Source: Alphaproteobacteria bacterium
GTDB lineage: Bacteria; Pseudomonadota; Alphaproteobacteria; Rickettsiales; JABCZZ01
Assembly: GCA_035906055.1 (NCBI GenBank)
Contig: JAMIFV010000021.1
Coordinates: 1,810-65,809, forward strand
DNA: 64,000 nt
Direction: 5' to 3'
The notes below the pieces were generated by a model that was not told where the DNA came from, did not search any database, and saw nothing but the letters and a program-made list of their open reading frames with translations. Of this stretch, positions 1-64,000 are shown piece after piece. Made by a program: the position numbers and the translations under genes. Every line of letters starts with the position of its first letter. Positions within the stretch are counted from its first letter, which is position 1.

Positions 1-293
1 TTGGCTTCAAGCGTTATCTCGACATTGGGCGCGAACGGCCAGTGCCCCCCCGCCGCACGGATAAGCGCGGCGACAGTATCGGCCTCCATCAGTGAAGGGG
101 TGCCCCCGCCAAAGAAAATACTCACCACCTCCCGCTCCGGCAGAAGGGCCGCATAAAAAGCCAATTCCTTCAGCAACGCATCGCGCCACTGCGTATGCTC
201 CACACGATCGCGCACATGGGAGTTGAAGTCGCAATAGGGACATTTGGACTTGCAGAACGGCCAGTGAATGTAAATACTGAGAGGATGAGTCAT
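1..293 (-). CDS. hemW: Radical SAM heme chaperone HemW (HemN-like), N-terminal part; runs off the left edge
   Basis: Manual translation from ATG at 293 (not in ORF track): MTHPLSIYIHWPFCKSKCPYCDFNSHV...SIFFGGGTPSLM, with the CxxxCxxC and FGGGTPS motifs. Confidence 0.9.
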   Translation of the reverse strand, partial: MTHPLSIYIHWPFCKSKCPYCDFNSHVRDRVEHTQWRDALLKELAFYAALLPEREVVSIFFGGGTPSLMEADTVAALIRAAGGHWPFAPNVEITLEA

Positions 294-409
294 GGCGCTT
301 ACGTATCATAAAGAATCGGTTTCAGGAAGAAACCGTGCTTTAGTCGCCGAAGGCGTGAGGCTCATTGCGAAGGCCAGCAGGCCTGAGCAGGAGCAGAATA
401 AAGAGTTTT

Positions 410-1261
410 ATGAAACCCACCCGCGAACAGCAGCAGGCGCTTTTAGGCCTTATCACGCGTATTTATCAGGAAATACGGTCGCTTGAGGAGGCGGGCGGCA
501 TTATGGCGCGCCCTGAGGATTTCCGCCCGCGCATCGAGTATTTCCACGATGCCATCCGCGCGTTCGCGCAAGGCGCGGGAGACGGGTTCGACCGCACCGG
601 GCGGCTTTCAGTGGAATCGCTCGCCAATGACATCGTGATGCTGCGCCAGATCAGGGAAAAGCCGCTGGTGCGCCATCCGGAGCTTAACATCCGGCTTATG
701 CCGGGCAGGCAGGTAGCCCCCCCCGCCTCCCTGCCCGCACAGGGCACCGCGCGCGTGGATATGGCTGTGATTGCGGCGCTGGCAGAAGGCTACGCGCATT
801 ATGCCCTGATCTTCGCGGCGTTGCTCTCCTACCCGGCGGAACGTAATTTCATGAACCGCACGGGTGAATGCAATAACCAGCTCGATATGGTGCATGACCT
901 CATGGAAAACGCCAGGGGCAGGCAGAACGAGGCGCAGGTGAATGAAGAGGCCGCACTTGCCGGTATCACCGATCCCGAGCTGCGCCAGCGCCTCGTGGCC
1001 GCACTTGCCGCCGCCAAAAAGAGTAAACGCGCTTCCGGCACTGAGCTGTTCGCAGCTGCCCGGCAGGTGAAGGACGACGTGAACAAAACCATGCAAAAGA
1101 TCGATGCGCAGCATATGCGTTTCGCCAGCAGCCAGTTGATCATTTATCAGGATGCCCAGAAGCTGGTGAAGAAAATGGCCGCGCAGGGCATGAATATCGT
1201 CGGCGATTATGTGGAAAAAGCCGTGCGCGAAGCAGAACGCGGCGGCGGGCGCGGCTTTTAG
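410..1261 (+). CDS. Hypothetical helical protein (~283 aa)
   Basis: ORF 365..1261; ATG at 410 chosen as start; coding-like codon use; no recognisable family; ends ...REAERGGGRGF. Confidence 0.7.
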   Translation: MKPTREQQQALLGLITRIYQEIRSLEEAGGIMARPEDFRPRIEYFHDAIRAFAQGAGDGFDRTGRLSVESLANDIVMLRQIREKPLVRHPELNIRLMPGRQVAPPASLPAQGTARVDMAVIAALAEGYAHYALIFAALLSYPAERNFMNRTGECNNQLDMVHDLMENARGRQNEAQVNEEAALAGITDPELRQRLVAALAAAKKSKRASGTELFAAARQVKDDVNKTMQKIDAQHMRFASSQLIIYQDAQKLVKKMAAQGMNIVGDYVEKAVREAERGGGRGF

Positions 1262-1280
1262 GACTTAAGATGCTTTTGCT

Positions 1281-1375
1281 TTAGTTATGTGCAAGACAGC
1301 CGAGGCGAGGTGCGCGGAGTGTACAATCAGTACATGAGCACACCGAGACCGACGGATAACGAAGCACATGGCTAA
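1281..1375. repeat. Palindromic intergenic element (GTAC-centred, RPE-like)
   Basis: Ends ttagttatgtgc / gcacatggctaa are inverted; centre gtgtac-aatca-gtacat; similar architecture at 10706-10810. Confidence 0.6.
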
Positions 1376-1450
1376 ATGAAAAGTATCTTAAATGTAATTG
1401 GATATATATTTCTTGTTTGGTAAACAGGTTGCCGGAAAAAAGAGAGACTC

Positions 1451-3091
1451 ATGCGCAATAAACGATTCTTCAATGCCCTGTTAATGCTGGTGACGCTCAG
1501 CGCCTGCTTCATCGCGTTCGCCGTGCTGCAGCACGGCGCCAACGCGGCAGGCGTCACCTCACTGACAACCTCCGCATCGCAGGAACCCGCAGGCCCGCCC
1601 GCCTCTGCCGTGGACCCGCTGGGGCGCGGCACGCCCAAAGGCATGGTGCAGGGGTTCCTTAAGGCCGTAGAGGATGAAGATTATAACCGCGCCGCCGAAT
1701 ATCTTGACCTGCGCAGCCTTTCCAGCAAGCAGAAAGCCTCCGGTGCCGATTTCGCGCGCGACCTGCAGACCCTGCTGGACCAGGGCGGCTGGATCGAGCA
1801 GGCGGGCAAGCTCAGCGACAGTCCCGAAGGCAACACCAATGACGGGCTTGCCAATGCCGTGGACGTGGTAGGTAATATCCGTTCCACCGATCTCGTGGTG
1901 GAGTTGCAGGCACAACGCGTAGAGGACGACAAAGGCGGCCTGATCTGGAAATTTTCCGGCGATACGGTGAAAGCCATTCCCGGCCTGCTGGAGAAAATGT
2001 CCACCGGCCTTATCGACAGCACCCTGCCTGCGTTCCTCATCGAAAACAAGCTGTACGGCGTGCCGGTGGGGCACTGGCTGGCAATATTCACTATCGCGAT
2101 TACCGCGCTCTTGCTGTCATGGGCGCTCACCTACTGCGTTAACGCGCTGGTGCGCCGCATGTGGCCCTATATGCGCATTGGCCGCGCGCGCCAGGTGCTC
2201 GACGCCTGTACGTGGCCTATCCGTATCTATATCGCGCTGGGTATCTTCGTGGGACTTGCAAGGGCGTCGGGCATATCCATCGTGGCAAGGCAGAATTTCA
2301 CACTGATGGCGGAGATAGCCGCGTGGCTCTCGCTGTGGTGGTTCCTGTGGCGCATCATCGACATCGTGGCCGAGAACGTGCAGAACCGCATGGACAGGGA
2401 AATGCGCCGCTCCGCGCTTTCTTCAGTCATTTTCTTCCGCCGCAGCGCAAGGCTGATACTTTCGGTGATCGCCATAGCGCTTGCCCTTGACCGTGTGGGT
2501 ATCAATGTTACCGGCTGGTTCGCGGCACTGGGTATCGGCGGTCTGGCGCTGGCATTCGGTGCGCAGAAGACCATCGAGAATTTTGTAGTGGGCCTTACCC
2601 TCATCATGGATCAGCCGGTGCGCGTCGGCGATTTCTGCAGGATCGGCACGCTCGAAGGCACGGTGGAAGATATCGGCATGCGCTCCACGCGCCTGCGCAC
2701 CAATGAGCAGACCACCGTCACCATTCCCAACGGCATGTTGTCCACCCAGCCGATCGAGAATTTCGCGCTGCGTAACCGTTACTGGTTCCACCCCAAACTG
2801 GCATTGTGCCGCGAGACCAGCACCGGCCAGATGCGCCAGCTTCTGGAACGCCTGCGCGAATATGTCATCACCCACCCGCTTGTGGATAAAGACTCGGCGC
2901 GCGTGCGCTTCACCCAGATCACCAACGAGGCCTATCTGGTGGAAGTGCACGGCTTCCTCGCCGCCACCAGCCAGGACGACTTCCTCAAATCGCAGGAAGA
3001 GATGCTGCTGAAGATCATCGGCATCGTGGAAGAAAGCGGTTCGGGCTTCGCCCAGCCTGCCACCGCAACGGCTGCGCCGGTTAAAGCGTAA
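1451..3091 (+). CDS. MscS-family mechanosensitive channel with N-terminal periplasmic domain
   Basis: GIGGLALAFGAQKTIENF, DQPVRVGDFC, GTVEDIGMRSTRLRT, IPNG motifs. Confidence 0.92.
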   Translation: MRNKRFFNALLMLVTLSACFIAFAVLQHGANAAGVTSLTTSASQEPAGPPASAVDPLGRGTPKGMVQGFLKAVEDEDYNRAAEYLDLRSLSSKQKASGADFARDLQTLLDQGGWIEQAGKLSDSPEGNTNDGLANAVDVVGNIRSTDLVVELQAQRVEDDKGGLIWKFSGDTVKAIPGLLEKMSTGLIDSTLPAFLIENKLYGVPVGHWLAIFTIAITALLLSWALTYCVNALVRRMWPYMRIGRARQVLDACTWPIRIYIALGIFVGLARASGISIVARQNFTLMAEIAAWLSLWWFLWRIIDIVAENVQNRMDREMRRSALSSVIFFRRSARLILSVIAIALALDRVGINVTGWFAALGIGGLALAFGAQKTIENFVVGLTLIMDQPVRVGDFCRIGTLEGTVEDIGMRSTRLRTNEQTTVTIPNGMLSTQPIENFALRNRYWFHPKLALCRETSTGQMRQLLERLREYVITHPLVDKDSARVRFTQITNEAYLVEVHGFLAATSQDDFLKSQEEMLLKIIGIVEESGSGFAQPATATAAPVKA

Positions 3092-3100
3092 TTTAATTTA

Positions 3101-3253
3101 GGAGGGCGTCCCGCCCCCGCTCGTGCTCCCCCTCTAAAGGGGTCGTCACAACAAAGTTCCTCCGCGCATACGGTACCGGCGTTTATTCCAGTGCATTGCA
3201 ATTGGCGTAAGGGGGTGAATCGGCGGAGCCGAGAGGGGAAAGCGTTTCCCCTA
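3101..3253. repeat. 3'-UTR repeat family copy (core CCCCCTCTAAAGGGGTCGTC) plus a second GGGG/CCCC hairpin
   Basis: Core at 3128-3147 is identical at 52227-52246 and, as reverse complement, at 20194-20213. Confidence 0.75.
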
Positions 3254-3259
3254 TTTTAC

Positions 3260-3829
3260 TTAAGTGTAACGCAGGAACACTATCTTCGAGTTGCCGTATT
3301 CGCGTTCGTCGAACAGGTCATAGCAGGCGGGCGGCGTCAGCTTTTCCTTGGCGGATACTTCCACCACGATAATGGCACCTTGTTCCAGCCAGCCCTGCTG
3401 GTCGAGGCTGTTCAGCGACTTTACCGCGAGGCCGCTGTCATAGGGCGGGTCCATGAACACCAGCTTCACTTTGCGGCGGGCGGGCGGCAGTGAGGTGGAA
3501 TCATTGCGCAGGAAGGTTGTAGTCTCGTCCTCCTCCCCCATGCGCAGCGCGTTCTGGCGGGCAAGATGGATGGAGTCGTTCGCCTGATCCACAAAGGTCA
3601 CATGCGCCGCCCCGCGCGAAAGCGCTTCCAGCCCCAGCGCGCCGGTGCCGCAGAAGAGGTCGAGCACGCGCTGGTCGATAAGCGGTGATTCCCCGTCCGC
3701 GCCAAAGGAGCCATGCGTGAGTATGTTGAATATCGCACCGCGCGCCATGCTGCCGGTGGGGCGGATATTCTTGTTGTCCTTGGTTTCTATGTTCCTGCCG
3801 CGATGTTTTCCTGCGATGATCCTGAGCAT
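3260..3829 (-). CDS. rsmD: 16S rRNA m2G966 methyltransferase RsmD
   Basis: MLRIIAGKHRGR, IRPT, VLDLFCGTGALGLEALSRGA, FMDPPY. Confidence 0.95.
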   Translation of the reverse strand: MLRIIAGKHRGRNIETKDNKNIRPTGSMARGAIFNILTHGSFGADGESPLIDQRVLDLFCGTGALGLEALSRGAAHVTFVDQANDSIHLARQNALRMGEEDETTTFLRNDSTSLPPARRKVKLVFMDPPYDSGLAVKSLNSLDQQGWLEQGAIIVVEVSAKEKLTPPACYDLFDEREYGNSKIVFLRYT

Positions 3830-3856
3830 ATGCTGGTGCCTTACTATCGTTTCATC

Positions 3857-5497
3857 TTACTTCTTTGGGGCCGATAAACAATGATGCGCCTTGCCTTGCG
3901 GCGCAATAAGCTGATCGAACAGCGCCCGCGTGGGCACAGTCACCAGCTTCGTCTTTATCATGCCGCGCGCGGCCAGTTCGGTTACGGTTCTGTCCAGTTC
4001 CTCGCATTTCAGGAAATTCGCCGCGATCGTGCGCGAACTGTTCATAATAAAGAACGATACCGCTTCCACCCCGTCCAGCAGGCCTTTCTGCTTCGCATCA
4101 TTAAACAGGGTTATGAACGTTTGCGCATCATAATTCATGTAAAAACGTTTAAACAGCAATCTGGTCTGCCCATACGGCATCACCACGTAAGAGGCAATGC
4201 CCTTCTCTGCGGGGTCGGCTTTATCGTTCTGTATCATGGCGAGGTAAGGATTGTACGCGGGCATGGTAATCAGCCACGCGTCGCTGCGCTCTGCCACCAG
4301 AAGCCGGTCAGGGGGCAATGTGCCAAGCGCCTGCATGGTCGCGTCCCATGCAGGTTTATCAAGCCCGTATTCCCCGCTATCGGCAAAACGCACCTGCGGA
4401 TCATACAGCAGCCAGCCAGAAACCAGCATCAGTAAAGCGGTGGCATCGACCGCCAGCGCACGTTTGCGGATGAATGGCACCGCATTGAAGATGGGCACGC
4501 ATAGCCCTGCAAGGATACAGCCCAACACCGGCATGATGAACGGGAACACCCACAAACTGTGCCTGCTGGCGAGCGTGGGGTAAAGCCCCGTTATGTTCAG
4601 CATTACGCCAAGCGCCAGCGCCAGCCACCCCATCTGCACGAACCTGCGCAGCGGGGTTTTGAGGTAGATAGCGGTCAGCGGCAGCAGGAATGCACTGAAA
4701 AACCCTACATACATGGAGGGAAACATATAGACGAACGCGCTGGGCGGATAAACAAGGCCGCGTGCCAGCGCCATCAGCCCTGAGGCCTGCGCGCCCTCAT
4801 CTTCACTCAGCTGTGTCATCGTAGGCAGCCAGAGGTCATACAGCATCAGCCATACCGCCGCCAGCACCGCGTGCACGACGACAAATCCCGCCCTTTTGCG
4901 CCCCGTCACCGTTTTGAAGATGAACAATTCCGCCACCCCGATGCAGAATATGCCGAATGCGGCGGAAAAATTGATGAAGCAGGCGAACAGCGCACAGAGG
5001 AAATATATCTCAAGCTGGCGGCTCTGCGGGTTTTTGCGCCAGCACAGATAGGCGTAGAACGCGGCGGAGAGGAAGAACAGGAACGCCATGTAGCTGCGCA
5101 GCACGAACGACTGCACGATGCAGCCATAGCTGAACGTCGCCAGCGCGGCAGCGGCATAGCCCGCCAGCCTGCCGTCCATCGCCTTGCCGATATGGTAATA
5201 GAGAATCACAAGCGCGAGGCCGAAAAGCAGCGCCAGCGCACGCAGTATATCCGGCTCATGGCTCAGCTTCGCCCAGAAATGGTACAACACCGTGCCAAAG
5301 GAGGGATGCGTCTCGTACAGGCTGAAACGGATCGTTTCCATGAGCGAGCCACCCGCCGCCATGGCGAAATTGATTGCCTCGTCACTATGGAAATAAAAGC
5401 CGGTAGCGCCGTTCACGCGGATAAAAGCTGCGACCGCCACCAGCGTAATAAGCCAGAATGTAATGCGGCTGCAATGACTTACGTCGGGATTTTGCAT
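3857..5497 (-). CDS. Polytopic membrane glycosyltransferase (GT-C / GT39-like)
   Basis: Many TM segments; N-terminal loop FHSDEA..ETHP typical of lipid-linked sugar transferases. Confidence 0.7.
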   Translation of the reverse strand: MQNPDVSHCSRITFWLITLVAVAAFIRVNGATGFYFHSDEAINFAMAAGGSLMETIRFSLYETHPSFGTVLYHFWAKLSHEPDILRALALLFGLALVILYYHIGKAMDGRLAGYAAAALATFSYGCIVQSFVLRSYMAFLFFLSAAFYAYLCWRKNPQSRQLEIYFLCALFACFINFSAAFGIFCIGVAELFIFKTVTGRKRAGFVVVHAVLAAVWLMLYDLWLPTMTQLSEDEGAQASGLMALARGLVYPPSAFVYMFPSMYVGFFSAFLLPLTAIYLKTPLRRFVQMGWLALALGVMLNITGLYPTLASRHSLWVFPFIMPVLGCILAGLCVPIFNAVPFIRKRALAVDATALLMLVSGWLLYDPQVRFADSGEYGLDKPAWDATMQALGTLPPDRLLVAERSDAWLITMPAYNPYLAMIQNDKADPAEKGIASYVVMPYGQTRLLFKRFYMNYDAQTFITLFNDAKQKGLLDGVEAVSFFIMNSSRTIAANFLKCEELDRTVTELAARGMIKTKLVTVPTRALFDQLIAPQGKAHHCLSAPKK

Positions 5498-5742
5498 GGG
5501 ATTACACAGCCGGTTCGCGGGTTTACTGAACTCGCTGTATAACAGTAACGTGCCTGCCTATAAAGGAAATTCTACCGATTACCCGGCCTGCATTTCCCCT
5601 CTTCCCGGCGCTGGCGGCGCACAGGAATAATCACCGCTTGCACAGCCGGAAAACCTGTGATAACAGGTGCGCGCGTAGAAATATCACAGTTACGTGAAGC
5701 GTTGTAAAACAAAGACATAGATACTGTTAATAGGAGCCTTGC

Positions 5743-7272
5743 ATGGAAATTCGCCCTTCGGAAATTTCTGATATTCTCAAGAAAAAGATCGCCGCTTTTG
5801 ATGCAGGCGCTGAACTGTCCGAAACCGGGCAGGTTGTTTCCGTAGGTGACGGTATCGCCACCATCTATGGCCTCGAAAACGTACAGGCCGGTGAAATGGT
5901 GCAGTTCCCCAGCGGCATGAAGGGCATGGCGCTCAATCTTGAAGCCGACAATGTGGGCGTGGTAATCTTCGGTTCCGACCAGGCCGTGAAAGAAGGCGAC
6001 ATCGTAAAACGTACCGGCGACATCGTGGACGTTCCCGTGGGCAAAGGCCTGCTGGGCCGCGTAGTTGACGCACTGGGCAACCCGATCGACGGCAAAGGCC
6101 CCCTGAAGGACGTAAAACGCTCCCGCGTGGAAGTGAAGGCTCCCGGTATCGTATACCGCAAATCCGTACATGAGCCGATGTCCACGGGCATCAAGGCTAT
6201 CGACGCACTCATCCCCATCGGGCGCGGCCAGCGCGAGCTGATCATCGGTGACCGTCAGACCGGCAAGACCGCCATCGCGGTTGACACCATCCTCAACCAG
6301 AAAGCCGCCAACGCAGGCGACGACGAAAGCAAGAAGCTGTACTGCATCTATGTGTGCGTAGGCCAGAAGCGTTCCACCGTTGCGCAGGTAGTGAAAAAGC
6401 TCGAAGAGACCGGCGCGCTGGAATATTCCATCGTGGTAGCCGCCACCGCTTCGGAGCCCGCTCCGCTGCAGTATCTCGCGCCCTACACCGGCGCCGCCAT
6501 GGGCGAATTCTTCCGCGACAACGCCATGCATGCGCTGATCATTTATGATGATCTTTCCAAGCAGGCCGTGGCTTACCGCCAGATGTCCCTGCTCTTGCGC
6601 CGCCCGCCCGGCCGTGAAGCGTATCCCGGTGACGTATTCTACGTTCACTCCCGCCTGCTCGAACGCGCCGCTAAAATGAGCGACGACAAGGGCGCAGGCT
6701 CACTCACCGCCCTGCCCGTCATCGAAACGCAGGCTGGCGACGTATCCGCCTACATCCCGACCAACGTAATCTCCATCACCGACGGCCAGATATTCCTTGA
6801 AACCGAACTGTTCTACAAAGGCGTGCGCCCCGCGGTTAACGTGGGCCTTTCCGTATCCCGCGTAGGTTCTGCCGCGCAGATCAAGGCCATGAAGCAGGTA
6901 GCAGGTTCCATCAAGCTGGAACTCGCGCAGTACCGCGAAATGGAGGCATTCGCCCAGTTCGGTTCCGACCTCGACGCCGCCACGCAGAAGCTGCTGGCAC
7001 GCGGCCAGCGCCTCACTGAACTGCTCAAGCAGCCGCAATACTCTCCGCTCTCCACTTCGGAAGAAGTCCTGGTGATCTATGCGGGCGTAAAAGGCTACCT
7101 CGACGCCATGCCGGTGAAGAACATCGCTGAGTTCGAAAAGGCGCTGCTGCAGCAGGCACGCGCTGAAGGCAAGCTGCTTGCCACCATCGACAAGGAACAG
7201 AAACTCACTGATGCTTCCGAAGCCCAGATGAAAACCATGATCACCGAAATTGTGAAAAGGTTCGCCAGTTAG
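5743..7272 (+). CDS. atpA: F1 ATP synthase alpha subunit
   Basis: GDRQTGKT Walker [14 protein letters not shown]; SD ggag upstream. Confidence 0.99.
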
Positions 7273-7300
7273 GGGCTAGCTACTAGTAGCTAGGGACTGG
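7270..7300 (+). repeat. Left heptamer-period arm (CTAG flavour)
   Basis: CTAG at 7276, 7283, 7290 and CTGG at 7297 (7-nt period); begins at the atpA stop codon TAG. Confidence 0.85.
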
Positions 7301-7305
7301 CTTGT

Positions 7306-7683
7306 ATGGTTAAGCATTATAGAGAACTGAAGATTTGGCAAAGATCCATGGAATTGACGAAATCAATATATGAGGCTACCGCGCAATTTCCTAAAACGGA
7401 AATATATGGCCTTGCCGTTCAGATGCGTCGTTCATCTGTCTCGGTGCCGTCTAATATCGCCGAAGGGCATAATCGAGATTCTTCAAAAGAGTTTCTGCGT
7501 TTTCCTTCCATTGCCCAAGGCTCGCTTGCCGAGTTGGAAACACAGATCACTCTCTCGCAAGCGTTCGCCTACATTCCTGAAAAGCAGGCTTATGATTTAC
7601 TGCAATGTGCCGATGAAGTTGGAAAAATGATTCGCGGCCTGCAATCCAGAATTAACGAAAACCTACTAGCCCCTAGCAACTAG
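7306..7683 (+). CDS. Four-helix-bundle protein (23S rRNA intervening-sequence protein / TIGR02436-like; Avd-like fold)
   Basis: YRELKIWQRSM..IY..T..FPK.E.YGL..QMRRSSVSVPSNIAEG..R.S.KEF....IA.GSL.ELETQ signature; lower GC than flanks. Confidence 0.93.
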   Translation: MVKHYRELKIWQRSMELTKSIYEATAQFPKTEIYGLAVQMRRSSVSVPSNIAEGHNRDSSKEFLRFPSIAQGSLAELETQITLSQAFAYIPEKQAYDLLQCADEVGKMIRGLQSRINENLLAPSN

Positions 7684-7695
7684 CTCCTAGCAACT
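7663..7695 (+). repeat. Right heptamer-period arm (CTAG flavour), inverted relative to 7270-7300
   Basis: CTAG at 7666, 7673, 7680, 7687 and CTAT at 7694; ctagccccta complements taggggctag; contains the four-helix gene stop and abuts the atpG ATG. Confidence 0.85.
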
Positions 7696-8568
7696 ATGCC
7701 AAGTTTAAAAGATTTAAAGAACAGGATTAAGAGCGTCAAATCGACGCAGAAGATCACGAAGGCCATGAAGATGGTGGCCGCCGCGAAGCTGCGCCGCGCC
7801 AAGGACCGTGCAGAATCCGCACGCCCCTATGCGGAAAAGATGGCCGCTATCCTTTCCTCCCTCGCCGCAGGCCAGAGCCAGAACGCCATTCCGCTGCTAA
7901 ACGGCACGGGTAAATCCGACACCGTGCTGCTGGTGGTGATGACCTCCGACCGTGGCCTGTGCGGCGCGTTCAACGGCTCCATCACGCGTGCCACCAAACG
8001 CAAGGTGGCCGAGCTGAGAGCCGCGGGCAAGACCGTGAAGCTCTTGTGCATAGGCAAAAAAGCCTATGACCTGCTCAAGAACGATTTCGGCAGCCTGATC
8101 ATCGGCCGCATGAGCGAGATCGGCAAGAAGCAGGTGCAATACGCGGAAGCCGAACATATCGCACGCGCCGTGCTCAAGCATTTCAACGATGGCGGCATCG
8201 ACATGGTGCATATCGTTTACAACCATTTCAAGTCGGCCATATCGCAGGTGGTTACGTTCCAGCAGGTGATTCCGTTGCTAGAACTAAACAACGAACAACG
8301 AGCAACGAACAACGTTCCCTATGAATTCGAGCCGGATGAAGAATCCATCCTCGCCGACCTGCTGCCGCGTAACGTGGCCGTGCAGATCTATGGCGGGCTT
8401 CTGGAAAATGCCGCATCCGAACAGGGCGCGCGCATGACCGCGATGGACAACGCCACCCGCAACGCAGGCGGCATGATCGGCAAGCTCACCCTCAAATACA
8501 ACCGTACCCGTCAGGCGACGATTACGAAAGAACTCATTGAGATTATCTCGGGAGCGGAAGCATTATAA
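7696..8568 (+). CDS. atpG: F1 ATP synthase gamma subunit
   Basis: [50 protein letters not shown]. Confidence 0.99.
8286..8314 (+). repeat. In-frame heptamer array inside atpG (CAAC flavour)
   Basis: aaacaac-gaacaac-gagcaac-gaacaac-g, encoding NNEQRATNN. Confidence 0.85.
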
Positions 8569-8570
8569 CC

Positions 8571-8634
8571 GTTTTTAGTTGTTGGTTGTTCGTTGTTCGA
8601 ACCGCTGACAACCCACAACAAGCAACGAACAACG
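8571..8634 (+). repeat. Empty heptamer-period hairpin between atpG and atpD (GTTG/CAAC flavour)
   Basis: gttttta-gttgttg-gttgttc-gttgttc, then tgacaac-ccacaac-aagcaac-gaacaac. Confidence 0.88.
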
Positions 8635-8646
8635 ATTTTTGAATAA

Positions 8647-10092
<1,446 letters not shown>

Positions 10093-10099
10093 AATTACT

Positions 10100-10190
10100 G
10101 AGGGGGCCGCGCAACGCGCCCCCCTTAGATTCCATACTCCCCTTTGAAATAAATAGGCCCGTACGGGGTCGCCCGGTTCTGTAGGGTGCC
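10100..10190. repeat. Degenerate GGGGG/CCCCC palindromic 3'-UTR element
   Basis: agggggccgcgcaacgcgccccccttag...ctcccct...ggggtcg resembles the family at 3101 and 52196. Confidence 0.45.
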
Positions 10191-10198
10191 AGGGAATT

Positions 10199-10564
10199 TT
10201 AGCGTCGCAGTCCGTGCTGTGCCTGCCATAAAGCGCCGCCTACCCTTATACCAGTATTCTCAAGCTGCATTGCCTCCAGCACCGGCTGAAGTTTATCCTC
10301 ACCTCCCACGGCAGCGGCTAAATTAGCGGGATCGATCTTATGCCGAATGCGGCCATCGCCAGCGGTAGAAACCGCAGAAGGTATCTCAAGGCGGTCCAGC
10401 GCTTCGCGCGCGTCTATTTTAACGAAATAATTATCCGGGCGTGTAACAGGCTCTTTGCCTTCTTCTACCACAGGCGGGTAGCTGATCTTGTAGACATGGC
10501 CGTCCCTTGCCATCTCCAGCAGCCTGCGCAACTTGTATGCTTCATCAGATTCCGGTTCTTTCAT
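10199..10564 (-). CDS. Hypothetical protein (~121 aa)
   Basis: ORF 10199..10615; ATG at 10564 preceded by gagggg; no family recognised. Confidence 0.6.
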   Translation of the reverse strand: MKEPESDEAYKLRRLLEMARDGHVYKISYPPVVEEGKEPVTRPDNYFVKIDAREALDRLEIPSAVSTAGDGRIRHKIDPANLAAAVGGEDKLQPVLEAMQLENTGIRVGGALWQAQHGLRR

Positions 10565-10654
10565 ACGCCCCTCATGTGAGCCGCCAGTATAACAAGGGTA
10601 AAACACGATAGCCACCTGACAAACATGAAGTTTCCGTTACAACAGACCAGCAAC

Positions 10655-10686
10655 AAAAAAACCCCTGATTTATCAGGGGTTTTTTA
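10655..10686. terminator. Intrinsic terminator (bidirectional) downstream of rpoC
   Basis: aaaaaaacccctgat-tt-atcaggggtttttt hairpin with T-tracts on both strands. Confidence 0.85.
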
Positions 10687-10705
10687 TTATTCTTTACGAA
10701 AATCG

Positions 10706-10810
10706 CTAGGGCGAGCCGGATGCGAAGGTTTGCGAGAACCGTACTGGAGAGTACAACAAGGTACGTGAAGCACGGAAGCGCAGCAAACCAAGCAAGCTGG
10801 CCGCCCCTAG
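10706..10810. repeat. Palindromic intergenic element (GTAC-centred, RPE-like)
   Basis: ctagggcgagcc / ggccgcccctag inverted ends; centre gagtac-aacaag-gtacgtga. Confidence 0.6.
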
Positions 10811-10816
10811 TAGATT

Positions 10817-19210
<8,394 letters not shown>

Positions 19211-19291
19211 GTTAAGCCCTTCTTAAATATACTGATAGTTGCGTCGCGTTGCGGCAAGCGTGAGTGTGGGTGTAAAGACAGATAGCCAATA

Positions 19292-19357
19292 TGCACCAAG
19301 GCCGGAGACCGCTACCCGCGATCCTGCAGGTATACGAACTCCGGCCAATAGGGTGCA
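19292..19357 (-). promoter_or_regulatory. Long hairpin in the rplL-rpoB spacer (possible attenuator or processing site)
   Basis: Nested inverted segments tgcacc/ggtgca, ggccggag/ctccggcc, tacccgc/gcaggta; function inferred by analogy with the E. coli rplL-rpoB spacer. Confidence 0.5.
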
Positions 19358-19363
19358 GTGAAG

Positions 19364-19744
19364 TTATTTTACTTCTACTTTGGCGCCGTTGTCTTCGAGC
19401 AGCTTCTTGATCTTAGCCGCTTCGTCTTTGGATACGCCGGCCTTCACTTCCTTCGGAGCGCCTTCTACGAGGTCCTTAGCTTCCTTCAGGCCGAGACCGG
19501 TCACTGCGCGAACCTCCTTGATGATATTGATCTTGTTCGCACCGGCGTCCTTGAGGATCACGGTGAATTCGGTCTGCTCTTCACCGGCGGCAGCGCCACC
19601 AGCGGCGGGAGCGGCGGCAGCAACAGCCACGGGAGCAGCGGCGGAAACGCCCCACTTCTCTTCGAGCATCTTGGAGAGTTCGGCAGCTTCGATAACCGTC
19701 AGAGCAGACAGGCTATCAACGATTTGAGCGAGATTAGCAGACAT
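19364..19744 (-). CDS. rplL: 50S ribosomal protein L7/L12
   Basis: [22 protein letters not shown]. Confidence 0.98.
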
Positions 19745-19826
19745 GGATACACCCTCTATAAATTATTCTATAATTTTCAGTAACTTGTTTATTCACAAGA
19801 CGCATTGCCCTGAAATAAGAGCAGGG

Positions 19827-19854
19827 TTTATAGCGCATAGATCCTAAATTGCAA
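19827..19854 (-). promoter_or_regulatory. Putative sigma70 promoter for rplL
   Basis: Minus strand TTGCAA-N16-TATAAA. Confidence 0.55.
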
Positions 19855-20160
19855 AGGAAAATATTGGCTTTTAATGGACTTTTTTCAGCCAACTGAAACT
19901 CAAGGACAATTCAGGATTTCCAGCCCTTCTTTTCACCTTTTGTTGCACTGCCAGTGAGCACCCTTCCTGCAATGAAGAGTTAGCAACGCTCCAGCCCCCT
20001 CGACTTACGGCGGGGACTGGCAGGGTTCCCATGGTGTGCTTTACGCCGATCGGGATGGTTTGGATTACCGTAGACTCATGGTTGATAGCTGGATTAATAG
20101 TCCGTTCCTTTGTTTTTACTGCTCTGGTAATGCGGTTTATTGAATCCCTCCGGGTACATT

Positions 20161-20279
20161 CCCCGCCGCTTGCGGCGTGGAGGAGCCGAAGGCGACGACC
20201 CCTTTAGAGGGGGTAAGCGTTAGCGAAGGGGGATGTCTTCATCCCCCTTACACTTAATACCCCGCTGCTTGCGGCGGGG
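20161..20279. repeat. Composite palindromic element: 3'-UTR family copy flanked by two CCCCGCNGCTTGCGGCG palindromes
   Basis: ccccgccgcttgcggcg 20161-20177; gacgacccctttagaggggg 20194-20213; ccccgctgcttgcggcgggg 20260-20279. Confidence 0.7.
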
Positions 20280-20497
20280 TTGTTTATTTCCCAACGCCTT
20301 GCTTGTTGCGCCGCGGCTTCATAACGTACGCGCTCAATGGGAATTTTGTCGTATTGCAGGAACATAAAAAGCTCGTACCTTGTCTCTTTTACCGATGCTG
20401 GATGCAAGCTGAGGCTTCGCGTCTGCGGAATGTTCCCAACATCAAATTGACTATAAATATATCGCCAAATGATGTTTCTGGGAAGAAAGAGAGGCAA

Positions 20498-20533
20498 CAA
20501 AAAAGGCGGAAACCCAAGTTTCCGCCTTTTTTG
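20498..20533. terminator. Intrinsic terminator after rplJ
   Basis: caaaaaaggcggaaac-ccaa-gtttccgccttttttg perfect hairpin with T-tracts on both strands. Confidence 0.85.
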
Positions 20534-20550
20534 ATTGAGTCTGTGACTGC

Positions 20551-21066
20551 TTACGCAGCATCCTTGCGGGAGTGGGCGCCGATAACGCGGGCCACCTGAC
20601 CGCCCGGAGCCTGCAGGATGCTGGCGATCTTCTGGGCGGGAGCCTGCAGCAGGCCGATGATCTTGCCGCGCAGTTCGTCGAGCGAGGGCAGCTTGGACAG
20701 CGCGGTAACCGCATTGGAGTCCAGCAGGGTTTCGCCGAACGCACCGCCGAGCAGTACGAGCTTTTCGTTCGCTTTGGCGAACTCGGCGAGGATCTTGGCA
20801 ACCGCCACGGGGTCGCTGGAATAAGCGATAGCGGTGGGGCCTACGAACATGCCCGAGATGTTGTTGAACAGGGTGTCTTTAAGCGCAAGCTGGGTCAGCT
20901 TGTTCTTCGTCACCTTGAAGCCAGCGCCGGCCTTGCGCACTTTCACGCGCAGATCGGTGATCTCGGCAACGGTGAGGCCTTTGTAATGAGCCACCAGAAC
21001 GATGCTGGAAGCAGCGACGTTCCTGGAGAGGGTCTCAATGAATACTTTCTTCTCTTGGCGATCCAT
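20551..21066 (-). CDS. rplJ: 50S ribosomal protein L10
   Basis: MDRQEK, YKGLTVAEITDLR, KVTKNKL, LPSLDELRGKIIG. Confidence 0.97.
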   Translation of the reverse strand: MDRQEKKVFIETLSRNVAASSIVLVAHYKGLTVAEITDLRVKVRKAGAGFKVTKNKLTQLALKDTLFNNISGMFVGPTAIAYSSDPVAVAKILAEFAKANEKLVLLGGAFGETLLDSNAVTALSKLPSLDELRGKIIGLLQAPAQKIASILQAPGGQVARVIGAHSRKDAA

Positions 21067-21077
21067 AACTTCAATCC

Positions 21078-21818
21078 TTATGCGGCAGCGCTGAGGCTGG
21101 TGAGGTCAATCTTCACGCCGGCACCCATAGTGGTGGAGAGGCATACCTTCTTCAGGTATACGCCCTTGCTGCCGGAGGGCTTTGCTTTGTTCACGGCGTC
21201 GATGAACGCGCGGGCATTCTGCACGATAGCTTCTTCGCTGAAGCTTGCCTTGCCGATGCCGGCATGCACGATGCCTGCTTTTTCAATGCGGAATTCAACC
21301 TGGCCGCTCTTGGCTACCTTTACGGCTTCCGCTACGTTGGGGGTCACGGTGCCGAGCTTGGGGTTGGGCATGAGGCCGCGGGGGCCGAGAATCTTACCGA
21401 TCTTGCCTACCACGCCCATCATGTCGGGGGTGGCGATGCAGCGGTCGAAATTGATTTCACCCTTGAGCACTTTTTCTGCGAGGTCGTCACCGCCTACGAG
21501 GTCAGCGCCAGCCTTCTGCGCGTCAGCAGCCTTGTCGCCACGGGCGAACACGGCAACGCGGACGGTTTTACCGATGCCGTTGGGCATGGCCACCATGCCG
21601 CGCACCTGCTGGTCGGACTGCTTGGAGTCCACACCGAGGTTGCACACGATATCCACGGTCTCGTCGAACTTCGCCTTGGGAGAGCTCTTGAGCACCTTCA
21701 CCGCTTCCGCGAGCGTATAGGTGCGGGTGCGGTCAACCAGCTTGGCAGAGGCCGCATAACGCTTGCCGCCGATGGTCTTTTCTTTCTTTACCGCAGGTGC
21801 TTTTTCTTTTTTGGCCAT
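21078..21818 (-). CDS. rplA: 50S ribosomal protein L1
   Basis: [21 protein letters not shown]; short Lys-rich N-terminal extension. Confidence 0.98.
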
Positions 21819-21838
21819 AACTCAGTTCCTTTTATACC

Positions 21839-22285
21839 TTATGCGGCTTTGGGTTCGCCGGTTACTTCCAGACCCATGGCCAGCGCCGAACCGCGGAGCA
21901 TGCGGCAGGCTGCTTCTACGTCATGGGCATTGAGATCCTGCATCTTCACCTTGGCGATCTCACGCAGCTGATCCCAGCTTACTTTGCCAACAGTACCGCC
22001 CTTACCGGGGGTCTGCGAACCTTTTTCCAGCTTAGCGGCCTTCTTGAGGAAGTAGGACACGGGCGGGGTCTTGGTGATGAAGGAGAACGTACGATCGGCA
22101 TAAGCAGTGATCACCACGGGAATCGGCATGCCCGCTTCCATCTTCTGCGTGGCGGCATTGAACGCTTTGCAGAACTCCATGATGTTCAGGCCGCGCTGAC
22201 CGAGCGCCGGGCCAACCGGGGGAGACGGATTCGCCTTACCGGCGGGAATCTGTAACTTAATGTATCCTACTACTTTTTTAGCCAT
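21839..22285 (-). CDS. rplK: 50S ribosomal protein L11
   Basis: [22 protein letters not shown]. Confidence 0.98.
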
Positions 22286-22316
22286 AACCGTGTGCTTTCT
22301 TAATCAAAGGGTGCGC

Positions 22317-22345
22317 TTTATACCGCCAAAACCTGCCTTCGGCAA
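22317..22345 (-). promoter_or_regulatory. Putative sigma70 promoter for rplKAJ
   Basis: Minus strand TTGCCG-N17-TATAAA in the nusG-rplK spacer. Confidence 0.6.
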
Positions 22346-22361
22346 GCAGAATCTTGACCTT

Positions 22362-22895
22362 TTATGATGCCTTTTCGACCTGCGTGAACTCCAGCTCCAC
22401 CGGCGTCGCGCGCCCGAAGATGGAAACGGCGACTTTCACGCGGTTTTTCTCGCTGTCCACCTCTTCCACCACGCCCACGAAAGACTCGAACGGGCCTTCG
22501 GTGACTTTCACCGATTCGCCCACTTCGTAAATGATGGAATTCTTCGGATGCTCTATGCCTTCCTTCACCTGACGGAAGATGGATTCCGCTTCGCTTTCGG
22601 AAATGGCCTGTGGACGGCCATTGCCGCCGAGGAAGCCGGTAACTTTCTGCGTGGTCTTCACCAGATGCCAGGTCTCGTCGCTCAGCTCCATTTTAATGAG
22701 CACATAGCCGGGGAAGAACTTGCGTTCCGCATTGGTCTTCTTGCCGCGGCGCACTTCCACCACTTCTTCGGTGGGCACCACGACCTCCTGGATCATCTCG
22801 GTGAGACCGTGCTGAGCAGCCTGCTCCTTGATGGACTGCGCCACCTTCTTTTCAAAGCCGGAATAGGCGTGAATGATATACCAGCGCATTGCCAT
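22362..22895 (-). CDS. nusG: Transcription termination/antitermination factor NusG
   Basis: WYIIHAYSGFE, FFPGYV, KOW GPFESF, IFGRATPVELEF. Confidence 0.98.
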   Translation of the reverse strand: MAMRWYIIHAYSGFEKKVAQSIKEQAAQHGLTEMIQEVVVPTEEVVEVRRGKKTNAERKFFPGYVLIKMELSDETWHLVKTTQKVTGFLGGNGRPQAISESEAESIFRQVKEGIEHPKNSIIYEVGESVKVTEGPFESFVGVVEEVDSEKNRVKVAVSIFGRATPVELEFTQVEKAS

Positions 22896-22906
22896 GGAGA
22901 ATTACC

Positions 22907-23116
22907 TTATAATCCCAAAATTGATTTGACTGCGAAGTTGATGAGGCTGTCCACGACCCAGAAGAAGAACGCGGAAATGAGCACCAGCAGCAGCACCATC
23001 CCCGTGGAAACCATGGTTTCCTTGCGTGTTGGCCATGTGACCTTGTTCACTTCCTGACGCACTTCGCGCAGGAATCTGGACGGGCTCGTTTTGGTTTTGG
23101 TTTTGCTCTCAGCCAT
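22907..23116 (-). CDS. secE: Preprotein translocase subunit SecE
   Basis: FLREVRQEVNKVTWPTRKET plus one TM; directly upstream of nusG. Confidence 0.95.
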   Translation of the reverse strand: MAESKTKTKTSPSRFLREVRQEVNKVTWPTRKETMVSTGMVLLLVLISAFFFWVVDSLINFAVKSILGL

Positions 23117-23138
23117 AAAGCCCCTTCAGGCAGTGTGG

Positions 23139-23438
23139 TTAGTTCTTCTTGTCTTCTTTTTTCTTTTCAGACTTCGCTTCGCCAGCAGGCGCAGCGGCAG
23201 CCTTGGGAGCGGCAGCGCCACCCTTCACATCCAGGAAAGCAAACTTGTTATTGAACTTTTCCATCTGACCGGTCTTGCGCAGCTGCGCACCGCCAACCCA
23301 TGCCGGATGGGTCTTGGGGTCTACGTCAAGCTGCAGCACGTCGCCTTCCTTACCCCAGGTGGAACGGGTCTGGTAGGTGGTGCCATCCGTCATTTTAACG
23401 GTAATGGTGTGGTAATCGGGGTGAATCTTGGCCTTCAT
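23139..23438 (-). CDS. rpmE: 50S ribosomal protein L31 (Zn-free type) with Ala/Lys-rich tail
   Basis: [23 protein letters not shown]; no Cys. Confidence 0.95.
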
Positions 23439-23512
23439 AACGTCCTCGCATACGATGCTTATATATAAGGGGGTGCTAATTATCGTAAAGCAGGCTGTAA
23501 GGCAAGGGGTAA

Positions 23513-23627
23513 TTCGTTGTTCGTTGTTCGTTGTTCATTGTTCGCGCGCACCGGAAGGTGGCATATCCATATAAAGTACTATTTATACAAAATAATTCTA
23601 ACAACGAAGAACTAACAACCAACAACG
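23513..23627 (-). repeat. Heptamer-period inverted repeat at the thiD 3' end (GTTG/CAAC flavour)
   Basis: ttcgttg x3 + ttcattg + ttcg (23513-23544) versus aacaacg-aagaact-aacaacc-aacaacg (23600-23627); the latter includes the last thiD codons and stop. Confidence 0.88.
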
Positions 23628-24424
23628 TGATGATTGAGGGGCCCGTGCCCTTTTCCCAGCCCCGGCGCGGTGCGTATGGCTTCATGCACATATGCCCTTG
23701 CCCGCTCCACCGCCTTTTTCAGTTCCAGCCCCTGCGCCAGGCCGGTCGCGATAGCGGAAGCGAGCGTGCAGCCCGTGCCGTGCGTATGCAAGGTATGGAT
23801 GCGGGGGGAAGAGAACGTGATAAGTGGCACGTGGCACGTGGCAAGAACATCTGTGACGATATCGCCCCGTAAATGCCCCCCCTTGAGCAATACAGACTTA
23901 GCACCTAAAGTGAGCAGAGACTGCGCTAACATTTCCATTTCCTTACCACTTGCCACGTGCCACCTGCCACCACTTAGGAGTTCCGCTTCCGGTATGTTAG
24001 GGGTAAGAACCGCCGCCTTCGGGATCAGCCGCGTTTTCAGGGCTTCCAGAGCCTCCTGCTGAAGCAGTGGTGCGCCGCCCTTGGCTACCATCACGGGGTC
24101 AAGCACAAGCGGAATGGCCGGGTAATCATCCAATACTTTTGCCACCGTGTTGATGACCCCGGCACTATGCAGCATGCCGGTCTTGATGCAGTCCGCGCCG
24201 ATATCCTCCAGCACCAGCCGCATCTGCTGCTCTAAAAAAGCCGTGGGCACCTCATGGATGCCAAAAACCCCGTGGCTGTTCTGGGCGGTGAGTGCCGTTA
24301 CAGCCGTGGCGGCATAGCCCCCAAGCATGGTTATAGTCTTGATATCCCCCTGAATTCCGGCTCCTCCGCCCGAATCCGACCCGGCAACGACCAATACCCT
24401 GCCCGCCAATTTTTTCTCGTTCAT
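23612..24424 (-). CDS. thiD: Hydroxymethylpyrimidine/phosphomethylpyrimidine kinase ThiD
   Basis: AGSDSGGGAGIQGD, DPVMVAKGG, TPNIPEAE, KGGH, HTHGTGCTLASA; ATG 24424 has aaggaa SD. Confidence 0.96.
   Translation of the reverse strand: MNEKKLAGRVLVVAGSDSGGGAGIQGDIKTITMLGGYAATAVTALTAQNSHGVFGIHEVPTAFLEQQMRLVLEDIGADCIKTGMLHSAGVINTVAKVLDDYPAIPLVLDPVMVAKGGAPLLQQEALEALKTRLIPKAAVLTPNIPEAELLSGGRWHVASGKEMEMLAQSLLTLGAKSVLLKGGHLRGDIVTDVLATCHVPLITFSSPRIHTLHTHGTGCTLASAIATGLAQGLELKKAVERARAYVHEAIRTAPGLGKGHGPLNHHVVGC
23817..23970 (-). repeat. In-frame inverted heptamer arms inside thiD (GTGGCA/TGCCAC flavour)
   Basis: gtgataa-gtggcac-gtggcac-gtggcaa (23817-23844) and ttaccac-ttgccac-gtgccac-ctgccac (23943-23970). 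Confidence 0.9.
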
Positions 24425-24488
24425 TGTCATTATTCCTTCACAAAACTGTGTTACACTTATCCGGTTATAGGGTAAATACCGTATTATT

Positions 24489-25523
24489 ATGGCCAGCCGC
24501 GAAGAAGATATTACACAAATTGCTGACAAGCTGCCGCCCAACGAGCGCGTTGCTCGCGAGACGCAGCTTGACGCCGCTATGGGCCAGCTCGATAAAATCA
24601 CCGGTTATACAATCTCTCCCGACTCCGACGTCCCTGAACCCGTGCGCCAGTTGCGCAAAATCCTGAAGCCAGACAACGCAACGCTACACGTACCTGAAGG
24701 CACGCCGCCGGAACTGGCAGACGCGGTGCGGAAACAGTTCGAGGCGAGCAAAGCGCCGCAGCAGCCCGCTAAGCAGGAAGGCTTTTTCACCCGGATGGCC
24801 ACGCAGCTTTACGATGGCCTGCCTGCGGACGAGCGAGGCGCCCTGCTTGGTTCAGACGAAGAACGCACCAACGCTATCCAGAAAGCAATCAACCGGCATG
24901 CCGAAGATGTCGCACGCCAGATGGAAGCTTTGGGAAGAAGGCAGCAGCCGGATGCCGAACGGCACCGCCCCCTCCCGCGCACGCAGGACGGCGAACAGCC
25001 GCCGAAACCCAAAAAGATGATGGGCGAACCGGAAGCAGGGCTTTCAATACCCGACCGCGCCGCTGCCACTTCTTCAGGACAACCCGATGCCGGTGTTGAA
25101 GAAAAAGGCCGCCGCGCCTCGCGCACACAGGGCTACATGCCACCGGAAGTGGCCGCAATGATGGCCGCGCTGGAAGCCTACAAGCAGTTAGGCCCTAAAA
25201 TGGCGGAACGCCTCCCGGGATTAATCGGAGATATTCTAAAAGGTACTGCTGAGGGCAAGCAATACGAACGCGCCACTCCGCCGGACGCCAGCTCCGTACC
25301 CCATATCGACGGCACAAAGAAAGGTTTCTCTATACCCGGCATTGATCATGCAACGCTTGCTGCTAAAACGGAAGAAGTACGCAGGGGCCTTCAGGAGCAC
25401 ATTAAAGGCGGCGATTCATCGCCTGGCGCTGAAGCTGCAATGCGAGCGCAGGAACTCATTCTGAAAATGAATGCACGAAGCATGGGCGGGCCTGCCATGA
25501 GCGGAGGCGGCAAACAGCCGTAA
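24489..25523 (+). CDS. Hypothetical protein (344 aa, hydrophilic, Pro/Ala/Gln/Glu-rich)
   Basis: Long ORF divergent from thiD; no family recognised. Confidence 0.7.
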   Translation: MASREEDITQIADKLPPNERVARETQLDAAMGQLDKITGYTISPDSDVPEPVRQLRKILKPDNATLHVPEGTPPELADAVRKQFEASKAPQQPAKQEGFFTRMATQLYDGLPADERGALLGSDEERTNAIQKAINRHAEDVARQMEALGRRQQPDAERHRPLPRTQDGEQPPKPKKMMGEPEAGLSIPDRAAATSSGQPDAGVEEKGRRASRTQGYMPPEVAAMMAALEAYKQLGPKMAERLPGLIGDILKGTAEGKQYERATPPDASSVPHIDGTKKGFSIPGIDHATLAAKTEEVRRGLQEHIKGGDSSPGAEAAMRAQELILKMNARSMGGPAMSGGGKQP

Positions 25524-25545
25524 TTACAGTAATCTATACATTGCC

Positions 25546-25645
25546 GTCATTCCCGCCAAGTCCTTAAAACAAAGTGGGTGGGAATCCAGATATTTCTTTG
25601 CGATGCTTTCGCATCGCGCTGGATGCCCGTTTACACGGGCATGAC
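25546..25645. repeat. REP-like palindrome (GTCATTCCCG...GGGAATCCA / TGGATGCCCG...CGGGCATGAC)
   Basis: GTCAT...ATGAC-bounded double hairpin between convergent genes. Confidence 0.75.
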
Positions 25646-25655
25646 AAGAAAGAGA

Positions 25656-27008
25656 TCAGGCGGCAGCCTTATTCACCGCCGCCGCAATCGAGTCGATCAG
25701 CTTTTTGATTTCCGCTTCGCTTTCACCTTCCGCCATGATGCGGATCAGCGGCTCCGTGCCGGATTTGCGCACCAGCACCCTGCCCTTGCCGGAAAGCGCT
25801 GAAGAGGCGGCCTCTATCGCCGCTTTCACCTCTTTATGCTCCAGCGGCGAGTTGCCCGCCTTGTAGCGCACGTTGTGCAATATCTGCGGCAGCGGCGCAA
25901 AACGCCTGCCCGCCTCGCTCATCGGCCTTTTTTCTTCCAGCATCACGGCAATGGCCTGAAGTGCCGCCACAAGCCCGTCGCCGGTTGACGCATAATCACT
26001 GAGTATCACATGGCCGGATTGCTCGCCGCCCACGTTATAGCCGCCCTCGCGCATGGCCTCGCCCACATAGCGGTCGCCCACTTTGGTGCGCACGAGGCTA
26101 AGCCCGTGCGTGTGGAGATGGCGCTCAAGGCCGAGGTTGGACATATCGGTGGCCACCAGCCCGCGCCCTTTGAGCATGCCTGCCTTGTGCCATGCCACCA
26201 CGATCATCGCCATGAGCTGGTCGCCGTCGAGCACCTGCCCTTTTTCATCGCAGAGGATGACGCGGTCGGCGTCGCCGTCCAGCGCGATGCCCAGATGCGC
26301 GCCGTGGGAAACGACGCTTTCGCACATGAGCGCGGTGTGGGTGGAACCGCAATCGCGGTTGATGTTGAAACCGTCCGGATTAACGCCAAGCGGTATCACT
26401 TCCGCACCCAGCTCGAACAACACAGCGGGGGCGATGTGATAGGCAGCGCCATGTGCGCAATCCACGACTATTTTAAGCCCGTCAAGGCGCAAATGGCGCG
26501 GGAAGGTGTTCTTCACGAATTCGATGTAGCGCCCCGCCGCGTCGTCCAGCCTCTTGGCGCGGCCAAGCTTGTCCGGCGTGGCAAGGGTGATGCCGCTATC
26601 GTCCTGCATCAGCGCTTCGATAGCATGTTCCGTCACGTCGGAAAGCTTCTCGCCTTCCGGCCCGAAAAGCTTGATGCCGTTATCGTAATAGGGGTTATGG
26701 GAGGCGGAGATCATCACGCCCAGATCCGCGCGCAAACTACGCGTGAGCATGGCAACGGCGGGCGTAGGCAGGGGGCCTACCAGCACCACGTCCATGCCCA
26801 CAGCAATGAAACCGGCGGTGAGCGCGGGTTCGATCATGTAACCGGACAGGCGCGTATCCTTGGCGATGATGACGCGGTGGCGGTGATCGCCGCGCAGGAA
26901 CATCTGACCGGCGGCCTTGCCCAGTTTCAGGGCGATATCCGCCGTCATCGGCTCGGCGTTCGCTTTGCCCCTGATGCCATCCGTGCCGAAATAGACGCGC
27001 TCTTTCAT
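25656..27008 (-). CDS. glmM: Phosphoglucosamine mutase
   Basis: [40 protein letters not shown]. Confidence 0.98.
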
Positions 27009-27144
27009 AACTGCTCCCCGATGTTTATGGGAACCTTATAACACAGGCATTGGGGAGGCCAAATTACAAACTGGTAACTGTTTTGCAATGCGGGAAAAGC
27101 ATACACTCTGCTCAAGGCAATAAAAGTAACCAAGGAGGATAATC

Positions 27145-27372
27145 ATGAAGCTTAAATTAGTCATTTGCGCCTTGGCGGTTGCCAGCCTGTCAGGCTGCTA
27201 TGTGGCTCCCTATCCGGCGCCTGTAGCCCGTGGCGGTGCCGTGTATGTGGAACAACCCACCTATTATTACCCGCAGCAACGCTATCGCACATACGCAACA
27301 CCGGGATATTACTACCCTGCACCCGCTTATTACTATGGCAGGCCGGATCACCCTCACAGGCGTCGTCACTAA
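27145..27372 (+). CDS. Small Pro/Tyr-rich lipoprotein
   Basis: SD aaggagg; lipobox LSGC after a hydrophobic stretch. Confidence 0.8.
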   Translation: MKLKLVICALAVASLSGCYVAPYPAPVARGGAVYVEQPTYYYPQQRYRTYATPGYYYPAPAYYYGRPDHPHRRRH

Positions 27373-27402
27373 AAACGGAATATAGCTTATTGCGTAGCGT
27401 CG

Positions 27403-27480
27403 CCGCATGCGAAGAGGAGCTCTATCGCAACGACCCCGCGAAGCGAGGGGGAGCGGTAGCGGGGGCGGAACGCCCCCTAG
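27403..27480. repeat. 3'-UTR repeat family copy (sense to ftsH)
   Basis: Reverse complement gggggcgttccgcccccgctaccgctccccctcgcttcgcggggtcgttg...ctcctc matches the 3101 copy. Confidence 0.7.
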
Positions 27481-27489
27481 CATAAGAGC

Positions 27490-29430
27490 TTAGGCCGTAA
27501 CAGGATCGCCGCCGGTTGGGCTTTCAGGCTTCTTGCGGCTGGAAGGCACCGACGACTTGGTGGACACTTTGGAGCCACCGTCGCCGCCTTCATTCCTGCC
27601 GCCCCACTCGCCTTTCATGATGGCGTTGATATCGTCGCCTGAGAGCGTTTCATACTCAAGCAGGTTGCGTGCGATGCCGTGCAACTGTTCGATGTTCTCG
27701 GTAAGCAGCTGCTTGGCCTTTGCATGCGCGCCTTCCACGATACCGCGCACTTCTTCATCAATCACCGCCTCGGTCTTGCTGGACGCGGGAGATTTACCGG
27801 AACCGGAATACATGTCGCCGCGCTGGTCGTCGCCGTAATAAAGCGGCCCGAGCTTGTCGCTCATGCCCCACTCGGTTACCATCGCGCGAGCCAGACGCGT
27901 TGCGTATTTGATGTCGGATGACGCACCGCTGGACACTTTATCATGCCCGAAGATAATCTCTTCCGCCACGCGGCCACCCATGGCGATGGCAAGGTCGGCA
28001 TACATCTTTTCGCGCAGGTAGGAGAGCTTGTCCGCTTCCGGCAGGCGCATCACCATGCCCAGCGCGCGCCCGCGCGGGATAATGGTAGCCTTGTGCACAG
28101 GATCAGCCGCCGGTGAATGCATCGACACCAGCGCATGGCCTGCTTCGTGATACGCGGTCATTTTCTTTTCCGCTTCGCTGATGACCATGGATTTGCGTTC
28201 CGCACCCATCATCACCTTGTCTTTGGCAGCTTCGAGTTCCTTCATCGTCACCACCTTCTTGCCTGCGCGGGCGGCAAGCAGCGCCGCCTCGTTCACAAGA
28301 TTGGCAAGGTCGGCACCGGAGAAACCGGGCGTGCCGCGCGCAAGCGTGCGCGCCACCACGTCAGGCGCGAGGGGAACTTTTTTCAGATGCACGCTGAGCA
28401 CTTTTTCACGGCCCGTGATATCAGGGTTGGGCACATGGATCTGGCGGTCGAAACGGCCGGGGCGCAGCAGCGCGGGGTCGAGCACGTCAGGGCGGTTGGT
28501 GGCTGCCACGATGATGACGCCTTCATTGGCCTCGAACCCGTCCATCTCCACCAGCAGCTGGTTGAGGGTCTGTTCGCGTTCGTCGTTACCGCCGCCAAGG
28601 CCGATGCCGCGATGGCGGCCTACCGCGTCAATTTCGTCGATGAAGATAATACAGGGAGCATTCTTTTTTCCCTGCTCGAACATGTCGCGCACGCGGCTTG
28701 CACCCACGCCCACGAACATTTCCACGAAGTCGGAACCGGAAATGGTGAAGAACGGCACGCCCGCTTCGCCTGCGATGGCGCGCGCGAGCAGCGTCTTACC
28801 GGTACCCGGAGGGCCGATGAGCAGGCAGCCTTTGGGGATCTTGCCGCCGAGTTTCTGGAATTTCTGCGGGTCTTTGAGGAAATCCACGATTTCGGCCAGC
28901 TCTTCCTTGGCCTCGTCGATACCGGCCACGTCTTCAAACGTCACCTTGCCGAGTTTTTCAGTGAGCAGGCGCGCGCGCGATTTGCCAAAGCCCATGGCAC
29001 CCCCACGCCCCCCCTCACCCATCTGCATGCGGCGCATGATGAAGATATAGATACCGATAAAAATGAATATCGGCAGCCAGAAGCTCAGCATGTTGGTGAT
29101 GAACACGTCGATGCCGGAATTTTCCGGCGTGGCGGAAACCTTGACGTTTTTCTGGGTCAGCACTTCCACCAGCGCGGGGTAATCGGGCGCATAGGTTACG
29201 AATTTCTCACCGGACTTGAATGTGCCGCCGATCGTGGTGCTGGGGGCATCGGGCATCTTGCGGATGGTGACATCGGACACATCGCCCGCATTCACACGCG
29301 TAAGAAATTCGCTGAAGGCAAGCTTGCCTTTCACGTTGGCGTCGTTATTGCCCTGGAACAGCATCGCCATCAGCAGAACGGCACCGGCTATCACCAGCCA
29401 GATGGAAACATTGCGCGAGAAATTAGGCAT
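27490..29430 (-). CDS. ftsH: ATP-dependent zinc metalloprotease FtsH
   Basis: [20 protein letters not shown]. Confidence 0.99.
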
Positions 29431-29574
29431 AGGGTGACTCTCTATATTATGGGAGCTGCGGGACTATGATGGTATATAGGTGGATAATACCACTTTGTCA
29501 TCCCCTTAGGGAAAAAATGATGCAGGTATGCCTAAGCCATTGCGGCCACTTATTCTATCGCTATAGTGCGCAGC

Positions 29575-31308
29575 ATGCAGAGCATAAAAAAATCTTCCAA
29601 GACACTGCTTGATCTCGTTTTACTGGCGCTGGCAACCGCCCTCATCTTCGGCCTGCTGCTTGGCAGCCGCCCCTATTCCGCGCCCAGCGAATCGCGTTAT
29701 GTGGAAATCGGCCGCGAGATGGCCGAGTCGGGTGATTATGTCACCCCGCGCCTCAATTACATAAAATACTTTGAGAAGCCGCCTTTGTTCTACTGGGCAC
29801 AGGGCGCATGGACGGAGATTGCCGGCACCGACTTTTTCAACGCGCGCGTGCCCACCGCATTCTTCTCGGTGCTGCTGTGCCTGCTCACCTATGGGCTGGG
29901 CAGGATGCTGTATGGCAGGCTGGCGGGCATACTTTCCGCTCTGGTCATCGCCACCAGCATCTACCTGTTCTCGCTCAGCCGCGTGGTGCTGCTCGACGTG
30001 CCGGTGAGCGTTTTCCTCGTCGCCACGCTGATGGCTTTTCTCCATGCCGCCAACGCACCGCCCGGCAAAAAACGCACGCTGGTCATTTACTGCATGTACA
30101 TAGCCGCCGCAGGCGCGGTGATGACCAAGGGGCTCATCGGCATCGTGGTGCCGGGCGCCATTATCTTCCTGTGGTTCCTGTGCACCGGGCGCTGGAAACT
30201 GCTCGCCGAAATGCGCCTGCCCACCGGCACGCTGCTGTTTCTGGCGCTCTGCGCGCCGTGGCATATCATGGTGTGGCAGGCAAACCCTGAACATCCGTGG
30301 TTCTATTTCGTGCATGAACACTGGCTGCGCTACACCACCACCACCCACGGGCGCGACCATAAACTCTGGTTCTTCGTTCCCGTGGTCATCGGCGGGCTGT
30401 TCCCGTGGACGGTGTTCGCGTGGCAGGCCTTCTCCACCCACCTCAAAGGCGGCTGGAGCAACCGCCATCAGGACAGCCGCCCGCTGTTTCTCGCATTGTG
30501 GATATGGTTCCCCTTCATCTTCTTTTCCATCTCGGATTCCACGCTGATTCCTTATATCCTGCCCATCTTCCCGCCGCTGGCGGTGATGCTCGGCCATTAC
30601 TTCGCGCAGAACTGGCAGGAACGCAAGACCAGCGGCTGGCGCGCAGGCGTCTATGCGATGATTGTGCTGCTGTTGCTGGTTGCCGTGCTGCCGGATACCG
30701 TGGAAGACTCCGTGGACCAGAACAGTAAAGTGTTCCAGGCTATAGAAGATGGGGAAAGCAGCATACAGTATCTCTCCGGCGTGGCGCTGACCGGCGCGGT
30801 GCTTCTGTTCATCACCTATTTCCAGGGGCGTGCGAAGCATGTGATCATGGTGATGATCGCGATAGCCGTGCTCGTCATGCAGATGGGCGATGTGATTGCC
30901 TCGCACTATAATAAAGACTCCATGCAGGGTATCGCCAGTACGGTCAAACCCATCCTGAGAGCGGACGATGAAGTGGTGATCTACGACCATTATTATCAGG
31001 ATATGCCCATTTACCTGAACCGCCGTATCGGCACGGTGAACTGGAAGGGTGAGCTGGAATTCGGTTCGCAGCATCAGGACACGTCGGACTGGCTGCTCAG
31101 CTATGACAGTTTCTGGAAACGCTGGCAGACGCCGGGCAAGCGCATGTTCGTCATCATGCGGCAGGATGCGCTGGAACGAATCAAGGCCACGCCTGAATAT
31201 AAGGATATTCCCCTCTACCCCCTGATGCAGGACGGGCGTAACCTGCTGTTCGCCAACGTGCCTAAAGAAGCCCTCATCGAAAAAGAAACCGTTCAAGAAA
31301 AGAATTAA
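29575..31308 (+). CDS. arnT: ArnT-like lipid aminoarabinose transferase (GT39/GT83)
   Basis: ESRYVEIGREM, YFEKPPL, TKGLIG, FFV.EH-like motif; adjacent to arnB-like gene. Confidence 0.82.
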   Translation: MQSIKKSSKTLLDLVLLALATALIFGLLLGSRPYSAPSESRYVEIGREMAESGDYVTPRLNYIKYFEKPPLFYWAQGAWTEIAGTDFFNARVPTAFFSVLLCLLTYGLGRMLYGRLAGILSALVIATSIYLFSLSRVVLLDVPVSVFLVATLMAFLHAANAPPGKKRTLVIYCMYIAAAGAVMTKGLIGIVVPGAIIFLWFLCTGRWKLLAEMRLPTGTLLFLALCAPWHIMVWQANPEHPWFYFVHEHWLRYTTTTHGRDHKLWFFVPVVIGGLFPWTVFAWQAFSTHLKGGWSNRHQDSRPLFLALWIWFPFIFFSISDSTLIPYILPIFPPLAVMLGHYFAQNWQERKTSGWRAGVYAMIVLLLLVAVLPDTVEDSVDQNSKVFQAIEDGESSIQYLSGVALTGAVLLFITYFQGRAKHVIMVMIAIAVLVMQMGDVIASHYNKDSMQGIASTVKPILRADDEVVIYDHYYQDMPIYLNRRIGTVNWKGELEFGSQHQDTSDWLLSYDSFWKRWQTPGKRMFVIMRQDALERIKATPEYKDIPLYPLMQDGRNLLFANVPKEALIEKETVQEKN

Positions 31309-31309
31309 C

Positions 31310-32446
31310 ATGAGCGATGCACCCTTCATGCCTTTTGCCAGGCCCACGCTGAGCGAGGAAACGTTTAAAGAAGTGGAAGCGGTGCTGCGTTCCGGCTGGC
31401 TGACCACGGGCCCGCGCGTGGCGCAGTTCGAGAAAGACCTTTCCGCCTATTTTGGTGGCAGGCAGGTGCGCGCCCTGGCTTCGGCCACGGCAGGCCTTCA
31501 GCTTGCCTTCATGGCGCTTGGGCTGAAGGAAGGCGACGAGGTTATCACCACGCCGCTTACCTTTGTCGCCACGCTCAACACGATTGTGCAGGCGGGTGCA
31601 AAGCCCATACTGGTGGATATCGACCCCGCCACGCGCAACATGGATGTGCGCCTGATCGAAAAAGCCATCACCAGAAAAACCCGCGCCATCTGCCCGGTGC
31701 ATTTCGCTGGTTTGCCGGTGGATATGGACGAGGTCTATGCCATCGCCCACAAGCATGGGCTGCGCGTCGTGGAAGATTGCGCGCATTCCATAGGCGCCGC
31801 CTATAAAGACAGGAAGCTCGGCTCTTTCGGCGATATCCAGGTAATGAGCTTCCACCCCAACAAGAATATGACCACCGGCGAAGGCGGCGCTGTTGTTACG
31901 GACGACGCGGACGTGCTCAAAGCCATAGAGCGCCTGCGCTTCCACGGCATCGACCGCGATTCCTTCAACCGCTTCAGCAAGACCGGCAGCCAGCATTATG
32001 ACGTGGTGCTGCCCGGCTTCAAATACAACATGATGGACATCCAGGCCGCCATCGGCATCCACCAGTTGCCGATGCTGGACGGCTTTATTGACGCACGCAA
32101 TACGCTGGTGGAAAAATACCGCAGCAGGTTCGCAGGCGTGAAGCAGCTTTCCCTTCCCTCCCAGCCCGCTTACGCGCACCGCCATGCATGGCACCTGCTC
32201 ACCGTGCTGGTGGAAAACCGCGACGGCTTCATGGACGCGATAAAGGCAAAGAATATCGGCACCGGCATGCATTATGTGGCCGCGCACCTGTTCAGCTATT
32301 ATAAAGAACGGTTCGGCTACAGGCAGGGCGACTTCCCGCATGCGGAACACGTAGGCGGGCGTATTTGCAGCCTGCCCCTGTTCCCGCGTATGACGGATGA
32401 GGAGCTTGATAGGGTGGTAACGGCGGTGAAAGAAGTTTTACATTAA
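31310..32446 (+). CDS. arnB: DegT/ArnB PLP aminotransferase (UDP-4-amino-4-deoxy-L-arabinose aminotransferase-like)
   Basis: SGWLTTGP, EDCAH, SFHPNKNMTTGEGG, GFKYNM. Confidence 0.88.
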   Translation: MSDAPFMPFARPTLSEETFKEVEAVLRSGWLTTGPRVAQFEKDLSAYFGGRQVRALASATAGLQLAFMALGLKEGDEVITTPLTFVATLNTIVQAGAKPILVDIDPATRNMDVRLIEKAITRKTRAICPVHFAGLPVDMDEVYAIAHKHGLRVVEDCAHSIGAAYKDRKLGSFGDIQVMSFHPNKNMTTGEGGAVVTDDADVLKAIERLRFHGIDRDSFNRFSKTGSQHYDVVLPGFKYNMMDIQAAIGIHQLPMLDGFIDARNTLVEKYRSRFAGVKQLSLPSQPAYAHRHAWHLLTVLVENRDGFMDAIKAKNIGTGMHYVAAHLFSYYKERFGYRQGDFPHAEHVGGRICSLPLFPRMTDEELDRVVTAVKEVLH

Positions 32447-32448
32447 TC

Positions 32449-32556
32449 TTCGTCATCCTGTGAATCGCGCAGAGACAGAAAAAATCTTCGGGTGACAAAG
32501 ATCATTGCATCACTTCGGTACAAATTCAGCATCATTTTGTCGCCCGAGCAGAACCA
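32449..32556. repeat. Degenerate GTCATCCTG-family palindrome
   Basis: cttcgtcatcctg start; tcgggtgacaaa / tttgtcgcccga inverted pair. Confidence 0.5.
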
Positions 32557-32718
32557 GAAATGAGAATTTTACCCCCAAAAATAGAAATCTATACATTTGA
32601 ATATACTTAGTTTTTTCTATTATTTTAACTATTTTTAAATGACGTCCGCGCTACAGTGTAAGCATGTTTTCCTCATGAAGAATTATGTGGAAGCGATATT
32701 CAAGGAAAGGACCGTAAC

Positions 32719-33036
32719 ATGACGACCCGGCATGCATTCGACCACAACCGCGCCAGCAGCTATATCGGCAAATCCATTCTCATCGGCCTGCATATTTATG
32801 AGCAGGGCGAAACATCACCGGCCCGGGAACAGATGCACGGCATCATCACCCATGCATCGCCGCAGGGTATCAGGGTAGCGCTCAGGGGGGTGAATGAGGG
32901 CGGCATGCTGAACATGCCCCCCTCGCTTGACGATATTGAAGTGGCCTCGCCCGGCACCTACCTGATCGGTGAGGATAAGATTGAAGATCCCGATTTTATG
33001 GCCACGTGGGCGATCCACCGCACCACCCTGCATTAA
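32719..33036 (+). CDS. Hypothetical protein (105 aa)
   Basis: SD aaggaaagga; followed by a terminator; no named family recognised. Confidence 0.75.
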   Translation: MTTRHAFDHNRASSYIGKSILIGLHIYEQGETSPAREQMHGIITHASPQGIRVALRGVNEGGMLNMPPSLDDIEVASPGTYLIGEDKIEDPDFMATWAIHRTTLH

Positions 33037-33049
33037 GAAGCGTTTCGTC

Positions 33050-33084
33050 AACGCCCCCTTTCCCGCCGGGAAGGGGGCGTTTTT
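33050..33084 (+). terminator. Intrinsic terminator
   Basis: aacgccccctt...aagggggcgtt followed by ttt. Confidence 0.75.
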
Positions 33085-33154
33085 ATGCAGATGCGCGGTT
33101 GCCTGTTGACCCTACCTGCCAGAAGTGCAAGAGGTAGGGCGCTAACAACCGGGT

Positions 33155-34126
33155 ATGCTGAATATGTATCTTTCCGTCGTGATCCCCGTCTATAACGAGT
33201 CCGCCAATATCGATACGCTGTTCGCACGCACCCTGCCCGTGCTCGACAAACTCGGCAAGCCTTACGAGATAGTGCTCACCAATGACGGCAGCCGCGACAA
33301 TTCGCAGGAGCTGCTCGCCAGGCATCAGGCGGCAAGGCCGGATGTGATAAAGGTCATCCAGTTCGCCCGCAATTACGGCCAGCACCCCGCCATCATGGCC
33401 GGGTTTGAGCTGGCGCAGGGCGACGTGGTGGTGACGATGGACGCCGACCTGCAGAACCCGCCGGAAGAAATTCCCAAACTGCTGGCGCTTATTGAGCAAG
33501 GGCACGATGTGGTGGGGGGCTATCGCGGCAACAGGCTGGATTCGCCGTACCGCAAGTTCGTCTCCAAAATGTCCAACATCGTGCGCGCAAAGATCACTAA
33601 GATCGAAATGCGCGACCAGGGCTGCATGCTGCGCGCCTACCGCCGCGAGATTGTCCAGCTTATCGTGGGCAGCAACGAAAGCACGCCGTTCATCACGGCG
33701 CTGGCGCAGTATTTCGCCAACAACCCGGCGGAAGTGGAAGTGGCGCATGAAGAACGCCATGGCGGCACGTCCAACTACAACCTCTACAAGCTCATCCGTT
33801 ATAACTTCGACCTCACCACGGGTTTCTCGCTGGTGCCGCTGCAACTGTTCACCATCTTCGGCATCGTGCTTTCCGCGCTCTCCTGTTTGCTGGTTGTGGT
33901 GCTTGCGGCAAGGCGCATTTTCATCGGGCCGGAAGCGGAAGGCATGTTCACGCTGTTTGGCATTTTGTTCTTCCTGATGAGCGTGGCCATCACCGGGCTT
34001 GGGCTGCTGGGCGAATATATTGGCCGCATTTACCTTGAGGTGCGCCAGCGCCCCAAATATGTCATCCGCAGCGTACTGGGCAAAGATGCACCGAACAAAG
34101 TAACTCCGCTCAAGGAACGCACCTAA
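33155..34126 (+). CDS. arnC: ArnC-like GT2 undecaprenyl-phosphate glycosyltransferase
   Basis: SVVIPVYNE, NDGSRD, RNYGQH, MDADLQNPPEEIP, two C-terminal TMs. Confidence 0.88.
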   Translation: MLNMYLSVVIPVYNESANIDTLFARTLPVLDKLGKPYEIVLTNDGSRDNSQELLARHQAARPDVIKVIQFARNYGQHPAIMAGFELAQGDVVVTMDADLQNPPEEIPKLLALIEQGHDVVGGYRGNRLDSPYRKFVSKMSNIVRAKITKIEMRDQGCMLRAYRREIVQLIVGSNESTPFITALAQYFANNPAEVEVAHEERHGGTSNYNLYKLIRYNFDLTTGFSLVPLQLFTIFGIVLSALSCLLVVVLAARRIFIGPEAEGMFTLFGILFFLMSVAITGLGLLGEYIGRIYLEVRQRPKYVIRSVLGKDAPNKVTPLKERT

Positions 34127-34223
34127 TAACCAGCTAAATTTTCTTGTTAAAAAAGATTCATAAAACTGTCACACACCCTGCGCTTCAAGACGCTATAATC
34201 CTTACACAAAGCGCAAGGTACCC

Positions 34224-34817
34224 ATGCATAAAGAAGACCAAAACGCCCACTACCGCATCACCGAAGTCACATTTGGCCCGGAGCTGTCCAAAAATATCGA
34301 CCGGCTTTTTGCGGGTAGGAATGCAAGTGAACAGCGTGCGATCCGAGAAGCGCTCGATATTGCCCTGAAAGACGCCACAACCCCATCTAAGAATTATGCA
34401 CTTACTAAAATAAAAGGCCCTTTCAAGCTCACACTCGACAGCGCAGATGGTAATATCTTCGTTCAGCTGGATAACAAAATGGGGGAAAGCCTGAAAGCTT
34501 TTCTTCCGATGAGAAGGCTTGAAGTCGATATGCTCAATTTCTGGGATAACCTCGCACCTTATATGAAGAGAGCCCTGCCTACAGGTGATATGCGCCAGAT
34601 ACTGGAAGAAGCCCGTCATGATAGCCACGGGCGTGGCGCAGAACTTGTGCGTTCCGCGCTAGCAGAACAGGGCATGCCGACAGTCAGGGAATATGGTGGT
34701 GCATTGTTTGAGGCACTTTCCTTTGCCTATCATGACAAGGAGAGGATAAATCCCCGTCCTCAGGTTGCCATACGCATGGCGCAACTCGACGCACGAGGCC
34801 AGAGAGTCGCGTTCTAG
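34224..34817 (+). CDS. Hypothetical protein (197 aa, lower GC)
   Basis: ORF with no family motif; inside the arn cluster. Confidence 0.65.
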   Translation: MHKEDQNAHYRITEVTFGPELSKNIDRLFAGRNASEQRAIREALDIALKDATTPSKNYALTKIKGPFKLTLDSADGNIFVQLDNKMGESLKAFLPMRRLEVDMLNFWDNLAPYMKRALPTGDMRQILEEARHDSHGRGAELVRSALAEQGMPTVREYGGALFEALSFAYHDKERINPRPQVAIRMAQLDARGQRVAF

Positions 34818-34874
34818 AACGCAAAACTCCATTGCGTAACGCTGCAAACCTGCTATTTCCTACCTGACTTGAAC

Positions 34875-34951
34875 GTCTTCCTGCGGCTTGACCGCAGGAT
34901 CTCAGGCGATAATGCACTGGCCTGAGATCCTGTGCTTTCGCACAGGATGAC
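34875..34951. repeat. REP-like GTCATCCTG-family double hairpin
   Basis: gtcttcctgcgg-cttga-ccgcaggatctcagg ... cctgagatcctgtgc-tttc-gcacaggatgac. Confidence 0.8.
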
Positions 34952-34969
34952 GAAATAACATGGATACTT

Positions 34970-35992
34970 ATGAATATTTTAATCCTCGGCGCTAACGGCT
35001 TCATCGGCAGCAATCTCATTGCGCGCATCGTAGCTACCAAGCCCGACTGGCGCATCACCGCGCTTGACCTCGGCGCCGATAAGCTGGATGGCCTCGAAAA
35101 ACACAAACAGGTCACGTTCCACAAAGCCGATATGCTCGCCGCACGCGATTGGGTCTCCGAGCAGGTAAGCAAAGCTGATGTGGTGCTGCCGCTCGTGGCC
35201 ATCGCCACCCCCGCCACCTATGTAAGCGACCCGCTCTCCGTGTTCGAACTGGACTTTGAAGCCAACCTCGCCGTGGTGCGCGACTGCGTGAAATACAAGA
35301 AACGCCTGATCTTTCCCTCCACGTCGGAAGTCTACGGCATGAGCGAAGACCTGCCTTACGATGAAGAGGAAAGCCGCCTTGTCACCGGCCCCATCAACAA
35401 ACAGCGCTGGATCTATTCCTGCTCCAAGCAGATGATGGACCGCGTGATTTATGCCTATGGCCAGCGCGGGGCCTTGCAGTTCACGCTGTTCCGCCCGTTC
35501 AACTGGATCGGGCCGAAGCAGGACAATGTATGGAACAATAAAGGCACCAGCAGCCGCGCAGTGCCGCAGTTCCTGAGTGACATACTGCACAAACGCGACA
35601 TCCAGCTTGTGGCAGGCGGCGCGCAGAAACGCTGCTTCCTCTACATAGACGACGCGATGGATGCGATGATGCGTATTTTAGAGAATAAAAATGGCTGCGC
35701 CGATAGCGGCATCTTTAATATCGGCCATCCGGGCAATGAGGCGAGCATCCGCGAACTGGCGGAAACGCTGCTTTCCACGATAAAAACCTTCCCCGGTTAT
35801 GAAAACGTCCCCACGCGCATCATCGACACGTCCGCCGACGCCTATTACGGCAAAGGGTATCAGGACGTGGAGCGCCGCGTGCCTTCCATCCGCCGCGCCG
35901 AAGAAAAACTCGGCTGGAAGCCGGTGACGGATTTTGCCGCCTGCCTGCACAAGACCGTAGAATTCTACCTGCGCCAGAAACAGGCCGCATAA
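34970..35992 (+). CDS. arnA: Stand-alone ArnA C-terminal domain (UDP-glucuronate oxidase/decarboxylase)
   Basis: ILGANGFIG, LPLVAIATP, FPSTSEVYG, RWIYSCSKQ, FRPFNWIGP, GYQDV; no formyltransferase domain. Confidence 0.88.
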   Translation: MNILILGANGFIGSNLIARIVATKPDWRITALDLGADKLDGLEKHKQVTFHKADMLAARDWVSEQVSKADVVLPLVAIATPATYVSDPLSVFELDFEANLAVVRDCVKYKKRLIFPSTSEVYGMSEDLPYDEEESRLVTGPINKQRWIYSCSKQMMDRVIYAYGQRGALQFTLFRPFNWIGPKQDNVWNNKGTSSRAVPQFLSDILHKRDIQLVAGGAQKRCFLYIDDAMDAMMRILENKNGCADSGIFNIGHPGNEASIRELAETLLSTIKTFPGYENVPTRIIDTSADAYYGKGYQDVERRVPSIRRAEEKLGWKPVTDFAACLHKTVEFYLRQKQAA

Positions 35993-35998
35993 CACGCC

Positions 35999-36490
35999 AT
36001 GTTCATACGTCACCTCAGTGAAGCGGACCGCGGCATCTATAATCCCTTTATCCTGCGCGGCGTGCATGAGCATGCGGACTGTTTCCGCATCAGCGAGCAG
36101 GACGTGCTGGAATCACCCGATCCCCTATTGTCTCTTTATGTGGATGACTTTACGCTTGGCGCGTTTGAAGAAGAAGGCCTGTTGCTGGGAGTGGTGAGCT
36201 TCGCACGGGAAACGCGGCAGAAATTCCTGCATAAGGGGCTTTTGTACCGCATGTATGTGGCGGCGGAAACGACGTCGCGAGGCATCGGGCGCGAACTCAT
36301 CCGCCAGACCGTGGCGCTTGCACGCCAGCAACCGGGGCTGGAACAGATATTGCTTACGGTACTCAGCCATAACATGAAAGCGATACAGTTATATGCATCG
36401 GAAGGCTTCGTCGTCTTTTCCAAAGAACCCCACGCACTCAAGTCCGATAAAACCTATTTCGACGAAGAGCAGATGGTGCTATACCTTTAA
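35999..36490 (+). CDS. GNAT family N-acetyltransferase
   Basis: HKGLLYRMYV...RGIGRELI, N.KAIQLY..EGF. Confidence 0.88.
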   Translation: MFIRHLSEADRGIYNPFILRGVHEHADCFRISEQDVLESPDPLLSLYVDDFTLGAFEEEGLLLGVVSFARETRQKFLHKGLLYRMYVAAETTSRGIGRELIRQTVALARQQPGLEQILLTVLSHNMKAIQLYASEGFVVFSKEPHALKSDKTYFDEEQMVLYL

Positions 36491-36681
36491 CAGGTAGGGG
36501 CCACCCCCCTATTGTGCAAAAATGACACAGGCAAATTTTTCCCAGCTGTCATCAATAAGCATTTTTTCATGCCGGATAACACGGCAAAAATTTGTCAAGG
36601 AATAGGTAAGGCATAAGCAAAAAAATCGTATTGCTTTAACTACGCAGTGCAATCAGTTGAATAAAAATTATATTTACAATG

Positions 36682-36723
36682 TTATCCCCAATTTATCCAC
36701 TGCTATTACCCCAGTTATCCACT
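36682..36723 (+). promoter_or_regulatory. Head-to-tail DnaA-box-like array upstream of nrdA
   Basis: ttatcccca 36682, ttatccact 36693, ttatccact 36715 (each one mismatch to TTATCCACA; 11-nt phasing). Confidence 0.65.
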
Positions 36724-36765
36724 ATATATAGTAGTTGATAACAATTTCTGGACTAGATGTTGACA
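36719..36765. promoter_or_regulatory. Tandem NrdR boxes
   Basis: ccactatatatagtag 36719-36734 and ggactagatgttgaca 36750-36765, 31 bp apart, matching the acaCwAtATaTwGtgt consensus. Confidence 0.8.
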
Positions 36766-36871
36766 GCAACAGAGGCAACTCTTAAGAATGATTTTGAGCT
36801 TCAGAAAAGAAGCGAGCCAGGTACAGAACATAACAAAACACCAAAAGAGTACGCGCTCAGGGAGAGAGACC

Positions 36872-38686
36872 ATGCAAGCCATCCAGATAGACCGTTCCCG
36901 TGACAACCGCCTGACCACATTCGGCAAGGCTACCCTGCAGGACCGTTACCTGCTTGAAGGTGAAAGCTTTCAGGATATGTTCGCGCGCGCAGCCAAGCAT
37001 TATGCCGACAACGCGGAACATGCGCAGCGCCTGTATGACTATGTCAGCCAGCTCTGGTTCATGCCCGCCACCCCCATCCTCTCCAATGGCGGCAGCAATC
37101 GCGGCCTTCCCATCTCGTGCTTCCTCAACGAAACGCAGGACAATCTCGAAGGCATCGTGACGCTGTGGAACGAAAACGTATGGCTCGCGGCTCGCGGCGG
37201 CGGCATCGGCAGCTACTGGGGCAATTTGCGCTCCATCGGTGAAAAAGTGCGCGGCAACGGCAAGACCTCCGGCGTAGTGCCCTTCATGCGCGTGCAGGAC
37301 TCCCTCACCCTTGCCATCTCGCAAGGCTCGCTCCGCCGTGGCAGCTCCGCCGTCTATATGCCGATCGACCACCCGGAGATCGAGGAATTCATCGATATCC
37401 GCCGCCCCACCGGCGGCGACCCCAACCGCAAGGCGCTCAACATCCATCACGGCGTTGCCGTATCCGACGCGTTCATGCAGGCGGTTGAAAACGGTGACGA
37501 CTGGAACCTCGTAAGCCCCAAGAGCAAGAACGTCATCCACACCGTGAAGGCGCGCGACCTCTGGATCAAGCTGCTCACCGCCCGCGTGGAAACCGGCGAG
37601 CCGTACATCCTGTTCATCGACAGCGTGAACCGCGCCATTCCGGAACATCACCGCCAGCTCGGCCTGCTGGTGAAAACCTCCAACCTGTGCAGCGAGATCA
37701 CGCTGCCCACCGGCGAAGACCACCTGGGCAAGGAACGCACCGCCGTATGCTGCCTGTCCTCCATCAACCTTGAAACCTACGACGAATGGGTGAACCACCC
37801 CACTTTTGTTGAAGACGTCATGCGCTTCCTCGACAACGTGCTGCAGGACTTCATCGACTCCTCTCCCGACAGCATGAGCCGCGCAAAATACTCCGCCATG
37901 CGCGAGCGCAGCGTGGGCCTTGGCGTGATGGGCTTCCATTCTTTCCTGCAGAGCAAGATGATCCCGTTTGAATCCGTCATGGCCAAGGTATGGAACAAGC
38001 GCATGTTCGCCCATATCCGCACCCAGGCGGACGCGGCTTCCAAGAAGCTGGCCGAAGAGCGCGGCGCCTGCCCGGATGCGGCGGAATGCGGCATGATGGA
38101 ACGCTTCAGCAACAAGATGGCGATCGCGCCCACCGCGTCCATTTCGGTGATCGCGGGCAATTCCTCGCCCGGCATTGAGCCCTACGCCGCCAACAGCTTC
38201 ACGCAGAAGACGCTTTCGGGCTCCTTCAACGTGCGCAACAAACACCTCACGCGTATCCTGGAGTCTTACGGCTATAACAACGAAGACGTATGGAGTTCCA
38301 TCTCCTCGCATGAAGGCTCCGTGCAGCACCTGCCCTTCCTCACGGAGGACGAAAAGCTCGTGTTCAAGACCGCGCCGGAGATCGACCAGCGCTGGATCGT
38401 GGAACATGCCGCCGACCGCACGCCCTATATATGCCAGGCACAGTCCGTCAACCTGTTCCTGCCTGCCAACATCCACAAGCGCGACCTGCACATGCTGCAT
38501 ATGGACGCGTGGAAAAAAGGCATGAAGAGCCTGTATTACTGCCGCTCCACGTCCATGCAGCGCGCGGAAAAGGTTTCCCACAAGGTAGACGGCACCGGCC
38601 TGCAGCTGGAAATGTCGCTGGTGAAGAAGACCGCCCCCGTCATGTACCAGCCCGGCAAATACGAAGAATGCCTGGCGTGCCAGTAA
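36872..38686 (+). CDS. nrdA: Class Ia ribonucleotide reductase alpha subunit (no ATP cone)
   Basis: PATPIL, PISCFL, TSNLCSEI, KSLYYCR, C-terminal CLAC; SD ggagag before ATG 36872. Confidence 0.97.
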   Translation: MQAIQIDRSRDNRLTTFGKATLQDRYLLEGESFQDMFARAAKHYADNAEHAQRLYDYVSQLWFMPATPILSNGGSNRGLPISCFLNETQDNLEGIVTLWNENVWLAARGGGIGSYWGNLRSIGEKVRGNGKTSGVVPFMRVQDSLTLAISQGSLRRGSSAVYMPIDHPEIEEFIDIRRPTGGDPNRKALNIHHGVAVSDAFMQAVENGDDWNLVSPKSKNVIHTVKARDLWIKLLTARVETGEPYILFIDSVNRAIPEHHRQLGLLVKTSNLCSEITLPTGEDHLGKERTAVCCLSSINLETYDEWVNHPTFVEDVMRFLDNVLQDFIDSSPDSMSRAKYSAMRERSVGLGVMGFHSFLQSKMIPFESVMAKVWNKRMFAHIRTQADAASKKLAEERGACPDAAECGMMERFSNKMAIAPTASISVIAGNSSPGIEPYAANSFTQKTLSGSFNVRNKHLTRILESYGYNNEDVWSSISSHEGSVQHLPFLTEDEKLVFKTAPEIDQRWIVEHAADRTPYICQAQSVNLFLPANIHKRDLHMLHMDAWKKGMKSLYYCRSTSMQRAEKVSHKVDGTGLQLEMSLVKKTAPVMYQPGKYEECLACQ

Positions 38687-38689
38687 AAA

Positions 38690-38745
38690 GAGAACTCGAT
38701 GACTCGAGGACTGGAGGGCTTTATCGAGTCCTCGGGTTCTCAAGC
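38690..38745 (+). repeat. Octamer-period inverted repeat after nrdA
   Basis: actcga 38694, actcga 38702, actgga 38710 versus tcgagt 38724, tcgggt 38732, tcaagc 38740. Confidence 0.7.
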
Positions 38746-38768
38746 GCTCTTTCATCAAGGAGAAACCT

Positions 38769-39152
38769 ATGGCCGTAGCAGCATCATTTATCGACGCCCA
38801 GATATTCCAGCGCTGGGGACATGAAGTCCGCGGCTGGTTCAACAGCCCGCATGAACTGGAAGAACGCCCCGGCGTGTTCGTCGTCGCCACGCAGGGGTTC
38901 CAGATTCCGTTCGTACTGGATGTCGGCGAATCGGAAAACCTGCGCCTCACCGTGCTGGGCCACGACCGGCGCGTATTCTGGCGCCGCAACGCGCTGGGCA
39001 GCCTGTTTTATGCGGCGCTGTACATTGAAAACGGCGACTCCCCGTTCCTCAGCGGCTTCCACCGCCAGAATATCGAGCAGCGCATACGCAGCATGGAGCA
39101 ACCCGTATTCGGCGAACACGAAGTGTTTGCGCGCCCCGAACATCAGCAGTAA
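38769..39152 (+). CDS. Small protein with degenerate GIY-YIG-like pattern
   Basis: SD aaggag; PGVFVV...VLDVGESENLR....HDR and a late IEQ resemble the GIY-YIG core, with canonical Tyr positions substituted. Confidence 0.55.
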   Translation: MAVAASFIDAQIFQRWGHEVRGWFNSPHELEERPGVFVVATQGFQIPFVLDVGESENLRLTVLGHDRRVFWRRNALGSLFYAALYIENGDSPFLSGFHRQNIEQRIRSMEQPVFGEHEVFARPEHQQ

Positions 39153-39191
39153 GATCTCAGTATAACGAATCATATACTCTAAAACAATCTC

Positions 39192-40079
39192 ATGATTAAT
39201 ACTCCAACATCCGTATCTGGCGCTTCTTCTTTTGAAGATTTGAAACATCTTAATGATCATGGGGCTGAATATTGGAGTGCACGCGACTTACAATTACTCT
39301 TGGGATATAGTCAGTGGAGACGATTCGAAGATGCTATTGGCCGTGCACAAATGTCGTGCGAACAATCTGGAAATAAACCCAAAAACCATTTTGCCGGTGC
39401 CGGCAAAATGGTTGTTATAGGCTCCGGAAGCGCCCGTAATGTGCCAGATTTTCATTTATCGCGTTTTGCCTGTTATCTTATTGCTCAGAATGGTGATGCC
39501 AGAAAACCTGAAATTGCGTATGCACAACACTATTTTGCAGTTCAAACCAGAAAGCAGGAATTAGACGAACAATTAGCCGCAGATAAAGAAAGAGTAGAAT
39601 TACGTAAACAAACTGCTGAAGAGTTCAAAGCTTTATCTGGAGCAGCGCGTGAAGCAGGTGTTGAAAACAGAATGTTTGGCGTTTTCCATGATGCTGGATA
39701 TAAAGGGCTTTATGACGGATTAGGGAATGAGGCTATTAAAACCCGCAAAGCTATTCCTGAAAAGGAAAATTTAATGGACCGTATGAATGCTACTGAGTTG
39801 GCCGCCAATCAATTTCGCATGACTCAAACGCGAGACAAACTTGCTCGGGAAGGCATACGTCAACAAGGGAAAGCCATCGCAATGCACGAACACGTGGGGC
39901 GCGAGGTACGTGATGCAATAAAGCGCATTGGAGGCGACTTACCAGAGAATATTCCGCCCGCTGAGCATATAAAGAATGTTGAGAAACGAATTAAAGAAGC
40001 TGTACCTAAGCTTGAATTGAATGATCAGCATGCCGCTGGATTACTTGGTAATACTGCCGAAATAACTCACAATAATTAA
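39192..40079 (+). CDS. dinD: DNA damage-inducible protein D
   Basis: EYWSARDL..LLGY..W..F, LSRFACYLIAQNGDARK..IAYAQHYFAVQTRKQE, LDRM-like ELAANQFR.TQ; markedly lower GC. Confidence 0.9.
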   Translation: MINTPTSVSGASSFEDLKHLNDHGAEYWSARDLQLLLGYSQWRRFEDAIGRAQMSCEQSGNKPKNHFAGAGKMVVIGSGSARNVPDFHLSRFACYLIAQNGDARKPEIAYAQHYFAVQTRKQELDEQLAADKERVELRKQTAEEFKALSGAAREAGVENRMFGVFHDAGYKGLYDGLGNEAIKTRKAIPEKENLMDRMNATELAANQFRMTQTRDKLAREGIRQQGKAIAMHEHVGREVRDAIKRIGGDLPENIPPAEHIKNVEKRIKEAVPKLELNDQHAAGLLGNTAEITHNN

Positions 40080-40098
40080 CAAACCATCAGGAGAGTTC

Positions 40099-41058
40099 AT
40101 GTCCCTTCTTGAATCCAACCCGATCTACAAGCCCTTCCACTATCCCTGGGCCTACGAAGCATGGCTCATGCAGCAGCGTATCCACTGGCTGCCCGAGGAA
40201 GTGCCGCTGGCCGACGACGTGAAAGACTGGAAAACGACGCTTAAGCCCGAGGAAAAACACCTGCTCACGCAGATATTCCGCTTTTTCACGCAGTCGGACA
40301 TCGAGGTGAACAACTGCTACATGCAGCATTACGCGCGCGTGTTCAAACCCACCGAAGTGCTCATGATGCTGGCGGCGTTCTCCAACATGGAGACTATCCA
40401 TATCTCCGCCTATTCACACCTCATCGACACGCTGGGCATGCCCGATACCGAATACCAGGCCTTCCTCAAATACAAGGAGATGAAGGACAAATACGACTAC
40501 ATGCACCAGTTCAGCACCGACACGAAAGACGGCATCGCGCGCACGCTCGCGGCATTCGGCGCTTTCACGGAAGGGCTGCAGTTGTTCGCATCGTTCGCGA
40601 TGCTGCTCAACTTCCAGCGCTTCGGCAAGATGCGCGGCATGGGCCAGATCATCGCGTGGAGCGCGCGTGACGAAACGCTGCACACCGAATCCATCATCCG
40701 CCTGTATAAAACCTTCCTCGCGGAAAACCCCGAAGTGGACCATGAATTCCTCAAGCGCGATCTTTACAAGATATGCGACACGATCGTGGGGCTTGAAGAT
40801 AATTTCATCCAGCTTTCCTTCGGCGTGGGCGGCATCGAAGGCCTCACGGCGGAAGAAGTGAAGATGTACATTCGCTACATCGCCGACCGCCGCCTCGTTC
40901 AGCTTGGGCTGGAACCGATGTACCGCATCAGCAAGAACCCGCTGCCGTGGATGGACGAAATCCTCAACGGCGTGGAACATACCAACTTCTTCGAGAACCG
41001 CGTGACGGAATACACCAAGGCCGCCACCACGGGTTCATGGGAAGATGCGTTTGCGTAG
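40099..41058 (+). CDS. nrdB: Class Ia ribonucleotide reductase beta subunit
   Basis: FFTQSD, ETIH, EGLQLF, RDETLH, NFFENRVTEY. Confidence 0.97.
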   Translation: MSLLESNPIYKPFHYPWAYEAWLMQQRIHWLPEEVPLADDVKDWKTTLKPEEKHLLTQIFRFFTQSDIEVNNCYMQHYARVFKPTEVLMMLAAFSNMETIHISAYSHLIDTLGMPDTEYQAFLKYKEMKDKYDYMHQFSTDTKDGIARTLAAFGAFTEGLQLFASFAMLLNFQRFGKMRGMGQIIAWSARDETLHTESIIRLYKTFLAENPEVDHEFLKRDLYKICDTIVGLEDNFIQLSFGVGGIEGLTAEEVKMYIRYIADRRLVQLGLEPMYRISKNPLPWMDEILNGVEHTNFFENRVTEYTKAATTGSWEDAFA

Positions 41059-41070
41059 GGATTTGTTTAC

Positions 41071-41150
41071 GGGGGCACGCTGCCCCCGTTTACGCTCCGC
41101 ATAAACTCCCCCTGCGGGGTCGTCGTGAAGAACTTCCTCCATGACTACGG
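41071..41150. repeat. 3'-UTR repeat family copy (sense to nrdB)
   Basis: gggggcacgctgccccc...ctccccctgcggggtcgtcg...ttcctcc...tacgg. Confidence 0.7.
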
Positions 41151-41165
41151 CAAGCATAGTAGATG

Positions 41166-41642
41166 CTATTTTTTCAGCACTTCGTCGGGCTTCAGCCCCT
41201 GCTTTTCCAGCAGCGCCGCGAGCATGGCATTCTGGTATTCCAGATGCTGCAGCACCAGTTCAATCTCCTGCTCGGCCTTGATGTTCACATCAAGGTCGTT
41301 CTGCGAACGGATATCGGCCTTACGCGCCTGAATATTCTGCCCCACCATGATGAGCGGCATGAGCATGATCTGGATGAGGTTTGAAATAAACAGCCAGAAT
41401 ACGAAGCCCATCGGCGGGTCGAACTGGTATTGCGCGGGCGCAGCCAGGTTCCAGCCGAGCCACAGCAGCGTCCAGCCGAAAATGATGAGGAAGAAGCCGA
41501 TCGTGCCCACTTTTTCCGTGATGGCACACGCAACCCTGTCCAGCCGTGTCATCTTTTCCGCCGCGATATGGCTGGCATTGCGCAAGCCCCGCTGGCGCTT
41601 CCTGAATTCCGCGAAGGAGGTGGGTTTTTTATGTTCCGTCAT
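41166..41642 (-). CDS. DUF1003-type membrane protein
   Basis: Two TMs, FDPP, LIMVGQN.Q...D..R...D..VN.KAE.EI pattern. Confidence 0.8.
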   Translation of the reverse strand: MTEHKKPTSFAEFRKRQRGLRNASHIAAEKMTRLDRVACAITEKVGTIGFFLIIFGWTLLWLGWNLAAPAQYQFDPPMGFVFWLFISNLIQIMLMPLIMVGQNIQARKADIRSQNDLDVNIKAEQEIELVLQHLEYQNAMLAALLEKQGLKPDEVLKK

Positions 41643-41673
41643 GCAGAGTTCTTTGGCAACAGTAGATGAATGC

Positions 41674-41738
41674 GTACTCGGTTAATCGTACTCGGTACTC
41701 GGAGCAATACCGAGTACGCAAAACCGTGTACCGAGTAC
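41674..41738 (-). repeat. Heptamer-phased inverted repeat after the APC permease (GTACTC/GAGTAC flavour)
   Basis: gtactcg at 41674, 41688, 41695; cgagtac 41711, cgtgtac 41725, cgagtac 41732; starts 6 nt after the stop codon. Confidence 0.75.
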
Positions 41739-41744
41739 AAACTC

Positions 41745-43709
41745 TTACATCCTCATAGGAAGAATGATCATGTTATGCCCCTGATTATGGAGCCTGCGCT
41801 GGATGATGTAGGAGTTCTGGTTGTAGAGATACTGGGTGAAGAAGCTCTCATTCTGGAAGATGAGCTTGCTGGAGAAGAAAACGGCCTTGGGGAAGTCGCG
41901 CAGCACTTTCTCGATCAGCTCGCCTACCCTGTCCACCACGTCGGTGCCGAAGGATACGTAGGATGTGGCCGCCATGCCGTGCGAATGGCAGTAATTCACG
42001 TAATGGTTCAGCGTGCGCTTCACGTCGCGGCGCAGGGACTGGCGGTCCTCGCGCTCCATAAAGTTGCCGGAATCCACCTCGCCCACGCTGATGAACACGA
42101 AGTTCTTATACACGCCCGGGAACAGGCGCAGCACCCACAGTAGCGCATGCATGCCGCTGCCCAGCGAGCTGTTGACGATAAACACCGCCGTCTGCTGCGA
42201 GGGATCGAGCGAGGGAGGCGTTGCATTGGTCTTTTTCATGGCATCGGCGAATAACTCGTCTGCCAGCGCCAGTTTCTGGCGCACCTTGCCGTAGGAGCGG
42301 TGGATCGCCCAGCCGGTGAACACCAGCGCGCCGGTGATGAGCAGCGTCATCCAGCCGCCGTCATGAAATTTCTCAACCGTGGTGATGACAAGGATGCTTG
42401 CACAGACGATGAAGCCAATCGTGGCGATGGCCAGCTTGGACATCCATTGCCTGTTCTGCCTGCGGTAGCGCATCCAGTAGCGCATGAGGCCGAGCAGGGA
42501 AAGGGAGAAGGTAAGAAACACGTTGATACTGTAAAGCACCACCAGCATTCCCACATCGCCTGCGGTCACCAGCAGCGCGAGGAACGCCGCCGCGCCCATA
42601 AGGGTAATGCCGTTCTTGGTAACCAGACGGCTGGACAGCGACGAAAAGAAATGCGGCATCCACTGGTCGGACGCCATGTTGGCAAGCACTGCGGGCCCGG
42701 CAAGGAACCCGGTATTGGCTGCCACCAGCAGCAGCCCGGCTTCAAACGCCATCACGATACCCAGCGTGTAGGGCGTGATAGTGATGCCGCCGATGGTCCA
42801 GCCTTCCATGATATTGCCGAACACCACGGCGTTAAGCGTCTTGCCTTCTTCCGGCACAGCGCCCCACAACAGGTACAGCAGGATGATGCCCCCCGCCGTG
42901 AATGCCAGCGAGAAAGCGATCATCACCATGGTCATCTTGCCGGTTTTCACGCGCGGCTCGGCCAGCGTGTTGACGTTGTTGGATACGGACTCCAGCCCCG
43001 TATAGGTGCCGCCCCCCAGCGAGAACGCCTTGAGGAAGAACGACGCCACCATCAGCGCGCCCATTTCCTTGCTCATGAGGCTGGTTTCGGCAAATGCCTT
43101 GGGCATGATGGCGGGCAGGCCCTCCGCATGGGCGCCAATGCCGTAAAGGATGAGCGCCACATGCGTGATAACGAAACCCAGGAAGATGGGCATAAGTATC
43201 TTGATGGATTCTTTCATGCCGCGCAGGTTGAGCAGCACCAGCACGAAAATCATTACGCATTTGACCGGCAGGCTGTAGCTGAGCCACTCCACCGGCATCA
43301 TGCTGAACATGGCGTCCACACCGCCCGCCACCGAGATGGCAATGGTCAGCACATAGTCGATGACGAGCGCGGAGCCGGACACAAGCCCGGCATGCCTGCC
43401 CAGCAATGTGCTGGCCACGCGGTAACCGCCGCCGCCGCCCGGAAAAAGCTCCAGCACCTGGATGTAGGCCACGGAGATGATGAACACCGTAAAGGCGGTC
43501 GCTATGGCAAGGTAAATGCCCAGCGACGTATGGCCTTCCAGCGCCATGAACGCTTCGGCAGGGCCGTAGCAGGAAGAGGACAGACCGTCAGCGCCCAGCC
43601 CCACCCACGCAAAGAACGCCACGAGGGCGATGTTGCTGTGCGTTTGTTTGCTGAACGGATCGCGCGGCTTCCCAAGCAGGAAGTGCTTTATCGTCTTAAA
43701 GCTGGGCAT
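41745..43709 (-). CDS. APC-family permease with cytoplasmic C-terminal domain
   Basis: GADGLSSSCYGP, GGGGY.VA, DYVLTIAISV, TGLESVSN; about 12 TMs; ATG 43709 chosen. Confidence 0.88.
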   Translation of the reverse strand: MPSFKTIKHFLLGKPRDPFSKQTHSNIALVAFFAWVGLGADGLSSSCYGPAEAFMALEGHTSLGIYLAIATAFTVFIISVAYIQVLELFPGGGGGYRVASTLLGRHAGLVSGSALVIDYVLTIAISVAGGVDAMFSMMPVEWLSYSLPVKCVMIFVLVLLNLRGMKESIKILMPIFLGFVITHVALILYGIGAHAEGLPAIMPKAFAETSLMSKEMGALMVASFFLKAFSLGGGTYTGLESVSNNVNTLAEPRVKTGKMTMVMIAFSLAFTAGGIILLYLLWGAVPEEGKTLNAVVFGNIMEGWTIGGITITPYTLGIVMAFEAGLLLVAANTGFLAGPAVLANMASDQWMPHFFSSLSSRLVTKNGITLMGAAAFLALLVTAGDVGMLVVLYSINVFLTFSLSLLGLMRYWMRYRRQNRQWMSKLAIATIGFIVCASILVITTVEKFHDGGWMTLLITGALVFTGWAIHRSYGKVRQKLALADELFADAMKKTNATPPSLDPSQQTAVFIVNSSLGSGMHALLWVLRLFPGVYKNFVFISVGEVDSGNFMEREDRQSLRRDVKRTLNHYVNYCHSHGMAATSYVSFGTDVVDRVGELIEKVLRDFPKAVFFSSKLIFQNESFFTQYLYNQNSYIIQRRLHNQGHNMIILPMRM

Positions 43710-43795
43710 GGAAGGTCTATAAAAAGGGAACTGCAAATAAGCGTAAATTCCGGCGGATTATATTCAGGGCGGAATCAACTGCAATAGCGATTATT

Positions 43796-44407
43796 TTACT
43801 GGCCGTTCAATAATTTGTTGACTTCCTCGGGCGAAAGTTCCTGCTCGGGGGGCAGTTCGGCGGGCGAAGGCGTGTCGATCAGCGAGGCCTGCGCTTCGGT
43901 AAGGGTGGTGACCGGTTTGGCGCCGCTGGGGTGCACAGGCGCAGGAGTGGCCGGTATCAGCTCGTCGAACCCGTCGCCGTGCACTTCCACGCCGGTGGGG
44001 CTGGTAACCACCGTTTCGGCCTGCGCTTCAGGCGCAGGCAGCATCTCTGCGCTGGCATTCTGCATGGCGCGTATCATCATATCGAGGTCTTCGGCGGTCA
44101 CTACCGGGCTGTGCAGGCGCACCACGCCGCCCTGCCCGATGCCGTCCATCGCGTCCCCGGCGTCGGGCGCCGCCGCTTCGTTAACAAAACGCGCCTTGGG
44201 CAGCACGGATTCCCTCATCACGGCGCGGCGCTCGATGCGGATGGCGTCGCTAAGGCCGCTCATCTTGAACGCTTCATAGGCCGTGTTGGCTTTCACCTGT
44301 TTTATCTCGCCGCTTTTGGAGGTAATGGCATATTCTTCCTGACTGATGGCCACCACGTTACGGCGGCGCAACGGCAGGGATTCGAATATTGCCTGTTCTG
44401 TTGTCAT
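43796..44407 (-). CDS. Hypothetical protein (203 aa, acidic Pro-rich C-terminus)
   Basis: Co-directional with the PAS gene, 6-nt gap; coding-like codon use. Confidence 0.7.
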   Translation of the reverse strand: MTTEQAIFESLPLRRRNVVAISQEEYAITSKSGEIKQVKANTAYEAFKMSGLSDAIRIERRAVMRESVLPKARFVNEAAAPDAGDAMDGIGQGGVVRLHSPVVTAEDLDMMIRAMQNASAEMLPAPEAQAETVVTSPTGVEVHGDGFDELIPATPAPVHPSGAKPVTTLTEAQASLIDTPSPAELPPEQELSPEEVNKLLNGQ

Positions 44408-44413
44408 AAAAAA

Positions 44414-44857
44414 TCAGAACGATTTCCATTTCATGCCGCCGACGATGTAATTCACACCGTCTTTGGTGCCCAGCGGCAGCATGCAACTGCGGCACTTGAT
44501 GATCATGTGCGCGGAGTTGGTGAACTCGGATTCCTCTTCGGCGGGCTTGCCGGTATCCATCACCTTGCCGAAGCTCCTTTGCAGCGGCGGGTGGCTGGGA
44601 TTGACCAGCTTTTCGGATATTTCCTGATTGGTTACGTCGCCGCCGAACGCGTCTATCAGGTCCTTGCCCAGATAGTCGTAGCGGAAGACGCGACCATTCG
44701 CGGTATTGACGGCTTTCACGAGGAAGCAGGAATCCCAGATGTCCGCAATAACGCTGATATCAATATCGTTTTCCTCGGGATAGGGCCTGCCGGAACATAT
44801 GGACTCCCAGTACGTGCGCAGTTTTTCGGTAAGGCGGTTATGCTGGGTGACAGGCAT
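44414..44857 (-). CDS. Stand-alone PAS-domain protein (PAS_5-like)
   Basis: L..YW......R.YP...DID, FRY.YLG, R...LPL.....V.YIVG pattern. Confidence 0.75.
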   Translation of the reverse strand: MPVTQHNRLTEKLRTYWESICSGRPYPEENDIDISVIADIWDSCFLVKAVNTANGRVFRYDYLGKDLIDAFGGDVTNQEISEKLVNPSHPPLQRSFGKVMDTGKPAEEESEFTNSAHMIIKCRSCMLPLGTKDGVNYIVGGMKWKSF

Positions 44858-44882
44858 ATGTTGTAACTATGGTTTTGTTATA

Positions 44883-45152
44883 GGTTCAATCGGCATGTAG
44901 TTTGTATATTTTGCGATAGCGAATTTTATTCGCTCCGCAAGACGCAGTCCGCAACAGGTAGTTACTCATACCTGTAAGGGCTGCAACGCCGCGGGCGATA
45001 AAATTCGCATCGCCCTGCGGGTTGTGGTAAAAATGGGCATCTGCGTCGTCAGAAGGCTTGGGGGTATGAATAACTACCCCGTGCGCCTTCTTCCTAGCAT
45101 CCCTCCCATTTTTACCGACAACAAAATGCATAAACTACATGCCGATTGAACC
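44883..45152. mobile_element. 270-bp MITE-like element with 31-bp terminal inverted repeats and two internal hairpins
   Basis: GGTTCAATCGGCATGTAGTTT at 44883-44903 is perfectly inverted at 45132-45152; internal pairs 44919-44933/44995-45008 and 45021-45037/45105-45122; no TSD seen. Confidence 0.7.
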
Positions 45153-45203
45153 TTTGCGCTCCTGACCGACTATAGCACAGTCACCGCAAGTGTGGAGCGC
45201 CCG

Positions 45204-46460
45204 TTACGCCTGCGTGCCGTTTTGCCACAAACTGTTACCCGCAAGCAACAATGAACCGCATATCAGAATTATACCACATTCATTATTTTTTACAATGTAT
45301 TCTAACCCGCTTTTAATGTTATAGGTCACCAGGCTTTCCGTGCCCAGCCTGCTAGCTGTATCACAAATAACAACAGGGGGATGGGCGGCTGCCTCATCTT
45401 CGATCGCCACCGCACAGAGGCTTTTTACATGCCGCGCCATTGGCCTCAGGAACGCTTCCACGTCCTTGGTGGCCATCATGCCGCAGATGAGGTGGACGGG
45501 TTTCTGCTGTATGCCTATCCACGCCGCAAGTTCTTCCCCTGCTCCCGGATTATGCCCGCCATCAAGCCACAACTCGAATGTTTCAGGCAGCGCTTCGGTG
45601 AGCCTGCCTTCAAGGCGCTGCAGGCGCGCAGGCCATACGGCACTGGCTACACCCTGCCTTATATGCGCATCGGTTACGGCAAACCCTTTCAGCCGCTTCG
45701 CGCAGGCAATGGCCGTGGCGGCATTGCTCACCTGATGCGCGCCGGGCAAGGCGGGCTGCATGCCGTCAACGCTGCTGATCACAAATTCATGCCCCGAACG
45801 CAGCAGCGGGGCCTGCAATAATACCGCAGCCGTTTCTATGGCGTGCAATGCTTCGGGGGCCTGCGGGCCGACAATGCAGGGCACACCGCGCTTGATGATG
45901 CCCGCCTTTTCGCCTGCTATCTCCACAAGGGTGGTGCCCAGGAACTCGGTATGGTCCATAGAGACGGGAGTTATGGCGGTGAGCAGCGGCTTTTCTATAA
46001 TATTAGTGGCGTCCAGCCTGCCGCCCATGCCGGTTTCCAGCAGCACGATATCCGCCGCAGTTTCGGCAAACGCAAGGAACGCCAGCGCCGTGGTGGCTTC
46101 AAACCCGGTGACCGGATGCTGTTCGCATAAGGGTGCGATACGCTTAAGCAGCGAGAGCAGGTAATCATCATCGATATTTTTTCCCGCCAGCGTGATGCGC
46201 TCATTGAACGTGACCAGATGCGGCGAAGTGTAACGGTGCACCCTGTAACCCGCCGCTTCCAGAATGGCCTTGAGATACGCCAGCAGCGAGCCCTTGCCGT
46301 TGGTGCCCGCCACATGCACAACGGGCGGCAGTTTTGTGTGCGGATTGCCCAGCGCTTCCAGCAGCACATTTACCCTGTCGAGCGCGAGGTCGATCATCGG
46401 TATGCGTTTATGCGCCACCTGCACCAGCAATTCTTCTATCGCGGTGTTGGGATGCTTCAT
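45204..46460 (-). CDS. folC: Folylpolyglutamate synthase/dihydrofolate synthase
   Basis: HVAGTNGKGS, YTSPHL, ETGMGGRLDATN, DGGHNP. Confidence 0.96.
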   Translation of the reverse strand: MKHPNTAIEELLVQVAHKRIPMIDLALDRVNVLLEALGNPHTKLPPVVHVAGTNGKGSLLAYLKAILEAAGYRVHRYTSPHLVTFNERITLAGKNIDDDYLLSLLKRIAPLCEQHPVTGFEATTALAFLAFAETAADIVLLETGMGGRLDATNIIEKPLLTAITPVSMDHTEFLGTTLVEIAGEKAGIIKRGVPCIVGPQAPEALHAIETAAVLLQAPLLRSGHEFVISSVDGMQPALPGAHQVSNAATAIACAKRLKGFAVTDAHIRQGVASAVWPARLQRLEGRLTEALPETFELWLDGGHNPGAGEELAAWIGIQQKPVHLICGMMATKDVEAFLRPMARHVKSLCAVAIEDEAAAHPPVVICDTASRLGTESLVTYNIKSGLEYIVKNNECGIILICGSLLLAGNSLWQNGTQA

Positions 46461-47248
46461 GCCAAGGCACCCAGCGTATCCAGCATAAGCCGGTGCGGCT
46501 TCACATCATGCACGCGCAAATAATCCATCCCCTGTAGCGCGAGGTAAGCGGAAAGGCTCAGCGTCGCCGTGTCCCTGTCGCGCATATCATCACCCGCCAG
46601 CGCCTTCAGGAAGGATTTTCGCGAATGGCCGATGAGCACCGGCACTTCCCAGTCGAGGAACCCGGCGCAACGGCGGATAAGCTCCAGCGATTGCTCCGCC
46701 GTCTTGCCAAAACCGATGCCCGGATCAAGGATAACGCGGTCCTGCGTTATGCCCGCCTGCGTCGCTTCCTGCAATGTGCGGTTTCCCCATGCCACCACTT
46801 CCCGCACGGGGTCGCAGAACTCCGGCAATGTCACGTTTTTATCGGCAGGAACGGCCAGCGAATGCATCAGCACGAGAATAGCCTCGCCGTAAGGCTTAAC
46901 AGCGCGCAGCATTTCCGGCGTGCCGCCGCTGACGTCGTTTATCCAGCCAAACCCCGCATCCAGCGCGCGGACGGCGTTTTCGGGATGGAAGGTGTCCATG
47001 CTGAACACAACAGAAGAAGCCCTTGTGCCCAACGCCTGCGAAAGAGGCGCAATGCGCCGCCATTCTTCCTCTGCGCTGAGTATCTGCGCACCGGGGCGCG
47101 TGGACTGGGCGCCGATATCAACAACCGAAGCACCCGCTTCCGCCATCTGGTCTATCTCAGCAAGCAATGACTTCACATCGCGCCCATACCTGCCATCACC
47201 CGAGAACGAGTCCGGTGTCAGGTTGAGTATGGCTACGATGTCAGTCAA
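46457..47248 (-). CDS. folP: Dihydropteroate synthase
   Basis: ILNLTPDSFS, DIGAQSTRPG, DPGIGFGK, GHSRKS, RVHDV; TTG start at 47248 with ggagg SD overlapping the folK end. Confidence 0.95.
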   Translation of the reverse strand: MTDIVAILNLTPDSFSGDGRYGRDVKSLLAEIDQMAEAGASVVDIGAQSTRPGAQILSAEEEWRRIAPLSQALGTRASSVVFSMDTFHPENAVRALDAGFGWINDVSGGTPEMLRAVKPYGEAILVLMHSLAVPADKNVTLPEFCDPVREVVAWGNRTLQEATQAGITQDRVILDPGIGFGKTAEQSLELIRRCAGFLDWEVPVLIGHSRKSFLKALAGDDMRDRDTATLSLSAYLALQGMDYLRVHDVKPHRLMLDTLGALA

Positions 47249-47750
47249 CTCTGTCCTCCAGCATTTCCATGCTGTGTATCCATGCCCCGGCAAGCTGTTT
47301 CGCCGTCTTGCCTTTATGCTCACCCGTTACGGGGTAAACCCATTCAGGCTCAATGTCCGCCAGCGGCACCAGCGCGAAATCGCGCACCAGCAGCCCGGCA
47401 TGGGGAATTATCAGTTCGGGCGTGCTCACCACTTCATTGCCATAGACAAGGATGTCGATGTCGATCTCGCGCGGGCCCCAATGCCCCCTGTCCTGCCTGC
47501 CGATGGTCTTCTCCATCAGCTTCACCTGCTCCAGCAGGCTTTCGGGTTCAAGCCTGGTTTCGCCGGAGACGGCCATATTGAAGAACGGGATGTCCCATTC
47601 CCTGGGCGCACCCTGCGGCAACAATGCCAGCGATTCATACACCGGCGAACAGCGCATGGAATTCACCACCGTACTCAGCAGCGCCTTGCCCTGGCGCAGA
47701 TAGCCAAGCCGGTCGCCCAGATTAGAGCCAAGCCCAAGGACTACTAACAT
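47241..47750 (-). CDS. folK: 2-amino-4-hydroxy-6-hydroxymethyldihydropteridine pyrophosphokinase
   Basis: LGLGSNLGDR, WGPREIDIDIL, IPH, RDFAL.PL; ATG 47750. Confidence 0.95.
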   Translation of the reverse strand: MLVVLGLGSNLGDRLGYLRQGKALLSTVVNSMRCSPVYESLALLPQGAPREWDIPFFNMAVSGETRLEPESLLEQVKLMEKTIGRQDRGHWGPREIDIDILVYGNEVVSTPELIIPHAGLLVRDFALVPLADIEPEWVYPVTGEHKGKTAKQLAGAWIHSMEMLEDRVD

Positions 47751-48154
47751 AACGGCGGCGTCCAGGAAAATGGCGGAAGGTCGGTGTAGGAGAATGACGC
47801 GCCACCGAGCACAAAAGGAACGGGTATCTGGCACTTTGTAACCTTGAGCGCAATCCTCACCCCGTTGGGCGTCATGCCGCGCACTTTATCGAACAATTGT
47901 ACGCAGAGATATTCTATCAGGCGGAATTCCCTGCCCCTGCACATGGCTTCCAGCGCGTTGCTTATCTTGTCATAGCAGATGAAGTCGCCCTTATCGGCGA
48001 AAGACGGCTCGGCCAGATCCGGCGTGTAAAAGGCAAGGTCCACCTCCACATGCTGTATCTGCGCGCGCTCTTCCTTTTCGCAGCCGAGCCTGACGCCCAG
48101 GCGGATGCGGTTGACACGCAGCACATTATTATAGGATACGGGTGCTTGTTGCAT
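47744..48154 (-). CDS. folB: Dihydroneopterin aldolase
   Basis: LG...EER...Q, ICY, F.LIE, V.K pattern; upstream of folK. Confidence 0.8.
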   Translation of the reverse strand: MQQAPVSYNNVLRVNRIRLGVRLGCEKEERAQIQHVEVDLAFYTPDLAEPSFADKGDFICYDKISNALEAMCRGREFRLIEYLCVQLFDKVRGMTPNGVRIALKVTKCQIPVPFVLGGASFSYTDLPPFSWTPPLC

Positions 48155-48239
48155 AAGGCCGCCATTACTGACACACTGCCTGCCAAATGCAAGTTAAAAA
48201 CCCAAGGGTTTCCGTCCGCCGCACCAACCAGACAAGGCC

Positions 48240-49079
48240 ATGAATATACTCTATATTAACGGCAGTTTTCTGCCTTCGGACCAGGCGTCATTGTCGGTGG
48301 ATGAACGGGGTTTCCGCTTCGGCGACGGGGTGTTTGAGACCATTGCGCTGCATGGCGGGGTGCCCTACCTTCTGGAATACCATCTGCAGCGTTTGCAGGA
48401 AGGGCTGAAAGCCATCCATATGCAGGCGCCGCTTTCTTTTGATACCGTCATACGCGAAGTGGTGGCAGCGAATAAAGCCAGGGAAGGTATCATAAGGGTG
48501 TATGTCAGCCGTGGCGTCGGCAGCCAGGGTTACCTGCCCGTCACTCCCGCGCCTGCGCCCACCGTGCTGGTGCAGCTGATGCCGCCCATTACCCTGCTGC
48601 GCTCACCGGTAAAACTCTGGCTGTCCGGTTACGAAAAAATATCGCCGCGCGCCCTTCCCACCCATGCCAAGCTGGCGCAGGGATTGAACGCAACGCTCGC
48701 CCGTATGCAGGCGCGTGAACAGGGCTGCCATGACGCGCTGCAACTGAGCGCCAGCGGCCATATCAGCGAAGCCAGTTCCGCCAATATCTTCTGGGTGAAA
48801 CAGGGCAGGCTCTATACCCCGCCGCTTGCAAGCGGAGCGCTGGCAGGCGTTACGCGCAGGCGGATCATGGAGATGGCGGGCGACGTAAGCGAATGTGATG
48901 CCACGCCTGACGCACTGCAGCATGCGGACGAAGTATTCCTCACCAACGCGACAACCGGCATCACGTCCGTGGAAACGTTGCTTCCGCTTAATTACACATG
49001 GAAAAACACACAAAAAGCAGCCGCTCTGGCGCAGCAGCGCGAAGCAGATATCAAGGCGTATACCGGCAACCGGAGTTAG
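48240..49079 (+). CDS. pabC: Class IV aminotransferase, probable 4-amino-4-deoxychorismate lyase
   Basis: RGFRFGDGVFET, E....NIFWV, LAGVTR, ADEVFLTN; folate context. Confidence 0.8.
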   Translation: MNILYINGSFLPSDQASLSVDERGFRFGDGVFETIALHGGVPYLLEYHLQRLQEGLKAIHMQAPLSFDTVIREVVAANKAREGIIRVYVSRGVGSQGYLPVTPAPAPTVLVQLMPPITLLRSPVKLWLSGYEKISPRALPTHAKLAQGLNATLARMQAREQGCHDALQLSASGHISEASSANIFWVKQGRLYTPPLASGALAGVTRRRIMEMAGDVSECDATPDALQHADEVFLTNATTGITSVETLLPLNYTWKNTQKAAALAQQREADIKAYTGNRS

Positions 49080-49082
49080 AAC

Positions 49083-49110
49083 TTGCCCGAAAAAAACCCG
49101 CCGCTATACT
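49083..49110 (+). promoter_or_regulatory. Putative sigma70 promoter
   Basis: TTGCCC-N16-TATACT upstream of the ORF at 49157. Confidence 0.55.
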
Positions 49111-49156
49111 GCCCGTTCTTTGCATAATTACCCTATTTGAATGAAGGATTCCTGAC

Positions 49157-50884
49157 ATGAGTAAACCAGCTATCGCCGTATTTGCTGTCGCCGCCGTAGC
49201 CGCCGGGGGCTATTCCGCTTACTGGTTCAAAAAATCGGAAGACTTCAAGCAACAGATGATCACCAACATCACCGAACTCAACGCCAAGGTGAAGCCCCTC
49301 ATCAAGGACGGTGAATTCCTGCGTTATGAGTCCGTGCAGTCCAGCGGCTACCCCTTTGCCATGAAGCTCACGCTCACCAAACCCGTGATGCAGCTTCCGG
49401 CAAGCGCTATAATGAAGCAGGCGCCCAAAGAGTCGTGGAAAGGAGATATCTCCCCTGAATTCGAATGGACCGAAGAACTCGGCTGGGGCGATAGCGTATC
49501 GCTCTCATCCGACGTGCTGGGCAGCAAGTTTGAAGCGACGCTCAACGGTGACATACACTGGAAAACCACAGCAGGCGGCACGGTTCGCCACACCATGGTG
49601 GCAAGCTCCGCCACGCCGCTCACCTGCGAACTGAAGACCAAACCGTCCGGCTTCCTCGTCACTTATCCGCAGTTCAAGGACGCAGAATCGTTCTTTGAAG
49701 CATTCGAGGCCATCAACTGCGGCTCCAGCGCCAGCGTGATAAAAGACGCCACCGGCGCTACCATCGCCACAACGGACAGCTACCGCCTTGGTATCACCAA
49801 CGTCATCAATGCAGGCCACCGCAACGCAGGCCTGAAGTATCAGGTCATCAACAACGAATACCTCGCGGCGGGTGACATTATCGTTACGAACTATATGAAC
49901 ATCGTCGCCGAGGCGTTCAAGCAGACGCCCCAGAAACTGACCTATTCACTCTCGGAAATGGGCAAGAACAATATCAATGTCGACATCGCCTATAACGGCC
50001 CCGACAACGCCGCCGCCATTGACAACCCCAATTCCAGACTGTCGCTCGACATCAACGCGCTGGACCTCAATTCGAACCTGCTTAATTCCAACAACAACCT
50101 CCATTTACTCATCGAACCGCAGGGTGACAACCGCAGGATCGCGCTCAAAAGTGATTCCAAGACCAACATCTCTGAACGCTATGACCAGATCCTGGCCGAC
50201 AATATCAAGTTGACGCTGACCGATCTGGCGAGCACAGAAGGCAAGACCGGCAAGGAACTGGACATCGCACACAGCGTGCAGAAATTCGGTTCCATCGACT
50301 CCCTCGTCGAAGCCGCCCTGCCCAAGCTGCACAAACAGGGCGATATCACCCTCCATGTGGACATGGAAGCGGTCGGCAAGAAGCTGGCCGACAGCTCCGA
50401 AGGCCAGGCAAAGATCAGCGCGTTCGACATCCTGACGTCGCTTTACGGCGTCAAGCTGAAAGGCGATCTGGCAGCGATCAAGAATCAGTCGGCCGCCAGC
50501 AATGTGGACATCACGTGCCTCAGCTGCGACACGATGATCGACGACATCGCCCGTTACTTCATCCGCTTTGCGAGCTACATTAACACCGTGGCTCCCGATA
50601 CCAGGACTCCTGTTGCTTCGCCTGATCTGGCCAACGGCGTCAAGACGTTCATACGCAGCGTCGCGCTCAACGGCAGCGATCCGGCAGCCAAGGACCTTAA
50701 TATCCAGCTCGTGATGAAGGAATCCGGCGATTTCACTGTCAGCGGCAAACCCGTTACGGAAGCCATGCAGTCCTACATGACCAATGTAGTGCCGCATCTT
50801 CCCAGGGAAGAAACGCCTTCCATCCCGCCTGAGCAGATGCCGCCGGAATTCCGCGAGCAGATGCTGAACCCGTCTGCACAATAA
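49157..50884 (+). CDS. Membrane-anchored periplasmic protein (DUF2125/YdgA-like)
   Basis: N-terminal anchor AAGGYSAYWF, then SGYPF.MKLTL.KP; SD aagga; family call from motif memory only. Confidence 0.6.
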   Translation: MSKPAIAVFAVAAVAAGGYSAYWFKKSEDFKQQMITNITELNAKVKPLIKDGEFLRYESVQSSGYPFAMKLTLTKPVMQLPASAIMKQAPKESWKGDISPEFEWTEELGWGDSVSLSSDVLGSKFEATLNGDIHWKTTAGGTVRHTMVASSATPLTCELKTKPSGFLVTYPQFKDAESFFEAFEAINCGSSASVIKDATGATIATTDSYRLGITNVINAGHRNAGLKYQVINNEYLAAGDIIVTNYMNIVAEAFKQTPQKLTYSLSEMGKNNINVDIAYNGPDNAAAIDNPNSRLSLDINALDLNSNLLNSNNNLHLLIEPQGDNRRIALKSDSKTNISERYDQILADNIKLTLTDLASTEGKTGKELDIAHSVQKFGSIDSLVEAALPKLHKQGDITLHVDMEAVGKKLADSSEGQAKISAFDILTSLYGVKLKGDLAAIKNQSAASNVDITCLSCDTMIDDIARYFIRFASYINTVAPDTRTPVASPDLANGVKTFIRSVALNGSDPAAKDLNIQLVMKESGDFTVSGKPVTEAMQSYMTNVVPHLPREETPSIPPEQMPPEFREQMLNPSAQ

Positions 50885-50894
50885 GCGCTGAGCT

Positions 50895-52190
50895 GTGCAG
50901 CCAGAGCCCCTCGCGTGGGTGTCCCCCCTGAAGGCGGCAGCACTGGCTGCGGATAACGCTACACACTGGGCGCTGCTCTATTCGGGGCAGCGCCTTTCCT
51001 TTACCGGGCGTTTTTCCTATCTGTGCCTGCATCCGCAGGAGAGCGTGGCCTACCCCGACTTCAGCCGCATCGCAGCGAAACTCTCCGCCAGCCGTACGCG
51101 CTTTGATAATGCGTGGTTCGGTTATCTCGGTTACGAGATGCTGCACGACACGGAACGCTTTGGCGTTAGCGCGCCGCAGTTCATCGCATTGCCCGTATCG
51201 TGCTTTACGCGTTACGGCATCATCCTCGCGTTCGACCACGACACCAGCACCCTCACCGCCTACAGGGAGCCGGACAGAAAGCTGCCGGAGTGGTTATACG
51301 CAGAACCTTTGCCGCGCGCATTGTCTCGGCCAGCGGTTAGCAGCATTACTTCGCCCATGTCGCGCGCGCAGTATCTCAAAGCCGTGGAAGACACCAAAGC
51401 GGCCATCGCCCGCGGCGAATTCTACCAGGCCAATATCACGCGCAAATTCACCGGCAGCTTCGCTGGCAAACCGGACAGCTTCGATCTTTTCCGCAGGCTG
51501 TGCGACGCAAGCCCCGCCGCCTACAGCGCCTATCTGCGCATGGGCGACATCTCTGTTCTTTCCTCAAGCCCGGAATGCTTCCTCACCGTGCAGCCGGGCG
51601 GGCGTATGGAAACCCGGCCGATCAAAGGCACCGCCGCACGCCTGGGCGATGCAGCCCAAGACCAGCGCCAGCGCGAACGCCTGCACACAAGCGAGAAAGA
51701 CCGCGCCGAGAACCTGATGATCGTGGACCTCATGCGCAACGACCTTGCGCGCTCCTGCGAAACCGGCAGCATCCTTGTGCGCGGCCTGTTCGAGGTGACC
51801 TCCTACGCCACGCTGCATCATATGTCCTCTACCGTTATCGGGCAGAAACGCAGTGATACTCCCACGCTGGAAGCGGTGAAACGCTGTTTCCCGCCGGGAT
51901 CGATGACGGGCGCGCCCAAGATACGCGCCATCGAATGGTGCATGCAGCAGGAGAATATAAGGCGCGGCGTCTATAGCGGAGCGCTCGGCTGGTTCGGCGG
52001 TGACGGCTCCTGTGACCTTTCCGTGGTCATCCGCACGCTGGCGCTGCAGAATGAACGGTTCGAGTTCCAGGTGGGCGGCGGCATCATTTCCGACTCAGAC
52101 CCCGAGAGCGAATGGCAGGAAACACTGACCAAGGCACGCGGCATCATGAAAGCGCTGGGCGTGGATATTAAAATATTAGAGAATATATAA
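50895..52190 (+). CDS. pabB: Aminodeoxychorismate synthase component I
   Basis: FYQAN, SSSPECF, PIKGT, KDRAENLMIVDLMRND, FPPGSMTGAPK, YSG..G. Confidence 0.9.
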   Translation: MQPEPLAWVSPLKAAALAADNATHWALLYSGQRLSFTGRFSYLCLHPQESVAYPDFSRIAAKLSASRTRFDNAWFGYLGYEMLHDTERFGVSAPQFIALPVSCFTRYGIILAFDHDTSTLTAYREPDRKLPEWLYAEPLPRALSRPAVSSITSPMSRAQYLKAVEDTKAAIARGEFYQANITRKFTGSFAGKPDSFDLFRRLCDASPAAYSAYLRMGDISVLSSSPECFLTVQPGGRMETRPIKGTAARLGDAAQDQRQRERLHTSEKDRAENLMIVDLMRNDLARSCETGSILVRGLFEVTSYATLHHMSSTVIGQKRSDTPTLEAVKRCFPPGSMTGAPKIRAIEWCMQQENIRRGVYSGALGWFGGDGSCDLSVVIRTLALQNERFEFQVGGGIISDSDPESEWQETLTKARGIMKALGVDIKILENI

Positions 52191-52195
52191 TATTA

Positions 52196-52646
52196 TGAGG
52201 GGGGTGTTGCGCCCACGCCACCGCTCCCCCCTCTAAAGGGGTCGTCGCTACGCTCCTCCACGCATACGGCTACGCACTGGAATCAAATCTTTCGTCATCC
52301 TGAGGAGCAAAGCGACGAAGGATATCCTTGTTGTGCCAGGTTCAGGACTCGTTAAATTCTTGCTTGCTTTTTCTCTCCCTTTGGGGGGAGAGGACGCGTT
52401 TGCCTTGGGTTTAGCTTTAGCTAAGCCCTTAGGCAAACCGAGGTGAGGGGGCGCGTGTAAATTCACCCTCACCCAGCTCCGGCTAAGCTGCTGCGCAGCA
52501 AAGCCTGCGCAACCCTCTCCCGCTTTGCAGGAGAGGGAAAGTCAGGAGTCTTGAACCTGGTCGTGAAAAAGGCTGAATGCGATTAATGAGTCCTGACCCT
52601 AAGGAAGCAAGAATATCCTTCGCTGCGCTCAGGATGACGAAAGATT
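52196..52646. repeat. Cluster of nested palindromic repeats
   Basis: 3'-UTR family copy 52196-52269; outer pair aatctttcgtcatcctgag 52286-52304 / 52628-52646; middle pair 52336-52350 / 52546-52560; inner ctctccc..gggagagg / ccctctccc..gagaggg element. Confidence 0.8.
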
Positions 52647-53538
52647 AAAACCTGACTTCGGCCAGTTTGCGCTGGATGAATTCCTTGAACACTTTCACGC
52701 GTTTGGAATGGCGCAGTTCCGACGGATAGGTGAAGAACACATCCGCCGAGGGGCCTTTGAGCTCGGGCAATATGCGCGTGATGCCTTTTGCGCCCTGCGC
52801 AAGGTAATCCGGCAGCGCGGCGATGCCGCAGCCATTTTCCACCGCATGCAGGATGCCGGTGAGGTTGTTGACCTTGAACACGGGCTTGCGCTCGGCGGAT
52901 TTCGCCTTGCGGCCCGCGCTGAGTATCCAGTTCATTTCGGGAAATGGCAGTTGCCCTTCATCGCCGTAAGTGATGAGGATATGGTTATCGAGGTCATCGC
53001 CGGTCTTGGGCACGCCGCGCAGGCGCAGGTAATCGTTCGACGCATAGATGGAGTTATGCAGCGTCACGATCTGGCGCTGGATAAGATCGGGCTGGCGCGC
53101 CGGGTTCAGGCGGATAGCCGCATCCGCTTCACGCATCAACAGATCGAGCTCGCGGTCGTCGATCAGCAGCGTGAGCTGGATCTCGGGGTAAAGCTCATGA
53201 AACTCGCGTATATGCTTGGTCAGCCACACCGTGCCAAATCCCACCGGCGCAGTAATGCGCAACGGCCCGCGTGGCCGGTCGCGGCTTTCCATCAGCGCGT
53301 TCTCGGTGGCGGAGAGTTTGGTGAATACGTCGGATACGGTCTGGAACAATATTTCACCCTGCTCGGTCAGCAGCAGCCCGCGCGCGTGGCGGTGGAACAA
53401 GGTCACCTGCAGATGTTCTTCCAGCGCAGCCACCTGGCGGCTGACCGCCGACTGGCTGAGGTTGAGCGCTTCACCCGCGCGGGTAAAGCTCTGCGACTGT
53501 GCAACGGTGTAGAATATGCGGAGTTTGTCCCAATCCAT
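52645..53538 (-). CDS. LysR-family regulator, LsrB/VtlR-like
   Basis: MDWDKLRIF, LSQSAVSRQV, LFHRHARGL.LTEQGE resembles the alphaproteobacterial LsrB/VtlR N-terminus; orthology not testable here. Confidence 0.9.
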   Translation of the reverse strand: MDWDKLRIFYTVAQSQSFTRAGEALNLSQSAVSRQVAALEEHLQVTLFHRHARGLLLTEQGEILFQTVSDVFTKLSATENALMESRDRPRGPLRITAPVGFGTVWLTKHIREFHELYPEIQLTLLIDDRELDLLMREADAAIRLNPARQPDLIQRQIVTLHNSIYASNDYLRLRGVPKTGDDLDNHILITYGDEGQLPFPEMNWILSAGRKAKSAERKPVFKVNNLTGILHAVENGCGIAALPDYLAQGAKGITRILPELKGPSADVFFTYPSELRHSKRVKVFKEFIQRKLAEVRF

Positions 53539-53811
53539 CGTAAAACCTCTTATAGAGCAGGATATTACTTCAAATTATCGAACTTTAAAGCGAAAACGGG
53601 GTAAGTCGCCTGTGCAAGCAAAAAGGCGAGCTTTGCCGTTACGCGCCACCATTCTTACATTTAGCAAATACAGGTTTTAGATGAATACATATCAAAGCAT
53701 TGATATAGAAATATAATATATTATAAAAATACAAGTAACAATCCTTCATAAAACTGTAACATTGAAGTGGTAGACTACACTTAGTTAACTACACTACGAA
53801 TATGTTTAATT

Positions 53812-54603
53812 ATGGCTGATACGAACCGCTCAGACACTACTACTGCGTCAAACTTCTCACTTGAAGCGTCGGCACATTATATAAAATGGGCATATACTTT
53901 CATGGAAAGATATTACCAACATAAGGGGAAGAAACTGGGTGATAGAACAGCTCCTAAAATCGCTATAGACCAGCTTAAAGCGTTAAATGTTGGAATTTCA
54001 AAAGTTCTTGATACTCCAGAAGCGGAGCGCGATGCTGCCATTGCCGAATTCAGTTACCAGAAGCGGGGAGAGATACCGACATTTCTTTGCGCCGCCCTTA
54101 CGTTAGCGCGGGCTGTTGCTGCAGATGATAAAAGCATTAGCGCCGTGACTGAAACGCCTGACAATCATGACCCGAGCCTTAAAGCGCTTACAAAAGAAAA
54201 TTTCACCAAACTTGCAAACGGATTAGCCGCAAGCCTGCGCTATTTTGGTGGAATGCATGCAAGATCCACAAAATCCCAGAGGACGTTCCAGCCTAAGCTT
54301 TATGGCAATGGCACTGATCTCCAAAGATTAAATAGCCGTATGAACAGTTCAACCATTCCCCTTATATACGGCGATAGTAATAATGTGGACGGAAAAAAGA
54401 TTCCATCAGCAATAGGTGCATATATGCTTTCGGTAGAATATGGTTTTCATGCCATATGCGATGCCTGTGGTGAAGCATTTAAGAGTTATGTTGATGGCTT
54501 TGATGGCATCAAATCTCTGGAAAGCAAACCAGCGCCTGACACTTCACAGCACTTCCAGAGCCTGGTGGCTGGATCTCGCAACGGCTCAATCAATAAATCT
54601 TAG
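53812..54603 (+). CDS. Hypothetical protein (263 aa, low GC)
   Basis: Long ORF in an AT-richer island; no motif recognised. Confidence 0.65.
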   Translation: MADTNRSDTTTASNFSLEASAHYIKWAYTFMERYYQHKGKKLGDRTAPKIAIDQLKALNVGISKVLDTPEAERDAAIAEFSYQKRGEIPTFLCAALTLARAVAADDKSISAVTETPDNHDPSLKALTKENFTKLANGLAASLRYFGGMHARSTKSQRTFQPKLYGNGTDLQRLNSRMNSSTIPLIYGDSNNVDGKKIPSAIGAYMLSVEYGFHAICDACGEAFKSYVDGFDGIKSLESKPAPDTSQHFQSLVAGSRNGSINKS

Positions 54604-54610
54604 GCTGAAA

Positions 54611-55081
54611 ATGAGCGAACCAACCGTAGCTGCCAATACATCAAACCTACCGGAAATTAATGTCTGGATGCCTACACGTGAATCGTATCCCGACAGCCCG
54701 GATATACAGCGCATTGAAACTGCGAGAATACTCAAGCTGCAACGCCATGCTGAAGGTATAAAACAGCTGATCGCTGATCATTTGCCTGGACTTGGCATTA
54801 CAAGGGCTGATCTGGTCCCCGGAAATTCCCCGCTGAAGACCGCTGAGGACTTCGACAGAGATTACACCTTAATACTTAATACTGGTAAAACATTATACTC
54901 TGGCGATGGCCCTAACTCGGTTACTCCCATAATCAGGGGTATTGAAGAACTGACACGGGATAAAACAACGGGTACCGCAGGGCTGGACGGTCACATACAA
55001 GGCAGAATTGCTGATTTCGATAAAGTTGTCTCTGATGCGAAGTTCATAAAATTTACACCGTTAAGGTTATCCCTTGCCTGA
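54611..55081 (+). CDS. Hypothetical protein (~156 aa, low GC)
   Basis: ATG 54611, 7 nt after the previous stop; overlaps the next ORF by 8 nt. Confidence 0.55.
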   Translation: MSEPTVAANTSNLPEINVWMPTRESYPDSPDIQRIETARILKLQRHAEGIKQLIADHLPGLGITRADLVPGNSPLKTAEDFDRDYTLILNTGKTLYSGDGPNSVTPIIRGIEELTRDKTTGTAGLDGHIQGRIADFDKVVSDAKFIKFTPLRLSLA

Positions 55082-56209
55082 AGCTCCCGCAGAACCCAAG
55101 CAGCCACAAGCCATTGCACTTGATGCGGATCGCCGCACCATTATGGAAGCGGGCGAACATATCGCCGCCGCAAACCGTGCCATTGCCGCCGCCAACACAA
55201 ACCCGAAAAACGGACAGCCTGTACCCGAGAATAAAACAATAGGCAATGGTGGCCAGGAAGCCATGAAGTCAATCAAGAACCAGCGCGACGCTTATGGCCA
55301 CTCTACTGCGCCTGTTATCGAGGGTTCTCAGTATTCCGATGCGCAGAACCAGCAACGTCTTGTCAACAAAGCAAAAGAAGCCAGCAAAGAACTCAGCGCC
55401 AGAATTAAAACCCTCGAAACAAGGCTTGTGGAAGAGAAAGAACCTAAGAAGCTTACACCAGCACAAAGGGAACAGGTCGAGATTGCAGTTAAAGAACTCA
55501 AAGCGGCACAGGAAACCCTTGACCCACTTGCCAAGAATGGCCCGACAAAAGCAACAGAACTGACTGACCGGGACAGGGCACGCGCTGATGAAATGGACAC
55601 ACTGCGTAGAGGAAATGCTCACCAGAGCGTTGCAGTCAGCCAGCTTACGCCTGAGCAGCGCAGAGAACGCGGAATGAGCGGAATGCTATTGCGCATAATG
55701 ACAACCCAAAAGAATCGCATCAGCATTCACCAACAAAGCCCAACAAAGCGACCGGCGTTGCTGCGGTGGCAGGTGGGGCAATTGCCTTAGGCACGGCGCT
55801 TGCGACCGGCGCAAGCCCCACGCAGGCTGCCGTGCAGGCGACAGAGGCCTCCGTGCCCGGTGCCGGTGCGTTCAATCTTGCCATGAATGGCAAGATTGGC
55901 GATGCCGCTGTGAGTCTTACCGATGATATTGGTTGCGCCATCGGGGCAATGCCCGGAGCTCTGGTGGGAGCAGCAGTAACCGCTGCAGGAGTGGCAACCG
56001 CAAACCCGCCGGTTGCTTTAGGCGGGGCAGCAATTATGGTTGGCGGCGCAGCCTTCGGATGCAGCATTGGCCAACAGGCATTTACGGACATTGCAAACAG
56101 TTTAAGAAATTACCTGAGCGGCGGCACAGAAACGCAGGTCGACCCTGCGAAACTCTCACCCACCAATACACCCGCCAGAAGCGCGGCGGCGGCGCAAGCC
56201 GAAAGGTAA
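55074..56209 (+). pseudogene. Probable frameshifted orphan gene (coiled-coil N-terminal part, Gly/Ala-rich hydrophobic C-terminal part)
   Basis: Frame of 55074..55790 degrades after 55680, while the 55766..56209 frame is open from 55655; one extra G at agcggaat (about 55680) would join them. Confidence 0.55.
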
Positions 56210-56219
56210 CCCCTCCCGC

Positions 56220-56636
56220 CTATTCTTCGTCTACGTACTGCTTTTCAAGCTTTTCGTGGCGTTCCTGCGCTTCAATGGTCATGGTGGCCACGGGGCGCGC
56301 TTCAAGGCGTTTCAGGCCGATCTTCTCGCCGGTCTCTTCGCAGTAACCGTAGGAACCGTCATCAATGCGGCGCAGCGCTGCGTCGATCTTGGAAATGAGC
56401 TTGAGGTAGCGGTTGCGCGTGCGCAGTTCCACGCCTGCTTCGGTTTCCAGCGAGGCACGGTCGGCAATGTCGGATTCGTGCCAGTTTTCTTCCTTCAGGT
56501 GGTCGATGGTTTCGCGGGATTCCTCAATCAGCTCCTTGCGCCAGCTCAGCAGTTTGGTCTTGAAATACTCCAACTGCTTGGCATTCATGTACTCTTCTTT
56601 TTCCGTTGGTTTGTAGCTGGACGTTTTAGCTGACAT
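56220..56636 (-). CDS. dksA: RNA polymerase-binding transcription factor DksA
   Basis: EEYMNAKQLEYF, DIADRA, YGYCEETGE.IG..RLEARP; ggaga SD before ATG 56636. Confidence 0.96.
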   Translation of the reverse strand: MSAKTSSYKPTEKEEYMNAKQLEYFKTKLLSWRKELIEESRETIDHLKEENWHESDIADRASLETEAGVELRTRNRYLKLISKIDAALRRIDDGSYGYCEETGEKIGLKRLEARPVATMTIEAQERHEKLEKQYVDEE

Positions 56637-56926
56637 GTGCGAACTCTCCCACAAATAACCGTATTCTAGAGGTTTCCCCGCCTGATCCTTAAGCAAAGGG
56701 AAAAGGAGGGGTTTTATAATGAACCCGGTGGAAAAATGCAACGGTTATCGGGTGGGGAGACGAGCTCAGAAAAAGGTGAATTTTTACATATTAATAACAG
56801 CACATTAGCCACACACCGCAAAAGACCTGACCGCCATCAATGTAAATAGCCTTGCTAGTGATAATCATTCTTAATATAGAATGATACAAGTGATCCCGCC
56901 GCAAGCAGCAGGATATTTCAGTTGCT

Positions 56927-57008
56927 GTCATCCTGTGCGAAAGCGCAGGATCCATCATACAGAATAACCGATGGCCTGACAGATGCTATGGTCAAGCCAC
57001 TGCATGAC
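56927..57008. repeat. REP-like GTCATCCTG-family element
   Basis: gtcatcctgtgc-gaaa-gcgcaggatc ... gcatgac. Confidence 0.65.
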
Positions 57009-57063
57009 GGGCGCACTGATATGACCCTTCAGTTTCATTCAACCAACATCAGGATATTCACGA

Positions 57064-58320
57064 ATGAGAACCACTGCCCTTTCCGCCTTCTTCGCCGCCC
57101 TTCTGGCAAGTTCCAGCCTCTGCGCCGCCGAGCCGCAACCTGCCAAAGCGCCGCTGGTCAATGTCTATGCAGACACGCCGCTCGTGGCCAACCACGATAA
57201 ATACAAGGCCGCTGCAAAAGACGAGAAACTCATCAATGCGTGGGGCATCGCCATACGCCCGGCGGGCGCGGGCGGGCATTTCTGGGTAACGGGCAAGGAC
57301 ATCAGTTTTGAGTATGTAGGCGATGTGCAGGCCTCGCCTGATGCTGCACTGCACAAACTGCATACCGATAATCTTACCCATGTGAAATTGCCGGTCGGCG
57401 GCGATGACAAGTTCGCCACCGGAACCGTGTACAGCGACAGCAAGGACGGTTTTGTCATTACGCAAACCATAGAGGGCGCCGAGCCGATCACCGCACCGGC
57501 GAAGTTCCTGTTCGCCAGCGACGGCGGCATCATCTCCGCATGGACCGAACGCAAGAAGGGCGACGGCACGTTCGACCGTTCGCATGAGGCGCTCTCCGTG
57601 ATCGACGAATCCGCTGCCGGTGTACAGTTCTTCGGCCTTGCGATCAGCCACGATTACTCCCTGCTCTATGCCGCCGATTTCGGCAAAAATCCTGGTATCA
57701 GAGTGTATGATAAGCACTTCAGGCCCGCAGCGGTGAAGTTTGATAATCCGTTCGACGATAACAGGAACGGAAAAGTGGATGCAGGCGAATATGCGCCGTT
57801 CAACGTGCAGGCGCTCACCACGCCCAGCGGCCAGCGGCATATTTTCGTCACCTATGCGATGACACAGGCCTGCCCGGCGGAGGAAGTGGCGAAAAAGACC
57901 TGCGCCGAAGGCGAGATATTCGCGGGTGAAGAAGACACGTCGCGCCCCGGCTATGGCAGGCTCGCGGAATTCTCCGAAGACGGCAAGCTCTATGCCACGT
58001 GGAATGATGAAAGCAGGCTTAGCGCGCCCTGGGGCGTGGCTTTCGCACCCAACGATTTCGGCGCGCTTTCCAATACGCTGCTGGTGAGCAATTTCGGCGA
58101 CGGCAAGATCGCTGCCTTCTCTCCTGAAAAACGCACATATGTGGACATGATGCGCAATGAAAGCGGCAAGGCCATCGTGATCGACAAGATCTGGGGCATA
58201 TTGTTCGGCAATGGTGAAAGCCTTGGCGACAGGAACGCGCTGTATTATGCGGCAGGGCCTGACGACGAGAAAGACGGCGTGTTCGGAAGCCTGCGCGTGC
58301 AACGCACCAGTTACTGGTAA
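57064..58320 (+). CDS. TIGR03118-family secreted protein
   Basis: Signal peptide; NAWGIA, APFNVQ, APWGVA.AP, LLVSNFGDG.I, LYYAAGP.DE..G.FG. Confidence 0.82.
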   Translation: MRTTALSAFFAALLASSSLCAAEPQPAKAPLVNVYADTPLVANHDKYKAAAKDEKLINAWGIAIRPAGAGGHFWVTGKDISFEYVGDVQASPDAALHKLHTDNLTHVKLPVGGDDKFATGTVYSDSKDGFVITQTIEGAEPITAPAKFLFASDGGIISAWTERKKGDGTFDRSHEALSVIDESAAGVQFFGLAISHDYSLLYAADFGKNPGIRVYDKHFRPAAVKFDNPFDDNRNGKVDAGEYAPFNVQALTTPSGQRHIFVTYAMTQACPAEEVAKKTCAEGEIFAGEEDTSRPGYGRLAEFSEDGKLYATWNDESRLSAPWGVAFAPNDFGALSNTLLVSNFGDGKIAAFSPEKRTYVDMMRNESGKAIVIDKIWGILFGNGESLGDRNALYYAAGPDDEKDGVFGSLRVQRTSYW

Positions 58321-58326
58321 ACGGCG

Positions 58327-58710
58327 TCAGCGCTTTTCCGGCGTGCTATTTCCTTCTTCGGACGCATCATCCACCGGCGCAATGTTAAGAGCGGTAGTAT
58401 CCGACATAATGCCCTGCTCGGCATCAAGCTGGATATGCATTCCTTCACCGGTGCCGCCTACTGTAACGGCTTTGCCTGCCTTATCGGACGCTTTCAGTGT
58501 TACGTCCAGCTCCGCACTGAAGTGAATGCCGTCCTTACGGAAGGCACTCACCATTTCGTTATTCTCCCATTCGGCTATATGCACCATGCCGCGCTCGAAG
58601 CTCTCGATGCGGCGCGGGTTGATGCCGTTCACGCGGCTGGAGAGGTCGTATACGTTCCATTTGAGAAGCGCGCGGGCCTGCCTGGATTGTTTGCCGGTGA
58701 GCTTATGCAC
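58327..58710 (-). CDS. XRE/HTH-type small DNA-binding protein
   Basis: Q.R.ARALLKW...DL.......I..FERG pattern; 2-nt gap after fliX. Confidence 0.7.
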   Translation of the reverse strand: MHKLTGKQSRQARALLKWNVYDLSSRVNGINPRRIESFERGMVHIAEWENNEMVSAFRKDGIHFSAELDVTLKASDKAGKAVTVGGTGEGMHIQLDAEQGIMSDTTALNIAPVDDASEEGNSTPEKR

Positions 58711-58712
58711 GC

Positions 58713-59159
58713 TTAACCGCCGGGGCGAGAGGCACGTTCAAGCTTGGCAAGCTCCACAGCGGCCCGGAGTTCGATGTCTTCGATAAGGCTCATGAGCCTT
58801 GGGTCTTCCACTTTCTGTTTCTGCAGCGCCACCACTTCGGTGAGGCGTTGCAGCAGGTGTTCGGGGACACTGCCGGTGAGCAGCCCCACGCGTAATGTCT
58901 CCAGCGCCTCGATCGTGCCATTGCTCTCCAGCACGGCGCGGCGGCGCGCGATCTCGTCGTCAGGCATTTCCTGAAGCGTAAGCAGCGCATTCATGGAATT
59001 GGCAGGCAATACGTCGGACATGGGCGCGGCTGCCGAAGCCGTCTCCACTTCGGACGCGGAAAGCAGCCCCATGAAATCACCGCTGCCAGCGGAACCTGCC
59101 GCCTTCTTTTTGGCAGTACCCGCAGTCTTATTGACAGGAGAGAACTCCGTTATCTTCAT
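58713..59159 (-). CDS. fliX: Flagellar assembly regulator FliX
   Basis: ALLTLQE, L..L..GLL.G, EIELRAAVELAK-like C-terminus; divergent from flgI. Confidence 0.88.
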   Translation of the reverse strand: MKITEFSPVNKTAGTAKKKAAGSAGSGDFMGLLSASEVETASAAAPMSDVLPANSMNALLTLQEMPDDEIARRRAVLESNGTIEALETLRVGLLTGSVPEHLLQRLTEVVALQKQKVEDPRLMSLIEDIELRAAVELAKLERASRPGG

Positions 59160-59272
59160 TCAACTATCGTCCTGTGCACCAGCTTAAAGCGTCTGTTTTA
59201 CTATATATAGCGTATAAATGGTAGCACACCACGCGAGTAATAGCAATCAGGGTAATCAAGAGCTTATGCCCT

Positions 59273-59287
59273 AGGCAAAAACTGCCG
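59273..59287. promoter_or_regulatory. Putative ftr (FlbD-type) enhancer
   Basis: aggca-aaaac-tgccg about 100 bp upstream of the sigma54 site. Confidence 0.55.
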
Positions 59288-59381
59288 CGAATGGTCACTG
59301 CCGGTACAGCCCGGGCTCAGCCGATAAAAGTCAGCACAACCAGCCAATTGAATAAGAACAGAAAAACACCCTACGCCCGCT

Positions 59382-59397
59382 TGGCACGAATATCGCA
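59382..59397 (+). promoter_or_regulatory. sigma54 (-24/-12) promoter of the flgI operon
   Basis: TGGCAC-gaata-TCGCA. Confidence 0.75.
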
Positions 59398-59439
59398 TAG
59401 CTATTACCAAAACGCACCATAGCTATAAAGCAGGGCATT

Positions 59440-60708
59440 ATGACATACTACGAAGCAGACTACCTGAAGGACTCCGACAGCTATTTCCAGAACGGCATGC
59501 ATTACGCCATGCCGGCGCGCGGGTCGCTTTCCTCTTACATTCCCAAACACCACTCTTACGGCAAGTATGTGCTTGAGCGCGTCATGGGCAAGTTCGTGCT
59601 GCTGCATGCGTTCTGCATCATCACGCTGCTCACCCTCATGCTTTCCTCGGTGCCGGTCTATGCGGAATCGCGCGTGAAAGACATCGCCGATTTCGAAGGC
59701 GTGCGCGACAACATCCTCATGGGGTATGGCCTTGTGGTCGGCCTCAACGGCACCGGCGACAAGCTCAAGAACAACGAATTCACCTCGCAGAGCCTCATCG
59801 CATTCCTTGAACGCCAGGGCGTCAACACCCGTGGCACTGAACTGAAAAGCAAAAACATTGCCGCCGTGACCGTTACCGCCACCTTGCAGGCATTTGCGCG
59901 TAACGGCAGCCGCATCAACGTTTCCGTGAGCGCCATGGGCGACGCCACTTCGCTGCAGGGCGGCACGCTGCTTGCCACCGTGCTTTACGGCGCGGACGGC
60001 GAAGTCTATGCCGTGGCGCAGGGCCCCATCAGCATCGCCGGGTTTGAAGCGAGCGCCGGCGGCACTTCCATCACCAAGGGCGTACCCACCAACGGGTTCA
60101 TCGCCAACGGCGCCATCATCGAACGCGAAATCAAGTTCTCGCTCAATGAGATGTCCACGCTTAACATCGCGCTGCGCAACCCGGACATCACCACCGCCAA
60201 ATACCTCGCCGAAGCCATCAACAAGCATCTGGGAGTGGACGCGGCGGAGATAAGGGACCCCGGCACGGTATTCATGCGCGTGCCCATCGATTATAAAAGT
60301 AACACCACCAAGCTTCTGGCCGAGATCGAACAGCTTCCCGTGCGCACCGACCAGGTGGCCAAGGTGGTGATCGACGAGGCTTCCGGCACCATCGTCATGG
60401 GGGAGAATGTGCGCATCGACACCGTAGCGGTGGCGCAGGGCAACCTTGTGGTGCGTATCGAAGAAACGCCGCAGGTTTCGCAGCCCGGCGCGCTTGCGCC
60501 TGAAGGCGCTGAAACGGTCGTAACCACCGTTACCAGCATCACCGCCGAAGAAAGCAAAGGCAAAACCGCCATGCTCAAGCGCGGCGCCAGCTTGCGCGAA
60601 CTCGTAGGCGGCCTCAATGCGCTGGGCGTGGGCCCGCGCGACCTCATCACCATCCTGCAGACGATCAAGACCGCAGGCGCGTTGCAGGCGGAGATCGTGG
60701 CAAAATGA
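59440..60708 (+). CDS. flgI: Flagellar P-ring protein FlgI (possible 48-aa N-terminal extension; alternative start 59584)
   Basis: RVKDI, LMGYGLVVGLNGTGD, GDATSLQGGTL, TGTIV-like SGTIVMG, GALQAEI. Confidence 0.96.
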   Translation: MTYYEADYLKDSDSYFQNGMHYAMPARGSLSSYIPKHHSYGKYVLERVMGKFVLLHAFCIITLLTLMLSSVPVYAESRVKDIADFEGVRDNILMGYGLVVGLNGTGDKLKNNEFTSQSLIAFLERQGVNTRGTELKSKNIAAVTVTATLQAFARNGSRINVSVSAMGDATSLQGGTLLATVLYGADGEVYAVAQGPISIAGFEASAGGTSITKGVPTNGFIANGAIIEREIKFSLNEMSTLNIALRNPDITTAKYLAEAINKHLGVDAAEIRDPGTVFMRVPIDYKSNTTKLLAEIEQLPVRTDQVAKVVIDEASGTIVMGENVRIDTVAVAQGNLVVRIEETPQVSQPGALAPEGAETVVTTVTSITAEESKGKTAMLKRGASLRELVGGLNALGVGPRDLITILQTIKTAGALQAEIVAK

Positions 60709-61031
60709 GCATTGACAGCATCGCATCCCCCCTCACCGCCCTTCCCCTTGCCTCCGGCACCGCTTCCGGCGTACAGAAGGAGACGAACAAGGACAGCAGG
60801 GACATTGACGCCATCGCCAAGGATTTCGAGGCGGTATTCCTTTCCCAGATGCTCGCCAATATGTTTGCGGGCGAAGAGGCCAACAGCTTCTTCGGCAAGG
60901 GAAGCACCGGAGATATCTACAAAAGTTTCCTCATGAATGAATATGGCAAGTCCATTGCGAATGCCGGTGGCATAGGAATTGCTGATACAGTCAGACAAGA
61001 ACTGTTAAAAATGCAAGAGGTAGCCGCGTGA
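60705..61031 (+). CDS. flgJ: Rod-binding protein (FlgJ N-terminal domain only)
   Basis: AKDFEAVFLSQML, GG.GIAD.V...LL.MQE; overlaps the flgI stop. Confidence 0.85.
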   Translation: MSIDSIASPLTALPLASGTASGVQKETNKDSRDIDAIAKDFEAVFLSQMLANMFAGEEANSFFGKGSTGDIYKSFLMNEYGKSIANAGGIGIADTVRQELLKMQEVAA

Positions 61032-61501
61032 GCACTGTTTTAAGCACCCCTATGGTTCCACGGTCTCAGCAAAAGGAAACGCCCGCTACGGTGCGTGACC
61101 TGATCAACGTGAACCTGTCCCTTTCCGACGTTCTGGCGGAAGAAGCCCGCCTGATGGAAAAAATGCAGATCGACCGCGTGGGCGACCTGCAGGAACGCAA
61201 ACTCAGGCTCATCAGCCTGATGGAGCGCTATATGCGCTACATGAAACAACACCCGGAAGTGCTGGCTGCCATCACCATGGAAGAACGCCTCGACCTGCAA
61301 CGCGCAGGCGACCGTTTCCGCGAAGTCAGCCGCCATAATTACGACAAGCTGCTGGTAGCGCGCGCCGTAAACGGCGCAGTAGTGAACTGCGTGACGCAGG
61401 AAATCGCCCGCATGAACCAGAACCCGGTCTATAATGCCAGCGGCAACGTTAAAGGCGCGTACAAAGCCCCCATTTCAGTGACACTGAACCAGACGATCTA
61501 G
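61028..61501 (+). CDS. FlgN-like flagellar chaperone (probable)
   Basis: Helical 157 aa, L...L.EE...M pattern; lies between flgJ and flgK. Confidence 0.55.
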   Translation: MSTVLSTPMVPRSQQKETPATVRDLINVNLSLSDVLAEEARLMEKMQIDRVGDLQERKLRLISLMERYMRYMKQHPEVLAAITMEERLDLQRAGDRFREVSRHNYDKLLVARAVNGAVVNCVTQEIARMNQNPVYNASGNVKGAYKAPISVTLNQTI

Positions 61502-61517
61502 CGCAAAGGAATAGTAT

Positions 61518-64000
61518 ATGGGCCTTATATCCTCACTGAATAACGCGATCTCCGGTCTTAACGTCAATCAACAGAATCTTAATATTCTGTCGCAGAATAT
61601 CGCCAATGCCAATACGCCCAACTATTCCACGCAGGTGGCGAACCAGCAGGCGGCTTACATCAACGGCAACCCGCAGGGCGTCAGTATTGCCAGCATCACC
61701 CGCAAGGTGAATGAATTCCTCGTCGCGCAGGTGCGCGTGCAGACCACCACCGCAAGCGCGGCGGATACCATACAGAATTATTACCAGCGGGTGATCAACC
61801 TGCTCGGCCAGCCCGGCGGCACCAACAGCGTGGACCAGAACGTGAACGCGCTCTTCACCGCGCTGCAGAACATGGCCAACGTGCCCAGCGCATCCGCGCA
61901 GACCACCGTGGTCAATGCCGCCACAACGCTCGCATCGCAAATTTCCGGCCTTGCCTCTTCCGTGCAGAACCTGCGCCTGCAGGCTGACACCGAGATCGGC
62001 AACGGCGTGAACACGGTAAACACGATCCTGAAGAAGCTGCATTCGCTCAACACATCGCTTGAGCGCGCGGCCGCCACCAACGAGAACCAGTCCGGCCTGC
62101 TTGACGAACGCGACGCCACATTGAAACAGCTGTCGCAGTACATGGACATCACCACGCTTTTTAACACTGACGGCTCTGTCACCGTCAACACGGCGTCGGG
62201 CGCCACCCTTGTCGGCACCAACCTCACGCAGCTTACCTACCAGGCCGCGCCCTCCGTGCAGACCTTTCTCGACAACAGTTCAATGAGCGCGCTGCAACTG
62301 ATCACCTACGGCCAGGACGGTCAGGCGATCGGCAAGCCGATAACGCTGGTCACTTCCGGTGCAAGCGGCACGAACGGCACAGACAGCACCGTGAGCTCCA
62401 ACATCGCTTCGGGCACGTTCGGCGCCCTGTTTGAAGTGCGCGACAAAGTGCTGCCCAACATTCTTGCCCAGCTTGACGAGCTCGCTTCCACCATGCGCGA
62501 CGAAGTGAACAAACTGCAGAATTCCGGCACGAGCTACCCGATCCCCAACTCCTACACGGGTGAACGCCTTGTCAGCGGCACCCAGCAGTCCGCGTATTCC
62601 GGCAGCATCCGTATCGCGCTGCTTAACAGCGACGGCTCAGCCATCGCATCACCCTACGCTGACGAACCTTACGGCCTGCAACCCTTCACGCTCGACCTTT
62701 CCACACTTGATACCGGCAGCGGCCCGGGCAACGTGTCCACCGACGGGCTCATCAACGCCATCAACCAGTATTTCGGCCAGCCGCAGCCCAAGCTGAAGCT
62801 GGGTGACCTTAACAATATACAGCTGGCGCTTTCCTCCGACAGCGTGCCCGCCGCAGGCAACCAGCTGGTGTTCGATTTCAGCCTGAACAACATCAGCAAT
62901 AACAGCGCGCAGTTCTTCGTTACCAGCGCAACCGTGCTCGACAGCAACGGCGCAGTAGTGGATGCTAACCCTACGATGAACATGCCTGCCCTCGCGCTCA
63001 GCGATTATGCCACCACTTCCGGCAGCAACGAGGTGCAGATCACCACCACCGGCACGAACACGCTTTCGGACGGCGACGTGATCTACCTGCCGCCTCCCGC
63101 CGCAGGTGTCGGCGGCCTTACTACCGGGCAACTCAGCGGTTATTTCACGGTCAGCAACGTATCGGGCAACAGCTTCACCATCACCACCACCGGCACACCC
63201 GCTGGCACCTCCGACAATGCCGCTCCCGGCGTTTCAGCGCTTACCACATACGCCACCGCCGACGCCGGAATGACGGTGCGCACGGGCAAGAACGGGCTTA
63301 TCACCGCCGATCTTTCCTCCAACACCGCTTCGCCTTACTATACCGTGCAGGCCACCGTGGCCACGGTGGACGCCAGCGGCAACGTGGTTACCTCCACGGT
63401 CACCTACCGCGTAGGCGCGCAGACGGCGGGCGCACGCAACGACCTGTTCGGCGCGCAGAGCCAGACCGGCCAGGGCACGATCGTGCAGCCTACTTCAGGC
63501 GGCACGCTGCTGACCGCGTCGCTGGTGGATGCAGACGGTAAATCCGTGCTTCAAACCAACGGCGTCTACGGCAGCCGTCAGGGCTACCTGAAGATCGCCG
63601 CAACCAGCAGCAGCACGTCCGTCGCCATCGACTCCCTCAACAGCACTCAGCTTGGCACCCCCGCTCCGACCGGCATCGTAGCGGGCACGAATCAGGGCTT
63701 CTCGCAGTATTTCGGCCTTAACAATTTCTTCACGACCAACAAGCTTACCTCCACCGGTGACACGCTGGCAGGCAGCGCGATCAACCTGGCGCTGACCAAG
63801 ACCATCGCCAACAACCCTACCTACATCAGCATCGGCAAGCTTGTGCAGAGCAACCAGCCCGCCGACAGCGGCGCTGCCGCCAATTACACCTACCGCATGA
63901 ATTCCGGTGACAACAGCATCTCACAGCTATTCGCCGGGCTGGCCACTCAGTCGCTGAGCTTTGATGCCGCAGGCGGCCTGTCGAACATCAGCACCACGCT
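61518..64000 (+). CDS. flgK: Flagellar hook-associated protein FlgK, unusually long; runs off the right edge
   Basis: Manual translation from ATG 61518 (aaagga SD), open to 64000: LNNAISGLNVNQQ.L...SQNIANANTPNYS, LLDERD; not in ORF track. Confidence 0.92.
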   Translation, partial: MGLISSLNNAISGLNVNQQNLNILSQNIANANTPNYSTQVANQQAAYINGNPQGVSIASITRKVNEFLVAQVRVQTTTASAADTIQNYYQRVINLLGQPGGTNSVDQNVNALFTALQNMANVPSASAQTTVVNAATTLASQISGLASSVQNLRLQADTEIGNGVNTVNTILKKLHSLNTSLERAAATNENQSGLLDERDATLKQLSQYMDITTLFNTDGSVTVNTASGATLVGTNLTQLTYQAAPSVQTFLDNSSMSALQLITYGQDGQAIGKPITLVTSGASGTNGTDSTVSSNIASGTFGALFEVRDKVLPNILAQLDELASTMRDEVNKLQNSGTSYPIPNSYTGERLVSGTQQSAYSGSIRIALLNSDGSAIASPYADEPYGLQPFTLDLSTLDTGSGPGNVSTDGLINAINQYFGQPQPKLKLGDLNNIQLALSSDSVPAAGNQLVFDFSLNNISNNSAQFFVTSATVLDSNGAVVDANPTMNMPALALSDYATTSGSNEVQITTTGTNTLSDGDVIYLPPPAAGVGGLTTGQLSGYFTVSNVSGNSFTITTTGTPAGTSDNAAPGVSALTTYATADAGMTVRTGKNGLITADLSSNTASPYYTVQATVATVDASGNVVTSTVTYRVGAQTAGARNDLFGAQSQTGQGTIVQPTSGGTLLTASLVDADGKSVLQTNGVYGSRQGYLKIAATSSSTSVAIDSLNSTQLGTPAPTGIVAGTNQGFSQYFGLNNFFTTNKLTSTGDTLAGSAINLALTKTIANNPTYISIGKLVQSNQPADSGAAANYTYRMNSGDNSISQLFAGLATQSLSFDAAGGLSNISTT

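What the first reader, a model, noticed from the sequence alone, without database searches (positions are those of the whole stretch)
7270..41738. Candidate undescribed system: geometry-conserved 4x7-nt inverted-repeat hairpins in housekeeping mRNAs, linked to a four-helix-bundle gene
SEEN: six inverted pairs, one extra arm and one 8-nt variant. Arms are about four tandem 7-nt units (~28 nt), but the unit sequence differs between loci (CTAG 7270/7663; GTTG/CAAC 8571, 23513, 8286; GAGTTC 15036; GTGGCA 23817; GTACTC 41674). In the heptamer pairs the G/U-richer arm comes first on the transcribed strand, and the intergenic ones start at or within a few nt of a stop codon. Only one pair has cargo, the four-helix-bundle gene. 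KNOWN: this protein family was first found in 23S rRNA intervening sequences, which are looped out by an RNA helix and cut by RNase III. It shares the fold of the pentameric DGR accessory protein Avd. Heptamer tandem repeats (STRR) are known in cyanobacteria. INFERENCE: conserved geometry with free sequence and strand polarity suggests an RNA-level element, either a processing/stability helix or a periodic binding array for the four-helix oligomer, with full and empty forms. I cannot confirm from here that this is absent from the literature.
Basis: partly seen in the sequence, partly recalled or inferred. Interest (0 to 1): 0.88.

Follow-up and report, generated by a model that had tools for sequence, protein, structure and literature searches.

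The report
Heptamer-repeat hairpins and four-helix-bundle cassettes
This small alphaproteobacterial genome holds about 38 hairpins built from mirror-image runs of 7-base repeats, and all four of its intact "rRNA intervening-sequence protein" genes sit inside such hairpins, so the design long known from ribosomal RNA inserts also occupies ordinary operons, with function still unproven.

Summary
Every listed array and pair is in the window. Genome-wide, period-7 arrays outnumber other non-triplet periods more than tenfold (91 against 6 of period 8).

- All four PF05635 genes of the genome lie between heptamer arms 365-400 nt apart.
- A fifth, internally deleted copy sits between purC and purS.
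- 55 of 80 related PF05635 genes from more than 15 phyla are armed in the same way; controls gave 0 of 160 and 2 of 80.
- The design matches the Coxiella 23S rRNA intervening sequence (IVS): a 28-bp stem, tandem heptamers, about 430 nt, cut by RNase III.

- "G/U arm first on the transcribed strand" holds for both strands of any inverted repeat. It is a handedness, not a strand polarity.
- Wobble-type mismatches show no bias to the sense strand (23 against 24).

New here: arms can overwrite coding sequence without length gain (thiD, carA). Hairpins fill the gap from stop codon to next start codon. A cassette's repeat unit is also the unit dispersed through its host genome.

Function is inferred, not shown. 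I rate it a new variant of a known kind.

The parts
7270..7298 (.). 5' arm of the cassette: units AGGGGCT AGCTACT AGTAGCT AGGGACT. Its first bases supply the atpA stop codon TAG (7270-7272).
7306..7683 (+). Four-helix-bundle gene of 125 aa (PF05635, 23S rRNA IVS protein family). Its C-terminal residues are read from the 3' arm.
   Evidence: 132.6 bits against a cut-off of 33.8; PDB 2gsc XCC0516, E 4.9e-33; conserved motif
7663..7696 (.). 3' arm of the cassette: ACTAGCC CCTAGCA ACTAGCT CCTAGCA ACT. It ends at the atpG ATG (7696).
8287..8314 (.). Solo in-frame AACAACG x4 array inside atpG (residues 198-207, NNEQRATNN), in a variable loop. A relative about 88% identical has 6 nt fewer here.
8567..8637 (.). 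ORF-less hairpin of the GTTGTT family filling the atpG|atpD junction: arms 8567-8596 and 8608-8637, loop cgaaccgct. It is a weak helix. The same loop occurs at C58:37912.
   Evidence: A relative's contig has 42 nt in place of 117 nt here. L004 has a 4HB cassette at this junction.
15035..15101 (.). ORF-less hairpin of the RGAGTTC family filling the rpoB|rpoC junction: arms 15035-15062 and 15074-15101. It starts 1 nt from the rpoB stop codon and has no U-tract.
   Evidence: -45.4 kcal/mol, z -9.0
23515..23627 (.). GTTGTT-family pair at the 3' end of thiD. The G/T arm (on the mRNA strand) encodes the last residues (VVGC) and the stop codon; a 57-nt AT-rich spacer follows.
   Evidence: (-39.1 kcal/mol, z -4.7)
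23824..23970 (.). In-frame GTGGCAC-family arm pair inside thiD (arms 23824-23845 and 23949-23970). It encloses 103 nt of conserved thiD coding sequence and adds about 1 codon per arm compared with E. coli ThiD.
41674..41731 (.). ORF-less hairpin of the GTACTCG family between the permease gene (41745-43736, -) and the DUF1003 gene (41166-41642, -).
   Evidence: -37.5 kcal/mol, z -6.2
38690..38747 (.). Period-8 (GAGGACTC-like) imperfect hairpin starting 4 nt after the ribonucleotide-reductase stop codon. Membership in the family is uncertain.

Best explanation
The hairpins are members of one genome-wide family of inverted tandem-heptamer elements. Each arm has about 4 units of the form AGNNNNY, and the G-rich arm lies 5' on both strands.

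The gene-carrying form is about 430 nt: a 28-nt arm, a PF05635 four-helix-bundle ORF, then the complementary arm. This is the same module as the ORF-bearing intervening sequence of 23S rRNA, but here it sits at cistron boundaries of ordinary operons such as atpA|atpG. The short hairpins are ORF-less relatives. At least some arose by decay of the cargo.

Most likely mode of action (inferred):
1. Once transcribed, the two arms pair into a helix of about 28 bp.
2. RNase III cuts that helix, as it does for the rRNA IVS of the same family. This cuts the polycistronic mRNA at the junction, or releases the 4HB message.
3. The pentameric 4HB protein is the cognate partner of the 4-5-unit array and helps keep or spread arrays of its own unit.

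Shown: the architecture, its association with PF05635, sharing of a unit within a genome, the junction placement, and patchy presence among relatives.

Inferred: pairing in vivo, RNase III cutting, protein binding, and how arrays are written.
For: **In this genome.**
- All four PF05635 genes lie between heptamer arms 365-400 nt apart, each with its own unit.
- The paralogs are 42-48% identical with the family motif intact, so they are under selection.
- A fifth copy at C20:11448-11705 (purC|purS) keeps the N- and C-terminal parts, has lost the middle, and has CGAG-type arms.
- The three largest array families are those that have a cassette: GTTGTTC 26 arrays, AGTTGCA 15, AGAGTTC 14.
- RNase III is encoded at C30:3464-3838.
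- Hairpins fold far better than shuffled sequence: -45.4, -39.1 and -37.5 kcal/mol, with z of -9.0, -4.7 and -6.2.
- One pair of hairpins shares both arms and loop (atpG|atpD and C58:37912), so whole hairpins are copied at least sometimes.

**Across other genomes.**
- 55 of 80 related genes are flanked by complementary arms scoring 14 or more. Controls gave 0 of 160 pseudo-cargo positions and 2 of 80 mismatched flank pairs.
- Period 7 marks 37 upstream and 46 downstream flanks. Every other period tested marks 0-3.
- The unit consensus has A at position 1 in 47 of 52 arms and G at position 2 in 52 of 52. The median arm is 4.3 units.
- AGTGGTC x3 gives 461 and 755 hits in the two genomes whose cassette uses that unit. 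Most others give 0-35, but three give more: 157 and 30, where the cassette unit is a near variant, and 117, where it is unrelated.
- AGATGCC x3 gives 28 hits in its own genome and 0-1 in 13 of the 15 others. The two exceptions (54 and 18) are related units at 1-3 mismatches, AGATGTC/AGATGCT and AGAGGCC.

**Presence and absence.**
- Relatives have 0-53 nt between atpA and atpG.
- One relative carries a cassette at atpG|atpD instead.
- PF05635 is present in 13 of 31 relatives. GTTGTT arrays occur only in family members that also have the gene. The complete same-family genome without the gene has none.

**Precedent.** The Coxiella IVS is 428 nt with a 28-bp stem and tandem heptamers of variable copy number, and is cut by RNase III (PMC4990558).
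Against: - No RNA data exist for this organism. Pairing and cutting are therefore unobserved.
- Wobble-type mismatches show no sense-strand preference (23 against 24). A helix selected in RNA should show one.
- Many helices carry a mismatch at every seventh position.
- The window's own cassette arms and the atpG|atpD hairpin fold no better than shuffled sequence (z -1.4 and -1.7).
- Arms in thiD, carA, priA and the E2 linker enclose host coding sequence rather than imported cargo. In thiD and carA they add almost no length. A simple insert-as-a-unit model does not explain this.
- Three unit families (GGTACTC, AGGGATT/AGGCATT, GTGGCA) have no cassette in this assembly.
- The 4HB protein has no known nuclease, recombinase or polymerase fold. 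No target-site duplication is visible.
- My 69% armed figure comes from the 80 closest relatives only. An earlier check in this scan found that only 2.6-7.9% of the whole family is armed.
Confidence: 0.5

Rival explanations
1. The arrays act on DNA. They are oriented binding sites, one heptamer per subunit, for a DNA-binding protein, possibly the 4HB pentamer itself. The pairs serve as operator-like or nucleoid-structuring sites, or extrude as cruciforms. The RNA helix would be a by-product.
For: - There is no sense-strand G:U bias.
- Handedness is strict, with the G-rich arm 5' on both strands in 34 of 36 pairs. That amounts to convergent orientation of an asymmetric unit.
- AG is invariant at the start of the unit, which looks like a recognition feature.
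- Paired tandem heptamers and octamers in Geobacter were read as binding sites of a global regulator (PMC2700814).
- The units within an arm stay alike, as repeated binding sites would.
Against: - A 7-bp spacing puts successive sites on different faces of B-DNA.
- The arms sit between a stop codon and the next start codon inside operons, rather than at promoters.
- The same module in rRNA is processed as RNA (PMC4990558).
- No DNA-binding activity is known for PF05635 proteins.
Confidence: 0.2
2. The arrays are selfish or neutral slippage products, heptamer microsatellites that form hairpins. The 4HB genes are separate small mobile genes that settle preferentially in hairpin loops. Arrays and protein would then share an address but no function.
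For: - Heptamer repeats are over-represented in many bacteria, which has been attributed to polymerase slippage (cited in PMC4679880 and PMC4692102).
- Loops of same-family hairpins are mostly unrelated in sequence and length.
- Three families lack a cassette.
- Other small genes also occupy the atpA|atpG junction in relatives.
Against: - Slippage does not explain why two arms 100-400 nt apart carry the same unit in inverted orientation, always with the same handedness.
- It does not explain why 4 of 4 intact genes are armed, each with a different unit.
- It does not explain why arm complementarity is specific to each cassette: 55 of 80 against 2 of 80 for mismatched flanks.
- It does not explain why the same unit recurs at many loci within one genome but not in others.
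Confidence: 0.15
3. The hairpins work like REP elements or intercistronic stabilisers. They block 3' exonucleases or modulate translational coupling at operon junctions, and so set the ratio of neighbouring gene products (rpoB:rpoC, atpA:atpG:atpD). RNase III and the 4HB protein would play no part.
For: - The hairpins lie exactly between a stop codon and the next start codon of co-directional genes.
- The stems are very stable and have no U-tract.
- This is how REP sequences work in enterobacterial operons (established knowledge).
Against: - It does not account for the 4HB cargo.
- It does not account for arm pairs placed in frame inside genes.
- It does not account for the 7-nt periodicity or the AG rule.
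- Closely related strains lack the atpG|atpD hairpin, so it is dispensable there.
Confidence: 0.15

Closest known systems
ORF-bearing intervening sequences (IVS) of 23S rRNA (Coxiella burnetii S23p IVS; Leptospira; Warrier et al. 2016, PMC4990558; Ralph & McClelland 1993)
   Same: - Same protein family in the loop (PF05635/S23p).
- Terminal inverted repeats forming a stem of about 28 bp.
- Tandem heptamers in the stem region, with variable copy number.
- Total size about 430 nt.
- Proposed selfish or once-mobile nature.
   Different: - Here the element is not in rRNA. The 23S gene is 2811 nt with no insert.
- It sits at operon cistron boundaries and even inside protein-coding genes.
- It coexists with dozens of ORF-less hairpins of the same units.
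- RNase III excision has not been shown here.
Inverted (convergent) heptamer arrays of Xanthomonas (GGGAATC; Rehm et al. 2015, PMC4692102) and paired tandem heptamer/octamer sites of Geobacter metallireducens (Aklujkar et al. 2009, PMC2700814); cyanobacterial STRR
   Same: - Tandem heptamers of about 4-5 units.
- Often found as inverted pairs, intergenic and sometimes intragenic.
- Many copies per genome.
   Different: - Those papers name no associated gene family.
- They read the arrays as G-quadruplex formers or regulator sites.
- Here several unit families coexist, and each major one has a 4HB cassette.
REP/REPIN elements with their RAYT (TnpA_REP) gene
   Same: - Works alike in layout: a single-copy gene flanked by inverted copies of the repeat that is dispersed genome-wide as short hairpins in intergenic spacers.
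- Families are specific to each genome.
   Different: - The cargo is a 125-aa four-helix bundle, not a Y1 (HUH) transposase.
- The repeats are periodic heptamer arrays rather than a fixed palindrome.
- Mobilisation has not been demonstrated.
Avd accessory protein of diversity-generating retroelements
   Same: A related pentameric four-helix-bundle fold. PF22296 bAvd matches weakly at 36 bits, below its cut-off of 40.
   Different: - No reverse transcriptase anywhere in the genome.
- No template/variable repeat pair.
- The protein scores far higher to PF05635.

Membership tests
PF05635 / TIGR02436 four-helix-bundle protein (23S rRNA IVS protein, S23p) | Pfam model match above the gathering score | tested here: met
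   132.6 bits against a cut-off of 33.8 for window 7306-7683. The genome has four genes over the cut-off.
PF05635 / TIGR02436 four-helix-bundle protein (23S rRNA IVS protein, S23p) | Conserved GxxRxxxSxxxNxxE-type motif and homology to the solved pentameric XCC0516 | tested here: met
   G35, R41/R42, S46, N50 and G54 are invariant in the four paralogs. 2gsc matches at E 4.9e-33. The motif is named in PMC3936711. Oligomeric state was not tested.
23S rRNA intervening sequence (IVS) | Inserted in a 23S rRNA helix (helix 9, 25 or 45) | tested here: not met
   The only 23S gene (C57:33642-36452) is 2811 nt against a 2925-position model, with no insert. The cassette lies between atpA and atpG.
23S rRNA intervening sequence (IVS) | Terminal inverted repeats forming a long stem (about 28 bp), with tandem heptamers | tested here: met
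   Arms are 22-31 nt with 3-4.6 units in all four cassettes. The window copy is the most degenerate.
23S rRNA intervening sequence (IVS) | Excision from the transcript by RNase III | not testable with these tools
   The RNase III gene is present. No RNA runs hold the stretch.
REPIN-RAYT system | Flanked gene encodes a Y1/HUH transposase (RAYT) | tested here: not met
   The cargo matches only PF05635 and bAvd-like.
REPIN-RAYT system | The repeat flanking the gene is the repeat dispersed in the same genome | tested here: met
   Own genome. Other genomes.
Diversity-generating retroelement (Avd module) | Adjacent reverse transcriptase and a template/variable repeat pair | tested here: not met
   PF00078 gives 0 matches in a genome estimated 100% complete.
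MITE / insertion sequence | Target-site duplication flanking terminal inverted repeats; a transposase somewhere in the genome for the family | tested here: inconclusive
   No direct duplication is visible in the 12-nt flanks of 26 hairpins. No transposase search was done. One pair shares its loop, which suggests whole-element copying.
Intrinsic terminator | G+C-rich stem followed by a U-tract | tested here: not met
   The rpoB|rpoC hairpin is followed by CCAUUAG, and other hairpins run straight into the next start codon.
Cyanobacterial STRR | Tandem heptamers in a cyanobacterial genome | tested here: not met
   The host is an alphaproteobacterial MAG: undivided rpoC, and the nearest atpG relatives are Rickettsiales and Alphaproteobacteria MAGs. 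Only the repeat type is shared.

The most novel reading that the evidence does not exclude
PF05635 pentamers are sequence-specific partners of tandem heptamer arrays. Together with host repair functions, they write and homogenise inverted arrays of their own unit at transcribed junctions. They can even overwrite variable stretches of coding DNA without changing its length (thiD, carA). This would be a repeat-propagating system with no recognisable nuclease, recombinase or reverse transcriptase. The rRNA intervening sequences would be one special case of it.
Probability: 0.2. Interest if true: 0.9.

Novelty: new variant of a known kind. Interest (0 to 1): 0.62.

Why it matters
Heptamer repeats are the most over-represented long simple repeats in bacteria. 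PF05635 is a very widespread protein family. Neither has a known function, and the origin of rRNA intervening sequences has been open since the early 1990s.

This genome ties the three together in one place:
- Four intact cassettes, each with its own repeat unit.
- One decaying cassette.
- About 33 ORF-less hairpins that share those units.
- Arm pairs written into essential genes without length change.

That makes two questions directly testable. Does RNase III cut operon mRNAs at these helices? Does each 4HB paralog recognise its own heptamer? The genome also shows that small, highly expressed housekeeping operons (atp, rpoBC, pur, car) tolerate such elements at their cistron boundaries.

Tried and rejected
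- **Strand polarity as evidence for RNA.** Rejected. An inverted repeat has the same arm order on both strands. The wobble test was null (23 against 24).
- **DGR-like retrohoming as the way arms overwrite coding DNA.** Rejected. The genome has no reverse transcriptase.
- **IVS in this genome's own 23S rRNA.** None found.
- **RNA-seq evidence.** No RNA runs hold the stretch. DNA runs only confirmed the assembly and showed a relative without the atpG|atpD hairpin.
- **Intrinsic terminator reading.** Rejected. There are no U-tracts.
- **One cassette per unit family.** Not strict. GGTACTC, AGGGATT/AGGCATT and GTGGCA have none in this assembly. A same-family relative does have an AGGGATT-armed cassette.
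- **Abundance of cassette-bearing families as proof of a master-copy relation.** Rejected as proof. Random placement of cargo among hairpins would give the same result.
- **Literature.** Five full-text searches found no paper linking non-rRNA PF05635 genes to heptamer arms.
- **My first gene caller** missed the 4HB gene because of its atypical codon usage. I replaced it.

Full report
**Observation.**
- Tandem Repeats Finder reports period-7 arrays at 7665, 8287, 8570, 15035/15072, 23513/23600, 23824/23946 and 41674, and a period-8 array at 38690.
- The inverted-repeat search pairs them as described.
- The window is C21:1810-65809 of a 2.36-Mb, 81-contig, 55% G+C genome.
- The genome belongs to an alphaproteobacterium from activated sludge. 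Its nearest atpG relatives (66% identity) are MAGs labelled Rickettsiales or Alphaproteobacteria.
- Period 7 is far in excess. Arrays of at least 3 copies number 91, against 6 of period 8 and 4 of period 10. Strict 4-copy arrays number 39, against 0-1 for periods 8-14 and 3-6 for periods 4-6.
- I found 36 inverted pairs scoring 12 or more. Adding the weaker window cassette and one decayed cassette gives 38 pair entries. Two of the 36 merely join arms of neighbouring elements.

**The link to the four-helix-bundle gene.**
- All pairs whose arms lie 365-400 nt apart enclose a PF05635 ORF:
  - C21:9079-9505, the window cassette, with CTAGC-type units;
  - C36:12121-12550, with AGTTGCA units;
  - C40:27828-28285, with AGAGTTC units;
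  - C79:21255-21670, with GTTGTTC units.
- A profile search of the whole genome (estimated 100% complete) finds exactly these four genes over the cut-off.
- The paralogs are only 42-48% identical but keep the family motif.
- The closest solved structure is the pentameric XCC0516, PDB 2gsc, at E 4.9e-33.
- A fifth, sub-threshold hit at C20 is a decayed cassette between purC and purS. Its reading frame begins MKYGSYRELSVWQK and then jumps to the C-terminal helix. It is flanked by CGAG-type arms that start at the purC stop codon and end a few nt (5-7) before the purS start codon. This is a direct intermediate between the full and empty forms.

**Generality.**
- I used the four proteins as a query and fetched the 80 best related loci from the species-genome collection. 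They cover Planctomycetota, Acidobacteriota, Bacillota, Chloroflexota, Bacteroidota, Patescibacteria, Elusimicrobiota, Omnitrophota, Verrucomicrobiota and several proteobacterial classes.
- Complementary arms scoring 14 or more flank 55 of the 80. The controls gave 0 of 160 random pseudo-cargo positions and 2 of 80 pairings of one locus's left flank with another locus's right flank.
- Period-7 signal marks 37 upstream and 46 downstream flanks, against 0-3 for periods 5, 6, 8, 9 and 10.
- Phase-aligned units read A (47 of 52), G (52 of 52), then three G/T-rich free positions, then Y, Y. The rotation step inflates this somewhat, since about 36% of random heptamers contain AG. Arms have a median of 4.3 units.
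- Caveat: these are the closest relatives of this genome's proteins. An earlier check in this scan found only 2.6-7.9% of the whole family armed. The 69% figure therefore must not be extrapolated.

**Relation to print.**
- The Coxiella burnetii 23S IVS is 428 nt. It has a 28-bp terminal stem, an S23p (PF05635) ORF and three to four tandem heptamers whose number varies between strains. RNase III cuts it at the first repeat (PMC4990558). This is the same module.
- Convergent inverted heptamer arrays without a named gene are described in Xanthomonas (about 70 pairs; PMC4692102).
- Paired tandem heptamers and octamers are described in Geobacter (PMC2700814).
- PF05635 genes inside cas operons were noted in PMC3936711.
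- Five full-text searches found no paper that joins non-rRNA PF05635 genes to heptamer arms.
- This genome's own 23S gene has no IVS.

- An inverted repeat X...rc(X) reads X first on both strands. "G/U arm first on the transcribed strand" therefore carries no information about transcription.
- What is real is a handedness. In 34 of 36 pairs the G/T-rich arm is 5'. The two exceptions pair an arm of one element with an arm of its neighbour.
- As a true strand test I counted mismatches that would be G:U on the sense transcript and compared them with those that would be G:U only on the antisense transcript. The 29 pairs used have known transcription direction. The result was 23 against 24. There is no RNA-specific signature, although statistical power is low.

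**Placement.**
- Hairpins fill cistron junctions. The 5' arm typically starts -4 to +13 nt from the upstream stop codon and often supplies that codon. Examples are TAG for atpA and the TAG in GTTGTTAG for thiD. The 3' arm ends 0-12 nt before the next start codon.
- Relatives have 0-53 nt between atpA and atpG.
- One relative (L004) has its own GATGATC-armed 4HB cassette at atpG|atpD, exactly where this genome has an ORF-less hairpin.
- A closely related strain in a wastewater run has 42 nt instead of 117 nt at that junction. Another contig from that run, about 88% identical, has 6 nt fewer in the in-gene atpG array.

**Arms inside genes.**
- In thiD and carA the two arms lie in frame and enclose conserved host coding sequence.
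- Against the E. coli orthologs, the thiD arms add one codon each. The carA arms add four and remove three. Pfam places thiD residues 76-323 on profile positions 1-246.
- priA and the E2 linker show the same layout. In recJ the whole 69-nt hairpin looks like an in-frame insertion, judged against the typical RecJ sequence recalled from memory and not aligned.
- Arms are therefore not always imported together with their loop. They can replace variable stretches in place.
- No reverse transcriptase exists in the genome, so a DGR-like route is excluded. How the arms are written remains unexplained.
- Conversely, the atpG|atpD hairpin and C58:37912 share their arms and the loop cgaaccgct, so whole hairpins are sometimes copied.

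**Cassette units and dispersed units.**
- In this genome the three largest array families (GTTGTTC 26 arrays, AGTTGCA 15, AGAGTTC 14) are those with a cassette. CTAGC-type has 4 arrays. GGTACTC, AGGGATT/AGGCATT and GTGGCA have no cassette. A same-family relative does have an AGGGATT-armed cassette.
- Across genomes, AGTGGTC x3 (up to 3 mismatches) gives 461 and 755 hits in the two genomes whose cassette uses that unit. Most others give 0-35, but three give more: 157 and 30, where the cassette unit is a near variant, and 117, where it is unrelated.
- AGATGCC x3 gives 28 hits in its own genome and 0-1 in 13 of the 15 others. The two exceptions (54 and 18) are related units at 1-3 mismatches.
- Among 31 relatives, PF05635 is present in 13. 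GTTGTT arrays occur only in four genomes of the same family that also have the gene. The complete same-family genome without the gene has none.
- All this shows that arrays and cassettes belong together. It does not tell whether the protein propagates arrays, whether cargo settles in existing hairpins, or whether empties are decayed cassettes. The purC|purS copy shows that decay does happen.

**Mechanism.** I commit, at about 0.5, to an IVS-type element family.
- Shown: the architecture, the association, the placement and the patchy distribution.
- Inferred: the arms pair in the transcript, RNase III (present) cuts the helix as it does for the rRNA IVS, and the 4HB pentamer recognises its 4-5-unit array.
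- For: the predicted helices are very stable (-45.4 kcal/mol, z -9.0 at rpoB|rpoC).
- Against: two helices, including the window cassette, are weak. The wobble test is null. Rivals are set out in their own section.

**Verdict.** This is a new variant of a known kind: an IVS-type cassette outside rRNA, accompanied by a dispersed family of ORF-less hairpins. This scan has met the same design in many other genomes. The added value here is fivefold:
- the corrected polarity argument;
- the decayed intermediate;
- the length-neutral in-gene arms checked against E. coli orthologs;
- the unit-sharing tests;
- the co-occurrence among relatives.

Noticed in passing
window 52286-52646: A dispersed repeat of about 220 bp (roughly window 52338-52558) is present in at least 30 copies across the genome at 84-93% identity. 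Here it is nested between perfect 19-nt inverted repeats (AATCTTTCGTCATCCTGAG / CTCAGGATGACGAAAGATT), whose sequence also recurs elsewhere. It looks like a MITE family unrelated to the heptamer hairpins.
   Followed up: partly
window 44882-45153: A second element bounded by 32-nt inverted repeats, 91% complementary and 208 nt apart. Its copy number was not read from the BLAST output.
   Followed up: no
L003 2384-3000 and L009 2362-3000: In two relatives the atpA|atpG junction holds a different insert of about 620-640 nt with two small ORFs. By eye they look like a DUF4258/DUF2283-type pair; I did not scan them. This junction seems to be a recurrent landing place for small genes in the lineage.
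   Followed up: no
G007:C23:47680-47805: A Lysobacteraceae isolate genome whose 4HB cassette has AGAGGCC arms also carries a single uninterrupted array of about 18 AGAGGCC units elsewhere.
   Followed up: no
C40:26634-28285 (own genome): carA carries an in-frame arm pair and then reads through the 5' arm of the adjacent 4HB cassette as a 19-residue C-terminal extension. One gene therefore meets three arms of the same AGAGTTC family within 1.2 kb.
   Followed up: partly
window 7306-7683: The 4HB gene scored below threshold in a codon-usage gene caller trained on this genome's long ORFs. This suggests atypical codon usage and possibly foreign origin.
   Followed up: no
window 5000-43000: The window holds about 6 of the genome's roughly 38 heptamer pairs in 64 kb, about six times the genome average. 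They are concentrated in the atp, rpoBC and thiD region.
   Followed up: no

Follow-up and report, generated by a model that had tools for sequence, protein, structure and literature searches.

What is the gene that stands between atpA and atpG in this alphaproteobacterial genome, how did it enter an essential operon, and how might atpG be translated behind it? In the window, by which we mean the whole 64,000-nucleotide stretch of DNA that was analysed, a 423-nt insert fills the space from the atpA stop codon (7270–7272) to the atpG ATG (7696). This is probably a cassette of the intervening sequence (IVS) type, seated at the exact stop/start junction of the two genes, borne there by recombination and provided with arms that loop out its cargo gene. 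The features referred to below are the following.

5743..7272, + strand: atpA, F1 alpha subunit (ORF; Pfam ATP-synt_ab, E 9e-82, plus N and C domains)
7264..7734 (about), + strand: putative imported tract (last two atpA codons and stop, whole cassette, first 13 atpG codons)
7270..7298, + strand: left arm, four TAG/CTAG-centred heptamers (TAGGGGC, TAGCTAC, TAGTAGC, TAGGGAC)
7292..7296, + strand: SD-like AGGGA of the cargo, located in the left arm 9 nt upstream of the ATG (read from the sequence)
7306..7683, + strand: cargo ORF, 125 aa, PF05635/TIGR02436
7504..7506, + strand: codon 67 of the cargo, CCT (Pro)
7663..7696, + strand: right arm, (CTAGNNN) x 4.6 (inverted-repeat and tandem-repeat calls)
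7696..8568, + strand: atpG, F1 gamma subunit (ORF and profile match)
8570..8636, + strand: gene-less heptamer hairpin in the atpG–atpD gap, CGTTGTT/AACAACG family

An IVS-family gene at the atpA–atpG junction

The layout described in the first-pass annotation was reproduced. The inverted repeat designated I1 opened at 7270, so that the left arm begins in the atpA stop, a TAG that forms its first triplet, and AGGGA was the sole purine-rich SD-like run ahead of the cargo ATG. The right arm codes for LLAPSN and the TAG stop of the cargo (7681–7683) and terminates on the A of the atpG ATG, the 20 nt preceding that ATG (CAACTAGCTCCTAGCAACT) being free of SD-like runs. The proline noted in the cargo was confirmed at codon 67. 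Further downstream, beyond the hairpin at 8570–8636, atpD keeps an AAGGA of its own.

The cargo matched the profile of the 23S rRNA IVS protein, PF05635 (E 7.9e-39; 132.6 bits against a cut-off of 33.8), and TIGR02436 (E 8e-36); by these matches it is a four-helix-bundle protein of the S23p/23S rRNA IVS protein family. It also matched PDB entry 2GSC (XCC0516; E 6.8e-22), an uncharacterised four-helix-bundle protein with five chains, and an S23p-type protein has been described as a homopentameric toroid (PMC4990558). The public annotation begins the protein at M15 (111 aa); the start at 7306 is supported because the N-terminus is conserved. Purifying selection on the cargo protein family was shown by substitution ratios, with dN/dS of 0.07–0.14 for the syntenic atpA|atpG cassettes and of about 0.14, with dS saturated, for the window cargo against its orthologues. 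The ORF is intact and keeps all invariant residues other than position 67, where the column in 230 relatives held Leu 166 times, Ile 49 times, Val 10 times and Pro twice (about 98% Leu, Ile or Val). To take Pro67 as a possible mark of decay, as had been suggested, is reasonable, and with the weakest arms in its lineage and L67P the window copy looks mildly degraded.

Tandem heptamers and predicted pairing of the arms

I1 comprises 7270–7298 and 7668–7696 (29 nt, 76% complementary) and has a perfect 10-nt core, TAGGGGCTAG/CTAGCCCCTA. Both arms are tandem heptamers: TRF called the right arm with period 7 and 4.6 copies at 7665–7696 (and also with period 14, 94% matches), and the left arm consists of four TAG-phased heptamers, direct-repeat family D1. 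The tandem-heptamer nature of the arms and their many-copy status had been missed in the first reading of the locus. When the region 7255–7715 was folded, a check proposed at that stage, the arms paired in both the MFE and the centroid structure, with pair probabilities of 0.9–1.0 for the outer helix and one inner helix of the stem. The arm duplex reached -35.9 kcal/mol against -16.5 +/- 3.5 for shuffled arms (none of 2000 shuffles was as stable), and 19 of 3000 random genomic 40-mer pairs, 391 nt apart, matched its stability. The fold of the region as a whole was not unusual (z = -1.38), the signal being confined to the arms. The stem is interrupted; with no helix longer than 7 bp and 76% complementarity between the arms, its recognition by RNase III is uncertain.

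An insertion, probably acquired by recombination

Comparison of the atpA–atpG junction across relatives, as the first-pass annotation had recommended, revealed the empty site in the three nearest, the AtpG of which is 83–91% identical to that of the window. Here the two genes meet at TAA-GC-ATG, TAA-GCA-ATG and TAATG (2 nt, 3 nt and an overlap), and one of these empty sites was seen independently in a metagenome contig; a further genome (G002) has a 36-nt spacer containing AAGGA. The alignment shows the cassette to be an insertion that is absent from these three relatives. No target duplication was present in filled (AGT-TAG...ATG) versus empty (AGC-TAA-GC-ATG) sites. The four nearest cargo homologues (63–66% identical) all lay at atpA|atpG with CTAG-type arms in more distant genomes, and synteny shows the window copy to belong to this lineage of cassettes. 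It is fixed, in that contigs from three activated-sludge runs, two of which covered its full span, contained no variant form.

The borders of the insertion were placed by comparison with contig L239 (atpG product 89% identical), which matched the window up to 7265 and again from 7735 and has 48 letters where the window has 469. Identity over the 3' end of atpA was 93–100% in 45-nt blocks, the nearest differences falling at positions 1 and 4 back from the last sense nucleotide, that is, in the last two codons, and the stop codon is TAG in the window and TAA in L239. On the other side, nucleotides 1–39 of atpG carried 15 synonymous differences from L239, where the remainder of the gene has a background of 13% (P = 7e-5); relative to the nearest relatives, codons 1–13 are synonymously recoded. 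GC3 was 0.34–0.44 in the cargo versus 0.72–0.74 in the host, and orthologous cargos had a GC3 of 0.20–0.34 in hosts spanning 0.36 to 0.78. A low-GC3 tract of about 7264–7734 that includes the recoded start of atpG argues for homologous recombination and not transposition. The cassette thus appears, on composition and recoding, to have come by homologous recombination from a lower-GC donor in another bacterium, with crossovers that would have fallen in short conserved stretches at the 3' end of atpA and around atpG codon 13; the donor of the tract was not found. Transposons, including IS and MITE elements, were rejected, given the missing target duplication, the lack of a transposase and the four different arm sequences of the four copies in the genome.

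A possible stem in the atp transcript

IVS elements in rRNA have been known since about 1990, and ORF-bearing 23S IVS have been reported, besides Coxiella burnetii, from Leptospira, Brucella and the Xanthomonas-type S23p. To our knowledge, the origin of IVS and the role of the IVS ORF remain unexplained. The helix-45 23S rRNA IVS of C. burnetii is 428 nt long and has a 28-bp stem, which RNase III cuts in the middle; tandem GACAGAT heptamers precede its S23p ATG (PMC4990558). The 423-nt insert at atpA|atpG resembles it in its PF05635/S23p cargo, in terminal complementary arms of about 28 nt, in tandem heptamers just upstream of the ORF, in an SD-like element within the stem and in having its sense strand in the host transcript. 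The shared protein family, the terminal stem of about 28 bp and the tandem heptamers agree with the IVS-like cassette of the first-pass annotation, and by this analogy the IVS-like reading is supported by architecture. The two differ in that the cassette here is carried by the RNA of a protein-coding operon and not by an rRNA, in that its arms adjoin a stop codon on one side and a start codon on the other, with the right arm translated as the tail of the cargo, and in that the Coxiella stem is near-perfect whereas that of the window is interrupted. Excision by RNase III would separate two cistrons in an mRNA, whereas in rRNA it fragments the ribosome. Because the cassette lies between atpA and atpG, outside the 23S helix, it is filed as a variant and not as an rRNA IVS.

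By the same analogy, the arms would pair in the atp transcript as a stem of about 24 bp, with interruptions, and loop out the cargo, and this stem could be a substrate of the RNase III encoded by rnc in the genome, as with the rRNA-borne members of the family. Three routes to atpG expression, acting singly or together, can be envisaged. The stem may bring the stop of atpA next to the start of atpG; ribosomes finishing the cargo may re-initiate at atpG, the cargo stop just 12 nt before the atpG ATG making such a translational relay an alternative to stem-mediated juxtaposition; or a cleaved mRNA with a short leader may be translated. To judge from the relatives, ancestry accounts more simply than the stem for the missing SD upstream of atpG, because the empty ancestral site is a stop/start-coupled junction without an intergenic SD. 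Of the proposed insertion into an essential operon with little polar effect, tolerance by the operon was supported: no promoter or terminator was found within 7270–7700, and polarity by way of either was rejected; syntenic cassettes also persist in other genomes under purifying selection, with the dN/dS values given above.

Comparison of arms across cassettes did not point to selection for pairing in RNA. Among 71 armed cassettes the sense-strand mismatches had no G.U bias (74 G.U-compatible against 73 A.C), and mismatches gathered at a single variable position in each heptamer (0.42, versus about 0.08 at the others), a pattern more readily expected of a repeated binding site, or of slippage, than of a stem under selection. 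In six atpA|atpG cassettes (those of the window, L244–L247 and L007), complementarity between a cassette's own arms (mean 16.2) was no better than that between arms of different orthologues (13.8), and no compensatory covariation was found beyond the shared unit.

Related cassettes and gene-less hairpins

Three further cassettes were identified in the genome, at carA|carB, leuC|leuD and ilvH|ilvC, each with its own, different, self-complementary heptamer family. Heptamer hairpins numbered 35 genome-wide, as against one each for periods 6 and 8. About 31 of the hairpins were gene-less, and unit families were common to these and the four armed genes; the median number of units per arm was 4.3–4.6. 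Heptamer arrays also occurred as solo arms and within coding sequences, and for six or seven hairpins of the GGGATT family the assembly, which is 100% complete, contained no cognate gene. In a comparison limited to a small number of genomes, all from one order, hairpin density was 15–20 per Mb where 4–7 gene copies were present, of four genomes in which the gene gave one or two matches (some of them weak), two showed 1 hairpin per 100 kb, and genuine hairpins were absent from 1.2 Mb of seven gene-less relatives, where a single low-complexity A/T pair was seen (G008). Armed cassettes made up 71 of 110 sampled loci versus 1 of 110 in cross-locus controls, a proportion that is not family-wide as the loci were picked as best matches to armed cassettes, and the best period was 7 in 62 of the 71. 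Heptamer-armed inserts recurred at atpA|atpG and atpG|atpD in at least five relatives (G003, G004, G007, G016 and G024). Gaps between co-directional genes were not enriched in hairpins (21 of 27, compared with 70% genome-wide). One of 13 starts adjoining hairpins had an SD, against 28% genome-wide, an apparent depletion that is unconvincing and weakly informative because start calls were crude.

Heptamer arrays have been catalogued in other bacteria as GGGAATC arrays in Xanthomonas, with 70–75 inverted pairs, and GGGGAYT arrays in Nostoc (PMC4692102), as heptanucleotide elements of four and five units in Geobacter metallireducens (PMC2700814) and as TAACTGA repeats that end just before start codons in Beggiatoaceae (PMC4679880). 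The arrays described here are like these in having 4–5 units, often in convergent pairs, mostly intergenic and sometimes intragenic, and often before a start codon; unlike them, they form one unit with a gene. A term search of these papers returned no mention of PF05635, S23 or IVS proteins, and a full-text literature search found no paper tying PF05635/S23p to heptamer arrays outside rRNA.

Possible roles of the protein and its arms

The arrangement also recalls REP/REPIN sequences and their RAYT genes, where a gene stands between inverted short repeats that are also dispersed as gene-less intergenic doublets, different paralogues have different repeat families, and gene and repeats co-occur across genomes. 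It differs in that the protein is a four-helix bundle, with matches to PF05635 and bAvd only, and not a Y1 (IS200/IS605-type) transposase, and in that the repeats are tandem heptamer arrays and not a single palindrome. We know of no mobility activity of PF05635 cassettes. A related fold is found in the Avd protein of DGRs, to which the cargo is distantly similar (PF22296, E 1e-8, below the cut-off of 40 bits); identity with DGR/Avd was rejected, as the Avd model NF033474 scored 39.3 bits against a cut-off of 80 and neither a reverse transcriptase (RVT_1) nor a TR/VR pair was found in the genome.

By analogy with REP/RAYT it is possible, although doubtful, that the heptamer arrays act as DNA or single strands to bind the toroidal PF05635 pentamer, one heptamer per protomer with 4–5 units per arm, and that its own arms, along with the gene-less hairpins, are kept up or spread by this protein acting in trans; a stem in RNA would then be a by-product. 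The number of units per arm, set beside the five chains of 2GSC and the reported pentameric toroid (PMC4990558), is consistent with this. So are the reuse by gene-less hairpins of the separate heptamer families of the four resident genes, the way in which hairpin abundance follows gene presence across the sampled relatives, the single variable position per heptamer with its strand-symmetric mismatches, and the arrays found as solo arms and inside coding sequences. However, no catalytic or nucleic-acid-specific activity of a PF05635 protein is known to us, the GGGATT-family hairpins lack a cognate gene, and the genome sample is small and from one order. Co-occurrence could also result if gene-less hairpins were cassette remnants that had lost their cargo, and the recombination-like acquisition at this locus requires no element-encoded activity.

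It is unlikely that the cassette is a neutral, decaying passenger, imported once by recombination, whose arms and protein are now idle for host and element alike. Such a passenger would be tolerated because the alpha:gamma ratio of 3:1 needs little atpG translation. Its arms are the weakest in the lineage, neither a wobble nor a compensation signal was seen among the cassettes compared, Pro67 stands in an almost wholly aliphatic column, and the S23p ORF of Coxiella has been reported as unexpressed and eroding (PMC4990558). Against this, every other invariant residue of an intact ORF is kept, the dN/dS against orthologues is low (if with saturated dS), the arms remain much stronger than their shuffled versions, and no variant was seen in the contigs of the activated-sludge runs.

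The stronger claim of the first-pass annotation, a domesticated regulator in which the arms tune translation of atpG relative to atpA or the cargo autoregulates through SD masking, is quite improbable: AGGGA does lie within the left arm, the atpG ATG does stand at the foot of the right arm and armed inserts do recur in the atp operons of relatives, but the nearest relatives function without the cassette and the same type is found in unrelated operons and across phyla, which favours a general selfish or insertional logic over atp-specific regulation.

Significance for IVS elements and heptamer repeats

We tentatively suggest, as a proposal far from secure, that a single widespread genetic system has the PF05635 pentamer as one half and the inverted heptamer arrays as the other. 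In it, the protein would read its own 7-nt repeat, each unit taking one protomer, gene-less hairpins would depend on the genes resident in the same genome, and the unit would spread between species by homologous recombination, not transposition, through the highly conserved host genes that flank it (rRNA, atp, car, leu, ilv). If this were true, the 23S IVS and the long-noted excess of intergenic heptamer repeats in bacteria would be two faces of one system. Intergenic heptamer arrays of bacteria have been listed in several studies with no gene attached to them, and this locus joins them to the IVS in an ordinary, essential mRNA operon. Compared with the rRNA cases, it adds filled and empty sites that can be cleanly paired among near relatives, a footprint of recombination which hints at the mode of cassette movement, and gene-bearing and gene-less hairpins that can be compared family by family within one genome. 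Should the stem undergo processing, or serve as a bridge for translation, this would be a general route by which inserts can be accommodated between coupled cistrons without polar damage, and non-polar insertion of this kind, if true, would bear on the evolution of operons and on the design of insulated insertions.

A PF05635 gene with heptamer arms between atpA and atpG

The atpA stop and atpG start are separated by 423 nt, edged by an inverted repeat and containing an intact ORF, hereafter the cargo (the cassette being the cargo with its two arms):

5743-7272, + strand: atpA ORF, ATP-synthase subunit by Pfam
7270-7298: left arm, CTAG-based tandem heptamers TAGGGGC TAGCTAC TAGTAGC TAGGGAC
7306-7683, + strand: cargo ORF, 125 aa, Pfam PF05635 (23S rRNA intervening-sequence protein family), E 7.9e-39
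7668-7696: right arm, CTAG-based tandem heptamers, (CTAGNNN) x 4.6
7696-8568, + strand: atpG ORF, ATP-synthase subunit by Pfam

The cargo also matched TIGR02436 ('four helix bundle protein', NCBIfam), and its closest solved structure was 2GSC (XCC0516, Xanthomonas campestris; E 6.8e-22, five chains). The public gene call begins at Met15 (111 aa), affecting 7306-7347; conservation of the N-terminal residues Y5, L8, W11 and Q12 places the true start at 7306 or earlier. The cargo retains 25 invariant residues and, as the first-pass annotation had noticed, has a proline at a usually hydrophobic position (Leu, Ile or Val in 225 of 230 relatives). With dS saturated, dN/dS was 0.07-0.11 among orthologues and approximately 0.14 for the window copy; the values among orthologues, together with the conserved residues, indicate that the PF05635 family is functional.

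Each arm spans 29 nt; complementarity between the two is 76% and is perfect in the core (TAGGGGCTAG/CTAGCCCCTA). Their placement was as first described. AGGGA (7292-7296), the sole SD-like run, falls in the left arm, which opens with the atpA TAG; the right arm supplies the codons for LLAPSN and the stop of the cargo, its last base being the A of the atpG start codon. No SD-like run was read in the sequence upstream of atpG. When 7255-7715 was folded, the arms paired in the MFE and centroid structures alike, in agreement with the pairing proposed earlier, and outer-helix pair probabilities were 0.9-1.0. The arm duplex (-35.9 kcal/mol) was more stable than shuffled arms (-16.5 +/- 3.5; 0 of 2000 shuffles equally stable), and only 19 equally stable duplexes turned up among 3000 pairs of genomic 40-mers drawn at random with matched spacing. 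The predicted stem is broken into helices of 3, 5, 5, 7 and 4 bp, the arms are the least complementary within their lineage, and the whole-region fold (7255-7715) was ordinary (z = -1.38).

Filled and empty junctions in relatives

The three nearest genomes by AtpG identity (metagenome contigs, 91, 89 and 83% identical) have an empty atpA/atpG junction, reading TAA-GCA-ATG, TAA-GC-ATG or the overlap TAATG; one was found independently when public contigs were aligned to the window, with 48 letters replacing 469. In G002, of the same family, the spacer is 36 nt with AAGGA. The four best cargo homologues in a search of 5.8 billion proteins (63-66% identical) all lie at atpA|atpG in more distant hosts (AtpG about 63-68% identical), with CTAG-type arms like those of the window and an arm-encoded tail, LLEPST and stop. 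The distribution of PF05635 is patchy (13 of 31 relatives), and further heptamer-armed inserts were found at atpA|atpG in G004 and G007 and at atpG|atpD in G004, G003, G016 and G024, the latter four being of PF05635 size. Elsewhere the atpG|atpD contents vary, with an ORF for a 162-aa membrane protein (L239), a Cys-rich lipoprotein-like ORF (L241) or a YbjQ gene (L245). The architecture and the comparison with relatives support the IVS-like cassette reading of the first-pass annotation, with an element of IVS type lodged in an mRNA operon.

Acquisition of the cassette

Compared with L239, the empty-junction contig whose AtpG is 89% identical, the last 180 nt of atpA showed 93-100% identity per 45-nt block, and the final 30 nt only two substitutions, at positions 1 and 4 counting backwards; the stop is TAG in the window and TAA in L239. 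Nucleotides 1-39 of atpG carry 15 differences, Ser and Arg codon-family switches among them; each is synonymous, since all genomes compared share the same AtpG residues 1-20. The remainder of atpG differs by 13% (excess in the first 39 nt, P = 7e-5). The simplest reading would be import of a tract of ~470 nt (about 7264-7734) from a lower-GC donor via homologous recombination, with crossovers that may have fallen in short conserved stretches at the atpA end and around atpG codon 13. No donor of this tract was found, and no target duplication (filled versus empty junction), transposase or reverse transcriptase (genome) was present.

GC3 is 0.44 for the cargo and 0.34-0.44 for all four PF05635 genes of this genome, against 0.72-0.74 for atpA and atpG, and 0.20-0.34 for the orthologous cargos while their host atp genes span 0.36-0.78. 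The cargos of the distant loci L244-L247 and the four of this genome thus stay at 0.20-0.44 whatever the GC3 of neighbouring host genes (0.36-0.78), suggesting either frequent transfer or selection for a low-GC loop.

Other cassettes and gene-less hairpins in the genome

The genome (G000; 2.36 Mb, 81 contigs) contains four PF05635 genes, all in the orientation of the host operon, the other three at carA|carB, leuC|leuD and ilvH|ilvC (flanks assigned by Pfam). Their inverted arrays are each built on a different heptamer (GAGTTCN, GTTGTTN and GTTGCAN). At carA|carB, carA runs through the left arm, and both junctions are stop/start overlaps: carA stop with cargo ATG, and cargo stop with carB ATG.

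Period-7 arrays are in excess (79 versus 6 for period 8), as are inverted pairs (35 at period 7 versus 1 each at periods 6 and 8), the window cassette being too degenerate for the inverted-pair filter. The 5' arm of the period-7 pairs is always the G/T-rich one, with 4-5 units per arm; 32 pairs have a loop of 0-140 nt, and the three that carry a gene have one of 358-396 nt. Ten pairs span a co-directional gene gap, leaving at most 15 nt on either side, and eight lie within called coding sequences.

A GAGTTC-family hairpin at the rpoB/rpoC gap (15034-15105) has approximately the same units as the carA|carB arms, including the rare variant GAGTCCG. carA itself contains, in frame, an entire hairpin of this family (C40:27096-27270; 693-867 in L001). 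Its two arms and 107-nt loop translate to ...SSEFGVQL...LDSELRTPNS..., resembling the palindromic elements found within proteins of Rickettsia. The GTTGTT, GTGGCA and GTACTC families are represented by hairpins at 23508-23628, 23817-23973 and 41685-41741; two of these three are situated between divergent genes, and hairpins are therefore not limited to operon junctions. Six or seven hairpins belong to the GGGATT/GGCATT family (for example, C5:13385-13514 and C57:29003-29073); no PF05635 gene with matching arms was found in the assembly, and in G004 the atpA|atpG cassette is built on this unit.

A gene-less GTTGTT-family hairpin fills 8570-8636 in the atpG/atpD gap, and its left arm is complementary to a solo array, AACAACG x 4, in frame within atpG (8287-8314, coding NNEQRATNN). 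The three nearest relatives have ordinary sequence of nearly equal length at this surface-loop stretch (DTSKIDATANTT), from which the solo array seems to have overwritten a pre-existing stretch rather than inserted.

Generality of the gene-plus-arms unit

A species-genome scan (80 loci, many phyla) and the relatives' loci gave 110 distinct cassettes. Complementary arms scoring at least 14 flanked 71 of 110, in a sample biased to relatives of armed cassettes, versus 1 of 110 controls combining left and right flanks from different loci. The best period was 7 in 62 and 8 in 9 of the armed cassettes, and units vary between loci.

Table. PF05635 copies and heptamer hairpins
G000: 4 gene copies; 14.8 hairpins per Mb
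G024: 7 gene copies; 20 hairpins per Mb
G016 and G019: one and two matches (weak or interrupted); 1 hairpin per 100 kb each
G014 and G018: single or weak copy; 0 hairpins per 100 kb
Seven gene-less relatives: 0 copies; no genuine hairpin in 1.2 Mb

The sole pair in the gene-less relatives was a low-complexity A/T pair (G008). Gene-less hairpins thus track the PF05635 gene, a clean contrast in a small sample from one order.

Repeat arrays or an RNA stem

The arms may be arrays that are homogenised, or recognised as a series of repeats (the pentameric protein being one candidate), which would explain them at least as well as an RNA-selected stem. Consistent with this are the 4-5 units per arm, mismatches that are strand-symmetric (74 G.U-compatible versus 73 A.C) and clustered at one heptamer position (0.42 versus about 0.08), and own-arm pairing no better than cross-orthologue pairing (16.2 versus 13.8, six junction cassettes). 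The last three of these observations are against, or neutral to, arms that would act as an RNA stem in the atp transcript, processed as in rRNA IVS. Such a stem would accord with the published rRNA-borne family members, which RNase III excises by a mid-stem cut (PMC4990558), with the presence of rnc, with an operon uninterrupted by promoter or terminator at the cassette, and with the sense orientation of all four resident genes. The regulatory role suggested by the first-pass annotation gained no support from two indirect tests, mismatch symmetry and own- versus cross-orthologue arm pairing. There are three ways in which atpG could be translated: the stem might bring the atpA stop up to the atpG start codon and so re-create the coupled arrangement of the ancestor, ribosomes that end the cargo 12 nt upstream might re-initiate, or cleaved mRNA with a short leader might serve as template.

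A full-text literature search returned no account of an mRNA operon that harbours an IVS-type element; the nearest published items were the Coxiella IVS and the gene-less heptamer arrays of Xanthomonas, Nostoc, Geobacter and Beggiatoaceae. To these the window adds a recombination footprint, a syntenic atpA|atpG lineage and the co-occurrence of gene-less hairpins with the gene.

Follow-up and report, generated by a model that had tools for sequence, protein, structure and literature searches.

When a segment inside a gene repeats one arm of a hairpin downstream of it and is complementary to the other arm, do the three segments form a regulatory device, or are they relatives that lie close together? 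This question is raised by the junction of atpG and atpD in a 2.36-Mb alphaproteobacterial genome (G000), where an original prediction had described an in-frame arm in atpG (arm A) and a hairpin between atpG and atpD with a left and a right arm (arms L and R). We consider it probable (about 0.7) that this three-arm layout is a by-product of a dispersed family of heptamer modules that has settled both in the atpG-atpD junction and in a permissive loop of the gamma subunit. Positions are those of the window, the whole 64,000-nt stretch of DNA that was analysed, and features lie on its plus strand unless stated otherwise.

The atp locus and its three arms

The window contains atpA (5743-7272), atpG (7696-8568) and atpD (8666-10092), which encodes the beta subunit and whose start was picked by comparison with L002. 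The 290-aa product of atpG is the F1 gamma subunit (PF00231, E 2e-105) and matches the Paracoccus gamma subunit 5dn6_G over the full length (290 versus 290 residues, E 1.3e-94). A cassette lies between atpA and atpG. Its left, GT-type heptamer arm (7270-7298, recognised from inverted repeats and sequence) begins at the atpA stop codon, and its right arm of (CTAGCNN)n (7665-7696, TRF periods 7 and 14) runs into the atpG ATG, so that the two arms are inverted period-7 arrays around a 125-aa ORF (7306-7683). This ORF, the cargo of the cassette, covers 105 of the 106 positions of the PF05635 profile (E 7.9e-39), a four-helix-bundle family that carries the Pfam name "23S rRNA intervening sequence protein" and has four copies in the genome including this one.

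The cassette also bears on how atpG might be translated. No recognisable Shine-Dalgarno sequence (SD) precedes atpG, and the right cassette arm with its CTAGCNN units fills the 30 nt before the ATG (7660-7700). The stop codon of the PF05635 ORF (TAG, 7681-7683) is 12 nt upstream of atpG, and atpG initiation may rely on coupling to the inserted gene; AAGGAA precedes the atpG ATG in the cassette-free genome G002. The ORF itself falls below the threshold of a self-trained codon-usage gene caller that gives its neighbours scores of 113-243, which hints at foreign or atypical codon usage.

Arm A (8287-8314) is a solo, in-frame array of the AC type, (AACAACG)4, with the units AACAACG, AACAACG, AGCAACG and AACAACG, and encodes NNEQRATNN. 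Arm L (8570-8599) is a degenerate GT-type array, (CGTTGTT)4, that starts 2 nt past the atpG stop codon and reads CGTTTTT, AGTTGTT, GGTTGTT and CGTTGTT followed by CG. Its canonical partner, the AC-type arm R (8607-8634), follows after a spacer of 7 nt with the units GACAACC, CACAACA, AGCAACG and AACAACG and is the most degenerate of the three. The L-R stem has four internal mismatches, and arm R is directly followed by a run of five T (8635-8639), which together with L-R resembles a weak terminator. The atpD SD, GAGGG (8655-8659), lies 21 nt past the hairpin.

All three arms were called as period-7 arrays by TRF, A and L with 4.0-4.3 copies; arm A is near-perfect, agreeing with its consensus at 27 of 28 positions, and arm R is decayed. 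The 14 nt said to be shared by A and R were found exactly as predicted (AGCAACGAACAACG, at 8301-8314 and 8621-8634), as was the complementarity of A and L, and the repeat search extended both: A and R are 89% identical across 27 nt, and A and L, 255 nt apart, are complementary over 28 nt at 86% and over 22 nt at 91%. When up to two mismatches were allowed, the 14-mer had nine matches in the window compared with 0.50 expected, a count reached in none of 100 shuffles. The match among the three arms is far above chance for random sequence, yet it is not above that of the genome's own repeat family.

A dispersed family of heptamer arrays

TRF identified period-7 arrays throughout the window and 91 with at least three copies in the 2.36-Mb genome, and an independent detector found 74 period-7 segments, compared with six in shuffled sequence and six to seven for periods 8 and 9. 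The gene calls used for this genome-wide array census were crude and self-made. The arrays fall into several unit classes, AACAACN (the commonest), ACCGAGT, AACTCYG, AACYKGC, AATCCCC and AATGCCT, and the typical module consists of about four 7-nt units, or approximately 28 nt. The AACAACN class comprises 29 arms, nearly all of three to four units, and A and L, as called by TRF, have the same design of about four tandem units from a class common to many dispersed copies. A further pair of this class lies elsewhere in the window (23513-23627, spacer 55 nt; TRF and pair census).

The 26 inverted pairs that we recovered fall into three groups by the gap between their arms: 0-56 nt, which are the gene-less hairpins, 94-158 nt and 365-398 nt. 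Some of the pairs enclose a PF05635 gene: the four such genes of the genome correspond to four pairs with arms approximately 365-400 nt apart, three from the pair census plus the atpA-atpG pair. The GT-rich arm lies 5' of the AC-rich one in 24 of the 26 pairs, regardless of gene orientation, an order that in an inverted repeat reads identically on both strands. The two exceptions, A-L and C40:27237/27825, are both cross-pairs of separate elements. L-R has the GT-rich arm first and A-L does not; by this rule L-R is the pair that qualifies as canonical, leaving A as an additional AC-type arm that lacks an upstream GT-type partner.

Within the AACAACN class, the 812 AC x GT duplexes that can be formed across loci have a mean energy of -29.8 +/- 5.5 kcal/mol. 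Arm A against the 28 other arms averages -34.2 kcal/mol, with L ranking 14th of the 28; among the partners available to L, A ranks 8th and R 27th of 28. The 10 pairs of true partner arms have a mean of -25.8 kcal/mol, weaker than the cross pairs, and the stems consist of 6-bp blocks interrupted by a mismatch roughly every seven bases, giving the impression that perfect stems are avoided. On the sense strand of 19 family pairs, G.U and A.C mismatches occurred 31 and 27 times, respectively, without bias, so the family stems carry no sign of selection for RNA pairing.

Arrays also occur in frame in other proteins of this genome, within or between the parts matched by Pfam: in the editing domain of LeuS, the 3'-5' exonuclease domain of PolA, the oligomerisation domain of CarB, the linker of the E2 acyltransferase, ThiC and ThiD, and with both arms in PriA and in the interdomain linker of CarA. 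Ddl and RecJ probably hold in-frame arrays as well. Solo AC-type arms in the sense orientation were seen in ThiC, LeuS, PolA and Ddl, and since solo in-frame arms exist elsewhere in the genome, a solo arm in AtpG needs no partner.

Two of these genes deserve a closer description. In CarA (G000:C40:27099-28287) both arms of an AACTCYG pair lie in frame in the interdomain linker, 109 nt apart, and the carA-carB junction is filled by a PF05635 cassette with arms of the AACTCYG class; this is a second locus where in-frame and junction elements have one class in common. In thiD (23821-23972 of the window, minus strand) an inverted pair of GTGGCAC and GTGCCAC, 94 nt apart, lies inside the Phos_pyr_kin match, which has no excess length (248 residues versus 246 profile positions).

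Predicted RNA folding

The energies of both folds were computed, as the original prediction had advised, and the two mutually exclusive pairings that it foresaw were borne out in the calculations, with the long-range pairing winning over the local one. The A x L duplex has an energy of about -34 kcal/mol (-34.3; -33.7 in the class comparison) versus -22.0 for L x R, and the local L-R hairpin by itself has a fold energy of -20.4 kcal/mol. A-L thus has an advantage of approximately 12 kcal/mol over L-R, and no helix computed for the region is more stable. In the equilibrium ensemble of free RNA (8270-8720) A-L accounts for 20.4 expected base pairs and L-R for 0.4; when 8280-8320 was forced to be single-stranded, as it would be under a ribosome, L-R formed with 18.4 pairs, and with the entire ORF masked it formed with 7-11 pairs. 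The two helices thus compete for one common arm, the ensemble flips on masking A, and A-L is predicted to dominate in naked RNA.

The computed folds do not bear out an intrinsic terminator or occlusion of the ribosome-binding site of atpD. L-R was absent from the terminator-like sites of a consensus terminator scan, falling below its criteria, and the same scan found a canonical terminator at 10656-10685. The atpD SD had unpaired probabilities of 0.42, 0.25 and 0.49 across the three modelled states. An Rfam search of 7200-8750 gave no match, to rRNA or to any other family.

The gamma-subunit loop in relatives

The original prediction had also proposed an alignment of AtpG orthologues around the segment before YEFEP. 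Across 18 orthologues of the order, hypervariability was confined to the part of the protein from IPL to YE[FY]EP, which has 13-25 residues. The loop of the window's AtpG has 14 residues, and arm A adds no length to it in comparison with the 18 orthologues or with the Paracoccus gamma subunit. This loop sits at the surface, between the nucleotide-binding-like domain and the C-terminal helix of gamma. The match to the chloroplast gamma subunit ends at residue 194, and we take the regulatory insert of the chloroplast protein to be located at this same site. None of the three phases of an (AACAACG) array contains a stop codon, and the array encodes only the hydrophilic set N, E, Q, R, T and A; these properties, together with the unchanged length, are why arm A is tolerated in AtpG. 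A dispersed repeat is thus present in frame in an intact housekeeping gene, atpG being open and full-length relative to 5dn6_G.

The closest AtpG relatives in the metagenome and genome collections were 75-78% identical. A period-7 scan of the 27 aligned atpG genes of the order found arrays in five, in every case confined to nt 585-660 of atpG. In addition to the array of G000, these have the units CCGAGTA (G003), GTCGCAA (G016) and AAYCACG (G024), or a full, self-contained in-frame hairpin of GTGGCNN and ACAGGCC (G004). Two further loop arrays, with the units GAGAGTC (L053, an "uncultured Rickettsiales" MAG) and AGAGTCC (L132), come from named collections outside the 27 order genomes. An arm complementary to the loop array downstream of atpG was absent from the five longest inverted repeats listed for each of the loci of G003, G004, G016 and G024, and period-7 scans of the L053 and L132 loci likewise gave no complementary arm downstream of atpG. 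G002, the sister of G004 in the AtpG tree, has no array, no cassette and neither arm. The layout is thus not conserved in the six loop-array genomes or in G002, and by these sequence comparisons the three-arm layout appears peculiar to G000, while the loop array recurs in the clade.

The arrays have further features in common. Those of G000, G004 and G024 all stop 5 nt before the codon of a conserved Tyr, the array-to-Tyr sequences being ACG TTCCC TAT, ACG TTCCG TAT and ACG CGCCT TAC, respectively. Their units fit the pattern RRYMACR (AACAACG in G000, GGCCACG and GATCACA in G004, AACCACG and AATCACA in G024), which points to a common constraint or to shared descent followed by concerted change.

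PF05635 cassettes next to atpG and the origin of L-R

PF05635 genes adjoin atpG in G000, G003, G004 (two copies), G007, G016 and G024. The cassette is upstream of atpG in G000 and G007 and on both sides in G004, and in G003, G004, G016 and G024 a PF05635 gene with heptamer or octamer arms lies directly after the atpG stop codon. L-R occupies this downstream junction at an offset from the stop equal to that of the cassettes in the relatives, and it is most likely an empty or collapsed, gene-less copy of this cassette type.

Among the 27 order genomes a loop array was present in five of the six with an atpG-adjacent cassette and in none of the 21 others. A strict rule by which a loop array needs an adjacent PF05635 cassette was weakened by L053 and L132, which have the array and no cassette nearby, and by L054 and L131, which have a cassette and no clear array; the link is also confounded by phylogeny. 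Within one genus, the sisters G004 and G002 are set apart at atpG by three elements simultaneously: in G004 atpG is flanked on both sides by PF05635 cassettes and its 25-aa gamma loop contains a complete heptamer hairpin, and G002 lacks all three and has a 13-aa loop.

Origin of the three-arm layout

In the explanation that we favor, A, L and R would be three members of the (AACAACN)4 class of a genome-wide tandem-heptamer family. L-R would be a hairpin of the gene-less type in the canonical order, GT-rich arm before AC-rich arm, and A a solo AC-type arm that sits in frame within gamma's hypervariable surface loop. The identity of A and R and the complementarity of A and L follow from membership of the arms in one class and are not evidence of a dedicated device. 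The spread of the modules to these positions is something that we infer from their distribution. The sole coincidence left is the 320-nt distance between two members of the commonest class, and with AACAACN making up about a quarter of all arrays, the chance of finding one class twice within that distance is approximately 0.25. On this model A-L pairing would require the last third of atpG to be clear of ribosomes and L-R would form on translated mRNA; the accessibility of the atpD ribosome-binding site is expected to differ little between the folds, and L-R would act at most as a generic intercistronic hairpin. Two points count against a wholly passive role. With its computed advantage over L-R of about 12 kcal/mol, A-L would dominate on any untranslated transcript and may have a physiological consequence there, and the near-perfect state of A (27/28) compared with the decayed R could mean that there is a reason for A to be maintained or renewed.

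The most elaborate alternative is a translation-sensing RNA switch: ribosomes on A would leave L-R with its U-run to attenuate or process the transcript before atpD, and poor translation of atpG would let A capture L and set R free, tuning the beta:gamma ratio. The mutually exclusive pairings with their large energy gap, the change from A-L (20.4 pairs) to L-R (18.4) on masking A, the start of L only 2 nt past the stop codon and the T5 run after R are as such a switch would have them. However, F1 contains beta and gamma in a ratio of 3:1, and the logic of the switch would lower beta when gamma is well translated, though beta is needed in this excess. The L-R stem, with its four internal mismatches, was not called terminator-like, the accessibility of the atpD SD hardly shifts (0.42, 0.25 and 0.49), A x L is average for the AACAACN class, the stems show no real preference for G.U over A.C (31 versus 27), and the layout is absent from the six other loop-array genomes, whose scans showed no complementary arm downstream, and from G002, which has neither arm. 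The suggestion in the original prediction that the structure of the atpD leader depends on ribosome traffic on atpG was therefore not upheld as a designed function, and we regard the switch as unlikely. A simpler role for the long-range helix would be that A-L is itself the true functional pair, a stem around the last 255 nt of atpG that marks untranslated mRNA for double-strand-specific cleavage or delimits a recombination module. That A-L is the most stable helix in the region speaks for this, as does a spacing of 255 nt, of the same order as that of the cargo-bearing pairs (365-398 nt). The pair is AC-first, though, an order seen in no canonical pair (GT-first in 24 of 26), a partner for L is already available at the canonical distance, and partnerless solo arms in frame are common in the genome, as in ThiC, LeuS, PolA and Ddl. 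The 5' and 3' parts of atpG moreover have identical nearest relatives among the eight compared, and import of a 3' atpG module was rejected since the identities of the two parts to these relatives were not discordant. We consider a functional A-L pair very improbable.

Of a different kind is the suggestion that A was written into atpG from R by gene conversion or template switching, leaving the 14-nt identity as a historical record. A and R form a direct repeat at a distance of 320 nt, the third of the four units is the uncommon AGCAACG variant in each, and the in-frame pair in CarA has the class of the adjacent cassette at carA-carB. Against this, longer strings are shared with A by arms on other contigs (17 nt in C57, 16 nt in C79, and 15 nt each in C9, C43 and the window's arm at 23515), so that R with its 14 nt ranks only 6th to 8th among the 28 relatives of A by longest common string; the AGCAACG variant recurs in C9, C55 and C79; and neighbouring arrays beyond partner distance were not enriched for the same class (19% versus a background of 15%). 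The copying event from the intergenic arm into the gene that had been envisaged stands in so far as A belongs to the same dispersed family; a specific copy from R to A was rejected as unproven, and we find a local copy doubtful. The by-product reading carries a caution against inferring riboregulation from complementarity alone, as strong long-range helices in an mRNA, spanning coding sequence, can arise by accident from a repeat family. The three-arm layout is probably unimportant as a regulatory device; any two neighbouring members of the class would give it.

Comparison with known repeat systems

The closest parallel is provided by the Rickettsia palindromic elements (RPEs), of approximately 150 bp and ten families, which a review describes as integrated 44 times in genes of R. 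conorii (PMC10969869). Like the arrays of G000, RPEs are dispersed, capable of forming hairpins, and found both between genes and in frame in unrelated, intact housekeeping genes; they are elements of Rickettsia, and the MAG lineage of G000 is also labelled Rickettsiales. The module of G000 differs in being approximately 28 nt long and built of four 7-nt units, with unit sequences that vary between loci and genomes. The solo arms, an AtpG copy that adds no length and the link to PF05635 set it further apart from RPEs as described (PMC10969869).

ORF-bearing intervening sequences of 23S rRNA have the same plan as the element at 7270-7696, a PF05635 gene between inverted arms, and L-R has this arm design minus the gene. 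The elements of G000 are in an mRNA operon, between and within atp genes, and not in a 23S rRNA helix; 7200-8750 gave no rRNA or Rfam match. Going by the Pfam family name, we presume that the PF05635 cassette is linked to rRNA intervening sequences. The REP/BIME palindromes of enterobacteria resemble L-R as imperfect intercistronic hairpins right after a stop codon inside an operon, and hairpins of that kind could buffer decay of the upstream message; the arms of G000 are tandem heptamers instead, mismatched at roughly one base in seven. Attenuators of the trp-leader type follow the same three-segment logic, in which the middle segment pairs with either neighbour and ribosome position decides, but here a leader peptide is absent, the sensing arm being part of a full-length gene at a distance of 255 nt upstream; the "terminator" is weak and did not register in the terminator scan, and the layout is not conserved.

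The STRR repeats of cyanobacteria, whose units are heptamers, are like the arrays of G000 tandem 7-nt units dispersed through a genome, but lineage and unit sequences differ, and we know of no report of an inverted-pair geometry or of in-frame copies for STRR. These repeats have been used for fingerprinting (PMC5088731). No paper describing the design seen here came up in literature searches that combined heptamer arrays with the intervening-sequence protein or with STRR.

Possible renewal of the arrays

Whatever the fate of the three-arm layout, modules of tandem heptamers associated with the four-helix-bundle family PF05635, itself unexplained, make their way in frame into essential proteins, and a single surface loop of gamma is filled by heptamer arrays of differing sequence in at least seven related genomes. 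It is tempting to speculate that the arrays are written or renewed by an active process tied to the PF05635 cassettes, one that acts repeatedly at the flanks of atpG and in the gamma loop in several families of the order. Pointers in this direction are the common end of the G000, G004 and G024 arrays 5 nt before the Tyr codon and their RRYMACR units, the homogeneity of each array within its own genome, as if an old array had evolved in concert, and the difference between the sisters G002 and G004 by two cassettes and a loop hairpin at once. We hold this only as a tentative possibility; if true, it would amount to a mobile system that rewrites short peptide segments of essential proteins. In L131, whose AtpG is 75% identical, the loop region (approximately 2088-2140) reads GGAAACT, GGAAAAC, AGAAAGC and GGAAAAA and resembles a heptamer array in decay; approximately 400 nt downstream of that atpG there is a PF05635 homologue.

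Follow-up and report, generated by a model that had tools for sequence, protein, structure and literature searches.

In the thiD gene of a bacterium from activated sludge, we found two mutually complementary heptamer arrays that are translated in frame and that flank native, essential coding sequence. Each array takes the place of native loop codons with very little change in length, and related genomes carry different but again complementary units at the same two loops. With slightly better than even confidence, we propose that the thiD arms are hairpin arms of the IVS/STRR type that were installed by length-conserving templated replacement and that persist as neutral or selfish passengers. 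The heptamer hairpin repeats as a class are probably written into genes rather than inserted.

Two complementary heptamer arrays in thiD

The genome under study (G000) is 2.36 Mb in size with 55% GC, consists of 81 contigs, and was obtained from activated sludge. The window, which is the whole stretch of DNA analyzed, is 64,000 nt long, and all positions refer to it (Table 1). The thiD product was assigned to PF08543 by a precomputed assignment and matched a solved HMP-P kinase (PDB 7r8y) with an E value of 5.5e-79. In a 64-sequence alignment, every invariant ThiD residue and motif was found in it. The arm region was matched letter for letter by Logan contigs from three activated-sludge runs (depths 22, 16, and 3.3). 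Since independent contigs from three runs were identical, an assembly artifact was ruled out as the source of the arms. RNA runs were also screened for G000, and none contained it; their matching shares of 0.05–0.09 came from conserved rpoB/C words of other organisms.

Table 1. Positions of the features discussed in the text
Feature	Position	Strand	Description
PF05635 gene (23S rRNA IVS protein, Avd-like)	7321..7635	plus	132 bits; inverted ACTAGCN arrays on either side (array at 7665-7696); flank duplex -58.9 kcal/mol
Solo array in atpG	8285..8317	plus	AACAACG x4, in frame; net +2 aa vs Paracoccus gamma subunit
Second heptamer pair, unit GTTGTTC/GAACAAC	23513..23627	minus	57-nt AT-rich spacer; repeat I2, 28-nt arms, 86% complementary
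thiD (hydroxymethylpyrimidine/phosphomethylpyrimidine kinase)	23612..24424	minus	270 aa, intact ORF
thiD 3' arm	23817..23845	minus	mRNA CTTGCCA CGTGCCA CGTGCCA CTTATCA C; plus strand GTGATAA GTGGCAC GTGGCAC GTGGCAA G; encodes L194-T203, LATCHVPLIT
thiD spacer	23846..23942	minus	97 nt of native thiD sequence; encodes EMEMLAQSLLTLGAKSVLLKGGHLRGDIVTDV including the KGGH motif
thiD 5' arm	23943..23971	minus	mRNA G GTGGCAG GTGGCAC GTGGCAA GTGGTAA; plus strand (23943-23970) CTTACCA CTTGCCA CGTGCCA CCTGCCAC; encodes G152-K161, GGRWHVASGK

The two arms are arrays of about four heptamers each (GTGGCAN / NTGCCAC), 28–29 nt long, equivalent to more than 9 codons, and in frame. The repeat finder reported a 22-nt core with 95% complementarity (I3) and extended arms of 34 nt with 79% complementarity (I1). 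When the arms were compared in register, 24 of the 29 positions formed Watson–Crick pairs, 3 formed G–U pairs, and 2 were mismatches. The spacer between them aligned without gaps to all orthologues. The sense RNA (181 nt) folded at -73.4 kcal/mol, compared with -56.1 ± 4.2 kcal/mol for 200 shuffles (z -4.1), and none of the 200 was as good. The antisense RNA folded at -55.7 kcal/mol (z -3.2). The duplex between the two sites was -52 kcal/mol, whereas shuffles gave -25.5 ± 3.9 kcal/mol. A reading of this DNA made from the sequence only had claimed paired heptamer arms in frame in thiD and a helix across the KGGH loop; these results bear it out, with a loop of 97 nt.

The 3D structure of ThiD was modeled using AlphaFold 2 (mean pLDDT 91.5). 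In this confident model, both arms are located in surface loops. Site 1 is predicted as a coil (residues 151–159) between helices 144–150 and 160–173. Site 2 corresponds to the tip of a β-hairpin (197–201) and the adjoining ends of strands 189–196 and 202–207. The arm peptides could have been ancestral protein motifs, but neither RWHVAS nor ATCHVP was conserved in the alignments of ThiD homologues, and a conserved protein motif behind the arms was ruled out.

A second heptamer pair lies next to the arms. The 5' arm of its mRNA provides the final four thiD codons (VVGC) and the TAG stop at 23612–23614. An Rfam search of the thiD arm region matched no family; the sole match was a chance miRNA (E 0.25) on this neighboring pair, and a known RNA family was ruled out. 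The thiD unit GTGGCAN occurs a second time in the genome, as a solo array in carB.

The two thiD loops in relatives

Relatives (73–80% identity) were taken from a search of 5.8 billion proteins, and DNA was obtained for twelve of them. At the two loops, the unit is GGTGGCA in G000, GGTGGTC in P0004, a degenerate GGCAGGT in P0006, and CGAGGNN in P0009. P0016, P0013, and P0022 have the units TGCAAGT / CAGGTTN. Octamers were found in P0003 and P0008 (CGGGTTAT, with 6 and 9 units in the 5' arm, respectively) and in G004 (CCGGGAAG). At least seven different 7- or 8-nt units occur at the same two loops among the relatives. P0005 and P0007 have no array. P0005 has the baseline length at both sites with the usual K-I motif at site 1; P0007 has the baseline length and the K-I motif at site 1 and +2 aa at site 2. 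In P0010 and P0011 the loops are 2/3 aa longer and have neither periodicity nor pairing.

Pairing was scored by per-genome duplexes, since indels shift the arms of different lineages out of register. In each carrier, the 3' arm complements its own 5' arm, and the duplexes ranged from -30 to -74 kcal/mol versus about -25 kcal/mol for shuffles. In array-less orthologues (P0005, P0007, and 14 others), the inter-site duplex was only -8 to -15 kcal/mol, the level of shuffles, and an ancestral thiD mRNA helix was ruled out. The arms also covary (GGTGGCA/TGCCACC in G000, GGTGGTC/GACCACC in P0004), indicating either arm-to-arm copying or strong selection for pairing. The survey of relatives found different complementary units in carriers and none in P0005 and P0007.

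A thiD tree was computed without the two arm sites. G000 grouped with P0003 and P0008 (support 93), and this group was nested in a clade (support 95%) that also includes P0005 and P0007, which have no array. P0004 and P0006, which carry GGTGG-type units, fell outside the G000/P0005/P0007 clade. The recurrence at the two loops may reflect one ancient hairpin with turnover of its unit, or repeated independent births. It could also be due to site targeting or function rather than to a selection filter.

Heptamer arrays elsewhere in the genome

The G000 genome contains 140 arrays of period 7, whereas 11 were found for period 8, none for period 10, and 1 for period 11. At the median, an array has 3.9 units and a length of 27 nt. 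They fall into a handful of unit families, among which no common consensus was found. The arrays form 37 candidate inverted pairs with spacers of 1 to about 640 nt, and 33 of these are convincing. The G/T-rich arm is 5' in 33 of the 37 pairs; among the other four, two pairs are doubtful, one is tied, and one is weakly reversed. Because an inverted repeat is identical on both strands, this polarity belongs to the DNA itself and does not follow from the orientation of genes.

Array pairs were found in several other genes and in intergenic spacers. In carA, an in-frame pair surrounds 39 native residues; in priA, an in-frame pair surrounds the winged-helix domain; and another pair lies in the linker of pyruvate dehydrogenase E2. 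recJ contains a compact hairpin, and solo arrays are present in carB, atpG, thiC, leuS, ygfZ, and uvrD. As in thiD, the unit at a given location differs between lineages: at the same two carA sites, G000 has AGAGTTC and G006 has AGTTGCC-type arms, the two belonging to two genera. From sequence comparison, a local-seed or microhomology origin of the unit is plausible at carA, where GCTCAGA is shared, and at thiD, where the GGTGGT of P0007 is located opposite the unit GGTGGCA. At carB, no local seed for the unit was evident.

Length change at the arms

In about 90 of 120 ThiD homologues, the distance from PNxPE to KGGH is 37 residues and that from KGGH to HGTGC is 38 residues (HGTGC counted). 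Both distances are 39 in G000, which corresponds to a gain of 2 aa for the 5' arm and 1 aa for the 3' arm, +3 aa in all. The alignment with PDB sequences of ThiD gave the same +2 and +1 aa. In the nearest relatives without an array, P0005 and P0007 (80% and 78% identical to G000, respectively), site 1 has 21 nt, against 27 nt in G000. Site 2 has 24 nt in G000 versus 21 nt in P0005. The arms therefore mostly replace tolerant loop codons, as the sequence-only reading had proposed. Its statement that there was no length gain holds in part: the gain is small relative to arms of 28–29 nt but is not zero, and the carriers range from +3 aa (G000 and P0009) to +18 aa (P0008) over the two loops.

Other genes gave similar values. 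The net change was 0 to +2 aa in carA, 0 to +1 aa in carB, +2 aa in atpG, about 0 in priA, and +6 aa in thiC, where the outcome is near-neutral only in part. The AQN–DYG span of carA has 72 residues in G000 and 71 in G006, versus 70–71 in array-less family members. In recJ, most of the compact hairpin was added to the protein (+19 of 25 aa), and length neutrality does not hold for every copy.

Two simple models do not fit these data. The sequence between the thiD arms is native, essential, and collinear, which excludes the insertion of a MITE or hairpin in one piece; the earlier conclusion that the arms are not a simple MITE footprint was thus supported. Moreover, no net change equals the length of an array or a multiple of 7 nt, which excludes pure insertion of arrays.

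Ordinary insertion followed by compensation has to be considered in more depth. The arms would have begun as net insertions, by slippage or as a hairpin element, loop codons would later have been deleted to restore length, and pairing would have come from selection or chance homogenization. The continuum of net gains at the same thiD sites (+3 to +18 aa) fits this course, as does the recJ hairpin. P0003 and P0008 differ by exactly 3 octamers (24 nt, frame kept), an expansion of the slippage type. The loops of P0010 and P0011 are extended yet array-free, so part of the near-neutral length could come from older, decayed arrays. However, a 28-nt array shifts the frame, and an essential single-copy gene could accept it only if 22, 25, or 28 nt were lost in the same event; with the deletion as a separate step, such a gene would not survive. 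Site 1 in P0008 tolerates +15 aa; the small gain is therefore not imposed by selection for a given loop length, and there is little pressure to delete. The near-neutral outcome was repeated in at least six genes, and the origin of a complementary arm about 100 nt away is left unexplained. We consider this course of events unlikely.

The RNA helix

A different explanation is that the 28–30-bp stem in thiD mRNA was selected for itself, serving in control by RNase III or by coupling to translation, in processing, or in stability, and was kept by compensatory evolution. Strong pairing is kept in lineages with different units, and in G000 the sense RNA folds better than the antisense RNA. IVS stems of such build are genuine RNase III substrates (PMC4990558), and an RNase III gene (rnc) is encoded in G000. 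Several results argue against this explanation. The helix is dispensed with by the close array-less relatives P0005 and P0007 and by the rest of the order. The advantage of the sense strand is inconsistent: the antisense duplex exceeds the sense duplex in P0003, P0008, G004, and P0022, and G–U pairs give no consistent advantage to the sense strand. Identical structures occur in carA, priA, the pyruvate dehydrogenase E2 linker, and intergenic spacers, and arms without a partner occur in carB, atpG, thiC, and leuS. The strand-symmetric G/T-5' polarity points to a process at the DNA level, and no Rfam family matched. A functional helix is therefore quite unlikely. Selection for the RNA helix, one of the two alternatives offered by the earlier reading, was not supported in view of the array-less orthologues, the lack of a sense advantage, the solo arrays, and the dozens of pairs.

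PF05635 genes and candidate enzymes

G000 has four PF05635 genes. Each of them lies between inverted heptamer arrays whose unit differs from gene to gene, and these four units are the four commonest among the pairs that carry no cargo. Eight further PF05635 loci in nine other genomes of the order had the same layout and polarity, so that inverted period-7 arrays bracketed 12 of the 12 loci examined in 10 genomes. The association between arrays and PF05635 was surveyed in 40-kb samples of 20 relatives, in which the 3-unit detector has a noise floor of 0–4 per 40 kb in AT-rich genomes. PF05635 is present in all four genomes whose samples were rich in arrays (G000, G004, G013, and G035), whereas several genomes with PF05635 yielded no arrays in their samples. 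G024 has 7 PF05635 genes and showed no arrays in the 40 kb sampled; G033 has 3 genes and showed no convincing arrays in its sample. Across the 20 relatives, the association is only suggestive.

These observations raise the question of a dedicated array-writing system, in which a trans-acting factor, with the Avd-like PF05635 protein as the candidate, would install or renew 4 × 7-nt complementary arrays at two points of DNA or RNA, as an analogue of DGR-type overwriting that lacks reverse transcriptase. The arrays around every PF05635 gene examined speak for it, as do the match between cassette units and the commonest cargo-less units, the presence of PF05635 in the sampled array-rich genomes, the strict polarity, and the fixed geometry. 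PF05635 also resembles the DGR accessory protein Avd (PMC10053308). On the other side, no reverse transcriptase (PF00078) was found in G000, whose genome is rated 100% complete, and DGR-like retrohoming was ruled out on this ground. None of the four G000 cassettes is cognate to the thiD unit GTGGCAN. G024 and G033 have PF05635 genes without convincing arrays in the sample, and the cassette could simply be one cargo of the hairpin. Such a system is very unlikely.

A REPIN/RAYT-type or other transposase-driven miniature element deserves almost no credence. IS200/IS605 Y1 transposases are present in G000 (two of full length, besides many fragments located where contigs end), and REPINs are hairpin-forming doublets as well (PMC3116915), but no heptamer arrays flanking the G000 Y1 genes were found, the many unrelated units share no conserved REP consensus, and cut-and-paste insertion cannot yield arms that surround native coding sequence and take the place of codons.

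Comparison with known systems

A close likeness is to 23S rRNA IVSs with an S23p/PF05635 ORF, known from Coxiella burnetii, Leptospira, and others. The IVS of C. burnetii has a 28-bp stem with direct heptameric repeats in variable number and is cut by RNase III in mid-stem (PMC4990558). The thiD pair shares the heptamer-built stem of about 28 bp, and G000 has four cassettes of the IVS kind. In contrast, the loop of the thiD pair is 97 nt of native essential sequence and holds no PF05635 ORF, the location is an mRNA coding region and not 23S rRNA, and the arms are translated and replace native codons.

Rickettsia palindromic elements (RPEs) are 100–150-bp elements with a family consensus that insert in one piece, add 30–50 aa, and lie in frame in housekeeping genes at the protein surface. 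Like them, the thiD arms are palindromic repeats that lie in frame at the protein surface and are tolerated in a housekeeping gene. They differ in that the thiD arms are split by native sequence, add +3 aa, and have no consensus beyond periodicity.

Cyanobacterial STRRs with heptameric repeats were reportedly described by Mazel et al. in 1990. G000 shares with STRRs and other heptameric SSRs the tandem heptamers of about four units, the genome-wide dispersal, and the inverted pairs. Published heptameric SSRs include GGGAATC in Xanthomonas and GGGGAYT in Nostoc, and arrays of four units are strongly preferred (Rehm et al. 2015, PMC4692102). Xanthomonas genomes have 70–75 "convergent" inverted pairs each (PMC4692102). 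The published repeats use one G-tract unit per genome, are 7–11% intragenic, and were read as G-quadruplexes (PMC4692102), whereas the units of G000 are numerous and lack G-tracts, many of its arrays are read in frame within housekeeping genes, and paired arms enclose native sequence at distances of up to 400 nt. The thiD unit GTGGCAN contains no GGG, and the thiD pair, like many other arrays of the genome, is in frame in a gene, which sets the pair apart from mainly intergenic G-quadruplex repeats.

Template switching at quasipalindromes creates and maintains hairpins and homogenizes inverted-repeat arms in coding DNA (PMC8794818, PMC8604942). The likeness would lie in length-conserving templated rewriting of one arm from the other, which in quasipalindromes yields perfect stems and apparently compensatory changes in one step. 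At thiD, the replacements of 21 by 27 nt and of 21 by 24 nt and the covarying arms are consistent with such rewriting, in a comparison whose best relative is 80% identical. The process is generic, however, and has no 7-nt periodicity, four-unit geometry, fixed polarity, or associated gene.

DGRs, with Avd and a reverse transcriptase, perform templated overwriting of a coding segment without length change, much as is proposed for the thiD arms, and their Avd resembles PF05635. G000 differs from them in having no reverse transcriptase, no TR/VR pair, and no adenine-specific mutagenesis. REPIN/RAYT was ruled out as a class, as the Y1 transposases of G000 are unlinked to arrays and the units share no consensus.

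Proposed origin of the thiD arms

For the thiD arms we infer replacement in one step, template switching, neutrality, and sensitivity to RNase III. The arms would be a copy of the genome's hairpin repeat. In this repeat, each strand of the stem (about 28 bp) consists of about four 7-nt units in tandem, the G/T-rich arm is 5', and the construction matches that of the stems around every PF05635 gene of the lineage. Each arm would have overwritten about 7 native codons of a tolerant loop by a roughly length-conserving deletion plus insertion. The second arm was presumably templated on the first or kept complementary to it; replication template switching between two sites is the only documented process of such kind and may have been responsible. 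As the closest relative is only 80% identical, one-step replacement is drawn from the arithmetic and not from direct observation. Once installed, the arms would be inherited and would expand or contract in steps that preserve the frame. Their unit would be homogenized within and between arms and sometimes replaced, and arms could decay.

Most likely, the helix serves no function that is specific to thiD. It would be tolerated because both arms are located in loops and because the ribosome would unwind the stem; in untranslated mRNA, it would be expected to serve as an RNase III substrate. The templated overwriting suggested by the earlier reading thus fits the frame arithmetic and the arm covariation, but no template or enzyme for it was identified.

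The 7-nt unit, the size of about four units, the G/T-5' polarity, and the replacement of the unit in both arms are beyond template switching alone. Together with the constant company of PF05635, these features leave room for a dedicated mechanism. In its boldest form, a dedicated process in bacteria of the order would overwrite two points up to about 400 nt apart with complementary arrays of about 4 × 7 nt, G/T-rich 5' and length-neutral, and would from time to time renew the unit of both arms together, with PF05635 conferring specificity or acting as a chaperone. On this view, the thiD, carA, and priA arms would be the traces that a DGR-like system without reverse transcriptase has left in housekeeping genes. 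We regard this as speculative and rather improbable.

Significance

Since the 1990s, stems built of heptamer repeats have been known in the intervening sequences of 23S rRNA, in the STRRs of cyanobacteria, and in the SSRs of Xanthomonas. To our knowledge, their origin has never been explained. IVS heptamer stems and convergent heptamer SSRs are already published (PMC4990558, PMC4692102). What is new relative to the published record is that translated arms replace native codons around essential sequence and that the unit turns over at fixed loops.

Copies in conserved genes are a natural experiment, since the orthologues tell us what the ancestral sequence was and how long it was. These copies show that the arms take the place of native sequence rather than extending it, that two arms can be laid around pre-existing essential sequence, and that the same two loops have different but complementary units in related lineages. 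For annotation, the arms account for odd loop peptides, and long stems in housekeeping genes can be mistaken for regulatory RNAs or assembly errors. With simple insertion models ruled out, the origin of this repeat class becomes testable.

Arm polarity and PF05635 cassettes

The polarity of the arms is a strict rule. Throughout the source genome (G000), essentially all convincing inverted pairs had a G/T-rich array as the 5' arm and an A/C-rich array as the 3' arm, on either strand. PF05635 cassettes, in which a gene of the Avd-like 23S rRNA intervening-sequence protein family lies between inverted heptamer arrays, were compared in 10 genomes, and all of them had the G/T-rich array 5' and the A/C-rich array 3'. 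The heptamer unit was distinct in each of the G000 cassettes (contigs C21, C40, C36, and C79).

The same genome carries IS200/IS605-type Y1 transposase genes. Fragments of such genes were found at many contig ends, indicating that a multicopy IS breaks the assembly. No heptamer arrays were found flanking the Y1 transposase genes of G000.

Array and transposase features of the source genome
Feature	Position	Description
GTTGTTC/GAACAAC pair	window 23513-23627	28-nt arms, 86% complementary; 57-nt AT-rich spacer
AGAGTTC/GAACTCC hairpin, 4+4 heptamers	window 15035-15100	loop ~9 nt; occupies whole rpoB-rpoC spacer; from tandem-repeat scan
PF05635 gene	window 7321-7635 (C21:9130-9444)	directly upstream of atpG; flanked by inverted ACTAGCN heptamer arrays
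PF05635 gene	C40:27904-28221	between carA and carB; array-bracketed
PF05635 gene	C36:12175-12489	array-bracketed
PF05635 gene	C79:21305-21622	array-bracketed
Y1 transposase gene	C62:4006-4365	full-length
Y1 transposase gene	C69:5911-6267	full-length
Cluster of three array features	C40:27096-29727	carA-carB region

Heptamer pairs and hairpins in thiD

The 3' end of thiD is overlapped by the GTTGTTC/GAACAAC pair. The mRNA 5' arm of this pair encodes the last residues of the protein, VVGC, and the TAG stop codon (23612-23614).

In G013, a genome from another family of the order, thiD (locus L030, contig C58) contains a compact in-frame heptamer hairpin, GTTCAGG x5 ... CCTGAAC x2. Its site, a third one in thiD, follows DPVMVATSG. 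Close to this position the thiD reading frame of G003 is broken, and in G007 the surrounding sequence is masked (N).

In sequencing run X2, a metagenome holding the thiD region, one contig with a depth of 3.5 joined window position 23845 to 23947; in it the thiD unit forms a compact hairpin, (GTGGCAC)n-TAAATTTTAC-(GTGCCAC)n. This hairpin probably comes from another locus or another organism; it is possibly a donor-type copy of the thiD unit.

Heptamer arrays in the carA-carB region

An AGAGTTC pair is located inside carA of G000. In G006, carA (L136) has an AGTTGCC-type pair at identical sites, and carA of G013 (L144) has a compact AGTTGC/CAACTG hairpin at the second of the two sites, adding 14 aa. 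The PF05635 cassette in the carA-carB spacer of G000, 600 nt downstream of the carA pair, also has AGAGTTC arms, and carB carries a solo (GTGGCAA)x4 array, which is built from the thiD unit. The clustering of these three array features suggests that a heptamer unit spreads locally.
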